A DNA stretch of 64,000 bases. Source: Paragordius varius. Taxonomy: Eukaryota > Animalia > Nematomorpha. Positions 1-64,000 of this stretch are shown piece after piece. The first letter of the stretch is position 1. Every line of letters begins with the position of its first letter. The translations under genes and the position numbers were made by a program. The stretch lies in contig OZ176055.1 in NCBI GenBank assembly GCA_964247055.1, positions 558,001-622,000 on the forward strand, in the 5' to 3' direction. The notes beneath the pieces are model-generated. The model was not told the DNA's origin. It worked only from the letters and a program-made list of their open reading frames with translations, and ran no database searches.

Positions 1-822
1 TTTTATTTGGAAAACTATATTTTATCTTAACATATTTTATTTGGATGAGTGTTATTCGTTTAATATAGATTAAATACTTAATAAAACTCAAGGACTAACA
101 TAGATCAATAAATAGTATACCAGGAAAATAAAAAAACATGGCAATTATTATAGTGTAACATTAAATTTTAGTTTAGAAAGTTAATACTTTTAAACCTAAA
201 AATTTTTATTTTAACCTCTAACCACTATATACCGACACCTGCAATAATTTTTAACAGATAACCGGATTCTTGTGATATCGAAACACGATTCTTTAGATTT
301 TTGGAGAAACGGGTGTGCCATATGTATTTATTTTTTTAGTTTAAATTGCTCGTCAAAATAAAATGACCATCATGATTTTATAATTTAAATATTTTTAAAA
401 AAAATTGATCGTACTTTTTTTTCGTATTTCATTAAGTCGGATTTGATATGCTAACAATTTTTTCTGGATATTATATTTACACTTAAAGACTGACAAACAA
501 TTTAGGCGTTATATATTAACAACATTTTTACCTCATAAATTTGTATTAACTTCTGGGTAAAAAACCATAAATTATATTAGAGTCTCAAAGCTTAGGAACA
601 GGGAAATATAGTAAAAGTAGAGCCGGTTCCGGAACTGTTTACAATTTTAATTTTAAAAAATTACCCTGGCTACGCTTACAAAATATTAGGAACCACCTCA
701 ATTCATTAAACTCGATACTAGGACGATTTTTTTTGAACCTGTTCGAAGACCTGATTTTACATATTTAAAAATATGGGTCACATAAACGTTTTTTTCACAT
801 ACAAAATTTATAATATAATTTA

Positions 823-1850
823 CAGTCATGTAGACCTTATTTTATCAAAAATTTACTTTTTTTGTTAAATGTGTATAAATATTTGGTAAAGAATAGAAAA
901 ACAAGAGCTCTATGGTATTAACCATATCATATTTATTAAAAGAGTAAAAGGAGTGAGGGGGAAGGGCGTCGGAAATTTTTAAAAAATGAAAATCTTTAAA
1001 TGTTGTTAAATAGGAATGGTAATATTTTTGTTAATTTTTTGACAAAATTTTATATATTAATTTTTTTGATAAAATATTTAACACCTAGCAATCCCAGACT
1101 AAATTTGGATTAGAATTTTTAAAAAACTAGTGAAAAAAGCGGTCCCATTTTAAATTTATGCTTTTTATCTAATAAAAATTATATAAATATGCCAAAATAT
1201 CAAAATAAAATTTTGTTATAAAAAAATCCATGTCAAACTACTTCGACGCCATTTCGCTACAAAATTTTTGTATCGTGTTAATTTAATTTTAAGGGTAAAA
1301 TTGAAACTAATTTTTTTAAATCACATCCAACATTGCTAGAAATAGAAAAGCGATTATTTTGTATTATTTTTCTATTTTATCTTTCGGTTTTAGCTTAAAA
1401 ATGAATGTGTTGTATTCATGTGTTAAACAAAACAAATTATCCACTTAAATATAAATTTTATGTATAGGTAAAAAATATATATTATAATTTATTTAATAGG
1501 ATATCACATCCTAACGAAATTGGATCAAATTGATTATTTAATGTAGCATCTATCGTGAATATCCCTTTTAAAATCGTTTCCATATCAAAACAAAAAAATT
1601 ATAATTGAGATAAAAATTACGATTTTCCTAATCTTTTTATACAATAATTTTAAGTGAACGGTTAGTAGTTAGTGTATTTTCATTTTTTACCAAAGATTTC
1701 CGATTCCCTTCCCCCACACTTCTTTTACGCTTTTAAAGAATATGATATGGTTAATACCATAGAGCTCTTGTGTTTCTATTCTTTTCCATAAATTTATACC
1801 CATTAAACGAAAAAAAGTAAATTTATGATAAAATGAAGTCTACATGACTG
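823..1850. mobile_element. Tc1/mariner-type MITE with long imperfect TIRs
   Basis: Starts TA|CAGTCATGTAGAC (821-835) and ends GTCTACATGACTG|TA (1838-1852). Inverted similarity extends about 180 bp (acaagagctctatggtattaaccatatcat at 901 vs atgatatggttaataccatagagctcttgt at 1742). TA duplication; no ORF. Confidence 0.7.
1082..1422. mobile_element. TTAA-flanked MITE (piggyBac-type) nested in the TA-MITE
   Basis: TTAA at 1078-1081 and 1423-1426. Body matches the repeat family at 24140-25238 and 34309-35095. Confidence 0.55.
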
Positions 1851-3084
1851 TATTACCATGTTTATTGAATTTGCTCAACAAGCCTTATCATCATAAATAT
1901 TCATATTTCCATGCATTTTTCTTGTTTAAATGATTATTCTGTGTGCTTTGCATTGCTTTCCTTATTATTATCTTATCCGCTTTTTTATAAGATAGTGCAT
2001 TTAATATAGCTTATTACAAATATGTTACACTTTTGTTAATTAACTTGAGGGGATAGTTAATAAAAAATACTTTTTAATTATGATTTTGCTGTTTTTAAAT
2101 TATTCTAATATTTGACTAAAGTTTTAAGAGGTATAGATTTGGCGTGATTTAAAATTTATTTCCGCATATCCAGTTTGGATTAAAAACACTTAGTCTCGCA
2201 AATTTTAAAATGGATCCTACAATTTTGTATGCTAAAATATTATTGTATAAACTTAAGAATTCCTAATATAATTTTATTCAATCCTATAATATCAAAATGC
2301 TATATTCCAAATACATCATTGTATCATAATCAACATTTAAAAGCAAAACATTTGTATTTTTCCGAAACAACATTTTGAATTCAAAATAGTGGGAAGAGTC
2401 AGGGTGATATAATAATTTTGAATATGTCAAACTTTTTTCAAGAAACAAATTTTTATGTTGAAAGAGATTTGATACAAATTAAAAAATACAATTATAAAAA
2501 TGTAGAAATGATACATATTTATTAAAAAGCACCATATTATTTACAAAAATTTATATTTTTTATAATTTTAATAATTGGATATGTAGAAAAAATCAAAGTT
2601 TAAAATAGATGGCTTTTATGTATTAACTGATATACCAATTTTAATTATTTTGATTTTTACTGTATTTTTTCAATTTTATAATTTAATTTGATGTATTTTA
2701 AATTATTCATATTTTACATCATTAAAGCTAACGGTTTTGATGAAGCATTTCTGAAAACGATTCATATTTATAGAAACCCAGACTGTGATTCCAATTTCTA
2801 AATTTTTTACATTGACTGGATATAGCTTGAATGTACAATATATTAATAATCCTTCGTTAAGGGTATATTTAAAAAGTTTGTAAAACCTCATGACGTTAGT
2901 CAAAATCAATCGCCACCAATTAAATAATCTCTATCATATTTATCACCATATAATGTATCTAACTTAACTAATTATTTATTAAAACAATTTAAATTATAAA
3001 TTTTTCACAATATTGGTGTTTAATAGTTAAAATTATAGACTAGGCCTTAAACAGTAAAAAAATTTTCATAAACACTAATGTGGT

Positions 3085-3355
3085 TCATTTGTGTCTGGGG
3101 ATATCACGGTAACCAGTTCCTGGGTAATGTTTTCGAACTGCGATAGGCTCTTCAACCGGAATTCTATCTTCCGCGCTCGCAGACATGTAGCCTGAAATTA
3201 AACAATTATTTTAAAATATGAAAAAAATAGACAACTGATAAAATCAACAAAAATATTTTTAAGTAATATCAGTGTGTTTTTTTTGTTTAAAACTAAAAAT
3301 AAAATATACCCAAAATTAGGACCGAAATCACTGATATAACATGTAATAGTTTCAT
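3085..3355 (-). CDS. Small secreted peptide, 50 aa, spliced (coding exons 3355-3310 and 3191-3085): MKLLHVISVISVLILGYMSASAEDRIPVEEPIAVRKHYPGTGYRDIPRHK
   Basis: Phase-1 GT-AG intron (3309-3192) joins a hydrophobic signal exon to an open second exon. A 43-nt 5'UTR intron (3414-3372), TATATAA (3482-3476) and AATAAA (2980-2975) are also present. All are conserved in the paralogue at 59937-60201. Confidence 0.75.
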
Positions 3356-3475
3356 GATGTTGCAGTTCTTTCTAAAAATCATAAAATAAAATTGGATTAA
3401 TTTTTGAAATTTACCTGGTATTCGTCAATAATTAAGGATGAGCAAAAAAACGATGAGGAAAAAAAATTATATTGG

Positions 3476-3482
3476 TTATATA
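3476..3482 (-). promoter_or_regulatory. TATA box of peptide gene copy 1
   Basis: TATATAA on the minus strand about 30 nt upstream of an Inr-like TCATC; same position in copy 2. Confidence 0.55.
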
Positions 3483-3947
3483 AAAAAATTATTGATTTAT
3501 ACAATTGTCGACATACTATTTTAAATGGCAACTTAAAATATTGATCGAAAATACAATATATGATTAAGCTTTTTTTAAATGGATTTAAAAAATCAAACAC
3601 TTGTATTAAATTATTAATGAAAAAGTCCCTTTTCCTCTATACTGAACACCACCTGCCTTACATAATTAGCTAAACAAAAATTAAAGTTTATTTTAAGACA
3701 AAGATTAAGAGGCAGAAACAGCTATTTAAACATAATAATTGGTAAAATTTTATAGATTATATAAAATTAAAGGCGTAAAAATAATGGCTTGATTAATAAA
3801 CTATATTAATAGGGCGCTTTTAATTAACAAGTGTCATTGTATGTTTTCTAACGTAAAGATCTTTTTAAATTAAAATAAATTTTACTTTAGACTCAAAGTG
3901 GGGAGTTACAACATTGGCCCAACAAATATTTTATGAAATATATAAGG

Positions 3948-4370
3948 CAGGGGTGGCCAACACGCAGCTCGCGTGCCGCATGGGCCCGTCCATAAAATTG
4001 TTGTAGCCAGCAAAAATTTCAAATGCAAAATTTTACGAAATATAAATAAAATTAAAATTATTATACAAATTTTCTAAAAAAATCTTTCCGACGTTTGAAA
4101 ATGTAGCAAAAATTGTTAAAATAATGAGTAGTTTTTAAAGTCATATGTTTAAAAGCTAATAAAATTTTGTTAATGCCCAGATATTTTGCAGTAAAATGTA
4201 AAAAGCAATTCATCCAAATTTAGATATAATATTTAAATTTAATCATCTTTTTCCGTCGATCTTAATAAGAGTGTTCAAGTATTACAATTGACATTTTTTT
4301 CTCCAAATTATTTTTATTTTATAATTTAACTTATTTAAATATATTTATTAACATAATGCATAAATTAAAT
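3948..4370 (+). mobile_element. hAT (Charlie-like) terminal fragment
   Basis: CAGGGGTGGCCAACACGCAGCTCGCGTGCCGCATG is typical of Charlie-like 5' ends. Mirrored at about 58900-59342. The right end is not clearly identifiable, so the end coordinate is approximate. Confidence 0.4.
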
Positions 4371-4479
4371 TAGGGCCGCCCTTTTTCGTAATTCAAAAAA
4401 TATCGATTTTCAAGTTAGCGGCGGACTATGGTGCCCATTTTAAAAACGATAGAGTAAATATTTTTTTGTGAAATAAAAA

Positions 4480-4800
4480 TTTTTAACATTTAAGGTGTCA
4501 GTAAATCTATATGAATCATGAGACACTGTTATAATCGGATTAACTATGATCAAAATAATAACCTGAATGAATTATAAGATACTGTTATTATTGGTTTAAC
4601 TATGATCAAAATAATTATAAATTGGATAGTAGTCTTTGATAAAAACTTTTCTTCGTGAAACTCTTCATTAAACGGATCGGATATATATAACCTTACCGAA
4701 TGCAGCATAAAGATATAACATGGAGGAGCGTGGGGGATATCACTTATCAATTATCTGGTTACACAAAAAATATAAATTACTATGTCCCTTTTCAAATCGG
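4480..4800 (+). mobile_element. Possible decayed APE-endonuclease LINE fragment
   Basis: Broken frames resemble APE motifs (W-F-N; NGYNLYR...RGG-like). Homologous to 58450-58780 and 63700-63960 on the minus strand. Confidence 0.35.
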
Positions 4801-5549
4801 ATTGATAACATGTGAGATCTGTATTAACTAGTTCCTCATTAGCATGCCTTTTGTAAATGGGTCGTTCACATGTAGAAGTTTGAACGTAGCATCTATTTAA
4901 AAAATATTAAAACAGTTTTGAGTTAGAGCCCTCATTTTCTTTGAGGCAATTATGTTAGTTATTATTAGTATCTTTTGGGAGGCAAAGCATAAATTTTATG
5001 CCCAGCTGTAGATCGATTACTAGGTTACGAAATTATTTGATTGTGTCATGCTTCAACAGTTAATTTTTTTTTAATCCAACAGTGGATCAGATTAAATTTT
5101 TAAATCAAGGTTGTTCTGATGATCAATATTATTTTAGAAACATATAATGTTATCTGCATATGCATAGACATCTATGCCTATATCTAAGGCATTAAAAATT
5201 TTGACGCATTCACAAATAGAACCCCAGATAGACAGCACTCTTGTTAAATGGTTTGGTTCAGTTTGATAGGTGTGGTGAAATTGGGGCAGGAATAGACGTG
5301 TAAGCGTTTGAAAGAGTATTTGTAACTAGGGAGAGATTAACGGATATAAATAATCTTTTAAGGTTGGTGAGAATTACTGCATAATGTATTTATCGAATAT
5401 TTTAAATATATCGATGCAAGTATTATTAGTTTGTTTCCAATTCTATTTAACATAGTTAAATTTTGGTTTTAAAACTTAAACCATAGGGGACTGTTTTGAA
5501 ATATTAATAGTTTGTGTTTTTGCTAAGGGGAATGCAATTTTATTCACCA

Positions 5550-7290
5550 CTAAATATGTAAACCGCCTTTATATGCAGCTAGCTTGGCTAATAGGGCGTA
5601 AACAAACAGAAAAGGAAGCAAGCTGATATCAGATGGATTAATCTAACGAGCCTATCTCACTAATCCACAACTCCTTTGGCCCAAACATCCATTCGCTCTG
5701 GCAACGATATGACTTCCTCGATTAAACTAATAAGGCATCAAACAAGAATGCTCTCTTTCAAGGCTTTTATTCATAATTGGATTAAATGGCATCATAAAGC
5801 GAGCCTCCGATAAAGAAATTGATTTATATGCATATGACATCATTTGTATATACTATAATGAAATTGATCACCAAAAAAATATTAACTTTATTGCTAATGA
5901 CTGAATCGGGTTCAGCCTAATGTTAATCCAATGCTTAAAAATCAATGATACTGATTTTCTTGGTAAACGAAATAAAAATAATTGAGAACACCAAAAATTA
6001 AATAGGGTAATGCAATGTGTTATTCATTACCATTTTCCCCGCAGTAATTAAATTAGCCGAGAAAATTCCGATATCTAACCTTGCCATTAAGCAAAAGTTA
6101 GATGCAAAAAACTTTTATTAAACTCTAACATATTACCTTTGTTTGAATCAATTTAATTACTCAAACTTGATACACATATGTCAAGTATCGTAAAATCAAT
6201 ACTAGGCTTTCCAAAAGATGCTACTAACAATTATATCTTTGCACCGAGGAGTAAGGAAGCCCTCGGTGTTCCTAAAACTGTGACATCTTCAGAATTGATG
6301 CTACCTTTAAACTTCTTTACTCAAATGACCCTATAATCAAAAAATTTGCTCTAGAGAAGCTAAATCTAACAGTTAAAAAAGATTCAAACTCAATTCAACC
6401 CCAACATAAACAAATGTGCCAATCTCTGCAGAGGATCTATATGGCCACATAACTCATGCGAACGTATAGTACCTTGCTTGCGAATTCTTAATTTCACTTG
6501 CTGCGATTTGGGAACCCCTAGGATACTTTTTCGCTATTCAATTACGCAAAAGATTTATTTTTCCGGCATGAAAACCTAATTCACCTGTTCTAGAATGCAA
6601 TAAGAGGTGGGAAAGATGAGAATTTCCATCAACTCGCGAACCAAGGGAAAATATTAAAATGCGTTGCCTTGAATCATCCCATTCCTTTATATTCTCTGGC
6701 AAAAAAGCTGTTTAAAGACTGGAGATTCATTCATAGGGCCAGAGTCAACCTCTCCATTAACTGCAAACCGGGAGGTTTGATGATAACTCTTGCAGAAGGT
6801 GGCAGGACAGAATCGAATTAGGAATAACCACAGCCTTATAGACACAGGTATGTCACCGAGCGATACAACAGGGTGGTCGATTATATCAAAGTCATTATGT
6901 CAGAAAGGTTCTCGATAAAAGAATTAAAAGATTGATGACTCAAACTTAAGATAAACTTAATAATTACTGATAATCTTAAAAAAACAAAATTTCATCCGTA
7001 GATGATGCCATTACGAAACTTACAAAGTATAACCACCGAATCTGCTCCCTTTCAGGTGAATACTCTAACGTTGAAATTCTGTAGTGATAGAAGCTCTAGG
7101 CTCATGGTACCCCCGAAACGACAAACTTTTCGATGCACTTGGAATAAAATACCCCAACCGTATCAAACAAGAAGTCATAGCGCGGAAGTGCTCAAATCTT
7201 CTTGTGACATCTACCACCTATACGTTCAACCTCTATCTTAAACTCCAGTAATTGACTTCCTCGACCAACATCCGTGCTCAAGATAAAATT
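5550..7290 (+). mobile_element. Decayed RLE retrotransposon copy (RT to RLE, no 3'UTR), antisense to and abutting the downstream flank of U1b
   Basis: Degenerate KQG, PWQKL-region, LGFPKDATNNYIF and AEVLKSSCDIYH motifs; ends near the ORF stop. Confidence 0.85.
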
Positions 7291-7327
7291 GGCTGTAAAA
7301 AAAGTAAATTTAACTTAGTAGATATAA

Positions 7328-7463
7328 GGCGGTAAGCGCGAACGCAAATCGTTAACACCCATACATTATGCGCTTAACGTGGCCCAATTTGGAGTAGTTT
7401 TAGCTATTAAAATCGAAGTGCAATGGTTAGCCTTTAACTAGGATATCTTCCCGATCAGAGAAA
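7328..7463 (-). pseudogene. U1: U1b snRNA 3' remnant (from nt 22), interrupted by retrotransposon
   Basis: Reverse complement contains CCATTGCACTTCG (SL2 loop), an Sm-like site and GCGTTCGCGCTTACCGCC (SL4). Its 5' side is joined to the element 3'UTR. Confidence 0.9.
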
Positions 7464-10400
7464 ATTAAAATTTATTAAGGATATGATATAAACATATCAA
7501 TAAAAATTGTAAAAGAAAAAGAGTAAAGGGATTGAAATATGGATAAATGGAAATATAATACACATCTCATTTGTATGATATTATAAGGAAAGGCTATAAA
7601 GGTGTAAATTTATAATATTTGTAAGAATAAAAATATATATAAGATAGAAAAAACGAACCTTCCTGGTTTCCAGTTAAGAGGGAGAAGGTTGGGTCTCCTA
7701 TAACACTAGTCGACATGGACATTATTAAGCACCACCACTCAAACTTTTTAAATTATGACTAATTTCAGTGTTTTAAAACCGAATTTAAAAAAATTTTGAA
7801 ATTTTATAGGTTTTTCAATTTTTCAAAAACAAGAGAAAATTGAGAGAAAATCAAATATAACTCTATAATAAAATGTTATTATATTATAAACTTAATATCA
7901 TTTAATAAATTAAACTCTATCTTATATATAAATATGTCATTTAAATATCAGAGAGAAAAAAATAGTACGGACTTAAACGTCAAAATTTAGTCTTTTTTTT
8001 AAGTGAATTTTTAACACATATAAATTTTTTTTAAAAAAATACTAAAATAGGCATTCTATGGTTTAAACCTTCGGCTTTCAGATAGGCTATATTTTTTTTG
8101 TTAGTTTTCGTTGAGTACTTATTAGACTTTTTCTCTTGAGTTGGTTCTTATAAAAAATCCTTTATTTATACCTAGTGGATATACCTTATTTTTTTAAAAA
8201 TTATTGGTTGTTTTGTATTTTGAATTTCAGATGGATGTTGTGTAGCCACTTTTAGTAGAATTTACTGTTATGGGATTGGACCATTTGTATTTACCTAATT
8301 TATATTCAATTTAATTGTAGAATTTATCTAACTTTATTCTGCAAATTGGTTAATTTGACATGTCAATTTGCCTGGATTTTGCTTGCAAGTCTCTCTTATC
8401 GGACTTTACGATTACTTATTGTTATCTTTGCCACATCTGGCATAATTATAGGATCGCTTGGGGGATATGCAGAGCTTGTGCTGCCGCCCGGATCTATCAC
8501 ACTATACATAAGTCCCTTTTAGATTTTTAATACTTTGGCTCTTAGCTTGTTTAGTACTTATTTAATGCCTAGAATTTGTTATCCATGCATGGAATATTAC
8601 TTGTATCGACTTGCTCGTTTGAATATTTAAAATATGTGCACGAGGAATGATTGTTATTTTTGAATTAAATACAAAATTAAAAATTAAATTTTGGAAAAAT
8701 CCTATTGGTGGCCTCAATTTTCTTTTTTGTTTTGGCCTTTCCATGCCATTAGGTATTAGAAAATGCAAAAATAATGGGATCTCCAATTCTTAACCCACTG
8801 GTTTTTGCCCGAGAATAAGAAGGATTGGGAAGATTTATCGAAGGCGACACATTCCATTATCCTCTCTTGGTTTGAAAGGTGGTGAAAATTCAAGTCCTTC
8901 TCACCTCTTTATTGCATTCCGGAACAGGTGAACAAGGGAATTTAAATCTAGAACTATTGTACTTTGACGAAAATAAATGGCGTAAAGATTCATCAAGGGG
9001 GGCCCATGTCACGGCAAGCGAGAATGAAGATTTGCGAGCCAGTGACCATAGGTTCGCGTAAATAATATGGCTAATCATCTTCCTTGGCGGAAAGGTAGTT
9101 GCATATGATTCTGAGATGGGGTAGAGGTAAGTCTATACCTTTCTTTGACTGAGTTCTTCCTGAGCTTTATTTTTTGACCATTGGGTCTTTTGAATGCAGC
9201 AATTTAAAGGCTGCATCAATTCATGTTATAATCGCTTTTTAGCTGCTGGATGCCCAGGGCTCCGTTATTCCTTGATGCAATGTAGTTGTTAGTAGCATCT
9301 TTTAGGAGCCCTAGTATTGGTTTTAGGATACTCAGCAACTGTATATCAAGTTTGTCTCTGGTGGCGAAGTTAAATTGATTTAATCGTAGGTATTATGTTA
9401 GTTGGGTAAGAGAAGCTTTTGATTGCGTCTAATTTTTGCCAAGGGGCAAGGTTAAATTTAGCAATTTTGTCAGCTAATTCAACATCGGGGGGAGGGCCTA
9501 TTATATCCCAGATAATTTATGGTTTAGTGGGCCTCACATTTAGGAATCTTTATATCATTTATCAAGAATATGTAATTATTGTTGACATGAATATTGGAGT
9601 ATTTTGCAGGATTAACATCGAGGTGAATTTGATTTAGTTCATAACAATAAAATCAATATTGTTTTGGTGATCCATTTTATTATGGAATATGCATATGATG
9701 TCAGCTGCATATGCATTAAATCAATCCCCTTATCAGAATATCACCTGATGATATTTTTTAGACCTTATGAATAGGAGCCCTGAAAGAAGGCATCCTTGTT
9801 TTATTCCCCGGTCCAGTTTTATCGGGGAAGTAATCTCATTTCCGGCGCAAATGAATAAGTTTGCTAGGAAATTTTATTTAGATGTTCTCTGGGACTCCTA
9901 GCCTTTTTAGAATGTTGAGGATGATCGGGTGCGGGATTTTGTCATACGCATTTGAAATGTCAATGCATGTGACATGAGCTTGTTTTTTTTTCTCTTTGAA
10001 GAGATCAAGTTTGGATTTTATGATGTAATTGAGCTCGAAGCACCCGTCATAAGGGAGGAAGCCCTTTTGACGGGAAGCTAGTAGTTGGTTTGTTACGAGA
10101 TGCTGGGTGATTTATTCAAAACTAGGGCCGCGAATAGACTGTACAGGCAAGTGAGGGCAATGGATCGCGTGTTTTTTAAGGTGTTTTTATCACTATGTTT
10201 ATGGATCAAAAGGGTTATGGAGTGGTTCCATGAAGTAATAATCTTCCTGTGTTGGAGACAGAGATTAAATAGGCTAGTTAGAATGATAGCTTTAGAATCC
10301 TTATTTTTTAGGTCTCTGTAGCTTATTCCATCGGGCCCGGGTGACGTGTTTCCATTTTTTTTTTCGGGACTTATGTACAATTGAAAGAATATGACATCAT

Positions 10401-10876
10401 TGGAGAGGGAACAGAATCATTATTAATGAATGGTGCTGGGAGGTTATTATTGTAAAGGGATTGAGAGCGTTGTTTAATCTCAGCAATCGGGGAAGTGCAG
10501 TAGGTGTGGGATCCCTGAGTGATTAACCGGATGGCTCTTCTTCTGTTGAAACGATATATTTTCTGAACGTATTTAGGGGATAAATTAACTTGCTGGGGAG
10601 GATTTGCGTTTTAAAGTTGGGTGTGTGCTTGTTGCAATGAATGAAAAAAGTCATATCTAATAATGCATCAACTTCTTCCCAGCTTTCAGTTGAAATTAAA
10701 GTCAGTTTTTGAAGGAGAAATTTTAAAGTTACCTGCTCAGATGGGGAGTTACTTGGATTAGGTATAGGTGTAATTGGTAATGAGCTGGTGATAATAGGGA
10801 TTAGATTGGACTTTTTGGTGGAATTGATAGTTTGGTTTTCAAGTTTTTTTCTTTTACTCGGGTTTGGAGGTTGACG
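7464..10876 (-). mobile_element. U1-inserted RLE retrotransposon, gamma-type 3'UTR, 5'-truncated, RLE deleted, with a ~1.07 kb insertion (about 7702-8776)
   Basis: 3'UTR at 7464-7655 joins the ARLNLLPLN segment (7655-7700), which resumes at about 8777. RT motifs (GPDG, ALTCLYSLF, KQG) lie at 9700-10380. Confidence 0.8.
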
Positions 10877-10888
10877 AGTATTATTATC

Positions 10889-12905
10889 ATCCGGTTAATC
10901 ACTCAGTACCACCAACGTACTGCACCTCCCCGATTGCTGAGATTGAACAACACTTCCAATACCTTTACAATAATAACCTACCACCACCACTCATTAATAA
11001 TAACTCTCTTTCCGCTCCAATGATGTCGGATATCGCTTTCAGTTGTACAGAGGTCTCCGATAAACTTAAAAAATGGAAAACACCTCACCCGGGCCCGATG
11101 GAATAAGCTAGATGCTAAATATCTCTGTCTCCAACACAGATTCCCATTTTATGGAACCACTCCACCATCATTTTGATCCATAAACATGGCGATAAAAACA
11201 CCTTAAAAAACGGGTGACCTTCGCCCTCACCAGTTGCCTGTATAGGCTATTCGCGGCCCTAGTCTCGAACAAAATAACCCAGCATCTCGTTACAAACAAT
11301 CTACTAGCTCCCCGTCAAATGCGCTTCCTCCCTTATGACGGGTGCTTTGAGCTGAATTACATGATAAAATCTAAACTTGATCTCTCTAAAAAGAAGAAAA
11401 AACAAGCTCATGTCACATGCATTAACATATGCGTTTGACAAAATTTCGCACCCAATCATCCTAAACAACCTTAAAAGGGTTGGTGTTTCGGATGGCATAA
11501 TATCCATCATTGCAACCTCTCTCTCACTGGCCAAAACATCCAACGTGCCGGTAATGAGGTCCTTTCTCCGATTAATCTAAACAGGGGCATCAAACAAGGT
11601 AGCCCCATCTCAGGGCTCTTGTTTATAATCGGTTTGAATGAGATCATGAAGCGGGCCTCCAATAGGGGGATTGATCTGTATGCATATGCTGATGACATCA
11701 TATGCATATCCCGCAATGAAAGTGAACATCAAAGCAACATCAACTTTATTGTTAACGAACTGCTGATGCATCTCAATGTCAATCCTGAAAAATGCTCAAA
11801 CATCAACGTCAACAGCAATTCCTCTTTTTTGATAAATGATACAAGGATCCCCAATCGTGGGGTCCATCAAACCATAAAATACCTGGGAAATCCAATAGGG
11901 TTGTTCCCTACTATTCCTCTCCCAGACATTGAACTAGCTGACAAAATTGCCAAATCAATTCTTGCCCCATGGCAAAAATTAGACGCAATCAAAAGCTTTA
12001 TCTTTAAACTATTTCCTCCGATTAAATCAGTTCAATTACGCTACAAGTGACAAACTAGATACGGAAATGATGCATATATTAAAACCAATACTAGGGCTCC
12101 CAAAAGATGCTACTAACAATTACATCTTCGCATCGTTGAGTAAGGGAACTCTAGGTATCCAGCAGCTAAAAAGCCACTTCAATATTTTCAGGATTGATGC
12201 TGCATTTAAACTCCTTCACTCAAATGACCCCTTAGTCAAAAATTATGCTCAAAAAGAGCTAAATTTAACAGTTAAAAAAAGCTTAGACTCACCTCAACCC
12301 CATCTCATGATTATGTGTGCAAATACCTTTCCGGCAAGGAAGATGATGCGAGTGGCGATATCAATTACGCAAACGTATAATCACTCGCAAATCTTCATTA
12401 TCGCTTGCCGCGACATGGGTCTCCCTTGGTGAATCTTACGCCATTCATTTCCGTCAAAGTACAATAATAAGTAGTAAAATATCTCAAATCCATACCCAAA
12501 GAATTTTCTGTTATATCTGAAAATCAAAAAGTTGATGACTCAAACTTACGACCTGATTAGGTAATAACTGATAACACCAACTGCTACATAATAGATCCGA
12601 CGATCCTGAAAACAGAGTTTTAGACGACGATTTAACACTAAGTCACTAAATATGATCACCTGATCGGCTCCTTCACTGGAAAATACAATGTTGAAATCAT
12701 GCCTGTAGTCATAGGAGCCCAAGGCATGACAAACTTTTTGACGCACGTGTAATAAAACACCCCACCCGTTTCAAACAAGAACTCATCGCGAAAATGCTCA
12801 AATCTTCTTTTGACATCTACCACCTATTCAGTGATCGGAACATTCAATCTCTACTTGAAACTTCCGCAATTGCCCTCCCGACAACCAACTCCGCGCTCGA
12901 TATAA
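10889..12905 (+). mobile_element. Decayed RLE retrotransposon copy without 3'UTR, antisense behind U1b
   Basis: ORF fragments with YADD, KYLG, PWQKLDAIKSF and LGIQQL; frameshifts; ends in the U1b downstream flank. Confidence 0.9.
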
Positions 12906-12949
12906 TGTTGATTTTTTAAAAAAACTAAATTTTAGTTTATTAGATATAA

Positions 12950-13061
12950 AGCGGTAAGCGCGAACGCAAACCGCCAACACCCATAAATTATGCGCTTAAC
13001 GTACCACAATTTGGAGTAGTTATAGCTATCAACTAGGATATCTCCCTTCTTAATCGGAGAA
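12950..13061 (-). pseudogene. U1: U1b snRNA 3' remnant with a 30-nt deletion of upper stem-loop II
   Basis: TTCTCCGATTAAGAAGGGAGATATCCTAGTT|GATAGCTATA...GCATAATTTATGG...GCGTTCGCGCTTACCGC. It lacks AAAGGCTAACCATTGCACTTCGGTTTTGCT, which is present at 48307-48336. Confidence 0.9.
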
Positions 13062-13295
13062 ATTTTAATTTATTAAAAAAGGGTATTATAAATATATTAT
13101 AAACAATTGCTAAAGAAAATGCAAAGGTATTGTGTAAATTAAATAATAAGGGAAAGAAGACCAAGCGTGAGTGGGAGATTGCAAAGAAAACATATAACAA
13201 AATTTGTTGTAGTATAAATGCTGAATGTTTTAATAAATAATATATAATGAAATATAAAGAGTAACAGTGTGGATGAAATGTGAGGTTTGATAGAT

Positions 13296-15642
13296 TTAAT
13301 TTTGATTTGAGCAAGCAGGCTGGTCATTGAGAGGGTCGACTAAGGGGGTAGTGCTTGGCGGTTGGATGTTCCGACCACTGATGAATAGGTGGTAGATATC
13401 ACAGGAGGATTTGAGCACTTCTGCGATGAGGTCCTGCTTGATACGGTTGGGGTATTTTATACCGAGTGCATCGAAGAGTTTGTCATTTCGGGGGTACCAG
13501 GAGCCTAGAGCTCCTATCACCACTGGGATAATTTCAACGTTGGAATATTTTTCAGAGAGGGAGCAAATTACCATTTTGATCCCTTTATTTTTTAGGGGGA
13601 TCGTATTTTGTTAGCTTGGTGTTAAAAGCATCGTCTAAAGATGATATTCTGTTTTCATAAGGGATTGTGGGGTCAATAATGTAACAATTGGTATTATCAA
13701 TTATCACTAGGTCGGGACGAAGGTTTGATTCATCAACCTTTTGATTTTCGGAGATAATCGAGAATTTTTTGGGTAGTATTGATTTAATGTAGTCAACCAC
13801 TCTGTTGTGACGCTCAGTTACAATACCTGTGTCTAACAGGCAGTGGTTGATTACATGAGACCCGGATTCGATCCGGTTCTTGCACCTTCTGCAAGATGTG
13901 TCGTCAAACCTTTCCGGTTTGCTATTAAGAGGAAGGTTGAGTCTGGCCCTATAGATAGATCTCCAATCCTTAAACCTCAGGTTTTTGCCTGAGAATAAGG
14001 AGTGTGAAGATTTATCCAAGGCGACACATTCCATTATCCTACCTTGGTTTGCAATTTGGTGGAAATTCAGGTCCTTCTCACCTCTTATTGCATTCCGGAA
14101 AAGATTGACGAGGGAATTTTTTAGATCAGGAACTATCAGTTTATGATGCAACTGAATGGCAAAGGAAGAGTCACCCAGGAGGACCCAGGTCGCACCCAGT
14201 GAAATTGAGGACTTGCGAGCAAGAGACCATACATTAGCGTAATTGGTATAGCCATTCGCCTCCTATTCCTTGCCGGAGAGATATTTGCATAATTGGTCAT
14301 GAGATGGTGATGTGGTGAGTCTGCACCTTTTTTTAACTGTAGAATTGAGTTCGTCCTGGGCTTTTTTGACCATGGGGTCATTAGTCTGAAGCAGTTTAAA
14401 AGCTGCATCGATAATGAAGATGTTGAAATCACTTTTTAGCTGCTGAATACCTAGGGCTCCCTTACTCCTCGATGCAAAGATATAGTTGTTAGTAGCATTT
14501 GGGAGCCCTAGTATTGGTTTCAGTATGCGCATCATTTCCGTGTCTAATTTATCACTTGTGGCGTAATTGAACTGATTCAAACGAAGGTAATAAGTTAAAG
14601 TTGGATAGTAAAAGCTTTTGATTGCGTCTAATTTTTGCCATGGGGCAAGAATTGATTTGGCAATTTTGTCAGCTAGTTCAATGTCTGGGAGAGGAATAGT
14701 AGGGAACAACCCTATTGGATTTCCCAGGTATTTTATGGTTTGATGGACCCCACGATTGGGGATCCTTGTATCATTTATCAAAAAAGAGGAATTGCTGTTG
14801 ACGTTGATGTTTGAGCATTTTTCAGGATTGACATTATGATGCATCAGATTCAGTTCGTTAACAATAAAGTTGATGTTGCTTTGATGTTCACTTTCATTGC
14901 GGGATATGCATATGATGTCATCAGCATATGCATACAGATCAATCCCCCTATTGGAGGCCCGCTTCATGATCTCATTCAAACCGATTATAAACAAGAGCCC
15001 TGAGATGGGGCTACCTTGTTTGATGCCCCTGTTTAGATTAATCGGAGAAAGGACCTCATTACCGGCACGTTGGATGTTTTGGCCAGTGAGAAGGAGGTTA
15101 CAATGAGGGATATTATGCCATTCGAAACACCAACCCTTTTAAGGTTGTTTAATATGATTGAGTGCGGCATTTTATCAAACGCATATGTTAATGCATGTGA
15201 CATGAGCTTGTTTTTTCTTCTTTTTAGAGAGATCAAGTTTAGATTTTATCATGTAATTCAGCTCAAAGCACCCGTCATAAGGGAGGAAGCCCTTTTGATG
15301 GGGAGCTAGTAAATGGTTTGTTATGAGATGTTGAGTGATTTTGTTCGAAACTAGTGCAGCGAAAAGCCTTTATAGGCAACTGGTTAGATCGATGGGTCGC
15401 CAGTTTTTTAAATTGTCTTTAGCACCATGCTTATGGATTAAAATGGTGGTGGAGTGGTTCCAAGAAGAGGGAATCTTTCTGTGCTGTAAACAGAGATTAA
15501 ATAGTTTGGTTAGAATGATTGCTTTTGGATCTTTGTTTTTTAAGTCTCTGTAACTGATACCATCAGGCCCGGCTGAGGTGTTTTCCATTTTCTTTAGTTT
15601 ATCGGAAACTTCCGTGCAGTTGAATGAGATCTCCGGCATCAT
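13296..15642 (-). pseudogene. RT-CCHC-RLE part of the element ORF, fragmented by frameshifts
   Basis: ORF-track fragments 15370-15642, 14263-14994, 13585-14151 and 13296-13574 are colinear with the 411-aa RT ORF at 51004. Confidence 0.9.
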
Positions 15643-16209
15643 TGGTGGGGAAACAGGATCATCATTAATGAGAGGTGCTGAGAGGTTATTGTTGTAAAGG
15701 GTTTGAAAGTGTTCTTCTATCTCGGTAATCGGGGCCGTGCAGCAGGCGGGTGGACCTTGGATAATTAGCCGGATGGCTCTTCTTCTGTTTAAACGATATA
15801 TTATTTGAATGTATTTAGGGTAGAGGTTAATTTGCTGGGGAGGGTTTGAGATTTTAGATTGGTTGGCTGTTTGTTGTATTGGATGAAAGAAGTCATTAAG
15901 TTCTAATACGAATGCATCTACTTCTTCCCAGTTATCAGCTTAGATTACAGTAAGTTTTTGAAGGAGGGAGGATAAATTTAATTGCTCAGGTGGTGAGTGA
16001 TTTGGATTAGCTAAGGGTGAGCTTGGTCGTCAGTTGGTAATATCTATAGGGTTTAGATTGGGCTTTTTGGTAGGATTGATGGTGGATTGGTTTACAACCT
16101 TTTTCCTCTTACACAAGGGTTTGGAGGTTGGTGCAGAATTATCAACCTCAATGTTCCAGTTTTAGGAGGTAGTGGCAGACTCAGACTCGATCGAAGTCAG
16201 GATGTTGAA

Positions 16210-17202
16210 TCAATTGCTTAGATCAATGTGTGGTGTACAAGGATTATAGAAATCAGACTCGAAAAGGTCATGATCTGAATCCTCGTTATTATTATTGTTA
16301 TTAGTGATGCGGTGCATAAGATTAGAATGGAATTTCAGATTAAGTAATGATTTAGTTTTGATAATTGGATTACGTGGTGGATCATGAAATCTTTCGTGCT
16401 TACGTAGGCTTGAGACTCTTTGGAAGGATAGGGAGCATTTAGAGCATTTTTTAAAAAAACTTTTTAACGGTATAGGGTTGTCCCAGTGGGGGCAGGATGG
16501 CAGTTGTGAGCTAGGGGTTGTCCCAATGTCCACATTGCAAGGATAGCATCTGTGAGCGACTGTAGGGGTACAATTTTGCTTATCCTTCAGGTGTCTGAGC
16601 AGGGACAGCTTCTGTGATGTCCAGATTGAGCAGCGGCTAGACATCAAGCAATCATCGTAAGGGCAAACAAAGTGGTTTGCCAACGGAAAAAAGAGGGTGA
16701 GAACATTATTTACTAAAGTAGGCTGTTTGCCAAAAGCCGGGTTCACAGTTGTGGTGTATTTTTGTTGTTGCCGAGTGTGAGAGATGGCAGCGTGTGTTGG
16801 AGCGGGATTAGACTTCTCATTAATGTTTGGTATGTTCAGACACTCATTAGTGAGATCTTGGCAGGGTGGATTATCAAAAAAGACTGCAGCAGCTTCAAAA
16901 CCAGGTCTACTTATTGTTGATGAAGTGGTACAGATTGGAGATGATGTAGATGAGGCGATTGTGTTGATAACTGGACTAGAATATATCGAAGTTAAGTTGA
17001 GTGTTAAAAGATATGATGATAAGGAAGATGTAATCTGACTGTGAGACGGTAGAGTGTTATGGATAACATGTGTGATGGAGAAAGAGCTAGAGGCAGCAGT
17101 TGAACTTGACGCGTGGCATGGTAAACTGGGAAAGTGTTCCTCATCAATTATTAATCTAGGAGTATCTTCATAAAATGGTTCAATTTCATATGTGTTCTGC
17201 AT
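16210..17202 (-). CDS. N-terminal region of the retrotransposon protein (330 aa open), with three zinc fingers
   Basis: CPYDDC...LLRHLKDK(Q here, H in copy 2); CYPC...(Q)LPSC, a CCHC-like finger with the expected His replaced; CSKC...LRKHERFH, a classic C2H2. The same frame continues to the RT through four stop codons. Confidence 0.8.
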   Translation of the reverse strand: MQNTYEIEPFYEDTPRLIIDEEHFPSLPCHASSSTAASSSFSITHVIHNTLPSHSQITSSLSSYLLTLNLTSIYSSPVINTIASSTSSPICTTSSTISRPGFEAAAVFFDNPPCQDLTNECLNIPNINEKSNPAPTHAAISHTRQQQKYTTTVNPAFGKQPTLVNNVLTLFFPLANHFVCPYDDCLMSSRCSIWTSQKLSLLRHLKDKQNCTPTVAHRCYPCNVDIGTTPSSQLPSCPHWDNPIPLKSFFKKCSKCSLSFQRVSSLRKHERFHDPPRNPIIKTKSLLNLKFHSNLMHRITNNNNNNEDSDHDLFESDFYNPCTPHIDLSN

Positions 17203-17402
17203 GGAAAGATAAGAGAATAAATGTTAATGGATAGAATCAATAAAGATAAGATATTTATAGATAAGAATGAGTATAAGAAAAGTGAATGCAGAATCTAATA
17301 ATAAGCGAAAAAAAACAGGATATGGTAAGGTTAAATTAATAAAGATTAATAAATGCAGTGAAAAAAGTCAGATAAAATTTGGACAGAGTTTCGCCGTGCA
17401 AC

Positions 17403-17424
17403 AAATCCTGCGCCAAGTAAGTAC
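17403..17424 (-). pseudogene. U1: U1b snRNA 5' end (nt 1-22) at the element 5' junction
   Basis: Reverse complement GTACTTACTTGGCGCAGGATTT matches intact U1b at 48254 except nt 1. The upstream spacer is homologous to the one upstream of 48254. Confidence 0.92.
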
Positions 17425-18943
17425 CTTACACAGTTTTGCCTCTGTTCATATAAATTATTACAAAAGTACATTACGATAGACTTAAAAAAATATTCGTATT
17501 AAATAAAATATCAATATAAAAGTTGATACTATGAATGTGATATGGGAAAAGAGGGCGCATAAATTACGTGATAAGCTTATTACGATCTCAAATTTTTATA
17601 TATGTAGCATTAAAGTCTTAAATTCTGAAATAAAAAGTCATGATACCACCGTTATTAGTAAAATTATATATTAGCATATGGAGTAAACGATTGTTAGTGC
17701 AAAATAAAATAAAAAAACTTTTTTGGAGAAACAGGGGGATAATTTGAGTTTATACAAAATTAGGGGACAATCTTGGTATAAGGAAAAAGTCCGCATTTGG
17801 TTTTTTATATTACGATAGAAAAAGTGTAAAAATATGAGTGAAAAATAATTTCCTAGTTACTGTAAAAAAATGTTAAATTTTCAATTCATGGTAGAATTAG
17901 GTAAATTACACAAACGTATGTATGGTAGATAATTTCGTATGTTACCATAAAATTTTTACATTTTTCTAACGCAATTTTAAGAAAATAATGCGCACTTTTA
18001 ACATATACCAAGATTGTCCCCGAATTTCGTATACACAATTCATAATATCCCCCTGTTTTTGAAAAGTGTTTTTTATATAATTTTGCACTAACAATCTTTT
18101 ACTCCATACGCTACTGTATCTCTTATGAAAAATCACAAACTTAACACCTGTTTTTATAGTTTTTTATTTAATGATAAAAAAATTATTTTTGTTACATAAA
18201 TTAATTTTACACACAAAATGATACTTGCTAATATTTATAAAAGAAAGTATTTTCTCACCAATTGTAAAATCTCTATTTAATTGTATAAAAAATAAAATGG
18301 ATGTTAACAAGTAATGTGCACCTTTCCTTAGATTATATTTAAACGCACGTGAAAAAAAGTATATATGTAAACGAATAAGGTAAAAAATACAGGGATAACT
18401 TTTAAGTATATTTTTACAATAACGTATGATAAAAAACAAAAAAATAATTCCTATCGCTTAACATAGATATTTATTCAATTATGATCATTTTTATGCCATA
18501 CACTACTGTACATGCGTGAATTTTTTTATAGCTTTTGCTGTAAAAAAATGAGTAATAATCTTTTCGAAAAGATAGGATTATATCTTAAAATTCGGAAATT
18601 TTTTTAATCTTGAAAGATTTTGTTGTATTAACCTTTATAATTAGAATAATTATGTAATAAAAATGTAATCTTAAAACAAATTAATATGTGTAACGAATGT
18701 CAAGTGGCCCCATTATAAATATAATAAATATAAACGCCCTTTATAAATATACTTAATGCATGGAGTATTGGAAATCATAAGTCTCCTCGGAATAGTACAA
18801 ATTGATTATAAAATTTCATTAGATGAAGGTCAATTTGTTTTGGAACATTCATATTCAGATAGAATCTAAGATGAAATATTAAATTTAATAGGCATCTTGA
18901 AGTTAAAAAATAAAATTATATTATTAGAGCGTTTCTTGTTTAA
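17425..18943. repeat. Intergenic spacer of the divergent U1b/U1a pair; inverted paralogue of 46843-48253
   Basis: Colinear reverse-complement similarity, e.g. 17461-17500 vs 48095-48140 and 18720-18880 vs 46900-47070. Confidence 0.85.
17667..18118. mobile_element. TA-flanked MITE (TA|CAGTAG-type TIR)
   Basis: TATATTAGCATATGGAGTAAACGATTGTTAGTGC vs the reverse complement of GCACTAACAATCTTTTACTCCATACGCTACTGTA. Inverted similarity extends over about 110 bp. Confidence 0.65.
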
Positions 18944-18953
18944 ATACTTACCT
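18944..18953 (+). pseudogene. U1: U1a snRNA 5' end (nt 1-10) at the junction of a 5'-truncated element
   Basis: ATACTTACCT lies at the position predicted by spacer homology with the intact U1a and is followed directly by element sequence. The match is short, so the call rests on its position. Confidence 0.75.
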
Positions 18954-21900
18954 CTTCATCTACATCATCTCCAATTTGTACCACTTCATCAACAATAAGT
19001 AACCTGGTTTTGATGCTGCTGCAGTCTTTTTTGATAATCCACGCTGCCAAGATCTCACTAATGAGTGTCTGAACATACCAAACATTAATGAGAAGTCTAA
19101 TCCCGCTCCAACACACGCTGCCATCTCTCACACTCGGCAACAACAAAAATACACCAAAACTGTGAACCCGGCTTTTGGCAAACAGCCTACTTTAGTAAAT
19201 AATGTTCTCACCCGCTTTTTTCCACTGGCAAACCACTTTGTTTGCCCTTACGATGATTGCTTGATGTCTAGCCGCTGCTCAATCTGGACATCACAGAAGC
19301 TGTCCCTGCTCAGACACCTGAAGGATAAGCACAATTGTACCCCTACAGTCGCTCACAAATGCTGTCCTTGCAATGTGGACATTGGGACAACCCTATACCG
19401 TTAAAAAGTTTTTTTACAAATGCTCTAAATGCTCCCTATCCTTCCAAAGGGCCTCAAGCCAGCCTACGTAAGCACGAAAGATCTCATGATCCACCACGTA
19501 ATCCAATTACCAAAACTAAATCATTACTTGATCTGAAATTCCATTCTAATCTTATACACCGCATCAATAACAATAATAATAACGAGGATTCAGATCATGA
19601 CCTTTTCGAGTCTGATTTCTATAATCCTTGTACACCACACATTGATCTAAGCAATTGATTGAACATCCTGACTTCGATCGAGTCTGAGTCTGCCACTACC
19701 TCCTAAAACTGGAACATTGAGGTTGATAATTCTGCACCAACCTCCAAACCCTTGTGTAAGAGGAAAAAGGTTGTAAACCAATCCTCTTACCAAAAAGCCC
19801 AATCTAAACCCTAATGATATTACCAACTGACCACCAAGCTCACCCTTAGCTAATCCAAATCACTCACCACCTGAGCAATTAAATTTATCCTCCCTCCTTC
19901 AAAAACTTACTGTAATCTAAGCTGATAACTGGGAAGAAGTAGATGCATTCGTATTAGAACTTAATGACTTCTTTCATCCAATACAACAAACAGCCAACCA
20001 ATCTAAAATCTCAAACCCTCCCCAGCAAATTAACCTATCCCCTAAATACATTCAAAAAATATATCGTTTAAACAGAAGAAGAGCCATCCGGCTAATTACC
20101 CAAGGTCCACCCGCCTACTGCACGGCCCCGATTACCGAGATAGAAGAACACTTTCAAACCCTTTACAACAAAACCCTCTCAGCACCTCTCATTAATGATG
20201 ATCCTGTTTCCCCACCTATGATGCCGGAGATCTCATTCAATTGCACGGAAGTTTCCAATAAACTAAAATGGAAAACACCTCAGCCGGGCTTGATGGTATC
20301 AGTTACAGAGACTTAAAAAACAAAGATCCAAAAGCAATCATTCTAACCAAACTATTTAATCTCTGTTTACAGCACAGAAAGATTCCCTCTTCTTGGAACC
20401 ACTCCACCACCATTAGCCCTCACCAGTTGCCTTTATAGGCTATTCGCGGCCCTAGTCGCCAATAAAATAAGTAAGCACCTCATCTCAAATCAACTTCTAG
20501 CTCCCTGTCAAAAGAGCTTCCTCCCTTATGACGGGTGCTTTGAGCTGAATTATATGATAAAATCTAAACTTGATGTTTTTAAAGAAAAGAAACAACATGC
20601 TAATATCACTTGTATAGACATATCCAACGCCTTCGATAAAATCCCACACCCGATCATTCTACACAACCTGAAAAGGGTAGGTGTATCGGATGGCACGATC
20701 TCTCTCCTCGCAAATTCTTTATCAATGGCTACCACATCTATCCGCGCCGGCAATGAGTTTACCTCTCCGGTTAAACTTGGCAGGGGCATGAAACAAGGAT
20801 GCCCCCCCTCAGGTCTCCTATTCATAATCGGCCTAAACGAGATTATCAGGAGAGCCTCCGATAAAGGGTACGATTTATTTGCATATGCAGATGATATCAT
20901 CTGCATATCCGGCAATAATATAGATCATCAACTGAATATTAACTTCATTCAATGAACTTAAGATTCAACTTGATGTCAACCCAGGAAAATGTTATAATAT
21001 TAATGTCAACAACGATTATTCATTTTCGATAAATAATATAAAGATCCCTAATTGTGGGGCTCACCAAACCATAAAATATCTGGAAAATCCAATAGGGTTA
21101 TTCCCTACTATTCCCCTGCCAGATATTGAACTAGAGGACAAAATTGCCAAATCTAATCTTGCCCCATGGCAAAAATTATACGCAATCAAAAGCTTTTACT
21201 ATCCAACTTTAACTTATTACCTTCGTTTGAATCAGTTCAATTACGCCACAAGTGATATAGACACGGAAATGATGCGCATAATGAAACCAATACTAGGGCT
21301 CCCAAAAGATGCTACTAACAACTATATCTTTGCATCGAGGAGTAAGGGAGCCCTAGGTATTCAGCAGCTAAAAAGTGATTTCAACATCTTCAGGATCGAT
21401 GCAGCTTTTAAACTTATCCATTCAAATGACTCCACGATAAAAAATTATGCACAGGAAGATCTAAAGCTAACAGTTAAAAAAAAAGGTATAGACTGACCTC
21501 AGATCCATCTCATGACCTACTATGCAATTATCTATCAGACAAGGAAGAGGCGAGTGGCCATATCAATTACGCTAACGTATGGTCACTCGCTCGCAAGTCC
21601 TCAATTTCACTGGGTGCGTCCTGGGTCCCCCTAGGCGGCTCTTCCTTCGCTATTTAATTCCAACAAAATTTAATAGTCCCAGATTTAAAAAATTCCCTCG
21701 TCAATCTTTTCCGGAATGCAATAAGAGGTGAGAAGGACCTGAATTTCCACCATCTTGCAAACCAAGGTAGGATAATGGAATGTGTCGCCTTGGATAAATC
21801 TTCACATTCCTTCTTATTCTCAAGCAAAAACCTGAAGTTTAAGGATTGGAGATTTATCCATAGGGCCAGACTCAACCTTCTCCCTCTTAATAGCAAACCG

Positions 21901-22751
21901 GGAACGTTTGACGATACATCTTGCAGAAGATGCAAGAACCTGATCAAATCCAGATCTCATGTGATAAACCACTGCCTGTTAGACACAGGTATTGTCACTG
22001 AGCACCACAACAGAGTAATTGATTACATTAAATCCATCCTACCCAAAAAATTCACCGTTATATCGGAAAATCAAAGAGTTGGTGATTTTAATCTACGACC
22101 TGATCTAATTATAACCGACAATACTAACTGTTACATTATCGATCCCACAATCCCATATGAAAACAAAATCTCCTCATTAGAGGACGCGTTTAACAATAAA
22201 CTTACCAAATATGATCATTTAATCGGCAACCTCTCTAAAAGGTACCCTAATATTGAAATAATTCCAGTAGTTATAGGAGCCCTAGGCTCGTGGTACCCGT
22301 CCAACGATAAACTCTTTGACGCCCTTAAAATTAAATATTTCACCCGTTTTTATCAAGAACTCATCGCAGAAGTTCTCAAAGCCTCCTGCGACATCTATCT
22401 GTTCATCAGTGGCAGAAACGTTCAACCTCAACCTGAAATTCCCATAGTTGGCTCAGCTGTCATCCCGCCTCTGTGTTCATGCCAAAATTAGTTCCTGCAA
22501 TCTCCATTTTCATCCCCCCGTGTTATATTTTATTTCATTACATATTTATTTATTCAAACACTCAGCATTTTTATTTGAACAAAATTATGTGATATATTTC
22601 CTTTGCAATCTCCCATTCACGCTTTTTCTTCTTTTCCTTATTATGAATAGTTGTTTATATATGTATATATAAAATTGTACACTAATAGTATTATTTTCTA
22701 TTACAGCAAATGCATTTAAAATATTTATATTATTTATTTAATAAATTGTAA
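18954..22751 (+). mobile_element. U1a-inserted RLE retrotransposon, alpha-type 3'UTR, 5'-truncated by about 450 nt
   Basis: ZnF fragments at 19162-19658, RT fragments at 20554-21496 and a 238-aa CCHC-RLE ORF at 21775-22491. The 3'UTR ends TAATAAATTGTAA directly before U1a nt 22. Confidence 0.95.
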
Positions 22752-22892
22752 CCATCGCGATCTAGAAGGCGATACCCTTAGTTTGAGACTTGGCCATTGC
22801 ACCTCGGCCAAGTTGAAGGCTACGATTGCTCCAAATGGGGGCAAGCCGAGCGCATAATTTCTGGCTGCCGGGTTCTGCGTACGCGCAGAACC
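22752..22892 (+). pseudogene. U1: U1a snRNA nt 22-162 after the insertion
   Basis: CCATCGCGATCTAGAAGGCGAT...CCATTGCACCTCGG...GCATAATTTCTGG...GGTTCTGCGTACGCGCAGAACC; nearly identical to intact U1a. Confidence 0.95.
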
Positions 22893-24139
22893 TATTATAT
22901 GCAAGAATAATTTAGTTTTAGCACTTGGATACAACACACTCATTTTAGTCCTTCGATTCAAATTGGCGTGGTTGAATACGCCAGGCCTGTCTAAAGTTAA
23001 ATTCTTTAAAAAATATGGAAGGAATCGAAATCATTTTGCACTTATATAACATTAAAAAACCGCATTGTATAAAAAATTTCATGGAGACATTATCACCACA
23101 ACCACTTGCCCACTATTTTATTATTTTTTTAAATCGTGTTCCCAAAAGTTTTAAATTTGGCAAAATATTTTTTACAATATATTATGTTATCGCCCTATAC
23201 AACCCCAAAACGAAATGAAGTATATGCGACTAGGAATAATTTCAATAAAGCGATTTTAAATATAAATAAATATCTTAAATCCATTTCTAATATTATGCAA
23301 TAAATATGTATTATATTGCATATTAAGCAAGCATTATCAAAAAAGCCAAATATTTTAATTGTTTTTACTAAAAAAAAGCACCAACAACTTTACTGCTTTT
23401 TAATAAAGTATGGGCAAATTTTAGAAATGTATAAATTTAAATCCTTAAAATTTAGATGAAGAAACAATTTTTGAAGGAAGAGATGATTATATTTTGGCTA
23501 AAGTTTTGTTAAATACTCTTTTTTACAATTTTGAAGCGCTGGTACACACACTTCAATATACATGGGTTTATAAAGTAAAAAGCACAATAATAAAGTGTTT
23601 AATATTAGCTGATAATCTAAGCTTCCTTGTTAAGGTTATGGGATAACTTATGTAATCATAAATAAATAATTATTTAATGTATGGAGAAATATAATAAATT
23701 GAAATAAAAACAAGATGCGCAACATAGGTATAGAATAAAAAATACATTGCGCTAAACTAATAAAATTAATATTTCAGAAAAAATTACTTATGGTATATAA
23801 AAATCAATTTTCGTAAAAAATATAAGTTATATTGAAAATATTATAAAAAAAACAAGATTACAATGTTTTTTAAGAATAAATTTGTAAATATTTTAATTTA
23901 AAATATATTGATTACTGTATATTCCAATGTCAATAACGATTTTGGTGAAACAAGTGGTAACAAACATGCATAGTCAACTAAAAATTATTTGTGTTATCTT
24001 TAAAGGCCTATTATGTTATCTATAATTTTTTATGGGTAATTACTTATCCGCATAGCTTTAGGAAGATTTGTAAAAATTCGGAGTTGGAGGGAAATAAGTA
24101 TAGACATATGGTGAATTAGCACGGCTAAAATAAAATTAA

Positions 24140-25238
24140 CACTTGGATAAAACACATTCATTTTAGTCCTTCGATTCAAATTGGGCTAGTTGAATACCCC
24201 AGGTCTGTTAAAAATTAAATAAATTAAAAATTATTAGAATAGAAACCATGGCAAAATTTTGCACTTATTTAACATAAATAAACCAGAATATATAAAAAAA
24301 ATTTAAATACTTGATATTACTTATTTAACACTTGGACTCAACACATTCATTTTAATCCTTAGATTCAAATTGGGGTATTTAATACCCCAGCCTGTTTAAA
24401 ATAAAATTCTCTAAAAATATAAAAGATATCGAAACCATGGCAAAATTTTGCACTTACATAACATCAATAAACCGAAATATATATAAAATTTTATTCAAAA
24501 ATACTAGATATTACTTATTTTAAGCTAAAACCGAAAGGTAAAAATTTAGTCAACTTGACATGTGTGCTATGGTAAAATTGAAAAATAATACAAAATAAAC
24601 CGCTTTTTCTATTTCTATCAAAGTTAAATGTAATTTAAATAAAAAACTAGCTTTAATTTTACCTTAAAAATTAAATAAAGATGATATTTTAAAAATTTTA
24701 TAAAATAAAAATGGCGTCGAAGTAGTTTGACATAAATTTTTTCATAACAAAATTTTATTTAGATATTTTGGCATATTTATATATATTAGGGTAGAAGCAT
24801 AAATTTTAATTGGAACCGTTTCCTTCAGTAGTTTTTAAAAAATACAAACTCAAAATTAGTCTGGGATATTTAGATACCCCAATTTGAATCGAAGTGTTAA
24901 AGGTAAAAATTTTATCAACGTGACATATGTGCATTGGCTAAATTGGAAAAGAATACAAAATAAGCCACTTTTTTATTATCAATGTTAGATGTGATTTAAA
25001 TAAAAAATTAGCTTTAACTATACCTTGAAAAATACAATATAAAAATGGTGTCGCAGTAGTTTGACATGGAAATTTTTTTCAAAACAAAATTTTATTGAGA
25101 TATTTTAGCTTATTTATATACTTTATATTGGCATAGAAGCATAAATTTAAATAGGGACCGTTTTACTTCAGTAGTTTTTTTAAATTTTAAATTTAATTTG
25201 GTCGGGGGTATTTAGATACCCGAAATTAAATCGAAGTG
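24140..25238. mobile_element. TTAA-flanked MITE containing a second copy of the same family (24329-24896)
   Basis: TTAA|CACTTGG at 24136 and 24325; CGAAGTG|TTAA at 24896 and 25238; subterminal TTCGATTCAAATTGGGGTA motif. Truncated left ends also occur at 22922 and 26111. Confidence 0.65.
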
Positions 25239-26339
25239 TTAACACTTCTTTATCTCTAATTCGATTCCGATTAAAATGAGGCTACTATGACCTTACAATT
25301 TTATAAATATTTTAATACGGAATACATTAAAACCATTGCAATGGTTTGCACTTGTATAAACGAATACCGGCGGAATAAAAAACCTGATGAAATATATATT
25401 ATTTGATTAAAAAATGTATCAGGATTATGTGCTTTTAGTTTTGTCCCTTTTAAGTGGTATCATAAAGTTTGTAAAATAAATGCCTTATATCAGAAAATGG
25501 AAAAATTTGCGCACAGTTTTTTATAATTTTTATTGGTGAAAACTGAATATTTTTTAAAGGTTTTAAATATTATTGGGCTTCAAAAGTTCTTTTTCTTACA
25601 AAGGCGCTAGTCCTCCTGTAATAAAGGAAAAAATTCCGGGATTACACAAATTAAATATATTCTATTTATCAACTAAAAGGATTTTAATAAAATAAATAGC
25701 ATCCTGCTCTGTTGTAAGAGGATATAAGCTTTTGCAGGGATACCTGGATAAAAAGACAAATATATTGTATATCATAATGAGATTTATATAGCAAAGATCC
25801 AACGAATCAGCTTGAGTGACCCAAAGTACATTTTCTTGCAATAGATACGCATTATAATTTAATTATAACAGTGTGCAACAAAATTTGGGGTCAATTTTCT
25901 GTCAAATTTTTTTAATATTTTCTGATTCCTTATGGTATTGTGATCAGATATGTGAAAAAAAATTTACTTACCCAGGGTCGTTTTCGAGATATGAGACCAA
26001 TTCCATATTTGGCCATATCCAAAATTTTCTCGTTTGTAAATATTTTTCGCTAAATAAACAAATAATATGTGGCTTAAAAATTTTATTATAGACCACCAAT
26101 TTCTCTTTAACACTTGGATACCACACATTTATTTTAGTCCTTCGATTCTAATTGGGGTTGAATATTCCAGGTCTGTTTATTTTTTCACTTATATAACATT
26201 GATACACCGAAATATATAAAAAATTTATTTCAAAAATATTTGATATTATTTATTTTAAGGTAAAACAAGGTAAAAATTGGTCAAAAAATAAATGGTCACT
26301 GACCCGGTCATGACTTGGTCAGCAGAACCCTACTTGTGA

Positions 26340-26910
26340 TATTATTTCACCATTAGAAAAACGCTCATTGTAAGTGTGTGCTAATGGCGTTTACTTCCCT
26401 GTTTTTTTTGTTGGAGGCATTTTTTCAAATCATAAGGTCTGGTTGGATCTAATGAATAGCAGTTTGGAGTACCTGTTATAATTAGATCCATTTTGAGGCG
26501 ATATGCATTAACTAGTTGATTTTTAGAAAATATTTTATATTTTGCCCACATATCAAATTGATTTTGCGACTAAAAATATTTGGGTGTCAGCAGCCGCATC
26601 CTTTAAAGGCGATATTGCAACAGAGTCCGTTTCATTTCATGCAATGTCAACAGTTTTAGCATGGCTCTGTAGTTAGTCTAGTGCTGTGAAGATATTAATC
26701 ACGATATCTTAGATTTCGCTCGTTTAAAAATTAGTATTGAGGAGATTTATCAAGGGCAACAGATTGTTTTATCTTTTATTTTCTTTTGATGGTGCTTTTA
26801 ACTAACACGAATGTTTTAAATCGGCATTAATAATTTTTTTTGGATGGACGGAAATGGTGAACACTATTTGATCATGCAAATAATTATTGTCTCCATAGGT
26901 GCGGGTTTCA
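26340..26910 (-). mobile_element. Ancient, highly diverged RLE-retrotransposon fossil in the U1a downstream spacer
   Basis: Broken translation SVALDKSPQY.FLNERNLRYRD and MDLIITGTPNCYSLDPTRPYD aligns with the family's CVALDKSSHSFLFSGKNLRFKD and PDLVITDNTNCYIIDPTIPYE. Confidence 0.7.
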
Positions 26911-27188
26911 TAAAAATATTCTTTAAGTAAAAAATTCAATCATTAAAATTTAATAAAACAGTAGGCTTTGGCCTCAGACTAAATATAATAAACTTACAAC
27001 CTAAATTTATATCAGCAGAATACGAAGAATTTCATATTTATAATTTTCAGTTTATTTCTAATTAATTTTTGTTTATCATTCATAACGGTCATTTATACAA
27101 CATTTATTTTATCTATTTTATTTATAAAAAATTTACCCAGTAGACGTATAAATAATATATATATTGTTAAACTAAATTAATTTTGTAT

Positions 27189-27293
27189 ATTATGCGCTCG
27201 GCTTGCCCCAATTTGGGGCAATCATAGCCTTCAACTTGGCCGAGGTGCAATGGCCAAGGCAAACTAAGGGTATCGCCTTCTTGATCGCGATGG
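27189..27293 (-). pseudogene. U1: U1a remnant from nt 22, stem-loop IV lost
   Basis: Reverse complement CCATCGCGATCAAGAAGGCGAT...CCATTGCACCTCGG...GCGCATAAT, then flank sequence. Confidence 0.92.
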
Positions 27294-27425
27294 TTACAAT
27301 TTATTAAATAAGTAATATAAGAATTTAAATACATTCTGTAAAAGAAAAGGCATAAATAGGATTTACTTATGAATAATATAGGATATATAATACGTAGCAA
27401 AGTTAATACTCATTGTGAATTTTAA

Positions 27426-27430
<5 letters not shown>

Positions 27431-27492
<62 letters not shown>
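27431..27492. repeat. (TA)n microsatellite, about 31 units
   Basis: Perfect TA run inside the element 3'UTR; the copy at about 22655 has only a short tatatatgtatata. Confidence 0.95.
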
Positions 27493-27494
<2 letters not shown>

Positions 27495-27603
27495 TTAATA
27501 ATATGGGAATGAAGACAAAGCGTGAATGGGAGATTGCAAAGAAAACAAACCACATATTTTCTTGTAATATAAATGTTGAGTGTTTGATTAAATAAATATG
27601 TAA

Positions 27604-28320
27604 TCTATATATTTATAAAAATGGAAAATGCTAGCTTTGTGATCTGGTACAGGAAAACCGGTAGACCCAATCAAATCCAAATATCGAAAAAATATAATCA
27701 TTAATGAATGTCCCGACAATAGCTTCGCCCTTTTTTTGAAATAGGCCCCCAGTTCGGGCCCACCCCGTATGAAAAACGGTTTTTTTTTAAAACAGAAGTC
27801 CACAAAATCGTGTTTTTGAGACAATTTTCCGGAGAACGTGTTGGACCATTAATTTCAAATATGATTTTTGTTTACTTATTTTCGATTGCGCCGAATATAG
27901 TCGAGTCACTTTTTTGATTTAGGCCCTCTTTTTACCCGCTCCCCCCGTAAAATGCCATTTTTTTTCAAAAAAAAACAAAGTCCACAAAAATATTTTTTTG
28001 ATTGTATTTTTTTGCCCAAGGTATGAGACTGTAAAAATTCGAGAAGATTTTTCGTAATGCCTGTTAAAAGGCAAAAATTTTAGTCAGGCGTTTCTTTGAT
28101 GATAGCTGCTGAGTAAGTATCTATCATATGTATAGCATGTTAAAAGATATATGGATATTAAAACATTATTTATGGTAATCTATTTATTTATAAAAATGGA
28201 AAATGCTGGCTTTGTGATCTACAGGGAAAACGGTAGACCCATTCAAATCCAAACTTCGAACCCCCCCCAGAAGTCCGAAGGACTTCCTCGGGCTGCGTAA
28301 CAGCACGAGATTCACGCTAG
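27604..28320 (+). mobile_element. Non-autonomous Helitron (717 bp) with a duplicated 5' terminus
   Basis: A|TCTATATATTTATAAAAATGG ... hairpin CTCGGGCTGCGTAACAGCACGAG, 6-nt spacer, CTAG|T. Inserted between A and T with no TSD. A second TC-start copy of the first ~80 nt begins at 28179. Confidence 0.85.
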
Positions 28321-29104
28321 TAAAATATAAAGAGTAACACAGGGGGATGAAAAGGGAGATCGCAAAAATTTATTTTGGCTTGAACACGGACACTGGTTGT
28401 CGTGTGAGGCAATTACGGAAGTATCAGGTTTAGGTTGAACGTTTCGTCCACTGATGAACAGATGATAGATGTCGCAGGAAGATTTGAGAACTTCCGCGAT
28501 GAGTTATTGTTTGAATCGGGTGGGATATTTTATTTTAAGTGCGCCAAAAAGCTTGTCGTTTGGTAATACCAATAGCCTAAGGCTCCTATAACTACAGGTA
28601 TTATTTCAACATTCGGGTACGTTTTAGAGAGTGTGCAGATTAAATGATCATATTTAGTAAGCTTATTGTTATATGCGTCGAGGAGATTGAGTTCTCGTAT
28701 GGGATTGTCGGATCGATGATGTAGCAGTTGGTATTGTCGGTTATTATTAGATCAGGTCGTAAATTAGATTCACCAACGTTTTGATTTTCGGTTATAACAG
28801 CGAATTTTTCGGGTAAAATGAATTCGATGTTATCGACTACTTTGTTGTGTCGCTCGGTGATAATACCTGTGTCTATCATACAGTAATTGACCACATGAGA
28901 TCCAGATTCAATCCGGCTCTTGCACCTTCAGCAAGAGGTATCGTCGAATCTTCCCGGTTTGCTGTTAAGAGGGAGAAAGTTGAGTATGGCCCTATGAATA
29001 AATCTCATATACTTAAACCTCAGGTTTTTGCCCGAGAATAATAAGGAATGTGAAGAAAGGCGACACATTCCATTATCCTCCCTTGGTTTGCAAGGTGGTG
29101 AGTA

Positions 29105-30589
29105 ATAAATTAGCAGATAAAATTGCTAAATCAAACCTTGCCCCATGGCAAAAGTTAGACGCAATCAAAAGCTTCTATTACCCAAATTTAACGTATACCT
29201 CCGGTTAAATCAATTTAATTTCGCCACCAGCGACAAACTAGATACACAGATGTTGAGTGTCCTAAAACCAATGCTGGGGCTTCCAAAAGATGCTATAACA
29301 ACCATATCTTTGCATCGGGAACAAGGGAGCCCTAGGCATCCGCAGCTAAAAGGTGATTTCATCATCTTTAGAATAATGCAGCCTTCAAAAAGATTCATCG
29401 AATGACCCAATGGTCAAAAATTATGAATAAGATTAGCTCAATTCAACAGTTAAAAAAGGTATAGACTCACCTCAACCCCATCTCATGATCAAATTATGCA
29501 AATTCCTTTCCGACAGGGAAGATGATGCGAATTACCACATCAATTACGCGCAAATCAATTCACTTGCTGCCACCTGGATCCCCCAAAGCGACTCTTTCGC
29601 CATTCAGTTCCGCCAAAGTCTAATAGCCCTGGATTTGAAAAATTCCTTTCACCTGTCCCGGAATGCAATAAGAGGTGAGAAGGATCTGAATATCCATCAC
29701 CTTGTAAACGAAGGGAGGATAATTCAATGTGTCGCATGGATAAATCCTCCCGTTTTTTCGTATTCTAGGCAAAAACCTGAGGTTTAAGGATTGGAGATTT
29801 ATTTCAAGGGCCGAACTCAACCTGCTCCCACCTAACTAACCGGGAGGGTTCATCGATATCTCTTGCAGAAGGTGCAAGAATCGGATTGAATCAGGATTTT
29901 ATGTAATAAATCACTGCCCCATATGTTATATCTGGAAATCAAAATGTTGATGACTCAAACTTACGACCTGATATACTAATAACTGATAACGCTAACTGCT
30001 ACATAACAGACCCGACGATCCCCTATAAATACATTTTTTCATTAGACGACGCATTTAACACCAAGCTCACTAAATATGATAACCTGATCTGCTCCTTCTC
30101 TGAAAAAAACGCAATGTTGAAATCATACCTGTAGAAAAGCCCTAGGCTCATGGTACCCCCAAATGACAAACTTTTTGACGCACTTGGAATAAAACACCCA
30201 CCCGTTTTAAACAAAAGCTCATCACGTAAGTGCTCAAATCTGCCTGTGACATCTACCGTTTGTTCATCAGTGGTCTGAACGTTCAACCTCTATCTGATGC
30301 TTCCGTAATTGCCTTTCCCGTCAACCAACCTCCTGCCCAAGCCAAAATTAGTTTTATGCAAACTCCCATTCACACCTTTTCTCCATCTTATTTTACATAT
30401 ATTTTTATTCTCACAAAATTAATTCCGTATACCGTTATATCCTTTTTTTACATTATCATACAAATATCATTTGTAGTAAAGCAATAGATGTGATTTTTAT
30501 TTCCATTTATACATATATATTCATTCCCCTCTTCTTCTTTTACAGCAATTTTTATTGATATGTTCATATAATATTCTTTAATATTTTAT
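29105..30589 (+). mobile_element. U1b-inserted gamma-type element, 5'-truncated and decayed
   Basis: PWQKL, LGLPKDA and RLE remnants; the 3'UTR is joined to U1b nt 22. Confidence 0.88.
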
Positions 30590-30725
30590 TTTCTCCGATC
30601 AAGAAGAGAGATACCTAGTTAAAAGCTAACTATTGCACTTCGGTTTTGCTGATAGCTATAACTACTCCAAATTTGTTAAACGCATAATTTATGGGTTTTG
30701 GCGGTTTACGTTCGCGCTTACCGCC
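30590..30725 (+). pseudogene. U1: U1b 3' remnant from nt 22
   Basis: TTTCTCCGATCAAGAAG...CTATTGCACTTCGG...GCATAATTTATGG...CGTTCGCGCTTACCGCC. Confidence 0.92.
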
Positions 30726-30764
30726 TTATATCCAATAAGGTAAAATTTACTTTTTTTAAAAAAC

Positions 30765-31395
30765 CAATTTTTTCTTGACGGGTGTTGATTGTTGGGGAGA
30801 GGACTATCGGGGTATTAACCAGTGGTTAGATGTTACGAACACTTATGAACAGGTGGTAGTATCGCAAGATTTGAGCACTTGCGATGAGCTCTTGTTTGAT
30901 ACGCTTAGGGAATTTTATTCCAGGTGCATCGAAAAGTTAGTCATTTCGGGGGTACCATGAGCTAGATATCCCATCACTACAGGGATAATTTAAATGTTTG
31001 AGTGTTTATATTAAGGATAATCAGGTGGTCATGCTTTGTATGTTTAGTAGTGTAGGCATCATGTACGGATGAGATTCTGTTTTCGTAAGGAATTGTAGAA
31101 TCGATGATGTAACAATTGCTATTTTCGGTAATTTCCAAGTCCGGTCTTAAGTTTAAGTCATCAACCTTTTGATTTTGTAATCGTGGACCTTTTTGGCATA
31201 ATGAATTTGATATAATCGACCACCTTGTTGATTCGCTCGGTGACAATACCTGTGTCTATGAGGCATTGGTTATTCCTGATTCAATCCAGTTCTTGCACCT
31301 TCTTCAATTATTATCAAACCTTCCTTGTTTGCTGTTCAGCAGGAGTAGGTTGGTCTCGCCCTTATCTAGTCTTTAACAGAGAATACGAAGGAAAG
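30765..31395 (-). mobile_element. Antisense RLE remnant behind U1b
   Basis: Minus-strand RPDL/IIDSTIPYE (ORF 30977-31246); no 3'UTR; paralogous to 42885-43520. Confidence 0.85.
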
Positions 31396-31508
31396 CGTGC
31401 TTCATACTATTATGAGACATGATAGAAACAATGTAAAAACTCTGTAAGATATTATTCAAAACTATTTATAATATGATGCTGAACATTTGTATTAACTAGA
31501 ATTTAGAT

Positions 31509-33769
31509 CAGTGGTACTCACCAAAAAAATTTAACGGGCCAAATAAAATATATTTTTTCGAGGGCCATGAATCTTATAATGGCAAATATTCCATAGCTCT
31601 TTGACACATATGCACTTTATACTCTAAATCAGCACGAATTTTTTGCGTATCGCATGATCCAACTAAAAATCGTTTTGCACCATTTAGTTTAAAAAATTAA
31701 AATATTTTGATATTAACCAATAACAAGAAAATTTTAATACGTTTGTCCATATGATCATCGGTTAAGCGATTTCTGTATGTATTCTTAACATACTTCATTT
31801 AGTGAGGGAAAAACAGTTAGAATAACTTGAGCACAAATTTTTTATTTTCATATTTATTTGGCACATCTTAACAAAACTCTACATATCTTTCTACTCTACG
31901 ATTTTTCCTTGAATATAGCCTCCAAATTGGAATTTAAAAATCTACGAATTCTTTAATCATATGCGTCTGATCAAAACCAAAATACTTTAATCGCTTCATA
32001 TTGTATCCATATGCCTTGGATTAAAAATGTGTTAGCAATATTTCTTAATTCAAATGTGAATTTCATCTCATTATATAAAAATGTTAAATGATTGTCTATT
32101 ATTAAATTAATCTCCGCGGTATTCCTTCATGAATCGTTTTAAGTGTTGGAAAATATGGGAGTGTTTATTTATAAAATCTGGATTATATTTGATTAGCAAA
32201 TTGGGTTATTATTTTGCTCCCTTGAATACTTGAATTAAAACTAAGATAAATAATGTCGCAAAGTAAGGCTAAAAAAACCCACCATTTGTCTATATTAATT
32301 TCATCGTCAATTTTTCTGTTATCTTTGTGATAATAGAATTTCATAACTTTAAACAAAAAACCACAGCGGTGTACAAAAGAACATCATCAAACTCTCTGTG
32401 GATATCTTTCAGAAGGTTTGTGAATATACGCGGTTTAAATTCTCTGCCACGGATGTGGTTAACCATATCTACAACCGCTTTAATTACTGATTTGTGTGAT
32501 TCATCTTTTACACGCGAAACCAAGTTTTGCTGATGAATAAGGCAGTGAAAGGATAAAATATTTTGCAAATTATATTTGTTTTAAAAATAAATCCTTTGTT
32601 TATTCCAATCATAGAGTGACAGATATCTGTCACCAATTTCATAATCCATTATTATCGAAAAAAGTGCTAATTATTTCGAGAAAACTTCCTTTCGTGGTAT
32701 TATTCATTGGTAAAAATTTTAAATATTCCTCGTTGATCATGTTGTCGTTGCAAAATCTCATGAAGAGCGCACAATGAGGTGTTGTAATATCAGTCCTAAA
32801 ATCAATAGCAATACTAAAATATTTGCAGTTTTTCAAAGCCAATAATGTATTGTTAAAAATATATTTAGACATATCTTGAATGCGCCGAGCACATGTTGAA
32901 TCAGTAAGTTGAAGTTTTTTAAATTTGAATTATGAATTGATCTTTATTATGGAATTTATCAAAAAGTGCAACAATTTATTAGACATTCTTTTATTAGTTG
33001 GGAATCAGTAAACGGTTTCATATTTTTTCCTTAAATATAGCAAATTTCATACGAAGCTAATTGGGAAAAAGCTATGGACATTTTAGATTATTTTTCGTTT
33101 CTTTCCTCATGATTTTCGGGTAATTTATGAAAAGAGATTATAAAATGTGTATCAAATTGTATTTTTATATAATTATGTTATCCTTACATATAAGGCAGTC
33201 AACATTTTTATTTTAAACGACAAAGAATTTTTTTTCCCATTGTTTTTTAAGAAGCGATTTTCATCGGATAATTTATGTTTTTAGCAGTAGTTGTGTCATC
33301 CTTTGAATTTATGTTTAAATATTATGTAGATTTTTTTAAAAAATTAGGATTATAATTTAGATTATTATATAAACAGCTCGAAATATGATGTTATTTTGAA
33401 AAATATTTTATGGGAATGAGTTATAAAAAATGATGCAGGATAGCAATGAAAAGAATATGTGTATGGAAGTTTTAGTGAAATGCTTGCTTAAATACAAAAA
33501 AGGAATTCAATAAAAATGTCAAAATAGAAAAGAAAATAGAATAAAGAAACAGAATCAACGTGTGCCAACATTTTGAAATCATTCTAATGTGAGGAAATTT
33601 TTCTACATTCAAATTGGGTAAAAAATAAAATCTACGAAAATTTGTTTATGTGGATTTTAAAAATTTATCGATAAAAAAAATTAATATAAGTATTAATATG
33701 GTCATAGGGCAATTTTAAAGCACTCTAAGGGTTGCATGCGGCCCGCGGGCCGCGGTTTGAGTATCACTG
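31509..33769 (-). mobile_element. hAT DNA transposon (Charlie/SPIN-like), decayed, 2.26 kb
   Basis: TIRs CAGTGGTACTCA / CAGTGATACTCA; 8-bp TSD ATTTAGAT (31501-31508, 33770-33777); transposase remnants YFSIAID and FHCLIHQQNL. An empty site (single ATTTAGAT) lies at about 43634-43641. Confidence 0.93.
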
Positions 33770-33777
33770 ATTTAGAT

Positions 33778-36512
33778 TAAATGATTCGTTTCTCTTCGAT
33801 ATTATGTTATATATAAATTAAGGTTTTTATAAAAATTTCCTAATTTGGAAGTAAACAAATCTTCATAAAATTTTGAAGTGATACAAACTTTCATCCACGA
33901 ATTATATAAAAAAGTTTATATAAGGTTTTAAAGCCTTTTTATACAGTTTCCATCACTTAAAATAGTATGACCTACGTCTCAACAATGCTAAAAATAAAAT
34001 TTTTGGTTACGCATTTTTTCAAAATCTTTTTAGTTGATAAAGAGCATATATTTAAATCGCTCAATCTCGGCATTTTTGCGTTTATTACAAAGGGACTAGC
34101 CTATTTTTAAGGTAAAAAAAATTGTCACTTGCGAACTAATAATTAAAACTTTTTTAAAATATTGAGCTTTCACCAAAAAAATTATTTAAAAATTTGAGCA
34201 AATTTTTTCATTTTCTGATATAAGGCAGATATACAAATTTACAAATTTCATTATATCACTTGAAAGGAATAATACTAAAAGCACCATGATAATCATGATT
34301 CATTTTAACACTTCGATTCAAATTTGGGTATTTAAATACCGCAGACTAATTTTGAAGGATTTTTGAATAACTACTCAAGGAAACGGTTCCAATTTAAATT
34401 TATGCTTCTATAATAATAAAAATTATATAAATATGCCAAAATGCCTAAATAAAATTTTGTTTAAAAAAAAGTTACATGTCAAACTACTTTGACGCCATTT
34501 TTATTTTACAAAATTTTTGCAAAATATCGTTTTCATTTAACAACTCGATTCAAGACTAAATTTGAGTTAGGATTTTTAAAACACTACTAAAGGAAACGGT
34601 CCCAATTTAAATTTATGCTTCTATCCTAATAAAAATTATATAAATATGCCAAAATATCTAAATAAAATTTTGTTTTGAAAAAAATTCCATCTCAAACTAC
34701 TTCGACGTCATTTTTATTTTACACAATTTTTGCAAAATATCGTCTTCATTTAATTTTAAGGGTAAAACTGAAGCTAATTTTTTATATAAATTACATCTAA
34801 CATTGATAGAAATAGAAAAAGCTGTTAATTTTGTGGCATTTTTTTAATTTACCACTGCACACTTGTCACGTACTAAATTCCTACTTTTCGGTTTTAGCTT
34901 AAAATAACTAATATCAAGTATTTTTGAATAAATATTTTTATAAAATTTCGGTTAATGGATGTTATTAAGTGCAAAATTTTGCCATGGTTTTGATATCTTC
35001 CATATTTTTGAAAGAATTTAATATTAACAGACCTGGGGTATTTAACTACCCCAATTTGAATCGAAGGACTAAAATGAATGTGTTGTATCCAAGTGTTAAA
35101 TCAGATCATATATATTTAATCAGGTATGCCTCCTGATTTTGGTTCTACAAGTACAAACTTTGCAATGGTTTTAATATATTCCATAATTTTAGAAATATTA
35201 TAATAATGGCCTTGTGTCTTAGTTACCTCATTTGAATCGGATGAATCAATTGAATTAGATGTAAGAGCGATTAATTTATCATATGTCTATACTTATTTCC
35301 CTCCAACTCAATTTAAATGTTAGAAATCTTCCTAATGCTATGCGGAAAAGTAAATACCCACATATATTTAAAGATAATATAAGAGGCCTTTTGAAGATAG
35401 AAATTTTTAGGTGATGATGATGTTTGTTTCGACTTGTGTCACCAAGATCTTTATCCACCTGCCATTGGAATATACAGTATTAATTAATATATTTATTTAA
35501 ATATTTATAATCATATTTATTACTTCACCCTATAAAAAACTCGTAATTTTGTTTTATTGTATTTTTAATATAAGTAACATTTTTAAAAAATTTGACGTAT
35601 TTACCATAAGTAATTATTTCCCGAAACTAAATTAATTTTCATTAGTTTAGCGCAGTGTTTTTTACACATATCATTAAGGGGTAAGGCGGTTTGTTTCAAC
35701 GCTTTTTGGATTAACCATTTGTATTTTTATATCAGCTTAAAATTAAGCATATACATCTATCTTTAAACTTCTAAATATTTGTTTACATTTTATCTTTTAA
35801 TTTATTATCTGTCCATACATTTAACAAGTATTTATATAGTATGTTAACATAGTTTACATCTTTTAACTTTTCAAGGAACAAAACTATTTTTAATACTTCA
35901 TTATTATTGCGCTTTTTACTTTATAGACGGATGTATAAAGTGTGTGTGCTATAGATTTAAAATTGTAAAAACTTAAAAATATGGATTTCTTAGCCTTTTG
36001 AGCACATTAATTAAAAAAAAATTTAAATGTGCTGAAAATCCTTAACTTAAACTTTTTAGCCGCTATTTTCGTTTTTAAAATCGCTAATACAATAAAAATA
36101 ATTGTATAATTTTGTTAATAATGTAAATTTTTTATTTAAAAAAGCTTTCAAATGCAGTTGAGAATTATATTGATATTTATTAAATCTAATATTAGCAGTT
36201 TTTCAGTTTTTGAGCTATATGAATTTGGGACTCTAGAAGTCGACTTTAATAATTATACACGAGAAGAGGGGTTTTTTAAATTTTAATCAAAAAATTTATT
36301 AAACAGTAAATCGTATACTACTTTAAGTTTTGGCGTCGAAAACTACCCGAAAATGATAACATGGACAAAATTATCTGAAGAAGTGAAATTATTTTAATTC
36401 ATTGCATATCACATTCTTAAATTATGAATTAAAATCAGAAAATATATATATTATTATCGAATAAGAATATAGGAAAGCGGGGTTATAATCAATAAAATGT
36501 AGTTAGGCAAGT
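33778..36512. repeat. Array spacer, direct paralogue of about 43640-46110 and inverted paralogue of about 23100-25600
   Basis: Colinear similarity over about 2.5 kb (e.g. ttctgatataaggcag at 34212 and 44078). Confidence 0.85.
34309..35095. mobile_element. TTAA-flanked MITE with an internal tandem duplication
   Basis: TTAA|CACTTCGATTC (34305) ... CCAAGTG|TTAA (35096). A degenerate copy lies at the equivalent site, about 44150-44670. Confidence 0.7.
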
Positions 36513-36520
36513 GGTTAGAT

Positions 36521-38860
36521 CAGTGATACTCAAACCGCGGCCCTAAGAGTGCTTCAAAATTGCCCTATGACCATATTGATACTTATATTATTTTTTTAAC
36601 GCATAAACGAATTTCGATTATTTTAATATTTATTTTTTTCTTTAGATTTAAATTTGGTAGTTTTTATTTTTTAACCAATTCGAAATGTAAAAAAATTTCC
36701 CTATATTTTAATTTCAAAAATTTGGCACGCGTTGTTTCTGTATTCTATTTTCTTTTATATTTTATTTTTATTACATTCATTTTTTGTATTTAAGCAAGCC
36801 TTTCATCCAAACTTGCATATACATAATCTTTTCATAGCTATCCTGCCTCATTTTTTATAGCTCATTCCCATAAATTTTTTTTAAATAAACATCATTAAAT
36901 TTCAACTTGTTTTTTATAGCGTAATTCAAAATATATTTCTATTTTTTGAAAAAATTTACATAATATTTAAACATAAATTCAAAGGATGACATCTAATGCT
37001 AAAAAACGTGAATTATCCGATGAAAATCGCCCTTTAAAAAGAAGAAAAAATCTTTGTCGTTTAAAATAAAAATGTTGTGACCTGCCATATATGTAAGGAC
37101 AACATAATTATTATACAATATTGAAAGAATTTTACAATCCATTATTCTTATAAATTACCAGAAAATCATAAGGAAAAACGAAAAATATAAAAAGATTAAG
37201 GAATTATACCAGAAAAATCTATGTCCATAGCTTTCTCCCAGGAAAAAGTTGTATAATTAGCTTCTTATAAAATTTGTTATATTTTAGGAAATATGAAACC
37301 GTTTACTGATTCCGAACTAAAAGAATGTCTAATAAATGGTTGAATTTTTTTATTTGATAAATCCATATAAAGATCAAATGATGAGGCAAATTAAAAAACT
37401 TTAATAGTCTAAATATATTATTAACAATACATTATTGGCACTGGAAAACTGCACAAATTTTAGTAATGCTATTAATTCTAGCACTGATATTAGTACGACA
37501 CCTCAATGAGCGCTCTTCGTAAGATTTTGCAACGACAACATTATCAACGAATATAAAATTTTTACCAATGAATAATACCACGAAAGGAAGTGATTTTCTT
37601 GAAATAATTAACACTTTTTTCGATAATAATGGTATATCTGTGAAAAATTGGTTTCGATAAGCACACATGGCTGTCCCTCTATAATTAGAAAAACCAAAGG
37701 ATATATTCCTCTTTTGAAAAACAAATATTTACAAAATATTTTATCATTTCATTGATTTAGTCATCAAACTTGATTTCGCGTATAAAAGATGAATCATTGA
37801 ATTCAGTAATTAAAACGGTGTGGATATAGTTAACCAGGTCCGTGGCAGAGAACTCAGCCGCCGTAAATTCAAAAACCTTCCAAAAGATATCCACAGTGAG
37901 TTTGATCATCGTTGTGAGATAGTAAAGTATAAAATAGATTTTTCGTTTTAAGACATGAAATATTATTATATATAAAAGATAAAGTTTGACGAGGAAATTA
38001 ATAGTCACATATGGTGGGTTTTATTAGCCTACCCTTGCGATTATTTATAAACTTTTTAATGCGTCGTCAGCAAAGTAATATAATAACCCAATTTGCTAAT
38101 GAAATATCTTTTAAAAATTAATAATAACTAGATTTTATAAATTAAACACTCCTATATTTTCCAACAAAAGATTCATGAAGAAAATATGGAGTTTACCGCG
38201 GAGATTAATTTAATTATAGATTATCTAACATTTTTATCTAATATAATTCAGATTTCAAAAATTAAGATATATTAAGAATTGCTTAAAACTTGTTGAAAAT
38301 CATTGGCATATGGATATATTCAGTATTAAACAACTTGAGCATTTGGGTTTTGATCAGGCGCATATCATTTCAGCCTTCGTAGGTTTTAAAAATTCTAATT
38401 TGGATATTCAAAGAGAATCGTAGAGGTGCCAAATAAATATGAAAATATAAAAAATGTGCTCAAGTTATCCTAACTCTTTTCCCCTCAACTTATACAAGCG
38501 AGAAGTCTTAATCAAAAATAAAATATGCCAAGAATACATACAGAAACTGCTTAACCGATGATCATTGGGACGACGTATTAGGATTGGCCTGCAATGAGGT
38601 TAAACCAAATTTGTCAAAAAATATTGGTTAATATCGAAATAAAAATTGTTATCAAAGTATTTTATTTTTTTAAACTAAATGGTAAAACCAGTTTTTAGCT
38701 GAATCATGCGATCCGCAAAAAATTCATTGTGCTGATTTAGAGTATAAATATGTGCATATGTGTTGAATAGCTATGGAATATTTACCATTATAAGGTTTAT
38801 GGCCCTCGAAAAAAAAAATATTTTATTTGGCCCGTCAAATTTTTTTGGTGAGTACCACTG
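36521..38860 (+). mobile_element. hAT DNA transposon, second copy of the same family, 2.34 kb, decayed
   Basis: CAGTGATACTCAAACCGCGG ... TGAGTACCACTG; 8-bp TSD GGTTAGAT (36513-36520, 38861-38868). The equivalent site near 46103 lacks it. Confidence 0.93.
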
Positions 38861-38929
38861 GGTTAGATAATGTCGTCATCATTTGTAAGATTTTAACTAT
38901 TGATGATTAAATAGTAGATATTAAAACTG

Positions 38930-39600
38930 GCTTTTCTTGTGTTAACTAGGTCTTGCTAATAAGTTCGTTTTGAATGTTAATATCTAAAATGTTGTTTAAA
39001 CGGGGACACCAAGCTTCCAAAGCTCTATTACTTATACTGACGTTAGAAAAACGCTCAGTTGTGCTAATGGCATTTACTTCACTGTTTTTTTGTTAAAGGC
39101 ATTTTCCCAATCATAAGGTCTGGTTGGATCTAATGAATAGCAGTTTTGGGTATCTGTTATAATTAGATCAGCTCTGTGGCGATAAGCATCAACTGAATGA
39201 TTTTTAGAAAATATTTTATATTTTGCCGACATATCAAATTGATTTTGTGACTAAAAATATTTGGGTGTCAGGAGCTGTATCCCTTAAAGGCGTTAATTTT
39301 AACAGAGCAAGTTTCATTTCATGCAATGTCTACAGTTTATTAATCTGGCTTGACTGTAGTTAGTCTAGTGCTGTAAAGAAATCTTTAATCACAATATCCT
39401 AGATTTTGCTCGTTTAAAAATAAGTTTTGAGGTGATTTATCAAGGGCAACAGATTGTATTATCTTTTTTTCTTTTGATTATCCTTTTAACTTACTGACTA
39501 ACGAATGTTTTAAATTGGCATTAACAATATTTTTGTTGGATGGACGGAAATGGTTAACCACTATTTGATGCAAGTAATTTTGTCCTCATGTGTGCGGGCT
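38930..39600 (-). mobile_element. Ancient RLE fossil, second array copy
   Basis: Paralogous to 26340-26910 and 46180-46530. Confidence 0.65.
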
Positions 39601-39926
39601 TCATGTAATAATTTCAAGTATTAATAATGAATTAAAAACGGTAAGCTTTGGCCTCATACGAAATATAACCTAAATTTTATATCCATGTATCAGCATAGAG
39701 AATTTTTTTGGAATGTGAAAATTTCACATTTATAATTTTCAGTTTATTCTAATTTATTTTTGTTTATCATCAATCATTCATCACCAACATTTATTATTAA
39801 AAAATACTACGTTGACGTATTAATAATATTTTAATAGGAATTAACGGATATTTAATTTCGATTATCATTTTATATTACGGATTTTACAACTTTTAATATA
39901 ATATATTATTAAAATAAATAAATTTT

Positions 39927-40051
39927 AGAACCCGGCAGCCAGAAATTATGCGCTCGGCTTGCCCCCATTTGGGGCAATCGTAGCCTTCAACTTGGCCGAG
40001 GTGCAATGACCAAGTCTCAAACTAAGGGTATCGCCTTCTTGATCGCGATGG
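39927..40051 (-). pseudogene. U1: U1a remnant from nt 22, SL4 half deleted
   Basis: Reverse complement CCATCGCGATCAAGAAGG...GCATAATTTCTGGCTGCCGGGTTCT. Confidence 0.93.
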
Positions 40052-41079
40052 TTACAATTTATTAAATAAATAATATAAATATTTTAAATACATTGCTGTA
40101 AAAGAAAATGCAAAGGTAGGAATTAATAGATAATATAGAATTTATAAATAGTAACACGGGGGGATGAAAATGGAGATTGCAGGAACTAATTTTGGCCTGA
40201 ACAGAAAGGCGGGATGACGGCTGAGGCAACTACGGGAAATTCAGGTTGAGGTTGAACGTTTCTGCCACTGATGAACAGATGGTAGATGTCGCAGGAGGCT
40301 TTGAGAACTTTTGCGATGAGTTCTTGTTTAAAACAGGTGGGATATTTGATTTTAAGTGTGTCAAAGAGTTTATCGTTGGGCGGGTACCACGAGCCTAGGG
40401 CTCCTATAACTACAGGAATTATTTCAACATTTGGGTTCGTTTTAGAGAGATTTCAGATTAAATGATCATATTTAGTAACTTTATTGTTATATGCGTCCTC
40501 TAATGAGGAGATTCTGTTTTTATATGGGATTGTAGGATCGATAATGTAACAGTTGGTATTGTCGGTTATAATTAGATCAAGTCGTAGATTAGAATCACCA
40601 ATTCTTTGATTTTCCGATATAACGGTGAATTTTTGGGGTAATATTGATTTAATGTAATCTACAACTTTGTTATGACGCTGAGTAACAATGCCTGTGTCTA
40701 ACAGGCAGTGGTTAATTACATGGGACGCGGATTCAATTCGATTCTTGCATCTTCTGCAAGTAGTATCGTCGAACCTTCCCGGTTTGCTGTTAAGAGGGAG
40801 AAGGTTAAGTCTGGCCCTTTGAATAAATCTCCAGTCCTTAAACCTCCGGTTTTTGCACAAGAATAAAAAGGATTGGGAAGATTTATCCAAGGCTACACAT
40901 TCCATTATCCTTCCTTGGTTTGCAAGTTGGTGGAAATTCAGGTCCTTCTCACCTCTTATTGCATTCCGGAAAAGGTGGACGAAGGAATTTTTTATGTCCG
41001 GGACTATTAGACGTTCATGAAATTGAATGACGGAAGAGTCACCTAGCGGGACCCAGGTCGCACCCAGTGAGATTGAAGA
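40052..41079 (-). mobile_element. U1a-inserted alpha-type element, 5'-truncated (~1 kb)
   Basis: 150-aa CCHC-RLE ORF at 40453-40905; 3' end TAATAAATTGTAA at U1 nt 22. Confidence 0.92.
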
Positions 41080-42701
41080 ATCAAATTCACTTAGATGTTA
41101 ATCCTGCAAAATGCTCAAATATTAATGTCAACAGCGAGTGTACTTTTTTGATAAACGAAATAAAAATTCCTAATTGTGAGGCCACCAAACCATAAAATAT
41201 CTGGGAACAATAGGGTTATTCCTTACCATTCCCATTCCAGATATTAAATTAGCTGATAAAATTGCTAAATCTAACCCTGCCCCTTAATTAAACGCAATCA
41301 AAAACTTACCCAACTTTAACGTATTACCTACGATTAAATCAATTTAACTTCTTGCATCGAGGAATAAGGGAGCCCTTGGAATCCTGCAGCTAAAAACGAT
41401 TTTAACATTTTTAGAATTGATCCACTCTTTAAATTGATTCATTCAAATGACCCAATGGTCAAAAAATATGCTCAGGAAGAGCTTAACGCAAGAGTCAAAA
41501 AAGATATAGTACCTCTACCACATCTCATGATTAAATATGCAACTACCTTTCCGGCAAGGAAGATGATGCGAGCGGCCATATTAATTACGTGAACGTATGG
41601 TCACTTGCTCGCAAATCTTCAATCTCGCTTGCCGCGACTTGGGTCCCCCTAGGTGAATCTAGCCATTCAGTTCCGTCAAAGTCTAATAGTCCCAGATTTA
41701 AAAAATTTCCTTGTTCACCTGTTTCAGAATACTAAGAGATGAGAAGCTGAATTTCTACCACCGTGCAAACCAAGGGATGATATTGGAATTTTTGCCTTGG
41801 ATAAATCTTTCCGTTTCTTCTTATTCTCAGGCAAAAACCTAAGATTTAAGGATTGAAGATTATTTATAGGGCTAGACTCAACCTTCTCCTTCTTAACTGC
41901 AGACCGGGAAGGTTCGACGATACCTCTTGCAGAAGGTGCGAAATTCGGATTGATGGGTCCCATGTAATTAATCACTGCCTGATAGAAACAGGGTTTGTTA
42001 CTCAACGTCATAACAAGTTGTAGAGTATATTAAATCAATATTACCCAAAGAATTCACTGTTATATCCGAAAATCAAAAAGTTGGTGAATCAAATTTACGA
42101 CCTGATTTAATAAGAACCGACAATACCAACTGCTACCTAATAGACCCGACAATTCCCTACGAGAACATAGTCTCCTCAATACAGGACGCATTTAACAATT
42201 GGCTTTCTAAGTCTGATCTTTTAATCTGCACCCTCACTGGAAAGTACTCGAATGTTCAAATCATACCTGTAGTTATAGGAGCCCTAGGTTCGTGACCCCC
42301 AAATGGAACAAAATACCCCACCCGTTTCAAACAAGAACTCATCGCGGAAGTTCTCAAATCTTCCTGCGACATCTACCATCTGTTAATCAGTGGTCGGAAC
42401 GTTCAACCTCTATCTAACTTCCGTATTTGCCTCACCCGTCAAACAACCTCGGTACCGTTAGTCCTATGCAATCTCCCAATCACTCAGTTTCTTCAGCTCA
42501 TTTTTTTAATATATATTTTATTCTCACAAATATAATTAATTCCATATACCGTTATATCCTTTTTTTACTTTATACAAATGTCATTTTTAGTAAAGCAATA
42601 GATGTGATTTTATTTCCATTTATTCATATATATTCATTCCCTTTTCTTTTACAGCAATGTTTATTAATATGTTCATATTATATTTTTTAATAAATTATAA
42701 T
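41080..42701 (+). mobile_element. U1b-inserted gamma-type element, 5'-truncated and decayed
   Basis: KYLG to RLE remnants; the 3'UTR matches 30350-30589 and 57130-57400. Confidence 0.88.
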
Positions 42702-42844
42702 TTTCTTTGATCAAGAAGGGAGATATCCTAGTTAAAATTTAACCATTGCACTTCGGTTTTGCTGATAGCTCTAACTACTCCAAATTGGGGTACGTTAACC
42801 GCATAATTTATGGGTTTTAACAGTTTGCGTTCGCGCTTACTACC
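42702..42844 (+). pseudogene. U1: U1b 3' remnant from nt 22
   Basis: GATCAAGAAGGGAGATATCC, CCATTGCACTTCGG, GCATAATTTATGG and GCGTTCGCGC are all present. Confidence 0.93.
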
Positions 42845-42884
42845 TTATATCTAATAAGCTAAAATTTACTTTTTTAAAAAAACA

Positions 42885-43520
42885 TTTTTTTCTTGACGGA
42901 TGTTGAGAGAGGACTAAGGGGGGTATTAATCAGAGGTTGGATGTTACGAACACTTATAAATAGGTGGTAGATATCGCAGGAAGATTTGAGCACTTCCGCG
43001 ATGAGCTCTTGTTTGATACACTTAGGGTATTTTATTCCAAGTGCATCGAAAAGTTTGTCATTTCGGGGGAACCATGAGCTAGATCTCCTATCACTACAGG
43101 GATAATTTCAACGTTTAAGTGTTTTTTTGAAAGGAAACAGATCAGGTGGTCATACTTGGTAAGTTTGGTAGTGTAGGCATCATCTACGGATGAGATTCTG
43201 TTTTCGTAAGGAATTGTAGAATCGATGATGTAGCAATTGCTAGGTAATCCAAGTCCGGTCTTAAGTTTGAGTCATCAACCTTTTGATTCTCTGATCGCGA
43301 ACCTTTTTGGCATAATGATTTTGATTTAATCGACCACCTTGTTGTATCGCTCGGTGACAATACCTGTGTCTATGAGGCATTGGTTATTTCTGATTCAATC
43401 CAGTTCTTGCACCTTCGTCAAGTGTTATTATCGAACCTTCCAGGTTTGCAGTTAAGGGGGAGCAGGTTGAGTCTGGCCCTATGATCTAGTCTTTAAACAG
43501 GTTTTTGCCAGAGAATTAGT
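42885..43520 (-). mobile_element. Antisense RLE remnant behind U1b
   Basis: Same internal deletions and downstream flank as 30765-31395. Confidence 0.85.
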
Positions 43521-46179
43521 AGAAAAGCGTGCTTCATACTATTATGAGACATGATGGAAACGATGTGAAAACTCTGTAAGACATTATAAACTGTTTTATA
43601 TAATATGATGCTGAACATTTGTATTACCTCAGAATTTAGATTAAAGGGTTCGTTTCTTTTCGATATTATGTTATATGTAAATTAAGGTTTCAAAATTTCC
43701 TAATTTGGAAGTAAACAAATCTTCATAAAATTTTGAAGTTATACAAACTTTCATCCACGAATTATATAAAATTTTTTTATAAGATTTTAAAGCCTTTTTA
43801 TACAGTTTCCATCATTCAAAATAGTATGACGTACGTCTCAACAATGCTAAAAATAAAATTTTTGGTTATGCATTTTTTTAAAATCTTTTTAGTTGATAAA
43901 GAGCATATATTTAAATCTCGTAATCTCGGCATTTTTGCGTTTATTACAAAGGGACAAGCCTATTTTATAGCGAAGCCTACTAATAATTAAAACTTTTTTA
44001 AAATATTAAGCTTTCACCAAAAAAATTATTTAAAAACTTGAGCAAATTTTTCCATTTTCTGATATAAGGCAGATACACAAATTAACAAATTTTATTATAT
44101 CACTCAAAAGGAATACAACTAAAAGCACCATGATAATCCTGATTTATTTTTAAGACTTAGATTCAAGATGGGGTATTTAAATACCGCAGACCAATCTTGA
44201 GTTATTTTTAAAAAACTACTGAAGGAAACGGTCCCAATTTAAATTTATCCTTATATAATAATAAAAATTATTTAATTATGTTAAATATATAAATAAAATT
44301 TTGTTTTAAAAAAAGTTCCATGTCAAACTAGACGCCATTTTTATTTTACAAATTTTTTGCAAAATATCGTCTTAATTTAATTTTAACAGTAAAATTTAAG
44401 TTAATTTTGTTTAAATTATAACATGGAATAGAAAAAGCGGTTAATTTTGTGTTATTTTTTAATTTTACCATTGCACACATATCACGTTGACTTAATTTCT
44501 ACTTTTCGGATTTAGCTTAAAATAACTAATATCAAGTATTTTTGAATAAACTTTTTTATATATTTCGGTTTATTAATGTTATTAAGTGCAAAATTTTGCC
44601 TTTCGATTGCTTCCATATTATTGAAAGAATTTAATTTTAAACAGACCTGGGGTATTTGACTACCCCAATTTTAATAATCAGATCATATATATTAGATCAG
44701 GTTTTTTATACCCCCTGATTTTGCCTCTACTAGTGCAAATTTGCAATGGTTTTAATATATTCCATATTTTTAGAAATATTTATGATAATGGCCTGGTGTC
44801 CTACTTACCTCATTTGAATCGGATGAAACAATTGAATTATATGTAAACATATAGAACGACTAATTTTTATCATATGTTTATACTTATTTCCCCCCAACTC
44901 CAATTTAAATGTTAGATTTCTAAAGCTATGCGGATAAGTAACTACCCATATATATTTATAGATAATATAAGAGGCTTGGAGTTAACAGAAATACTATTTA
45001 GGTGATGATGTATGTTTGTTACCACTTGTTTTACCAAGATCTCTATCCACCTGACATTGGAATATACAGTATTAATTAATATATTTAAAATTTAAATATT
45101 TATAATCATATTTCTTACTTCATTCTAAAAAAACCTCCTAATTTTGTTTTTTTGTATTTTTGATATTAATATAAGCTATAACATTTATTAAGAAAATTGA
45201 CTAATATATACCATGATTAATTTTTTTTACGAAACTATTAATTTTCATTAGTTTAGCGCAGTGTTTTTAACACTATATATTAAGGGGTAATGCGGTATGT
45301 TTCAACGCTTTTTGGATAGACCATTTTATTTAAAAATGTAATTTATATCACCTTAAAATTAAGCATATACATATCTTTAAACTTCTAAATTTTTGGTCTA
45401 CATTTTATTTTTCTTTTAAAATATCTGTCCATACATTAAACAATTATTTATTTAGTATGTTAACATTAGTTTACATCCCATAACTTTCCAAGGAAGCTTA
45501 AATTTTTAACTAATATTTAATACTTCATTATTATTGTGCTTCTTACTTTATAGACGATGTATATTGAAGTGTGTGTGCTATAGCTTTAAAATTGTAATAA
45601 ACTTAAAAATATGGATTCCTTAGCCTTTTGAGCACACGAATTAAAAAATATTAAAAATTTAAAATTGTTGAATAATCCTCAACTTAAACTAGCCGCTATT
45701 TTTGTTTTTAAAATCGCTAAACAACAAACAAATAATTTTATAATTATGTTAATAATGTAAATATTTTATTTGAAAAAGCTTTCAAATGCAGTTGAGAATT
45801 ATATTGACATTTATCAAATCGAATATAAGCAGTTTTTCAGTTTTTAAGCTATATGAAATTGCACTCTAGAAGTGTATAACTTTGATAATTTTACACGAGA
45901 AAAGGGGTTTTTAAATTTTAATTAAAAAACTCATAAAACAGTAGATTATATTATAATTTAAGCTTTGGCGTCAAAAATTACCCGAAAATGTTAACATGGA
46001 AATTATATGAAGATTTTTGAATAAAACGAAATTGTATATTTTATTATCGAGTAAGAATAGATGAAAGCGGGATTATAATTAATAAAATGTATTTAGGCAA
46101 GTGGTTGTAGTTATAATGTCATCATCATTTGTAAGATGTTATCCACTGATAATAAATAGTAGGTTTTTATTGTGCTAAC

Positions 46180-46530
46180 TAAGTCTTGCTAAAGTTTAAG
46201 GCCGTTTTGAATGTTGGTAATCAAAATGTTGTCTAAAGGAAACCAAGCTTTCAAAGCTCCGATCACTTATACTGACGTTAGAAAAACGCTCAGTGTAAGT
46301 GTGTGCTAATTGCGTATACTTCGCTGTATTTTGTTAAGCATTTTCCAAGTCATAAGGTCTGGTTGGATCTAATGAATAGCAGTTTGAATCCAGTCTTTGC
46401 CGATATGCATTAACTCTTGATTTTTAGAAAATATTTTATATTTTGGCGTTATTGTTTTTGCGAATAAAAATATTTGGGCGTCAGGAGCTGGATCCTTTAA
46501 AGGCGTTAATTGCAATAGAGCCCTAAAAAA
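46180..46530 (-). mobile_element. Ancient RLE fossil, third array copy
   Basis: Minus-strand KYTQLAHTYTERFSNV / VIGALKAWFPLDN vs the family's KYDHLICSLSEKYSNV / VIGALGSWYPRND. Confidence 0.7.
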
Positions 46531-46680
46531 ATTTAATAAAGTAAGCTTTGGCCTCAGACCAAATATAACAGCAGAATACGAACTTCATATTTATTATTTT
46601 CAGTTAATATTTAATCATTAACTAAGTAAACACATTACTAATATGTATATTGTTAAACTAAATTAATTTTGTATGTAAAA

Positions 46681-46842
46681 GGTTCTGCGCGTACGCAGAA
46701 CCCGGCAGCCAGAAATTATGCGCTCGGCTTGCCCCCATTTGGGGCAATCGTAGCCTTCAACTTGGCCGAGGTGCAATGGCCAAGTCTCAAACTAAGGGTA
46801 TCGCCTTCTTGATCGCGATGGGCCCTCGCGCCAGGTAAGTGC
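46681..46842 (-). ncRNA. U1: U1 spliceosomal snRNA, isoform a, uninterrupted (162 nt)
   Basis: (GC)ACTTACCTGG 5'ss-recognition end, SL1 loop GATCAAGAAG with ATCGC/GCGAT stem, SL2 loop ATTGCAC, helix H GCGC/GCGC, Sm site ATAATTTCTGG and a perfect SL4 hairpin. The first two nt read GC rather than AT. Confidence 0.95.
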
Positions 46843-46879
46843 TTATACGATAAACGTTGTTTTGATATAAATTTTTTTC

Positions 46880-46900
46880 TTAACCGAAAGTTGGGTATCA
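46880..46900 (-). promoter_or_regulatory. Possible PSEA-like snRNA promoter element
   Basis: TGATACCCAACTTTCGGTTAA at about -58 to -38 resembles the insect PSEA (TAATTCCCAACT...). It is poorly conserved in the paralogous spacer. Confidence 0.35.
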
Positions 46901-47780
46901 AATATAATATCTCATATTAGATTCTATCTAAATGCGATGTAATCCATAAGAAATTGACCTTTACCAAATGGACTATTATAATCAAGATGCACAATTCCAG
47001 GGAGACTGGATGATTTCCAATATTCAATGCATAAAGTAGATATAGAGGGCGTTTATATTTACTATATTTAAAATGCGTCAATATTACATTCGTTACACAT
47101 ATATAATTTGTGTTTAGTATGTTACATTTTATATTACATTAGGAATGTATATATACATACAAAAAAATGGTCTTAAATTAAAAAATTTCCTCAATCCATC
47201 AATATTTTGTGTTCAAAATATAATGTTATCTTTTAGAAAGGATTTTTTATAACATAAAATGTGTACATTATTAAATAAACAAAAATAATGTTTGGCAATA
47301 GTAAAATTGTCGTACTTTAAGCATTTTTTTTGTTTTTAACCATACTATCCTGTAAAATTATACTGTATAAGTTATCCCTCTATTTTTTACCTTAATTGTT
47401 TACATAGTTACTTTTTTTCACGTGCGTTTGAATTTATTTTATTAAGGAAAGGTGCAATAACATATCATTGTCTATATAATTTTTATTTTTTATACATTTG
47501 AAAATAATTTTTTATAAATACTAGCAAGTATCAATTTGTGTGTAAAATAATAACTATAGAAAGAAAGATTTTTTTATGAGAAAATAATTACAGTAACATT
47601 GCGGTTTTTATTTACTAAAAAGAATAATTACATATTTGTATAAAAAAATCTTATGTGCAACAAAAACATGTGTTAAATAGAAATGGCCCATTTTACAAAT
47701 GTTTAAATACCAACAACTTTAAATTGATTATATACATGTATTATTTATAAGGGTATAATATAAACCAACGTAAAATATTA

Positions 47781-47942
47781 CAGTAGCTTATGGCATAAAA
47801 CAATTTTAGTCCATAAAAAAATAAAAATTGTTTTTTTAAAAACAAGGGGATTTTATGGATAATGTCCATATACAACTCGGGTTGTTTTTATTAAAAAAAT
47901 TATCTATTATGGGCCAATAATGTTTTATGCTATTCGCTACTG
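47781..47942. mobile_element. Short TA|CAGTAG-type MITE
   Basis: TACAGTAGCTTATGGCATAAAACA vs the reverse complement TGCAGTAGCGAATAGCATAAAACA; it sits at the spacer position equivalent to 17667-18118. Confidence 0.55.
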
Positions 47943-48253
47943 CATTTTTAAATCGGTATCCCAGACTTTTTGAAATGTATAACTTTGTAATGCCATATAT
48001 ATGAAAATTCGTGATGTTAAAAAACATAACATGTACATATACGCCCTCTTTTCATATTAAACTTTCATAATATTGAAATTTACATTGAAATTTGATTCAA
48101 TACAAATATTTTTTTAAGTCTATCATAAAGTACTTTTGCGATATCAAATGTTATATTAATGATATTTTTTTCTAATTGTTACTCATTTTCAAACGGCACA
48201 CCCTTTTCAAGCATGTTAACAAATTTATATAAATACAGGCAAAAATGGTTAAA

Positions 48254-48417
48254 ATACTTACTTGGCGCAGGATTTTTCTCCGATCAAGAAGGGAGATATC
48301 CTAGTTAAAGGCTAACCATTGCACTTCGGTTTTGCTGATAGCTATAACTACTCCAAATTGGGGTACGTTAAGCGCATAATTTATGGGTGTTGGCGGTTTG
48401 CGTTCGCGCTTACCGCC
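48254..48417 (+). ncRNA. U1: U1 spliceosomal snRNA, variant isoform b, uninterrupted (164 nt), C9U
   Basis: ATACTTACTTGGCGC; SL1 TCTCC-GATCAAGAAG-GGAGA; SL2 loop ATTGCAC; Sm site ATAATTTATGG; SL4 GGCGG...GCGTTCGCGC...CCGCC. Confidence 0.95.
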
Positions 48418-48454
48418 TTATTATTTGTATGGTAAAATTTAGTTTTTTTTAAAA

Positions 48455-50634
48455 ATTTATTTTTTCTAAAGCACGGATGTTGATTTTTGGGGAGAGTACT
48501 ATGGAGGTTTTTATTCAGATGCTAGATATTCCGAACATTTATGAAAAGGTGGTAGATATCGCAGGAAATTTTGAGCACTTCCACGATGAGTTCTTGTTTG
48601 ATACGGTTGGGGTATTTTATACCGAATACATCAAATTTTGTCACTTCAAGGGACCATGAGCCTAGAGCTCCTATCACCACTGGGATAATTTCAACTTAGA
48701 ATATTTTGAAAAAAAGAGCAAATCAAATGATCGTATTTTGTAAGCATCTTCTGATGATACTCTATCATAAGGGATTGTGGGGTCGATAATGTAACAATTG
48801 GTATTATCAGTTATCACTAGGTCGGGACGCAGGTTTGAGTCATCAACCTTTTGATTTTCGGAGATGATCGAGAATTTTTTAGGTAGTATTGATTTATTGT
48901 AGTCAACCACTTTGTTGCGACGCTCGGTGACAATACCTGTGTCTAACAGGCATTGATTTATCACATGAGATCCGGATTCGATCCGGTTCTTGCACCTTCT
49001 GCAAGATGTACCGTCAAACCTTCCCGGTTTGCTATTAAGAGGGAGAAGGTTGAGTCTAGCCCTATGGATAAATCTTCAATCCTTAAACCTCAGGTTTTTG
49101 CCTGAGAATAAGAAGGAATGTGAAGATTTATCCAAGGCGACACATTCCATTATCCTACTTTGGTTTGCAAGGTGGTGGAAATTGATGTCCTTCTCACTTC
49201 TTATTGCATTCCGGAAAAGGTGGACGAGGGAATTTTTCATGTCTGGGACAATTAGACGTTCATGAAATTGAATAGCGAAGGAAGAGTCGCCTTGAGGGAC
49301 CCAGGTCGCACCCACTGAGATTGAGGACCTGCGAGCGAGTGACCATACGTTAGCGTAGTTGATATGGCCACTCGCCTCCTCTTCCTTGCCAGAGAGATAA
49401 TTACATATTTGGACATTGGATGGAGACGAGGTAAGTCTGTATCTTTTTTTTACTGTTGCCTTAAGTTCATCCTGAGCGTATTCTTTCACCATGGGGTCAT
49501 TTGAATGAATTAGTGTGAAAGCAGCGTCAATCCTGAATATGTTGAAATCAGTTTTTAGCTGCTGAATACCTAAGGCTTCCTTACTCCTGGATGCAAAGAT
49601 ATAGTTGTTTGTAGCATCTTTTTGGAGCCCTAGTATTGGTTTCAGTATGCTCATCATTTTCGTGTCTAATTTTTCGCTTGTAGCGTAGTTGAACTGATTT
49701 AGACGTAGGAAATAGGTTAATGTGGGGTAATAAAAACTTTTGATAGCATCTAATTTTTGCCAAGGAGCAAGATTAGATTTCGCTATTTTATCCGCAAGTT
49801 CAATATCTGGGAGGGGAATAGTAGGGAATAACCCTATTGGATTTCCCAGATATTTTATTGTTTGATGAACGCCACAATTGGGAATCCTTATATCATTTAT
49901 CAAGAAAAAGGAGTCACTGTTGACATTTATGTTTGAGCATTTAAGCGGGCTGACATCTAGAAGAATTTGCTTGAGTTCGTTGACTAGTCAATATTAAGTT
50001 GATGCTCTATTTTATTTTGGGATATGCATATGATGTCATCAGCATATGCATACAGCTCAATCCCTTTATTGGAGGCTCGCTTCATGATTTCATTCAATCC
50101 GATAATGAAAAGAAAACCTGAGAGGGGGCATCCTTGTTTGATGCCCCTGCCAAGTTTGACCGGAGCGGTAAACTCATTACCGGCGCGGATCGATGTGGTG
50201 GCCATTGATAACGAATTTGCGAGGAGGGAGATCGTGCCTTCCGATATACCCACCCTTTTCAGGTTGTGTAGAATGAACGGGTGTAGGATTTTATCGAAGG
50301 CATTGGCTATGTCTATGCAGGTGATATTTGCATGTTGTTTCTTTGCTTTAAAAGCATCAAGTTTAGATTTTATTATATAATTCAGCTCAAAGCACCCGTC
50401 ATAAGGGAGGAAGCCCTTTTGACGGGGAGCTAGAAGTTGATTTGAGACGAGATGCTTACTAATTTTATTGGCGACAAGTGCAGCGAATAGCCTATAAAGG
50501 CATCTAGTGAGGGCGATGGGTCGCCAATTTTTTAATGTGTTTTTGTCACCATGTTTGTGGATTAAAATGGTGGTTGAATGATTCCATGTGGTAGGGATCT
50601 TTTTGTGCAGTAAACATAAATTAAAAAGTTTGGT
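48455..50634 (-). mobile_element. Antisense element copy behind the intact U1b (RT to RLE, no 3'UTR)
   Basis: ORF fragments of 275, 89 and 96 aa; 49021-50634 is the near-perfect reverse complement of 51136-52745. Confidence 0.92.
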
Positions 50635-53532
50635 CTAGCTGATCCAAATAATTCTCTACCTGAACATTTAAACCTAACCTCCCTCCTCCAAAAACTCACT
50701 GAAATCCAAGCTGATAACTGGGAAGAAGTAGATGGACTATTATTAGAACTTGATAATTTCTTCCATCCATTACAACAAGCAGCCAACCATTCTAAAACCT
50801 CAAAATCTCCCCAGCAAATCAACCTATCCCCCAAATACATTTAAAAAATATATCGTTTCAACAGGAGAAGAGCCATCCGGCTAATTACCCAAGGTCCACC
50901 CGCCTACTGCACGGCCCCGATTACCGAGATAGAACATCACTTTCAAACACTTTACAACAGTAACCTCTCAGCACCTCTCATTAATGATCCTGTTTCCCCA
51001 CCAATGATGCCAGAGATCACATTCAATTGCACGGAAGTTTCCGATAAACTTAAGAAAATGGAAAACACCTCAGCCGGGCCTGATGGTATCAGCTTCAGAG
51101 ACATGAAAAATAAAGATCCCAAAGCGATCATATTAACCAAACTTTTTAATTTATGTTTACTGCACAAAAAGATCCCTACCTCATGGAATCATTCAACCAC
51201 CATTTTAATCCACAAACATGGTGACAAAAACACATTAAAAAATTGGCGACCCATCGCCCTCACTAGTTGCCTTTATAGGCTATTCGCTGCACTTGTCGCC
51301 AATAAAATTAGTAAGCACCTCGTCTCAAATCAACTTCTAGCTCCCCGTCAAAAGGGCTTCCTCCCTTATGACGGGTGCTTTGAGCTGAATTATATAATAA
51401 AATCTAAACTTGATGCTTTTAAAGCAAAGAAACAACATGCAAATATCACCTGCATAGACATAGCCAATGCCTTCGATAAAATCCCACACCCGATCATTCT
51501 ACACAACCTGAAAAGGGTGGGTATATCGGAAGGCACGATCTCCCTCCTCGCAAATTCGTTATCAATGGCCACCACATCGATCCGCGCCGGTAATGAGTTT
51601 ACCGCTCCGGTCAAACTTGGCAGGGGCATCAAACAAGGATGCCCCCTCTCAGGTTTTCTTTTCATTATCGGATTGAATGAAATCATGAAGCGAGCCTCCA
51701 ATAAAGGGATTGAGCTGTATGCATATGCTGATGACATCATATGCATATCCCAAAATAAAATAGAGCATCAACTTAATATTGACTTCATAGTCAACGAACT
51801 CAAGCAAATTCTTCTAGATGTCAACCCGCTTAAATGCTCAAACATAAATGTCAACAGTGACTCCTTTTTCTTGATAAATGATATAAGGATTCCCAATTGT
51901 GGGGTTCATCAAACAATAAAATATCTGGGAAATCCAATAGGGTTATTCCCTACTATTCCCCTCCCAGATATTGAACTTGCGGATAAAATAGCGAAATCTA
52001 ATCTTGCTCCTTGGCAAAAATTAGATGCTATCAAAAGTTTTTATTACCCCACATTAACCTATTTCCTACGTCTAAATCAGTTCAACTACGCTACAAGCGA
52101 AAAATTAGACACGAAAATGATGAGCATACTGAAACCAATACTAGGGCTCCCAAAAGATGCTACAAACAACTATATCTTTGCATCCAGGAGTAAGGAAGCC
52201 TTAGGTATTCAGCAGCTAAAAAAACATATTCAGGATTGACGCTGCTTTCACACTAATTCATTCAAATGACCCCATGGTGAAAGAATACGCTCAGGATGAA
52301 CTTAAGGCAACAGTAAAAAAAAGATACAGACTTACCTCGTCTCCATCCAATGTCCAAATATGTAATTATCTCTCTGGCAAGGAAGAGGAGGCGAGTGGCC
52401 ATATCAACTACGCTAACGTATGGTCACTCGCTCGCAGGTCCTCAATCTCAGTGGGTGCGACCTGGGTCCCTCAAGGCGACTCTTCCTTCGCTATTCAATT
52501 TCATGAACGTCTAATTGTCCCAGACATGAAAAATTCCCTCGTCCACCTTTTCCGGAATGCAATAAGAAGTGAGAAGGACATCAATTTCCACCACCTTGCA
52601 AACCAAAGTAGGATAATGGAATGTGTCGCCTTGGATAAATCTTCACATTCCTTCTTATTCTCAGGCAAAAACCTGAGGTTTAAGGATTGAAGATTTATCC
52701 ATAGGGCTAGACTCAACCTTCTCCCTCTTAATAGCAAACCGGGAATGCAGGAATCGAATTGAATCCGGCTCCCATGTGATAAACCACTGCCTGTTAGACA
52801 CAGGTATTGTGACCGAGCGTCACAACAAAGTGGTTGATTACATTAAATCAGTACTCCCCAAAAAATTCTCGATTATATCCGAAAATCAAAAGGTTGATGA
52901 ATCGAACCTTCGTCCCGACCTAGTGATAACTGACAACACCAATTGCCACATTATAGACCCCACAATCCCTTATGTAAATAGATTATCATCTTTAGACGAT
53001 GCATTTAATACCAAGCTAACAAAGTACGATCACCTAATTTGTTCCCTCTCCGAAAAATATTCCAACGTTGAAATTATTCCAGTGGTGATAGGAGCTCCAG
53101 GCTCCTGGTACCCCCGAAATGACAAACTCTTCGATGCACTCGGTATAAAATACCCCAACCGTATCAAGCAATATCTCATCGCAGAGGTGCTCAAATCCTC
53201 CTGTGATATCTACCACCTATTCATCAGTGGTCGGAACATCCAACCGCCAAGTGTGACCCCCATAGTCAACCCCCCTATCGACCTGCCTCCTTGCTCAAGT
53301 CAAAATTAAATCTATCCAACTTTGCATTTCATCCCCATTGTTATTTATATTTTATTACTTATTATTTATTAAAACAATCAGCATTTATATTACTACAAAT
53401 ATGTGATGTTTTCTTTGCAATCTCCCATTCACGCGTTGTCTCCTTTAATATTTAATTTACACAATACCTTTGCATTTTCTTTTACAGCAATTGTTTATAA
53501 TATATTTAAAATACCTTTTTAATAAATTAAAA
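50635..53532 (+). mobile_element. U1b-inserted beta-type element, 5'-truncated, least decayed copy
   Basis: 411-aa RT ORF plus 138-aa and 177-aa downstream ORFs; the 3'UTR ends TTTTTAATAAATTAAAA before U1b nt 22. Confidence 0.95.
51004..52239 (+). CDS. Reverse transcriptase domain of the RLE non-LTR retrotransposon (411 aa open; frameshifted at about 52220)
   Basis: GPDG, NWRPIALTSCLYRLF, QKGF, DIANAFDKIPH, GIKQGCPLS, YADD and KYLG motifs. Confidence 0.92.
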   Translation: MMPEITFNCTEVSDKLKKMENTSAGPDGISFRDMKNKDPKAIILTKLFNLCLLHKKIPTSWNHSTTILIHKHGDKNTLKNWRPIALTSCLYRLFAALVANKISKHLVSNQLLAPRQKGFLPYDGCFELNYIIKSKLDAFKAKKQHANITCIDIANAFDKIPHPIILHNLKRVGISEGTISLLANSLSMATTSIRAGNEFTAPVKLGRGIKQGCPLSGFLFIIGLNEIMKRASNKGIELYAYADDIICISQNKIEHQLNIDFIVNELKQILLDVNPLKCSNINVNSDSFFLINDIRIPNCGVHQTIKYLGNPIGLFPTIPLPDIELADKIAKSNLAPWQKLDAIKSFYYPTLTYFLRLNQFNYATSEKLDTKMMSILKPILGLPKDATNNYIFASRSKEALGIQQLKKHIQD

Positions 53533-53675
53533 TTTCTCCGATCAAGAAGGGAGATATCCTAGTTAAATACTAACCATTGCACTTCGGTTTTGCTGATAGC
53601 TATAACTACTCCAAATTGGGGTACGTTAAGCGCATAATTTATGGGTGTTGGCGGTTTGCGTTCGCGCTTACCGCC
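53533..53675 (+). pseudogene. U1: U1b nt 22-164 after the insertion
   Basis: Nearly identical to 48275-48417. Confidence 0.95.
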
Positions 53676-53709
53676 TTATTATTTGTATGGTAAAATTTAG
53701 TTTTTTTTA

Positions 53710-55280
53710 AAAATTAATTTTTTCTTAAGCACGGATGTTGATTTTTGGGGAGAGTACTATGGAGTTTTTTATTCAGATGCTAGATATTCCGAACATTTAT
53801 GAAGAGGTGGTAGATATCGCTGGAAATTTTGAGCACTTCCACGATGAGTTCTTGTTTGATACGGTTGGGGTATTTTATACCGAGTACATCAAATTTTGTC
53901 ACCAAGGGACCATGAACCTAGAGCTCTTATCACCACTGGGATAATTTCAACTTAGAATATTTTGAGAGAAAGAGCAAACAAATGATCGTATTTTGTAAGC
54001 ATCTTCTGATGATACTCTATCATAAGGGATTGTGGGGTCGATAATATAACAATTAGTATTATCAGTTATTACTAGGTCGGGACGCAGGTTTGAGTCATCA
54101 ACCTTTTGATTTTCGGAGATGATCGAGAATTTTTTAGGTAGTATTGATTTAATGTAGTCAACCACTTTGTTGCGACGCTCGGTGACAATACCTGTGTCTA
54201 CCAGGCATTGATTTATCACATGAGATCCGGATTCGATCCGGTTCTTGCACCTTCTGCAAGATGTATCGTCAAACCTTCCCGGTTTGCTATGAGGAAGAAG
54301 GTTGAGTCTGGCCCTATGGATAAATCTCCAATCCTTAAACCTCAGGTTTTTGCCTGAGAATAAGAAGGAGTGTGAAGATTTATCCAAGGCGACACATTCC
54401 ATCCTACCTTGGTTTGCAAGGTGGTGGAAATTCAGGTCCTTCTCACCTCTTATTGCATTCCGGAAAAGATTGACGAGGGAATTTTTTATATCAGGAACTA
54501 TCAGTTTTTGATGGAACTGAATGGCAAAGGAAGAGTCACCCAGGGGGACCCAGGTCGCACCCAGTGAAATTGAGGACTTGCGAGCAAGTGACCATACATT
54601 AGCGTAATTGTGGCCACTCGCCTCCTCTTCCTTGCCGGAGAGATATTTGCATAATTGTTCATGAGATGGTGATGTGGTGAGTCTGCACCTTGTTTTAACT
54701 GTAGAATTGAGTTCGTCCTGGGCAAATTCTTTGACCATGGGGTCATTAGAGTGAAGCAGCTTGAAAGCAGCATCGATCCTAAAAATGTCGAAATTGATTT
54801 TAAGCTGCGAATACCTAGGGCTTCCTTACTCTTCGATGCAAAGATATAGTTGTTAGAAGCATCTTTTGGGAGCCCTAGTATTGGCTTCAGTATGCGCATC
54901 ATTTCCGTGTCTAATTTATCACTTGTGGCGTAATTGAACTGATTCAAACGGAGGTAGTATGTTAAAGTTGGATAATAAAAGCTTTTAATTGCATCTAATT
55001 TTTGCCATGGGGCAAAATTAGATTTGGCAATTTTATCTACTAGTTCAATATCTGGGAGGGGAATATTAGGGAATAACCCTATTGGATTTCCCAGATATTT
55101 TATGGTTTGGTGAGCCCCACAATTAGGGATCTTTATATTATTTATCGAAAATGAAGAATCGTTGTTGACATTAATATTAGAACATTTTCCTGGGTTGACA
55201 TCTAGTTGAATTTGCTTGAGTTCAATGACAATGAAGTCAATATTGTTTTGGCGATCAATATTATTGTGGGATATGCAGAT
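53710..55280 (-). mobile_element. Antisense element copy behind U1b
   Basis: 263-aa and 290-aa ORF fragments (KYLG, PWQKL, CRRC, RPDL); no 3'UTR. Confidence 0.92.
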
Positions 55281-57400
55281 AAAGGTTTCCTTTTGTACGA
55301 AGGGTGCTTTGAGCTCAACCATACTATAAAGTCCAAACTCGATCTCTTCAAAGAAAAGAGAAAGCATTCTCACGTCACTAGCCTTGACATCTCCAATGCA
55401 TTTGCCTTCACCAAATCCTAAACAACCTGTAAAGGGTAGTTGTATCGGATAGCCTAATATATCTCATCGCAAACTCCCTTTCAATGGCCAAAACATCTAT
55501 TCGCGCCGGTAATGAGATTTCTTCCCCGATCCTTGACAGGGGCATCAAACTAGGATGCCCTCTCTCAGGCTCTTATTTATAATCGGATTAAATGAAATCA
55601 TCAAGCGGACCTCCGATAAAGGGATTGATCTATATGCATATGCAGATTACATCATATGCTTATCCCATAATGAAAGTGAACACCAAACAACATCAACTTT
55701 ATTGTCAATGAATTAAATCAAATTCACCTGGATGTTAATCCTGAAAAATGCTCCAATATTTTGCCAACAATAATTACAAATTCTTGATAAATGATATAAA
55801 ATTCCTAATTGTAGGGTACGCCAAACCATATAATATCTATGAAATCCAATAGGGTTATTTCCTACTATTCCCCTCAGACATAGAAGTTGAGAAAATTGCC
55901 AAATCTTACCTTACCCCTGGCAAAAGTTAGAGGCAATCAAAAGTTTTTATTACCCAACCTTAACCTACTACTTACGTTTAAACCAATTTACTTCGCCACC
56001 AGCGACTAGACACAGAAATGATGCGTATATTAAAACCAATACTAAGGCTCCCAAAAGATGCTACTAACAAATACATCATTGAGGAGTAAGAGAGCTCTGG
56101 ATATTCAGCAGCTAAAAAGCGACCTCAACATTTTTAGGATCGATGCTGCTTTTAAACTGCTTCACTCAAATGACCCGATTGTCAAAAATTATGCACAAGA
56201 TGAGCTCAATTCAACAGTTAAAAAAGATATATCACCTCACCCCATCTCATGATTAAATATGCATATGCCTTTCCGGCAAGGAAGATGATGCGTGTGACCA
56301 CATATTTTGAGATGATCACTTGCTCGCAAATCTCACTTGCTTCGACCTGGGTCCCCCTAGGAGACTCTTTCGCCATTAACCGCTAAAGTCTAATAGTCCC
56401 GGATTTAAAAAATTCCCTGGTCCACCTGTTCCGGAATGCAATAAGAGGTGAGAAGATCTGTATTTCCATTACCTTGTAAACCAAGGGAGGAATGGAATGT
56501 GTCGCATAGATAAATTTCCCATTCCTTCTTTTTCTGAGGCGAAAACTTGAGGTTTAATTATTGGAGATTTCATAGAACTAGACTCAACCTTCTCCCTTTT
56601 AACTGCAAACCGGGAAGTCATCGATATCTCTTGCAGGAGGTGCAAGAATTTGATTGAATTAGGATTTCATGTAATAAATCACTGCTTGATAAACACAGGC
56701 ATTATTACTCAACGGCATAACAAATTAGTAAATTATATCAAATCCATATTGCCCAAAGAATTCTATGTTGTATCTGAAAATCAAAAAGTTAATGACTCAA
56801 ACTTACGACTTGATATATTAATAACTGATAACACTAACTGCTACATTACAGACCCCCCTATAAAAAATGAGTGTTTTTATATAACGCATTTAACATCAAG
56901 CTTACTAAATATGATCACCTGATCTGCTCCTTCTCTAAAAAATACCTTAATGAGTGTTAAGAGCCTTAGGCAAATGACAAACTTATTGACGCACTTAAAA
57001 TAAAACACCTCACCCGTTTCAAACAAAAGCTTATCGCGTAATTGCTCAAATATTCCTGTGACATATACCACCTGTTCATCAGTGGTCCGAAAACTCTATC
57101 TAATATTTCCGCAATTGCCTCCCCTGTCGACCAACCTCAGTGGCCAAGCTAAAATTAGTCCTATGCACAACTCCCATTCTCAACTTTTTTCTATCTTATT
57201 TTAAATATATTTTTATTCTTACAAATATTATAAATTCCTTATACCTTTATAGCCTTTTCTTATATTATCACAAATGGCATTTGTAGTAAAACAATAGATG
57301 TGCCTATTATTTCCATTTATCCATATTTATTCATCCCTTGACTCTTTTTTTTACAATTTCTATTGATATGTTCATATTATATTCTTTGATAAATTTTAAT
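55281..57400 (+). mobile_element. U1b-inserted gamma-type element, 5'-truncated and decayed
   Basis: KGFLLYEGCFEL to RLE remnants; the gamma 3'UTR ends GATAAATTTTAAT at U1b. Confidence 0.88.
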
Positions 57401-57539
57401 TATCTCTGACCAAGAAGGGAGATATATTAGTTAAAGGCTAACCATTGCACTTCGGGTTTGCTGATAGCTATAACTCCAAATTGGCGTAAGTAAAGCGCAT
57501 AATTTATGGGTGTTGGTAGTTTTCGTGCGCGCTTACCGA
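57401..57539 (+). pseudogene. U1: U1b 3' remnant from nt 22
   Basis: GACCAAGAAGGGAGATAT, CCATTGCACTTCGG and GCATAATTTATGG are present. Confidence 0.9.
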
Positions 57540-57579
57540 TTTATATCTACTAAGTTAAATTTACTTTTTTTAAAAGCCA

Positions 57580-57990
57580 ATTTAGTCTTGAGCACGTATG
57601 TTGGTTGTCGGGGGAGGCAATTACGGAAGTTTTAAATAGAGGTTAATCGTTCCGATCACTGATGAATAGGCGTAGATGTCACAAGAAAATTTTAGCACTT
57701 CCGCACTGAGTTTTTGTTTGATACGGTTGAAGTATAATATTCCTAATGCATCGAAAAGTTTATCATTTGGGTGTACCATGAGCCTAGCACCTATTACTAC
57801 AGGGATAATTTCAACGTTAGAGTATTCACCTGAAAGTAAGCAGACGGTCATGCTTTGTAAGTTTGGTAGTATAGACATCATCTATGGATGAGATTCTGTT
57901 TTTGCAAGGAATCGTAGATTCGATGATGTCGCAATTGCTATTATCGGTAATTACCAAGTCCATCTTAATTTTGAGTTATCAACCTTTCTA
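57580..57990 (-). mobile_element. Short antisense RLE remnant behind U1b
   Basis: ORF 57621-57881 (YSNVEIIPVVIGA...AEVLKFSCDIY). Confidence 0.85.
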
Positions 57991-57999
57991 TGATCGGAC

Positions 58000-58830
58000 G
58001 ATCGCTCTGAGAAAAATAGACATAGGTGTGATATTTTGTTTTTTAATAGATGCTGCATTTAATCTACTTTATTCATATTAACAAATAGCCATAAATCGCG
58101 TTAGGAGCTAAATAATACAATTATAAATTGAAGCTTCTCCTTCGATCATGACCAATGATGATACGGCTTATGGAGGAGGTACCAAGGGCCATTTTAATTA
58201 TTCTAGTGTTTTGTTTGCTTTTATCCTTGTAACATGCAAATTTTGAAAAACACTCAAATCATCAAATTATGTTGAAAACTTATAGCATAGTAATTTAATC
58301 TTTTTATGATATAATGCGCAAAGGCTATAACATTCATCACCTTGCGAACCAAAGGAGAGTGATGGATGCTATAGATAATCCTTCCAAACCTCTGTGTTTT
58401 TCTAAAGCAAAGAATGTCTCACTCAATTTCAAGATATATACGTTGCATAATGGTAGGCATTTGATTGCAGTCTGACATATCCGATTTGAAAAGGGACATA
58501 ATTATTTACATTTTTTGTGTAACCTATATTCAAATTGGCGAGTCAACCCCCCGCCCCCTTTATATCTTGTTACATCTTTATGTCTGCCTTCGGTAAAGGC
58601 ATATTCAGCCGATCCGGTTAATGAAGAAAAAATTTATTAAAGACTATTATCCAATTTATAATTATATTGATCTTAGTTAAACCAATAATAACAGGGTTTT
58701 ATGAATTATTCAGCTTATTTTGATCATAGTTAAACCAATAATAACAATGGTTTACTGACACCTTAAATTTTAGGACCTTCACAAAATTAAATTTTTTTAT
58801 TTACTCTATCGTTTTGACTAAAATGGGCAA
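58000..58830. repeat. Direct duplicate of about 63205-64000; contains a possible APE-LINE remnant on the minus strand
   Basis: Colinear similarity (e.g. aatagatgctgc...aatctactttattcata in both); 5.2-kb offset. Confidence 0.75.
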
Positions 58831-59810
58831 CATAGTCCACCGCCAACTCCATAATCGATTTTTTTGAATTACGAAAAAGGGTGGCCCCAATTTAATTTAT
58901 GCTTTATGATATTAAATATATTTTGATTATAAAATTAGTTTTGAGAAAATAATGTCATATTTTAATACTTCAATGCGCCTATTAAGATCGACAGAAAAAA
59001 ATGGTTAAATTTGGATATTATATATTTATCTGATGCACTTATGTCATGAAAATTTGGATGAATCGTTTTTTATATTTTAGTGCGTTAATTATATACATAC
59101 CTTTATCAGGAGTTTCCACCACAAATGGCTTCTCGGGCGGCTGAGCATTAAAATTTTATTAGCTTTTAAACATATGACTTCTAAATTTGCTACATTTGCA
59201 AACGTCGGAAAGATTTTTTCAGAAAATTTATATTAGAAATTTATTTATATTTCGTTAAATTTTGCATTTTAAATTTCTTGCTGGCTACAACAATTTTATG
59301 GACAGCCCCATGCGGCACGCGAGCCGCGTTTGGCCGCCCCTGCCTTATATATTTTATAAAATATTTGTTTAAAATCGGGCCAATGTTGTAACTCCTCCTT
59401 TTAAATCGAAAGTATAATTTATTTTAATTTAAAACGATTTTTACATTAGAATTCAAAACATAAAATGACACTTGTCAACGCACCCTATTATATAAAATTT
59501 ATTAATAAAACCATTAAAATTTTTATTCCTTCAATTTTATATAATTTATAAAATTTTACGAATTATTATGTTTACATAGCTGCTTTTCCTCTTAATCTTG
59601 ATTTTAAAATATTATGCACGGCAGGTGGTGTTCAGTATAGAGGAAAAGGGACTTTTTCATTTTTAGATAATAATTTAATACAAGTGTTTGGATTTTTTAA
59701 ATCCATTCAAAAAAAAGCTCAATCATATATTTATTGTATTTTCGATCAATACTTTAATTTGTCATCTAAAAACAGCATGTCGACAATTGTATAAATACTC
59801 AATAATTTTT

Positions 59811-59817
59811 TATATAA
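59811..59817 (+). promoter_or_regulatory. TATA box of peptide gene copy 2
   Basis: TATATAA 28 nt before an Inr-like TCATT (59839). Confidence 0.55.
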
Positions 59818-59936
59818 CCATTATAAATTTTTTCCTTATCATTTTTTTGCTCATCCTTAATTATTAACGAATACCAGGTAAATTTCAATAATTAATTTAA
59901 TTTTATTTTATGATTTTTAGAAAGAACTGCAACATC

Positions 59937-60201
59937 ATGAAACTATTACATGTTTTATCAGTGATTTCGGTCCTAATTTTGGGTATATTTTATTTTAAAC
60001 AAAAAAACACACTAATATTACTTAAAAGTATTTTTGATGATTTTATCAGTTGTCTATTTTTTTCCTATTTCGAAATAATTGTGTAATTTTTAAGGCTACA
60101 TGTCTGTGACCGCGGAAGATAGAATTCCGGTTGAAGAGCCCATTGCAGTTCGAAAACATTACCAAGGAACTGGTTACCGTGATATCTCTAGACACAAATA
60201 A
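59937..60201 (+). CDS. Small secreted peptide, 50 aa, spliced (coding exons 59937-59982 and 60095-60201): MKLLHVLSVISVLILGYMSVTAEDRIPVEEPIAVRKHYQGTGYRDISRHK
   Basis: GT-AG phase-1 intron 59983-60094, 5'UTR intron 59878-59920 (CAG|GTAAAT...TTTTTAG) and AATAAA at 60300. The frame and the stop position are conserved with copy 1. Confidence 0.75.
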
Positions 60202-60654
60202 ACCACAAAAGTGTTACTGTTTTAGGCCTAGTCTATACTTTATTTTTCACAATTAAACACCAATATTTTCTGTTAAACTCACTAATTAATGTTGTTATAA
60301 ATAAATGATTAGTTTAGTTAGATACATTATATAATGATGTATGATGATAGAGAATATTAATCGGTGGAGATATATTATGGCGAACGTCTCTAAATTACTT
60401 ATTAATATACCGTTAACAAAAGATTATCAATAAAGTGTAGTGCATTCAAGCTATATTCAGTCTGTATGGAAAAATTTGGAGATTGGAATCACAGTCTGGG
60501 TTCTTATAATGTGAATGGTTCCATAAATTGATTATCTATATAAACTTATTCCTGTAAAATATATTATAACATGGAATATTAATATAATTAGAAAATTACA
60601 GTAAAAATCAAAATTATAGAGACATAAAATCATATATTTTTTTACATATTCGCG

Positions 60655-62900
60655 AGTTGTTGAAAATTCTCATATTTCTCCCTCTTATTGCATTCCAGAA
60701 CAGGTAAAACGGAAAAATTAGTCTTTTGCTTAATTGAATAGCGAAAGAGTCACCTGGGAGTTTCCATATCGCAGCAAGTGAAATTCAGAATTTGCAAGGA
60801 AGGGACCATACGTTCCCATGATTTATGTAGCCATTCACTTCCTCCTATCCAGAGAAATATTGGCACATTTGTTTATGGGTTGGGGCTGAAATGAGTTTAA
60901 ATATTTTTTTAACTGTTTGATTAAGCTTCTCTAGAGCATATTTTTTGACCATAGTGTCATTTGAGTAAAGAAGTTTAAAGGTAGCATTAACTCTGAAGTC
61001 AAAATCGTTTTAGAGCTGGAATGCCCAGGGCTCTCTTACTCCTTGATGCAAAGGTATAATTGTTAGTAGCATCTTTTGGAAAGCCTAATATTGATTTTAC
61101 GATGCTTGACATATGTGTATTAAGTTTGTCACTAGTCACGTAATTAAATTGATTTAAACGAAAGTCATATGTTAGAGTTTGGTAATAAAAGTTGTTTATT
61201 GCATCTAACTTTTGCATAGTGGCAAGGTTGGATATCGCAATTTTGTCAAGTATTTCAATTACTGCGGGAAATGGTAGGGAATAACACTAATAGATTCCCT
61301 GATATTTTTTGGTGTTCTCCACAATTATTTTTATTTTGATTTTTCAGGATTAATAAGATGAACCCGATTCAATTCATTGACAATAAAATTAATAATATTT
61401 TGGTGATTATTATGGGATATGCAGATGATGTGATATGCATATAAATCAATCCCTTTATCGGGGGCCCGCTTGATGATGTTATTTAATCCAATTATAAATA
61501 GGAACCCTGAGAGTAGGCATCCTTGTTTGATGCCTTGATCCAGTTTGATCGGGTAAGACATATGTCGGAACGAATGGATGTGTAAGTATTTGATAGGGAA
61601 TTGGAGATTAGAGAGATAGGCTCTTCGAGACGCCTAGACTTTTCAGGTTATCGTGGATGGGTGGATTTGGAATTTTGTCGAATGCATTGGAGATAAAGGC
61701 ATCTGATATGGGCTTGCTTCCTCTTCTGTTTTTTGACGCCCTAATGACCAAGCTAGCCGCATATAAAGGCGGTTCATATTTAATGGTCAACAAATTACAT
61801 GCCCCTTAGCCAAAACAACCTATAAATACACTTTCAAAAAGTTCCCTCCTGTGTTTTAAAACCAAAATTTAACTGTGTTAAACAGAAGCGGAAATAAGCT
61901 TATATTACCTGCATCGATGCCTTTAAAATATTCGATAAATACCTCATGCAGTAATTCCTACCAACCTCAAAAGATAATTTATATCCGTTAACCGTGTCAC
62001 CCTAGTTACAAATATTCTTTCAAACGCTTACAAAGAAAAAGAGGGATTCTACATTTTAACTTCTTCATATAAACGACCCATTCATCAAAAACCATGCTAA
62101 TGAGAAACTAGTTAATACAGAAAAAAATTTAAATAAACTCAGTTCCAACACACGACCCAATTTGCAAATACGTGTCCGGTAATGAAGATGGTGCCAATTA
62201 ATATATTAATTATTTCATGTAAAGTTTTTTGCTTGCAAATCTTCTCGCCCTTGCCGCTACATGGAAACCTCTAGGCATTTCTATCGTTATTCAGCTCGGT
62301 GGCAATCTTATAGCTTTTAAATTGGAAAAATTTTATTGTAATATATTACAAAATGCAATAAGAAGTGAGTAAGTTGAGAATCTCTATTACCTCGTCAACC
62401 AAGGGATAATAATAAAATGTGTTGCTCTAAATCTGGTTAACCATTGCTTAATACACAGGCATTACATTGAGGCACAACAAGGTGGATAACTATATCAATT
62501 CGAGAAAAACATCCGAGAATCAAAAGATTGACGAGCCCAACCTCCTACCGGATTTAGTAATAAATGGGAATACCAATTGCTGGTACCTTTTAAAAAGAGA
62601 CATCATTAGACGACGCATAAAACACCACACTATATACATTCACTTGATCTGTAACCTTCAGAAAAATACTCCAACGATTATATCCCATTATAAGAGCTTT
62701 GCTCGTGGTACCCCCAGATTAATAGACTTTTTGATGATTTAAAATTAAAAGTCCAGTCGTATCAAACAAGAACACATCTCGGAAGTAATTAAATCATTTT
62801 GCGACATTTATCAGTAGTCGAAACATGTAGCCCCCAAGTAAAACGCCCATCGATATCTTACCCAACAATTAACCTCCGTGCCCAACCAAACATAATTTTG
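60655..62900. mobile_element. Heavily decayed, rearranged fragments of the RLE family (60655-61790 minus; about 61800-61980 and 62255-62900 plus)
   Basis: QKLDAINNFYY, LGFPKDATNNY and GIKQGCLLSG remnants; closest to the copy at 5550-7290; no adjoining U1. Confidence 0.8.
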
Positions 62901-63199
62901 TGAGTGCTCCATTCATACTTTATCTTCCCAGCCCCCGTTGTCTTCTTTCCTACTTTTTAATGATTTATTTGCTTCGGGAAAAAGAAATTTTTGGCTTACA
63001 ACAATCATCCTCATCAGGTCGTTGTTTCTCCAGCATTAGCCAGCTCCCAAATTCTCGAAATAATTTGCGATTGAGACAGATGTCTTTGTTTTTCTCAATT
63101 ATGATGTGGCTGCCTCGTCTTAAATTGTCATTAAGATGAAAGGACCTAAATTTGTTAATCCAACCATAAAAGCGTTCAATATGGCCCTAATAGATGAGA

Positions 63200-63960
63200 C
63201 GATTTGCTCTGAAAAAAGAAGACATAGGTTTATTTTTTTTAATAGATGCTGCTATAATCTACTTTATTCATATTGACCAATAGCCAAAAATCGCGTTGAC
63301 GAGGAGCTAAATAATACAATTATAATTGAAACTACATCTCCTTCGACCATGACCAAGTGTGATAATACATGGCTGCTAATGAAGGAAGTGCCAAAGGCCG
63401 TTTTAATTATTCATTGTATAGTGTTTTGTTTGGATTTATCCTTGTAACATGAAAATTTTGAAATAAACACTCATCAAATTATGTTGAATAATTATAGCAT
63501 AGGAATTAAATTTTTTCAAGATATAATGTGACCAAAGGCTAATACATTCATCACCTTGCGTACCAAAGGAGATTGATGGATGCTATAGATAATCCTACCA
63601 AACCTCTGTGTTTTTTTTAAACAAAGAATGCAATTTATTATCTTACTCAATTTCAAGGTTGCATAATTGTAGGCATTTATCAGTCTGACATGTTGAAAAA
63701 ATCTATCCGATTTGAAAAGGGACATGGTTATTTACATTTTTTTGTGTAACCTGATTTATTGATAAGTGATAACCCCACCCCTCTTATTCCTGGTTACATC
63801 TTTATATCCGCATTCGGTAAAGGCATATTTAGCCGATCCGTTTAATGAAGAGTTTCATGAAGAAAAGTTTTTATCAAAGACTATTATCCAATTTATTTTG
63901 ATCATAGTTAAACCAATAATAACAGTGTTTTATGTTCAGGTTTACTGACACCTTAAATGT
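63200..63960 (-). mobile_element. Possible decayed APE-endonuclease LINE fragment
   Basis: Broken frames TVIIGLT..., LYRM...NKRGG and FGRIIYSIHQSP loosely resemble APE motifs. Confidence 0.35.
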
Positions 63961-64000
63961 TAGAACATTTAATTTTACAAAATTAAATTTTTTTACTCTA

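What the first reader, a model, noticed from the sequence alone, without database searches (positions are those of the whole stretch)
7328..57539. A non-LTR retrotransposon family that inserts site-specifically into U1 snRNA genes
Seen: 9 of 11 U1 loci have an RLE-retrotransposon 3' end (consensus about TAATAAATTNTAA) joined in the sense orientation immediately before U1 nt 22, 7 nt upstream of the SL1 loop GATCAAGAAG. The junctions are at 7463, 13061, 22752, 27293, 30590, 40051, 42702, 53533 and 57401. The attached copies carry three different 3'UTR types and different 5' truncations, so segmental duplication of one event cannot explain them all; at least three independent insertions are needed. 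Established: target-specific non-LTR elements are known for rDNA (R2), SL RNA (NeSL-1) and U2 snRNA (Utopia, Keno), and the Dada DNA transposons include U1-targeting families. Inference: this is a U1-specific RLE retrotransposon. I do not recall one being described, but I cannot search databases.
Basis: partly seen in the sequence, partly recalled or inferred. Interest (0 to 1): 0.95.

Follow-up and report, generated by a model that had tools for sequence, protein, structure and literature searches.

The report
Retrotransposons that target U1 snRNA genes
A cluster of U1 splicing-RNA genes in this compact animal-type genome has been hit repeatedly, always at the same nucleotide, by R2/Utopia-type jumping genes; I found no report of this target for the class, and a sister family with an intact gene elsewhere on the same contig (assembled sequence piece) looks recently active.

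Summary
The window holds 11 U1 loci: 2 are intact and 9 are cut at U1 nt ~21/22. Each cut locus is joined in sense to the A/T-rich 3' tail of an RLE (restriction-like endonuclease) non-LTR retrotransposon. One copy (13062-17402, minus strand) is full length and still has U1 nt 1-22 and the promoter at its 5' end.

Genome-wide, all 14 truncated U1 loci are cut at this site, and 4 U1 genes remain intact. Two element families, 43% identical in the RT domain, use the same site in three diverged U1 variants. Family 2 has an intact 1280-aa ORF, near-identical copies elsewhere, and an empty-site allele in another sequencing run.

dN/dS of 0.07-0.25 between copies means several active lineages inserted independently; one insertion copied by segmental duplication does not explain this.

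The nearest relatives, in this genome and outside it, sit in U2 at the published Utopia site. This is therefore a Utopia-lineage element whose target changed from U2 to U1.

Specificity is strong but not absolute: there is one off-target event for family 1 and at least three for family 2.

No U1-targeting non-LTR element appeared in the searchable literature. Repbase and Dfam could not be checked.

The scan noted the same thing before on other DNA of this genome (s1-313169, s1-266884).

The parts
13062..17402 (-). Copy d: full-length family-1 element (~4.34 kb, 3'UTR type 1) with both U1 junctions. The ORF is broken into pieces: N-terminal zinc-finger region 16210-17202, RT 14263-14994, CCHC plus PD..D nuclease 13585-14151.
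17403..17424 (-). U1-A nt 1-22, the 5' half of the gene split by copy d. The conserved -30 AATTTATAT promoter box is retained upstream.
12949..13061 (-). U1-A from nt ~22 (with an internal deletion), the 3' half of the gene split by copy d.
7468..10873 (-). Copy b: 5'-truncated family-1 element, 3'UTR type 3.
7331..7467 (-). U1-A truncated at nt ~22, attached to copy b.
18956..22751 (+). Copy e: 5'-truncated family-1 element, type 2, 84% identical to d over 3.8 kb.
22752..22895 (+). U1-B truncated at nt 22, attached to copy e.
27294..29100 (-). Copy g: 5'-truncated family-1 element, type 2.
27185..27293 (-). U1-B truncated at nt 22 and also 3'-truncated, attached to copy g.
29108..30589 (+). 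Copy h: 5'-truncated family-1 element, type 3, head-to-head with g.
30590..30726 (+). U1-A truncated at nt ~22, attached to copy h.
40052..41079 (-). Copy j: 5'-truncated family-1 element, type 2.
39909..40051 (-). U1-B truncated at nt 22, attached to copy j.
41095..42701 (+). Copy k: 5'-truncated family-1 element, type 3, head-to-head with j.
42702..42843 (+). U1-A truncated at nt ~22, attached to copy k.
46678..46842 (-). Intact U1-B gene: an uninterrupted target.
48254..48419 (+). Intact U1-A gene: an uninterrupted target. Its flank is near-identical to that of the disrupted unit at 53533.
50636..53532 (+). Copy o: 5'-truncated family-1 element, type 1, with the longest open RT piece (51004-52239, 411 aa).
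53533..53677 (+). U1-A truncated at nt ~22, attached to copy o.
55296..57400 (+). Copy q: 5'-truncated family-1 element, type 3.
57401..57539 (+). U1-A truncated at nt ~22, attached to copy q.
48525..50634 (-). Fragment n: an antisense, 3'-truncated element fragment that starts about 50 nt beyond the 3' end of the intact U1-A. Equivalent fragments lie at 5677-7221 (+), 10888-12847 (+), 30824-31362 (-), 42903-43522 (-), 53783-55280 (-) and 57649-57826 (-). All share one junction with the U1-A 3' flank.

Best explanation
These are single-ORF non-LTR retrotransposons of the restriction-like-endonuclease (RLE) type. They belong to the lineage that otherwise targets U2 snRNA genes (Utopia, NeSL clade) and have switched target to U1 snRNA genes.

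Shown:
- The protein has N-terminal C2H2-type zinc fingers, RT, a CCHC knuckle and a PD-(D/E)xK nuclease.
- Copies lie in the sense orientation inside U1 genes. Their precise 3' junction is at the 5' base of stem-loop 1: nt 21/22 in variants A and B, and nt 19/20 in the one-base-shorter variant C.
- Comparing the filled and empty alleles shows no target duplication and at most a 2-nt target loss.
- 5' ends are variable and often truncated.

Inferred:
- Integration is by target-primed reverse transcription. The nuclease nicks the U1 antisense strand at this position, and the A/T-rich, non-polyadenylated 3' tail of the RNA is copied from that nick.
- The 7-8 nt just 3' of the nick differ between the three U1 variants. 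Recognition therefore probably relies on the invariant flanks (ACTTACYTGGCGC upstream, GATCAWGAAGG downstream), read by the N-terminal zinc fingers. That region differs most from the U2-targeting sister family.
- The element sits behind an intact U1 promoter and may be co-transcribed with U1. One off-target copy carries 10 nt of downstream U1, which shows that template RNAs read into U1.

The window's own family is dead: every copy is broken. Sister family 2 has an intact ORF and appears recently active.
For: Anatomy:
- Junctions and ORF pieces.
- Pfam finds RVT_1, C2H2 and a PD-(D/E)xK-like domain.
- The best PDB matches are R2 proteins at E = 1.7e-69.

Site specificity:
- All 14 truncated U1 loci in the 110-Mb genome are cut at the same site and abut an element tail.
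- Family-1 3' ends: 12 lie in U1 against one duplicated off-target event.
- Family 2 (L074) has U1 nt 1-19 at its 5' end and U1 from nt 20 at its 3' end.

Independent insertions:
- The two families are 43% identical in RT.
- Three U1 variants with compensatory differences are all used.
- The disrupted unit at 53533 has a flank near-identical to the intact gene at 48254.
- dN/dS between copies is 0.07-0.25 at dS 0.3-1.7, whereas probable in-place duplicates give 0.5-0.6.

Recent activity of family 2:
- Copies on C4 and C8 are 99.6% identical to it.
- An empty-site contig in run X1 has depth 177, against 213 for the filled junction. That empty site is absent from this assembly.

Lineage:
- An RT clade (SH-aLRT 98) unites both U1 families with a U2 family of the same genome.
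- U2-flanked elements lie on all sides of it.
- The in-genome U2 junction is at U2 nt 39, as published for Utopia (PMC4640811).
- A single origin of U1 targeting is not rejected (AU p = 0.645).

Other support:
- The N-terminal region is 22-43% identical between the U1 and U2 sisters, against 50-56% in RT-RLE.
- The conserved promoter box is retained upstream of both split genes.
Against: - Specificity is not absolute. Family 2 has 99.6%-identical 5'-truncated copies outside U1 on C8 and C4, plus an older off-target copy amplified 11 times on C7. Family 1 has one off-target event on C11/C29.
- No RNA data were available, so transcription, co-transcription from the U1 promoter and current activity are inferred.
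- No ribozyme or other processing signal was found at the 5' junction.
- Much of the window's array was built by segmental duplication, probably with gene conversion, so the count of independent events is a minimum estimate and not an exact number.
- The empty-site contig is short (30 nt on its shorter side). It could come from an unassembled paralogue and not from an allele.
- Placement within named Utopia rests on U2-flanked relatives; Repbase reference sequences were not compared.
Confidence: 0.88

Rival explanations
1. One ancient, non-specific insertion happened to land in a U1 gene. It was then multiplied by segmental duplication, and gene conversion from intact U1 genes created the appearance of several U1 variants being hit.
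For: The U1-A units are clearly segmental duplicates that share a downstream junction. Copies n and p are 97% identical in the compared 3' region. n against o (dS 0.11) suggests gene conversion between neighbours. The U1 part of L010 is 100% identical to the intact U1-B gene.
Against: Two families only 43% identical in RT sit at the same nucleotide. dN/dS of 0.07-0.25 between copies shows that the divergence arose in active elements and not in dead duplicates. An empty-site allele and 99.6%-identical dispersed copies exist for family 2. The sister lineages are demonstrably site-specific for U2.
Confidence: 0.03
2. The element-U1 joints are chimeric retrocopies. Reverse transcription started on U1 RNA and switched template to element RNA, as in L1-snRNA chimeras. 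They would then not be insertions into U1 genes.
For: Non-LTR reverse transcriptases can switch templates, and snRNA chimeras are known for L1 (my own knowledge). One off-target copy carries 10 nt of U1 after its tail.
Against: Homology to intact genes continues beyond the mature U1 3' end into the gene's flank (A2). Both full-length copies have U1 nt 1-19/22 plus the conserved promoter box at their 5' ends. The joined empty site reconstitutes an uninterrupted U1. Copies lie in U1 gene clusters and are not dispersed.
Confidence: 0.02
3. The elements are ordinary U2-targeting Utopia elements with relaxed specificity that sometimes land in U1, for instance by tethering to snRNA-gene transcription machinery and not by reading U1 DNA.
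For: Published Utopia families vary from strict to weak specificity (PMC4640811). U1 and U2 genes can be linked (L082). Off-target copies exist here.
Against: No copy of either U1 family was found next to U2, and no copy of the U2 families was found next to U1. The junctions are nucleotide-precise in three U1 variants. The two kinds form separate lineages.
Confidence: 0.05

Closest known systems
Utopia (U2 snRNA gene-targeting RLE non-LTR retrotransposons, NeSL clade; Kojima and Jurka 2015, PMC4640811)
   Same: Single ORF with N-terminal zinc fingers, RT, and a C-terminal zinc knuckle plus PD-(D/E)xK nuclease, with no Myb domain found. Sense insertion at one precise position in the 5' part of a spliceosomal snRNA gene. 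Precise 3' junction and variable 5' junction, with the 5' gene fragment often lost. Disrupted genes outnumber intact ones. Several lineages coexist in a low-copy target. Occasional off-target copies occur. The nearest relatives in this genome and elsewhere are inserted at U2 nt 38/39.
   Different: The target is U1 (nt 21/22, at the base of stem-loop 1) and not U2 (nt 38/39). The paper lists no U1 target. The N-terminal zinc-finger region is strongly diverged from the U2-targeting sister.
Dada-U1 (DNA transposons in zebrafish U1 genes; PMC3706591, PMC8869645)
   Same: The target gene family is U1 snRNA, and insertion is orientation-specific at one site.
   Different: Dada elements are DDE-type DNA transposons that make 6-7 bp target duplications, and they insert at a different site in the U1 body (target duplication GCGAAT/GCGAAC). 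Here the elements are RT/RLE retrotransposons with no duplication.
Keno (U2-targeting non-LTR retrotransposons with an AP-like endonuclease)
   Same: A non-LTR retrotransposon specific for a spliceosomal snRNA gene.
   Different: [quoted passage not shown]
R2 (28S rDNA-specific RLE retrotransposon)
   Same: The overall architecture is the same and the mechanism is presumed to be the same (target-primed reverse transcription). R2 proteins are the best solved-structure matches (E = 1.7e-69). R2 is co-transcribed with its host gene.
   Different: The target is a Pol II snRNA gene and not rDNA. No Myb domain was detected. No 5' self-cleaving ribozyme was detected.

Membership tests
Utopia (NeSL clade) | Single ORF with N-terminal zinc finger(s), RT, and a C-terminal zinc finger plus restriction-like endonuclease | tested here: met
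   Pfam finds C2H2 at 248-270, RVT_1 at 568-810 and a PD-(D/E)xK-like region at 1113-1214. CCHC and PD..D motifs are visible in the ORF pieces of copy d.
Utopia (NeSL clade) | RT groups phylogenetically with U2-inserted elements | tested here: met
   A clade with SH-aLRT 98 unites both U1 families with an in-genome U2 family. The sister clades also contain U2-flanked elements, from a springtail, a spider and metagenomes.
Utopia (NeSL clade) | RT groups with the named Repbase Utopia families, apart from NeSL-1, R5, HERO and R2 | not testable with these tools
Utopia (NeSL clade) | Inserted in, or associated with, U2 snRNA genes at nt 38/39 | tested here: not met
   No copy of either family is next to U2; their target is U1 nt 19-22. 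The sister families in the same genome do meet this feature.
Utopia (as separated from R2 by Hassan et al. 2026, PMC13188248) | Lacks the R2 hallmark Myb domain | tested here: met
   No Myb family was reported by Pfam at E up to 1. This is a weak test, because divergent Myb domains can be missed.
R2 | Inserted at the conserved 28S rDNA site | tested here: not met
   All informative flanks are U1, or non-rDNA off-targets.
Site-specific RLE non-LTR retrotransposons in general | Precise 3' junction at one target nucleotide, with variable or truncated 5' ends | tested here: met
   14 of 14 truncated U1 loci are cut at the same site. 5' truncation points range from reference positions 548 to 3440.

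The most novel reading that the evidence does not exclude
This is the first U1 snRNA gene-specific non-LTR retrotransposon lineage. It arose by a U2-to-U1 target switch inside Utopia and is still active (intact ORF, presence/absence polymorphism). The change of specificity would be encoded mainly in the diverged N-terminal zinc fingers, and the element would be expressed as a read-through transcript of the U1 gene it occupies. Together with its U2-targeting sisters in the same genome, it would be a natural matched pair for working out how RLE retrotransposons are retargeted.
Probability: 0.55. Interest if true: 0.75.

Novelty: new variant of a known kind. Interest (0 to 1): 0.62.

Why it matters
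Target-specific RLE retrotransposons, R2 above all, are being developed as tools for site-specific gene insertion, and how their specificity evolves is an open question. This genome holds closely related lineages (43% RT identity, in one well-supported clade), some of which hit U2 at nt 38/39 while others hit U1 at nt 21/22. That makes it a natural retargeting experiment with an intact representative on each side. It also adds U1 to the short list of multicopy RNA genes used as safe havens by non-LTR elements. Finally, a genome with only about 18 U1 loci tolerates 14 disrupted ones, which parallels the Utopia/U2 situation in oomycetes and wasps.

Tried and rejected
- The word-indexed protein search gave only weak, generic RT hits. 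The exhaustive HMMER search was needed to find relatives.
- Rfam found no ribozyme or any other RNA family besides U1 in the intact element locus, so R2-style 5' self-cleavage is not supported.
- No RNA run holds the element, so expression could not be tested. All laid runs were contigs, which cannot show transcript starts or ends.
- I considered that the antisense fragments downstream of every U1-A mark a second specific target site. I rejected this because all seven share one junction at which the element is 3'-truncated inside its ORF. Target-primed insertion cannot produce that, and the first ~35 nt after U1-A resemble the U1-B flank and so are genuine gene flank.
- I considered twin priming for the head-to-head pairs. 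I rejected it because the two arms overlap extensively in element coordinates and differ in sequence.
- I considered using the different 5' truncation points as proof of independent insertion. I set this aside because inverted-repeat centres are prone to secondary deletion.
- One literature search was wasted on loose settings. The Fell et al. inventory of RLE elements is not in the library.
- The organism's name is coded and could not be established. Telomeres are TTAGGG repeats.


Full report
**1. Observation**

Rfam finds 11 U1 loci in the window. Two are full length: 46678-46842 (-) and 48254-48419 (+). Nine score lower because the model's first ~21 positions are not U1.

I aligned all 11 with 80 nt of upstream flank (A1) and read the nine claimed coordinates directly. 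Every truncated locus begins at U1 nt ~22, which is 7 nt before the loop GATCAAGAAG. Each is preceded by an A/T-rich tail of the form TTAATAAATTnTAA.

The U1 genes fall into two variants that differ by compensatory stem changes:
- Variant A: 48254, 53511, 57377, 42687, 30573, 13076, 7467.
- Variant B: 46842, 22738, 40065, 27315.

Both variants are cut at the same position. The three 3'UTR types are real.

**2. Anatomy of the element**

A U1 5' half (nt 1-22) lies at 17403-17424 (-) and runs directly into element 5'UTR. The matching 3' junction is at 13061. Copy d (13062-17402, ~4.34 kb) is therefore a full-length element that splits one U1-A gene.

Its ORF pieces encode:
- an N-terminal region with C2H2-type fingers;
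- RT (Pfam RVT_1);
- a CCHC knuckle;
- a PD..D nuclease motif.

A self-BLAST with d as reference shows that each of the nine junctions belongs to a copy of this family, at 67-88% identity. All copies except d are 5'-truncated, and all have stop codons.

**3. The whole genome**

The window is C6:558001-622000 of a 110.6-Mb assembly in 44 contigs. Telomeres are TTAGGG repeats. The organism's name is withheld.

Rfam finds 17 U1 loci genome-wide. Four are intact and 13 are truncated. One more truncated copy, with an internal deletion, turned up by alignment (L079). All 14 truncated loci are cut at the same site and abut an element tail.

I searched with element sequence that contains no U1 and with U1-independent 3'UTR motifs:
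- Twelve family-1 3' ends lie in U1.
- Three lie at C11:474k, C11:644k and C29. These share one non-U1 flank, so they count as one duplicated off-target event.

**4. A second family that is intact**

A protein search of the genome found relatives at 43% RT identity with open frames of about 1280-1290 aa.

One of them, at C6:3.726 Mb (L074), is a complete element of ~4.1 kb with an uninterrupted 1280-aa ORF.
- Its 5' end follows U1 nt 1-19.
- Its tail (…AAATAAATAAATA) is followed by U1 from the equivalent of nt 22.
- This U1 is a third variant, C, which is one base shorter.

Pfam finds a C2H2 finger, RVT_1 and a PD-(D/E)xK-like region, and no Myb domain. The best solved-structure matches are R2 proteins at E = 1.7e-69.

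Genome-wide, family-2 3' ends are as follows:
- Two lie in U1: the intact copy and an 81%-identical older one.
- Two 99.6%-identical 5'-truncated copies lie outside U1, on C8 and C4.
- One older off-target copy was amplified 11 times within a ~20-kb tandem unit on C7.

The C4 copy carries 10 nt of the downstream U1-C sequence after its tail and then unrelated DNA. The template RNA therefore read into U1, which points to a U1-resident source copy.

**5. Evidence from other sequencing runs**

The intact element is held by runs of several coded organisms: A at 0.84 of the sampled words, B at 0.71 and C at 0.21. I laid contigs of four runs on L074:1401-6000.
- Run X1 has a contig that joins position 1638 to 5743 with GG between. 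This reconstitutes an uninterrupted U1-C. Its depth is 177, against 213 for the filled 5' junction contig.
- That empty-site sequence is absent from this assembly even with two mismatches allowed. It is most simply an allele without the insertion, although an unassembled paralogue cannot be excluded.
- Comparing filled and empty forms shows no target duplication and at most a 2-nt loss.
- Organism C's copy continues upstream with …CGCGGGAG before the shared CTCTG. The L074 5' junction may therefore lie in a CGCGG microhomology with U1.
- Run X4 has a contig in which the same U1-C position is preceded by AATAAATTGTAA, the family-1 type-2 tail. L008 in this assembly shows the same joint.

**6. 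How many independent insertions?**

The truncated copies form five head-to-head inverted pairs, at 10873/10888, 29100/29108, 41079/41095, 50634/50636 and 55280/55296, with 1-15 nt of filler between the arms. Such centres can lose sequence secondarily. In addition, all seven U1-A units, including the intact gene, share at least 300 nt of downstream flank and so are segmental duplicates (A2).

Independence is shown in other ways:
- (a) Two families at 43% RT identity use the same nucleotide.
- (b) Three U1 variants are used.
- (c) The disrupted unit at 53533 has a flank near-identical to the intact unit at 48254, while its element (o) is closest to d, which sits in a different unit.
- (d) Codon-based comparison gives dN/dS of 0.07-0.25 at dS 0.3-1.7 between copies of different types, and also between d and o. 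Probable in-place duplicates (a/i/l and b/k) give 0.5-0.6.

Most of the divergence therefore accumulated in active elements. I estimate that at least five or six lineages entered these U1 clusters separately.

One caveat applies to (d). Codons with gaps or stops were excluded and only BLAST-alignable parts were used, which biases dN/dS somewhat downward. The contrast with the duplicate pairs still holds.

**7. Relatives and placement**

Rfam on the loci of the other in-genome relatives shows that they abut U2. The junction reads …TTAATAAATTATA followed by TCTGTTCTTATCAG, which is U2 from nt 39. This is exactly the Utopia site (PMC4640811). Their 3' tail also resembles that of the U1 elements.

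The exhaustive HMMER search found no protein above 39% identity outside this genome. Named hits come from a springtail and a spider and are annotated generically as R2. I fetched eight external contigs. Six have informative flanks, all six are in U2 and none is in U1.

An RT tree gives these groupings:
- Both U1 families sit with one in-genome U2 family in a clade with SH-aLRT 98.
- A second in-genome U2 clade and the external U2-flanked clade join it in a group with support 99.

Holding the two U1 families together is not rejected and in fact scored better than the free search (AU p = 0.645).

By parsimony, U2 is the ancestral target and U1 is derived, through one switch or possibly two.

Between the intact U1 element and its U2 sister, the N-terminal 400 residues are 22-43% identical, against 50-56% in RT-RLE. 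The recognition helix of the classical C2H2 finger differs: KSNLTAH against RMSLLSH.

**8. Mechanism**

What is shown and what is inferred are listed under Best explanation. The 7-8 nt just 3' of the junction differ between the variants: TTTCTCC in A, CCATCGC in B and CCAATCGT in C. A protein that reads DNA must therefore use the invariant flanks.

Both split genes keep the conserved -30 box found upstream of all intact U1 genes (A4). Co-transcription from the U1 promoter is therefore possible but untested.

**9. Literature**

Full-text searches with several wordings found no non-LTR retrotransposon described as U1-specific.
- The Utopia paper lists U2 only. For related families it lists SL, tRNA, rDNA and microsatellite targets.
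- U1 is a known target of Dada DNA transposons only, and at a different site.
- Recent R2 reviews mention Utopia only as U2-specific or weakly specific.

Repbase, Dfam and the Fell et al. inventory could not be searched.

Other readers, and one follow-up agent of this scan, noted the same elements on neighbouring DNA. That is not independent support.

**10. Verdict**

It is best filed as a new target-specificity variant within a known kind: snRNA-gene-targeting RLE retrotransposons of the Utopia lineage. The window's family is extinct, and a sister family appears recently active.

Noticed in passing
window 48420-48525 and the equivalent flank of every U1-A unit (7221-7330, 12847-12948, 30727-30824, 42844-42903, 53678-53783, 57540-57649): Every U1-A gene, including the intact one, is followed about 50 nt downstream by an antisense element fragment that is 3'-truncated inside its ORF at one common junction. 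Despite this shared junction, the fragments fall into about three lineages separated by low dN/dS (0.1-0.2). Duplication plus gene conversion from neighbouring copies is my guess, but this is not resolved.
   Followed up: partly
window 10873/10888, 29100/29108, 41079/41095, 50634/50636, 55280/55296: Five head-to-head inverted pairs of 5'-truncated copies are joined by 1-15 nt of filler, with different truncation points in each arm. U1 nt 1-21 and the promoter are missing at these sites. This is similar to the loss of the U2 5' fragment reported for oomycete Utopia.
   Followed up: partly
window 48254-48419 (+), 46678-46842 (-); L003, L004: The four intact U1 genes of the genome differ in the 5' splice-site recognition arm: ACTTACTT (C9U) in variant A and in C6:3718k, and GC or C in place of AT at the first bases in others. 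They also carry compensatory stem changes, so this organism seems to rely on very few, heterogeneous U1 genes.
   Followed up: no
L049-L053, L063, L064, L066, L067 (C5:12.73/12.78 Mb, C6:10 kb, C3:0.29-0.48 and 4.53 Mb, C6:10.10 Mb, C8:8 kb): At least three lineages of Utopia-type elements with intact ORFs of 1170-1410 aa sit in U2 genes at nt 38/39. Several are subtelomeric.
   Followed up: partly
G000 C7:8.516-8.736 Mb (L075-L078): Eleven copies of a family-2-like 3' end (76-79% identity) with identical non-U1 flanks are spaced about 8-26 kb apart. This looks like one old off-target insertion amplified as part of a large tandem repeat of unknown content.
   Followed up: partly
L055 (C4:7793794-7794149, minus strand): A 99.6%-identical 5'-truncated family-2 copy ends with its normal tail, then 10 nt of U1-C (CCAATCGTGA), then unrelated DNA. 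This looks like a short 3' transduction from a source copy that resides in U1.
   Followed up: yes
L022, L025, L026 (C11:474k, C11:644k, C29:2.9k): Family-1 type-2 tails are joined to a shared non-U1 sequence that begins TCAACTTCAACC. Rfam finds no RNA family there. It may be one off-target event that was later duplicated, or an unrecognised repeated target.
   Followed up: partly
U1 and U2 target sites (window 48275-48291; L049 U2 junction): Both targets carry an ATCA(A)G motif 8-9 nt downstream of the insertion point: GATCAAG in U1 and TATCAG in U2. This could be chance, or a shared recognition element that eased the target switch.
   Followed up: no
window 60745-61534 (-) and 62512-62579 (+): Further degraded fragments of the same element family (68-76% identity) lie here with no U1 next to them within the window.
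   Followed up: no

Follow-up and report, generated by a model that had tools for sequence, protein, structure and literature searches.

Utopia elements are non-LTR retrotransposons of the NeSL clade that carry a restriction-like endonuclease (RLE) and target U2 snRNA genes (Kojima & Jurka 2015, PMC4640811). NeSL itself has been proposed to have branched off Utopia via a target change (PMC4640811), and this sets a precedent for the U2-to-U1 switch proposed below. Other target-specific non-LTR elements of small-RNA genes include NeSL-1, distinguished from the element described here by its Ulp1 protease and spliced-leader target, and the U2-specific Keno of the Tx1 group, which differs in its APE endonuclease. 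U1 snRNA genes are the specific target of the zebrafish DNA transposons Dada-U1A and Dada-U1B (PMC3706591, PMC8869645), yet these encode a transposase and leave 6-7-bp target-site duplications, and their protein and mechanism are unrelated to an element with a reverse transcriptase (RT) plus RLE, a 1-nt duplication, 5′ truncated copies and an A-rich tail. Dada transposons were the only U1-specific mobile elements found in open-access papers and preprints, and no U1-targeting non-LTR element was found there. Finally, in R2 elements of the A-clade, high-affinity site binding is achieved by ZF1 plus a Myb domain, and a co-folded ZF3-2 pair lies on upstream DNA and is dispensable for target-primed reverse transcription (TPRT) (PMC11204384); the Myb domain has been described as a hallmark of R2 as opposed to Utopia (PMC13188248).

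Within the 64,000-nucleotide stretch of the Paragordius varius genome analysed here (the window), a 4,340-bp RLE-bearing non-LTR retrotransposon occupies positions 13063-17402 on the minus strand, where it lies in the same orientation as the U1b snRNA gene that it interrupts between nt 21 and 22. Its features, from upstream to downstream, are as follows.

Beyond 17424: upstream U1 promoter region, from sequence context.
17403..17424, minus strand: U1b snRNA nt 1-22, the 5′ target fragment (identical to U1b nt 2-22 at 21/21 positions; contigs bridge 17402/17403).
17203..17402, minus strand: element 5′ UTR.
13296..17202, minus strand: decayed single ORF of ~1,295 codons (38% identity to the intact 1,280-aa protein of element L001 over 1,221 aligned positions).
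16360..16746, minus strand: N-terminal three-zinc-finger module of long C2H2-like, CCHC and classical C2H2 fingers (alignment; HMM matches in U2-targeting relatives).
14700..15600, minus strand, approximate bounds: reverse transcriptase domain (the largest piece matches Pfam RVT_1 at E=9.6e-17; alignment).
13600..13899, minus strand: C-terminal CCHC finger and PD-(D/E)xK restriction-like endonuclease (aligned by phmmer with the solved R2 protein 9nl3_A at E=2.7e-9).
13063..13295, minus strand: 3′ UTR with terminus AATAAATTAAAA.
12951..13062, minus strand: U1b snRNA 3′ fragment, nt 22-53 and 83-163, with nt 54-82 missing.

The 5′ junction (17403/17402) passes from ...GCAGGATTT into GTTGCACGG, and the 3′ junction (13063/13062) from ..AATAAATTAAAA into TTTCTCCG. 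An intact U1b gene (48254-48419) has five T residues at the site, as compared to three plus three in the split copy, giving a target duplication of 1 nt (T). The 5′ junction is bridged without mismatch by contigs from two independent sequencing studies (X3 record 15 and X6 record 23) and is therefore no assembly artefact. Both junctions thus stand as a first-pass annotation of this DNA had placed them, on the basis of sequence match, the intact U1b comparison and, for the 5′ junction, the bridging contigs. Its proposal that removing the element restores U1b, with at most a 1-nt duplication, needs correction: the duplication is indeed a single T, but the host gene carries a 29-nt internal deletion (nt 54-82) and no working gene would result. 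Other U1b copies run through the deleted segment, as seen from loose ends at 13031 in other sequencing runs. The first 13-14 nt of the 5′ UTR are found in this copy alone and are followed by a ~32-nt block (CTCTGYCCAAATTTTATYTGA..) common to this copy and the intact U1 element L001; at the other end, the terminal motif AATAAATT of the 3′ UTR also occurs in U2-targeting relatives. The element ends in an A-rich tail. An Rfam search of the element at E<=1 returned the U1 fragment only, neither an HDV-like ribozyme nor an R2 3′ UTR element being detected, and across the window Rfam found no rRNA and a tRNA scan no tRNA genes.

The encoded protein proceeds from the C2H2-like, CCHC and C2H2 fingers through a conserved pre-RT motif to the RT (YADD), a CCHC finger and the RLE, which together carry the motifs CRRC..H..C, RHN, RPD, IIDPT and K..KY. 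By alignment and Pfam each of these domains can still be recognised in this decayed copy, and L001 has them intact, in agreement with the layout and the size of about 1300 codons first proposed; the pre-RT motif, earlier read as QKIY..., is actually QIIYRLNRRRAIRLI. The absence of Ulp1 was likewise borne out, as Pfam detects no PF02902 in the window pieces, L001 or L004 (a U2-targeting relative), and distant database relatives with PF02902 branch outside. No Myb domain matched in the window pieces or L001 at E<=0.1 in Pfam, which can miss divergent Myb domains. The three-finger module retains nine invariant ligand columns in the alignment with relatives, and the region between finger 3 and the RT is poorly conserved (19-23% identity). 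In structural comparisons of an AF2 model of the L001 module (pLDDT 89.5), the best matches were to A-clade R2, in its N-terminal fingers. The co-folded fingers at the N-terminus of turtle R2 can be overlaid on predicted fingers 1-2 with Z 4.8 over 67 residues at 3.5 A, the next unrelated match being at Z 2.5.

This copy is dead, as judged from nine in-frame stops (16210, 16162, 16030, 15940, 15370, 15175, 15172, 15139 and 14263), at least one frameshift (near 13580-13603) and two lost zinc ligands of fingers 1 and 2, both mutated to Gln. A compensated frameshift pair is also probable around 15040-15245, and the RT retains YADD with a corrupted motif A region. The window copy is a full-length, long-dead, single-ORF non-LTR retrotransposon, a fossil whose value lies in its two preserved junctions. 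It is the sole copy of its family to keep both.

The insertion site recurs. All nine 5′-truncated U1 fragments in the window directly follow an element 3′ end (AATAAATT..) and start at nt 21-22, or a few nucleotides inward where eroded, which excludes chance. More U1 junctions lie just beyond the window and 3.1 Mb distant, and a second family, represented by L001 with its intact 1,280-aa ORF and ~40% protein identity, occupies the identical U1 position. Genome-wide, 4 full-length U1 genes stand against 13 partial ones. No U2 flank was found for the window family. A few copies are located outside U1, namely L025 and a group (L033-L035) arising from one event that was later duplicated; specificity is therefore strong rather than absolute. 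Given the recurrence of the site and its use by a second family, U1 snRNA genes are a real insertion target, between nt 21 and 22.

Several of these properties are shared with Utopia. Elements of either kind carry a single ORF in which the RT lies between N-terminal zinc fingers, one to three in number, and a C-terminal CCHC finger with the RLE. Their target is in each case a low-copy spliceosomal snRNA gene, which they enter in its own orientation, leaving a 3′ junction that is precise and a 5′ junction that varies; disrupted target genes outnumber intact ones, and a single genome harbors several diverged families. They differ in position, U1 nt 21/22, which lies immediately upstream of stem-loop I, as opposed to U2 nt ~39-42. 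The nearest RT relatives of the window family are U2-inserted elements. We built trees with FastTree on 107 rows and, more carefully, by maximum likelihood in IQ-TREE on 43 rows across the RT-to-RLE region. In the latter, the 17 elements sampled from this genome, the window family among them, all fall into one clade (100/99), which is sister (100/100) to arthropod elements; 7/7 of the arthropod elements checked have U2 flanks at the canonical Utopia site. Most members of the 100/99 clade occupy U2 genes at nt 40-41 (U2-inserted relatives in this genome, at nt 40-42, are L003, L004, L016-L019, L032, L014 and L015), and the U1 families are nested among them. By these phylogenetic criteria the window family very probably belongs by descent to the Utopia lineage, with a U1 target derived from U2 in the lineage of this animal; Utopia membership here refers to the target site, architecture and taxa in PMC4640811, the tree being drawn without named Repbase Utopia sequences. 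The kinship and the change of snRNA proposed in the first-pass annotation, which had put forward an RT tree as its check, are thus upheld: the element does not fall outside the Utopia/NeSL group. A U2-to-U1 switch is supported, its direction being that favored by outgroup parsimony rather than by a rooted model test. Because the three-finger module is homologous throughout the compared elements, retargeting would have occurred within a conserved module and not by domain replacement.

The number and direction of switches are less certain. The ML tree of the RT-RLE region groups L001 (U1) with L004 (U2) at 96/89 to the exclusion of the window family, so that the U1 families are paraphyletic and two target changes are needed rather than one. 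On that tree two changes are equally required if the ancestor of the window family, L001 and L004 (clade B) already targeted U1 and L004 returned to U2, or if U1 targeting arose twice, and we regard this pair of scenarios as a serious, though not the favored, possibility. Against it, an AU test on the same data does not reject U1 monophyly (p=0.149), the two U1 families come together in the zinc-finger tree (94/85), and these families share the 5′ UTR block and an N-terminal extension that is 46% identical between them as compared to 17-20% to L004. The RT and zinc-finger trees conflict, and neither AU test rejects the alternative. The finger grouping, the extension and the 5′ UTR block fit a single U1 origin, together with recombination or a misleading RT node. 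Somewhat more speculatively, target choice could reside in a portable 5′ cassette (the 5′ UTR block, N-terminal extension and three-finger module) that is swapped between co-resident lineages by recombination, in which case the active L001 might be a natural chimera of a window-like, U1-reading front and an RT-RLE body nearest L004. If true, L001 would constitute a natural domain-swap experiment on the retargeting of an R2-like integrase. Recognition-helix residues, suggested at the outset for comparison with U2-targeting relatives, display no U1/U2 pattern for ZnF3 in the alignment and were rejected as a discriminator, since the two U1 families are as different from one another as they are from L004. 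It is worth noting that most aligned U2-targeting relatives have a G-L-x-N-H motif in the ZnF3 helix that is lost in clade B, and that finger 2 of clade B has an H-x3-C spacing unlike theirs.

It is highly improbable that the element instead stems from an R2-type lineage, or from some other RLE lineage, and came to snRNA genes by convergence. The closest proteins are named 'R2DM-like' in the database and the N-terminal fingers resemble ZnF3-2 of A-clade R2, with which the element also shares RT-RLE architecture and the CCHC/RHN/PD..D..K motifs. However, such names are automatic, and U2 rather than 28S flanks the proteins that bear them. Both flanks of the window element are U1 and not 28S. Moreover, sequence similarity to R2 is far lower (127-238 bits for solved R2 proteins as compared to 500-600 bits for U2-flanked relatives), Pfam detects no Myb, and Myb-bearing R2-like proteins form a separate clade.

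Equally improbable is a single chance U1 insertion amplified afterwards by segmental duplication of the U1 array: although the locus is a repeated array, with arms at 48525-50634 and 51136-53240 that are 94% identical and one flank common to L033-L035, the nine U1 fragments represent two U1 variants that share only ~70% identity near the site, 5′ truncation points differ among copies, element copies are just 68-86% identical, the 40%-identity family at the same nucleotide has 100%-identical recent copies, and at least three junctions combine unrelated truncation points with divergent flanks.

By analogy with R2, and in addition to the structure, junctions, site recurrence and phylogeny observed directly, a likely TPRT mechanism can be outlined. 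A transcript of the element would be made from inside the snRNA gene, and the N-terminal fingers of its protein would bind the target, making them the putative U1-reading domain. At U1 nt 21/22 the RLE would then nick the bottom strand and thereby provide the primer for reverse transcription of the element RNA, and cleavage of the top strand ~1 nt away would yield the 1-nt duplication. Tandem N-terminal fingers had been cited initially as established target readers in R2-type elements; this calls for some qualification, as in the A-clade it is ZF1 together with Myb that binds the site with high affinity, and TPRT does not need the ZF3-2 pair on upstream DNA (PMC11204384).

These observations bring U1 genes into the range of niches known for non-LTR elements and would add a second documented target change inside the Utopia/NeSL group. 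R2-like site-specific RLE retrotransposons are under development as gene-insertion tools, for which changing specificity is an open practical question. Here, close relatives with the same three-finger architecture use two targets in one genome, U1 nt 21/22 and U2 nt ~40, and the intact members (L001 for U1; L004, L003 and L017 for U2) provide a compact natural comparison set for specificity determinants.

The window also contains head-to-head element pairs, which we considered as fold-back (hairpin) duplications. This reading was rejected since one pair alone has similar arms (94%); in the others the arms are 74-77% identical or without match. These other pairs therefore represent separate insertions.

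In the window (G000:C6:558001-622000, from a 110.5-Mb, AT-rich eukaryotic assembly) Rfam recognises two intact U1 snRNA genes, U1a and U1b, and the reference copy, a dead RLE non-LTR retrotransposon, splits another copy of U1b:

46678-46842, minus strand: intact U1a gene (Rfam)
48254-48419, plus strand: intact U1b gene (Rfam)
17403-17424, minus strand: 5′ target fragment, U1b nt 1-22
17402 down to 13063, minus strand: the element, 4,340 bp
from 13062, minus strand: 3′ target fragment, U1b resuming at nt 22
16360-16746, minus strand: three-finger module, with a long C2H2-like finger after an F-P motif, then CCHC and classical C2H2 fingers

The first-pass annotation had placed U1 at both junctions with at most a 1-nt duplication, and this is borne out: intact U1b carries five T at the insertion site versus three plus three in the split copy, and a single nucleotide was therefore duplicated. 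Removing the element had also been said to restore U1b, which proves incorrect, since this host copy lacks nt 54-82, a segment through which contigs from other runs continue in other U1b copies; excision would thus not regenerate a working gene. The 5′ junction is crossed without a single mismatch by contigs from two independent studies, which rules out an assembly artefact. The first 13-14 nt of the copy (GTTGCACGGCGAA, window 17389-17402) are not present at the 5′ end of L001, an intact second U1-targeting element of this genome, and include TTGCAC, as in the loop of U1 stem-loop II; they may represent extra bases gained at the 5′ junction or the product of a template switch.

The reference copy is a fossil, and its worth lies in the survival of both junctions, of which it is the sole example among its relatives (the window family). 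Its coding region lies nearly all in one frame, from a Met at 17202 to 13588, and is interrupted by nine in-frame stops and by a frameshift near 13580-13603, before the last ~90 codons. Around 15040-15245 a different frame gives the better match to relatives, so a pair of mutually compensating frameshifts is probable there. Two zinc ligands, in fingers 1 and 2, are replaced by Gln, and RT motif A is corrupted. Nowhere in the genome was an intact window-family member found; the best of the remaining copies, at ~84% DNA identity, are broken too, and our comparisons used naturally intact relatives in place of a consensus or repaired ORF of the family.

U1 targeting by the window family is real. 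All nine of the 5′-truncated U1 fragments in the window adjoin an element 3′ end (..TAATAAATT plus 3-4 nt), six starting exactly at U1 nt 21-22 and three, which are eroded, slightly later. These fragments represent two U1 variants that diverge strongly right at the site (GGGCC/CATCGCG versus GATTT/TTCTCCG) and have in common, further downstream, the stem-loop I loop GATCAAGAAGG. Additional U1 junctions are found in L036, just beyond the window, and in L002, 3.1 Mb away. Because the copies are truncated at different 5′ positions and share 68-86% identity with the reference, the junctions are not one insertion that was duplicated. Genome-wide, 13 U1 genes are partial versus 4 full-length, an excess that mirrors Utopia and its U2 target in Phytophthora and Nasonia (PMC4640811). 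Contigs C11 and C29 also carry window-family 3′ fragments of ~0.9 kb each at non-U1 sites:

L033:4239-5248, off-target 3′ fragment
L034:1884-2752, off-target 3′ fragment
L035:4392-5260, off-target 3′ fragment

A flank starting TCAACTTCAACC is common to L033 and L035, and the L034 fragment has alignment statistics identical to those of L035; because of the shared flank we read all three as probably a single off-target insertion, duplicated afterwards. Separately, the U1 3′ fragments at 22752-22893, 39927-40051, 53533-53677 and L036:4551-4680 match the intact genes at 98.6-100% identity, and the element copies adjoining them share only 72-86% identity among themselves and are full of stops. This points to gene conversion between U1 sequences, or else to repeated insertions of elements that had diverged beforehand.

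The domain order proposed earlier (three fingers, pre-RT motif, RT, CCHC, RLE) is upheld by the finger module, by Pfam RVT_1 (E=9.6e-17 for the largest piece) and by alignment of the C-terminus to the CCHC finger and RLE of a solved R2 protein, which covers the motifs CRRC..H..C, RHN, PD, D and K..KY. The pre-RT motif is indeed present and is kept in all relatives, its letters having been misread; the actual reading is QIIYRLNRRRAIRLI. Pfam detects no Ulp1 protease in the window-copy pieces, L001 or L004, in line with the earlier reading, and no Myb domain (E<=0.1) in those pieces or L001.

When the RT-RLE region of L001 served as query in a word-based protein search, external relatives at 34-38% identity came from spiders, a tick, crayfish, an aphid and metagenomic contigs. 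Matches at greater distance included Ulp1-bearing proteins, Trichinella among them, and, from an oomycete, a protein combining RNase H with RT; the same architectures and taxa are described for NeSL and Utopia. Flanking DNA was examined for seven of the closest matches: in P0001-P0005 and P0014 a terminal ..AATAAA.. runs into TCTGTTCTTATCAG, U2 sequence from nt ~41-42 onward, and for P0013 a U2 fragment lies upstream. Within this genome, no fewer than five further families or subfamilies (L003/L019, L004/L032/L014, L016, L017/L018 and L015) are inserted in U2 at nt 40-42 with the common terminus AATAAATT. This co-resident set is unusually rich, with at least four diverged U2-targeting Utopia families spread over several contigs (L003, L004, L016, L017, L018, L019 and L032) whose ORFs are open or nearly so (972-1,411 aa).

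An IQ-TREE analysis (43 rows, 842 columns, LG+C20+F+G4, with breaks in damaged copies read through as X) united 17 of 17 elements from this genome in one clade (100/99), sister to the arthropod U2-flanked clade (100/100). The element therefore does not fall outside Utopia/NeSL, the placement that the first-pass annotation had named as contradicting its proposed U2-to-U1 switch. Within this clade, clade A holds U2 elements only; in clade B (100/99) the two U1 families, that of the window (100/100) and that of L001, are joined by the U2-targeting L004 family. By outgroup parsimony the ancestral target would have been U2, and the window family is a U1-targeting offshoot of Utopia. The only U1-specific mobile elements in the literature searched (open-access papers and preprints, not exhaustive) were Dada-U1 DNA transposons, and no non-LTR element with that target was among them. 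Lists of target-specific non-LTR elements are not known to contain a U1-targeting member.

The second U1 family is represented by an intact element, ~40% identical in protein to the window copy, which occupies the identical position within another U1 gene copy or variant of this genome's U1 set as follows:

L001:3124-7388 (G000:C6:3725124-3729388), U1-targeting element with an intact 1,280-aa ORF at L001:3285-7124

Two 5′-truncated copies on other contigs (L025:3955-6790 and L026:3790-6406) match the L001 protein at 100% across their coding sequence, and the family has thus probably been active recently. The L025 copy is off-target. The L026 copy carries 10 nt of U1 (CCAATCGTGA) past its 3′ end at a non-U1 site, which suggests that the template RNA extends ~10 nt into U1 beyond the terminal AATAAA.

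The RT-RLE tree pairs L001 with L004 (96/89) and leaves the window family outside, and the three-finger tree pairs the two U1 families (94/85). On the three-finger data the L001 plus L004 grouping is not rejected (p=0.129).

Identity by region among the window family (U1), L001 (U1) and L004 (U2)
N-terminal extension: window/L001 46%, window/L004 17%, L001/L004 20%
RT: window/L001 36%, window/L004 34%, L001/L004 47%
Thumb/linker: window/L001 43%, window/L004 44%, L001/L004 54%

By these identities, and by a ~32-nt block that both U1 families have at the beginning of the 5′ UTR, the front of the element follows the target and the back a different history. U1 targeting may have arisen once, with L001 a recombinant or the RT node wrong, and U1-family monophyly is not rejected on the RT-RLE data (AU test, p=0.149); differences in constraint and rate could also imitate the conflict between front and back.

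Since Myb is undetected here, we infer that specificity must come from the three fingers, possibly aided by the N-terminal extension. AlphaFold2 predicts the L001 module with confidence (pLDDT 89.5), and the structures most similar to the model are N-terminal fingers of A-clade R2 proteins (Foldseek probability 0.96-0.99). The predicted likeness is modest (VIA-align against turtle R2 residues 1-69: Z 4.8, 67 residues, 3.5 A; next unrelated match Z 2.5), and is in line with a comment in the literature that the co-folded pair of fingers known from R2 lineage A also occurs in some Utopia proteins (PMC13188248). In A-clade R2, high-affinity site binding comes from ZF1 plus Myb, and ZF3-2 binds upstream DNA and affects second-strand nicking and 5′ junctions (PMC11204384). 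Comparison of residues between U1 and U2 families in the finger alignment yielded no simple recognition-helix code: canonical contact positions are occupied differently in the two U1 families, and the G-L-x-N-H motif of finger 3, kept in most aligned U2-targeting relatives, is lost throughout clade B, including the U2-targeting L004.

The U1 locus (27189-30727, 39927-42840 and 46678-48419) is apparently built of divergent U1a(-)/U1b(+) gene pairs. The intact pair has 1.4 kb between its 5′ ends; in two others the spacer is replaced by two head-to-head 5′-truncated elements, 8-16 bp apart, each continuing into its own U1 3′ fragment. The facing arms are 77% identical or do not match each other, and hence are separate insertions rather than fold-backs. 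In the window-family 3′ UTR, ~60 nt before the element end, a conserved polypyrimidine tract is followed by ACAG (TTTTCTTTTACAG; 13120-13140, 53470-53490, 22690-22710 and 40090-40110). L001 has a similar tract, TTTTTTTCAG, and the arrangement looks like a 3′ splice site.
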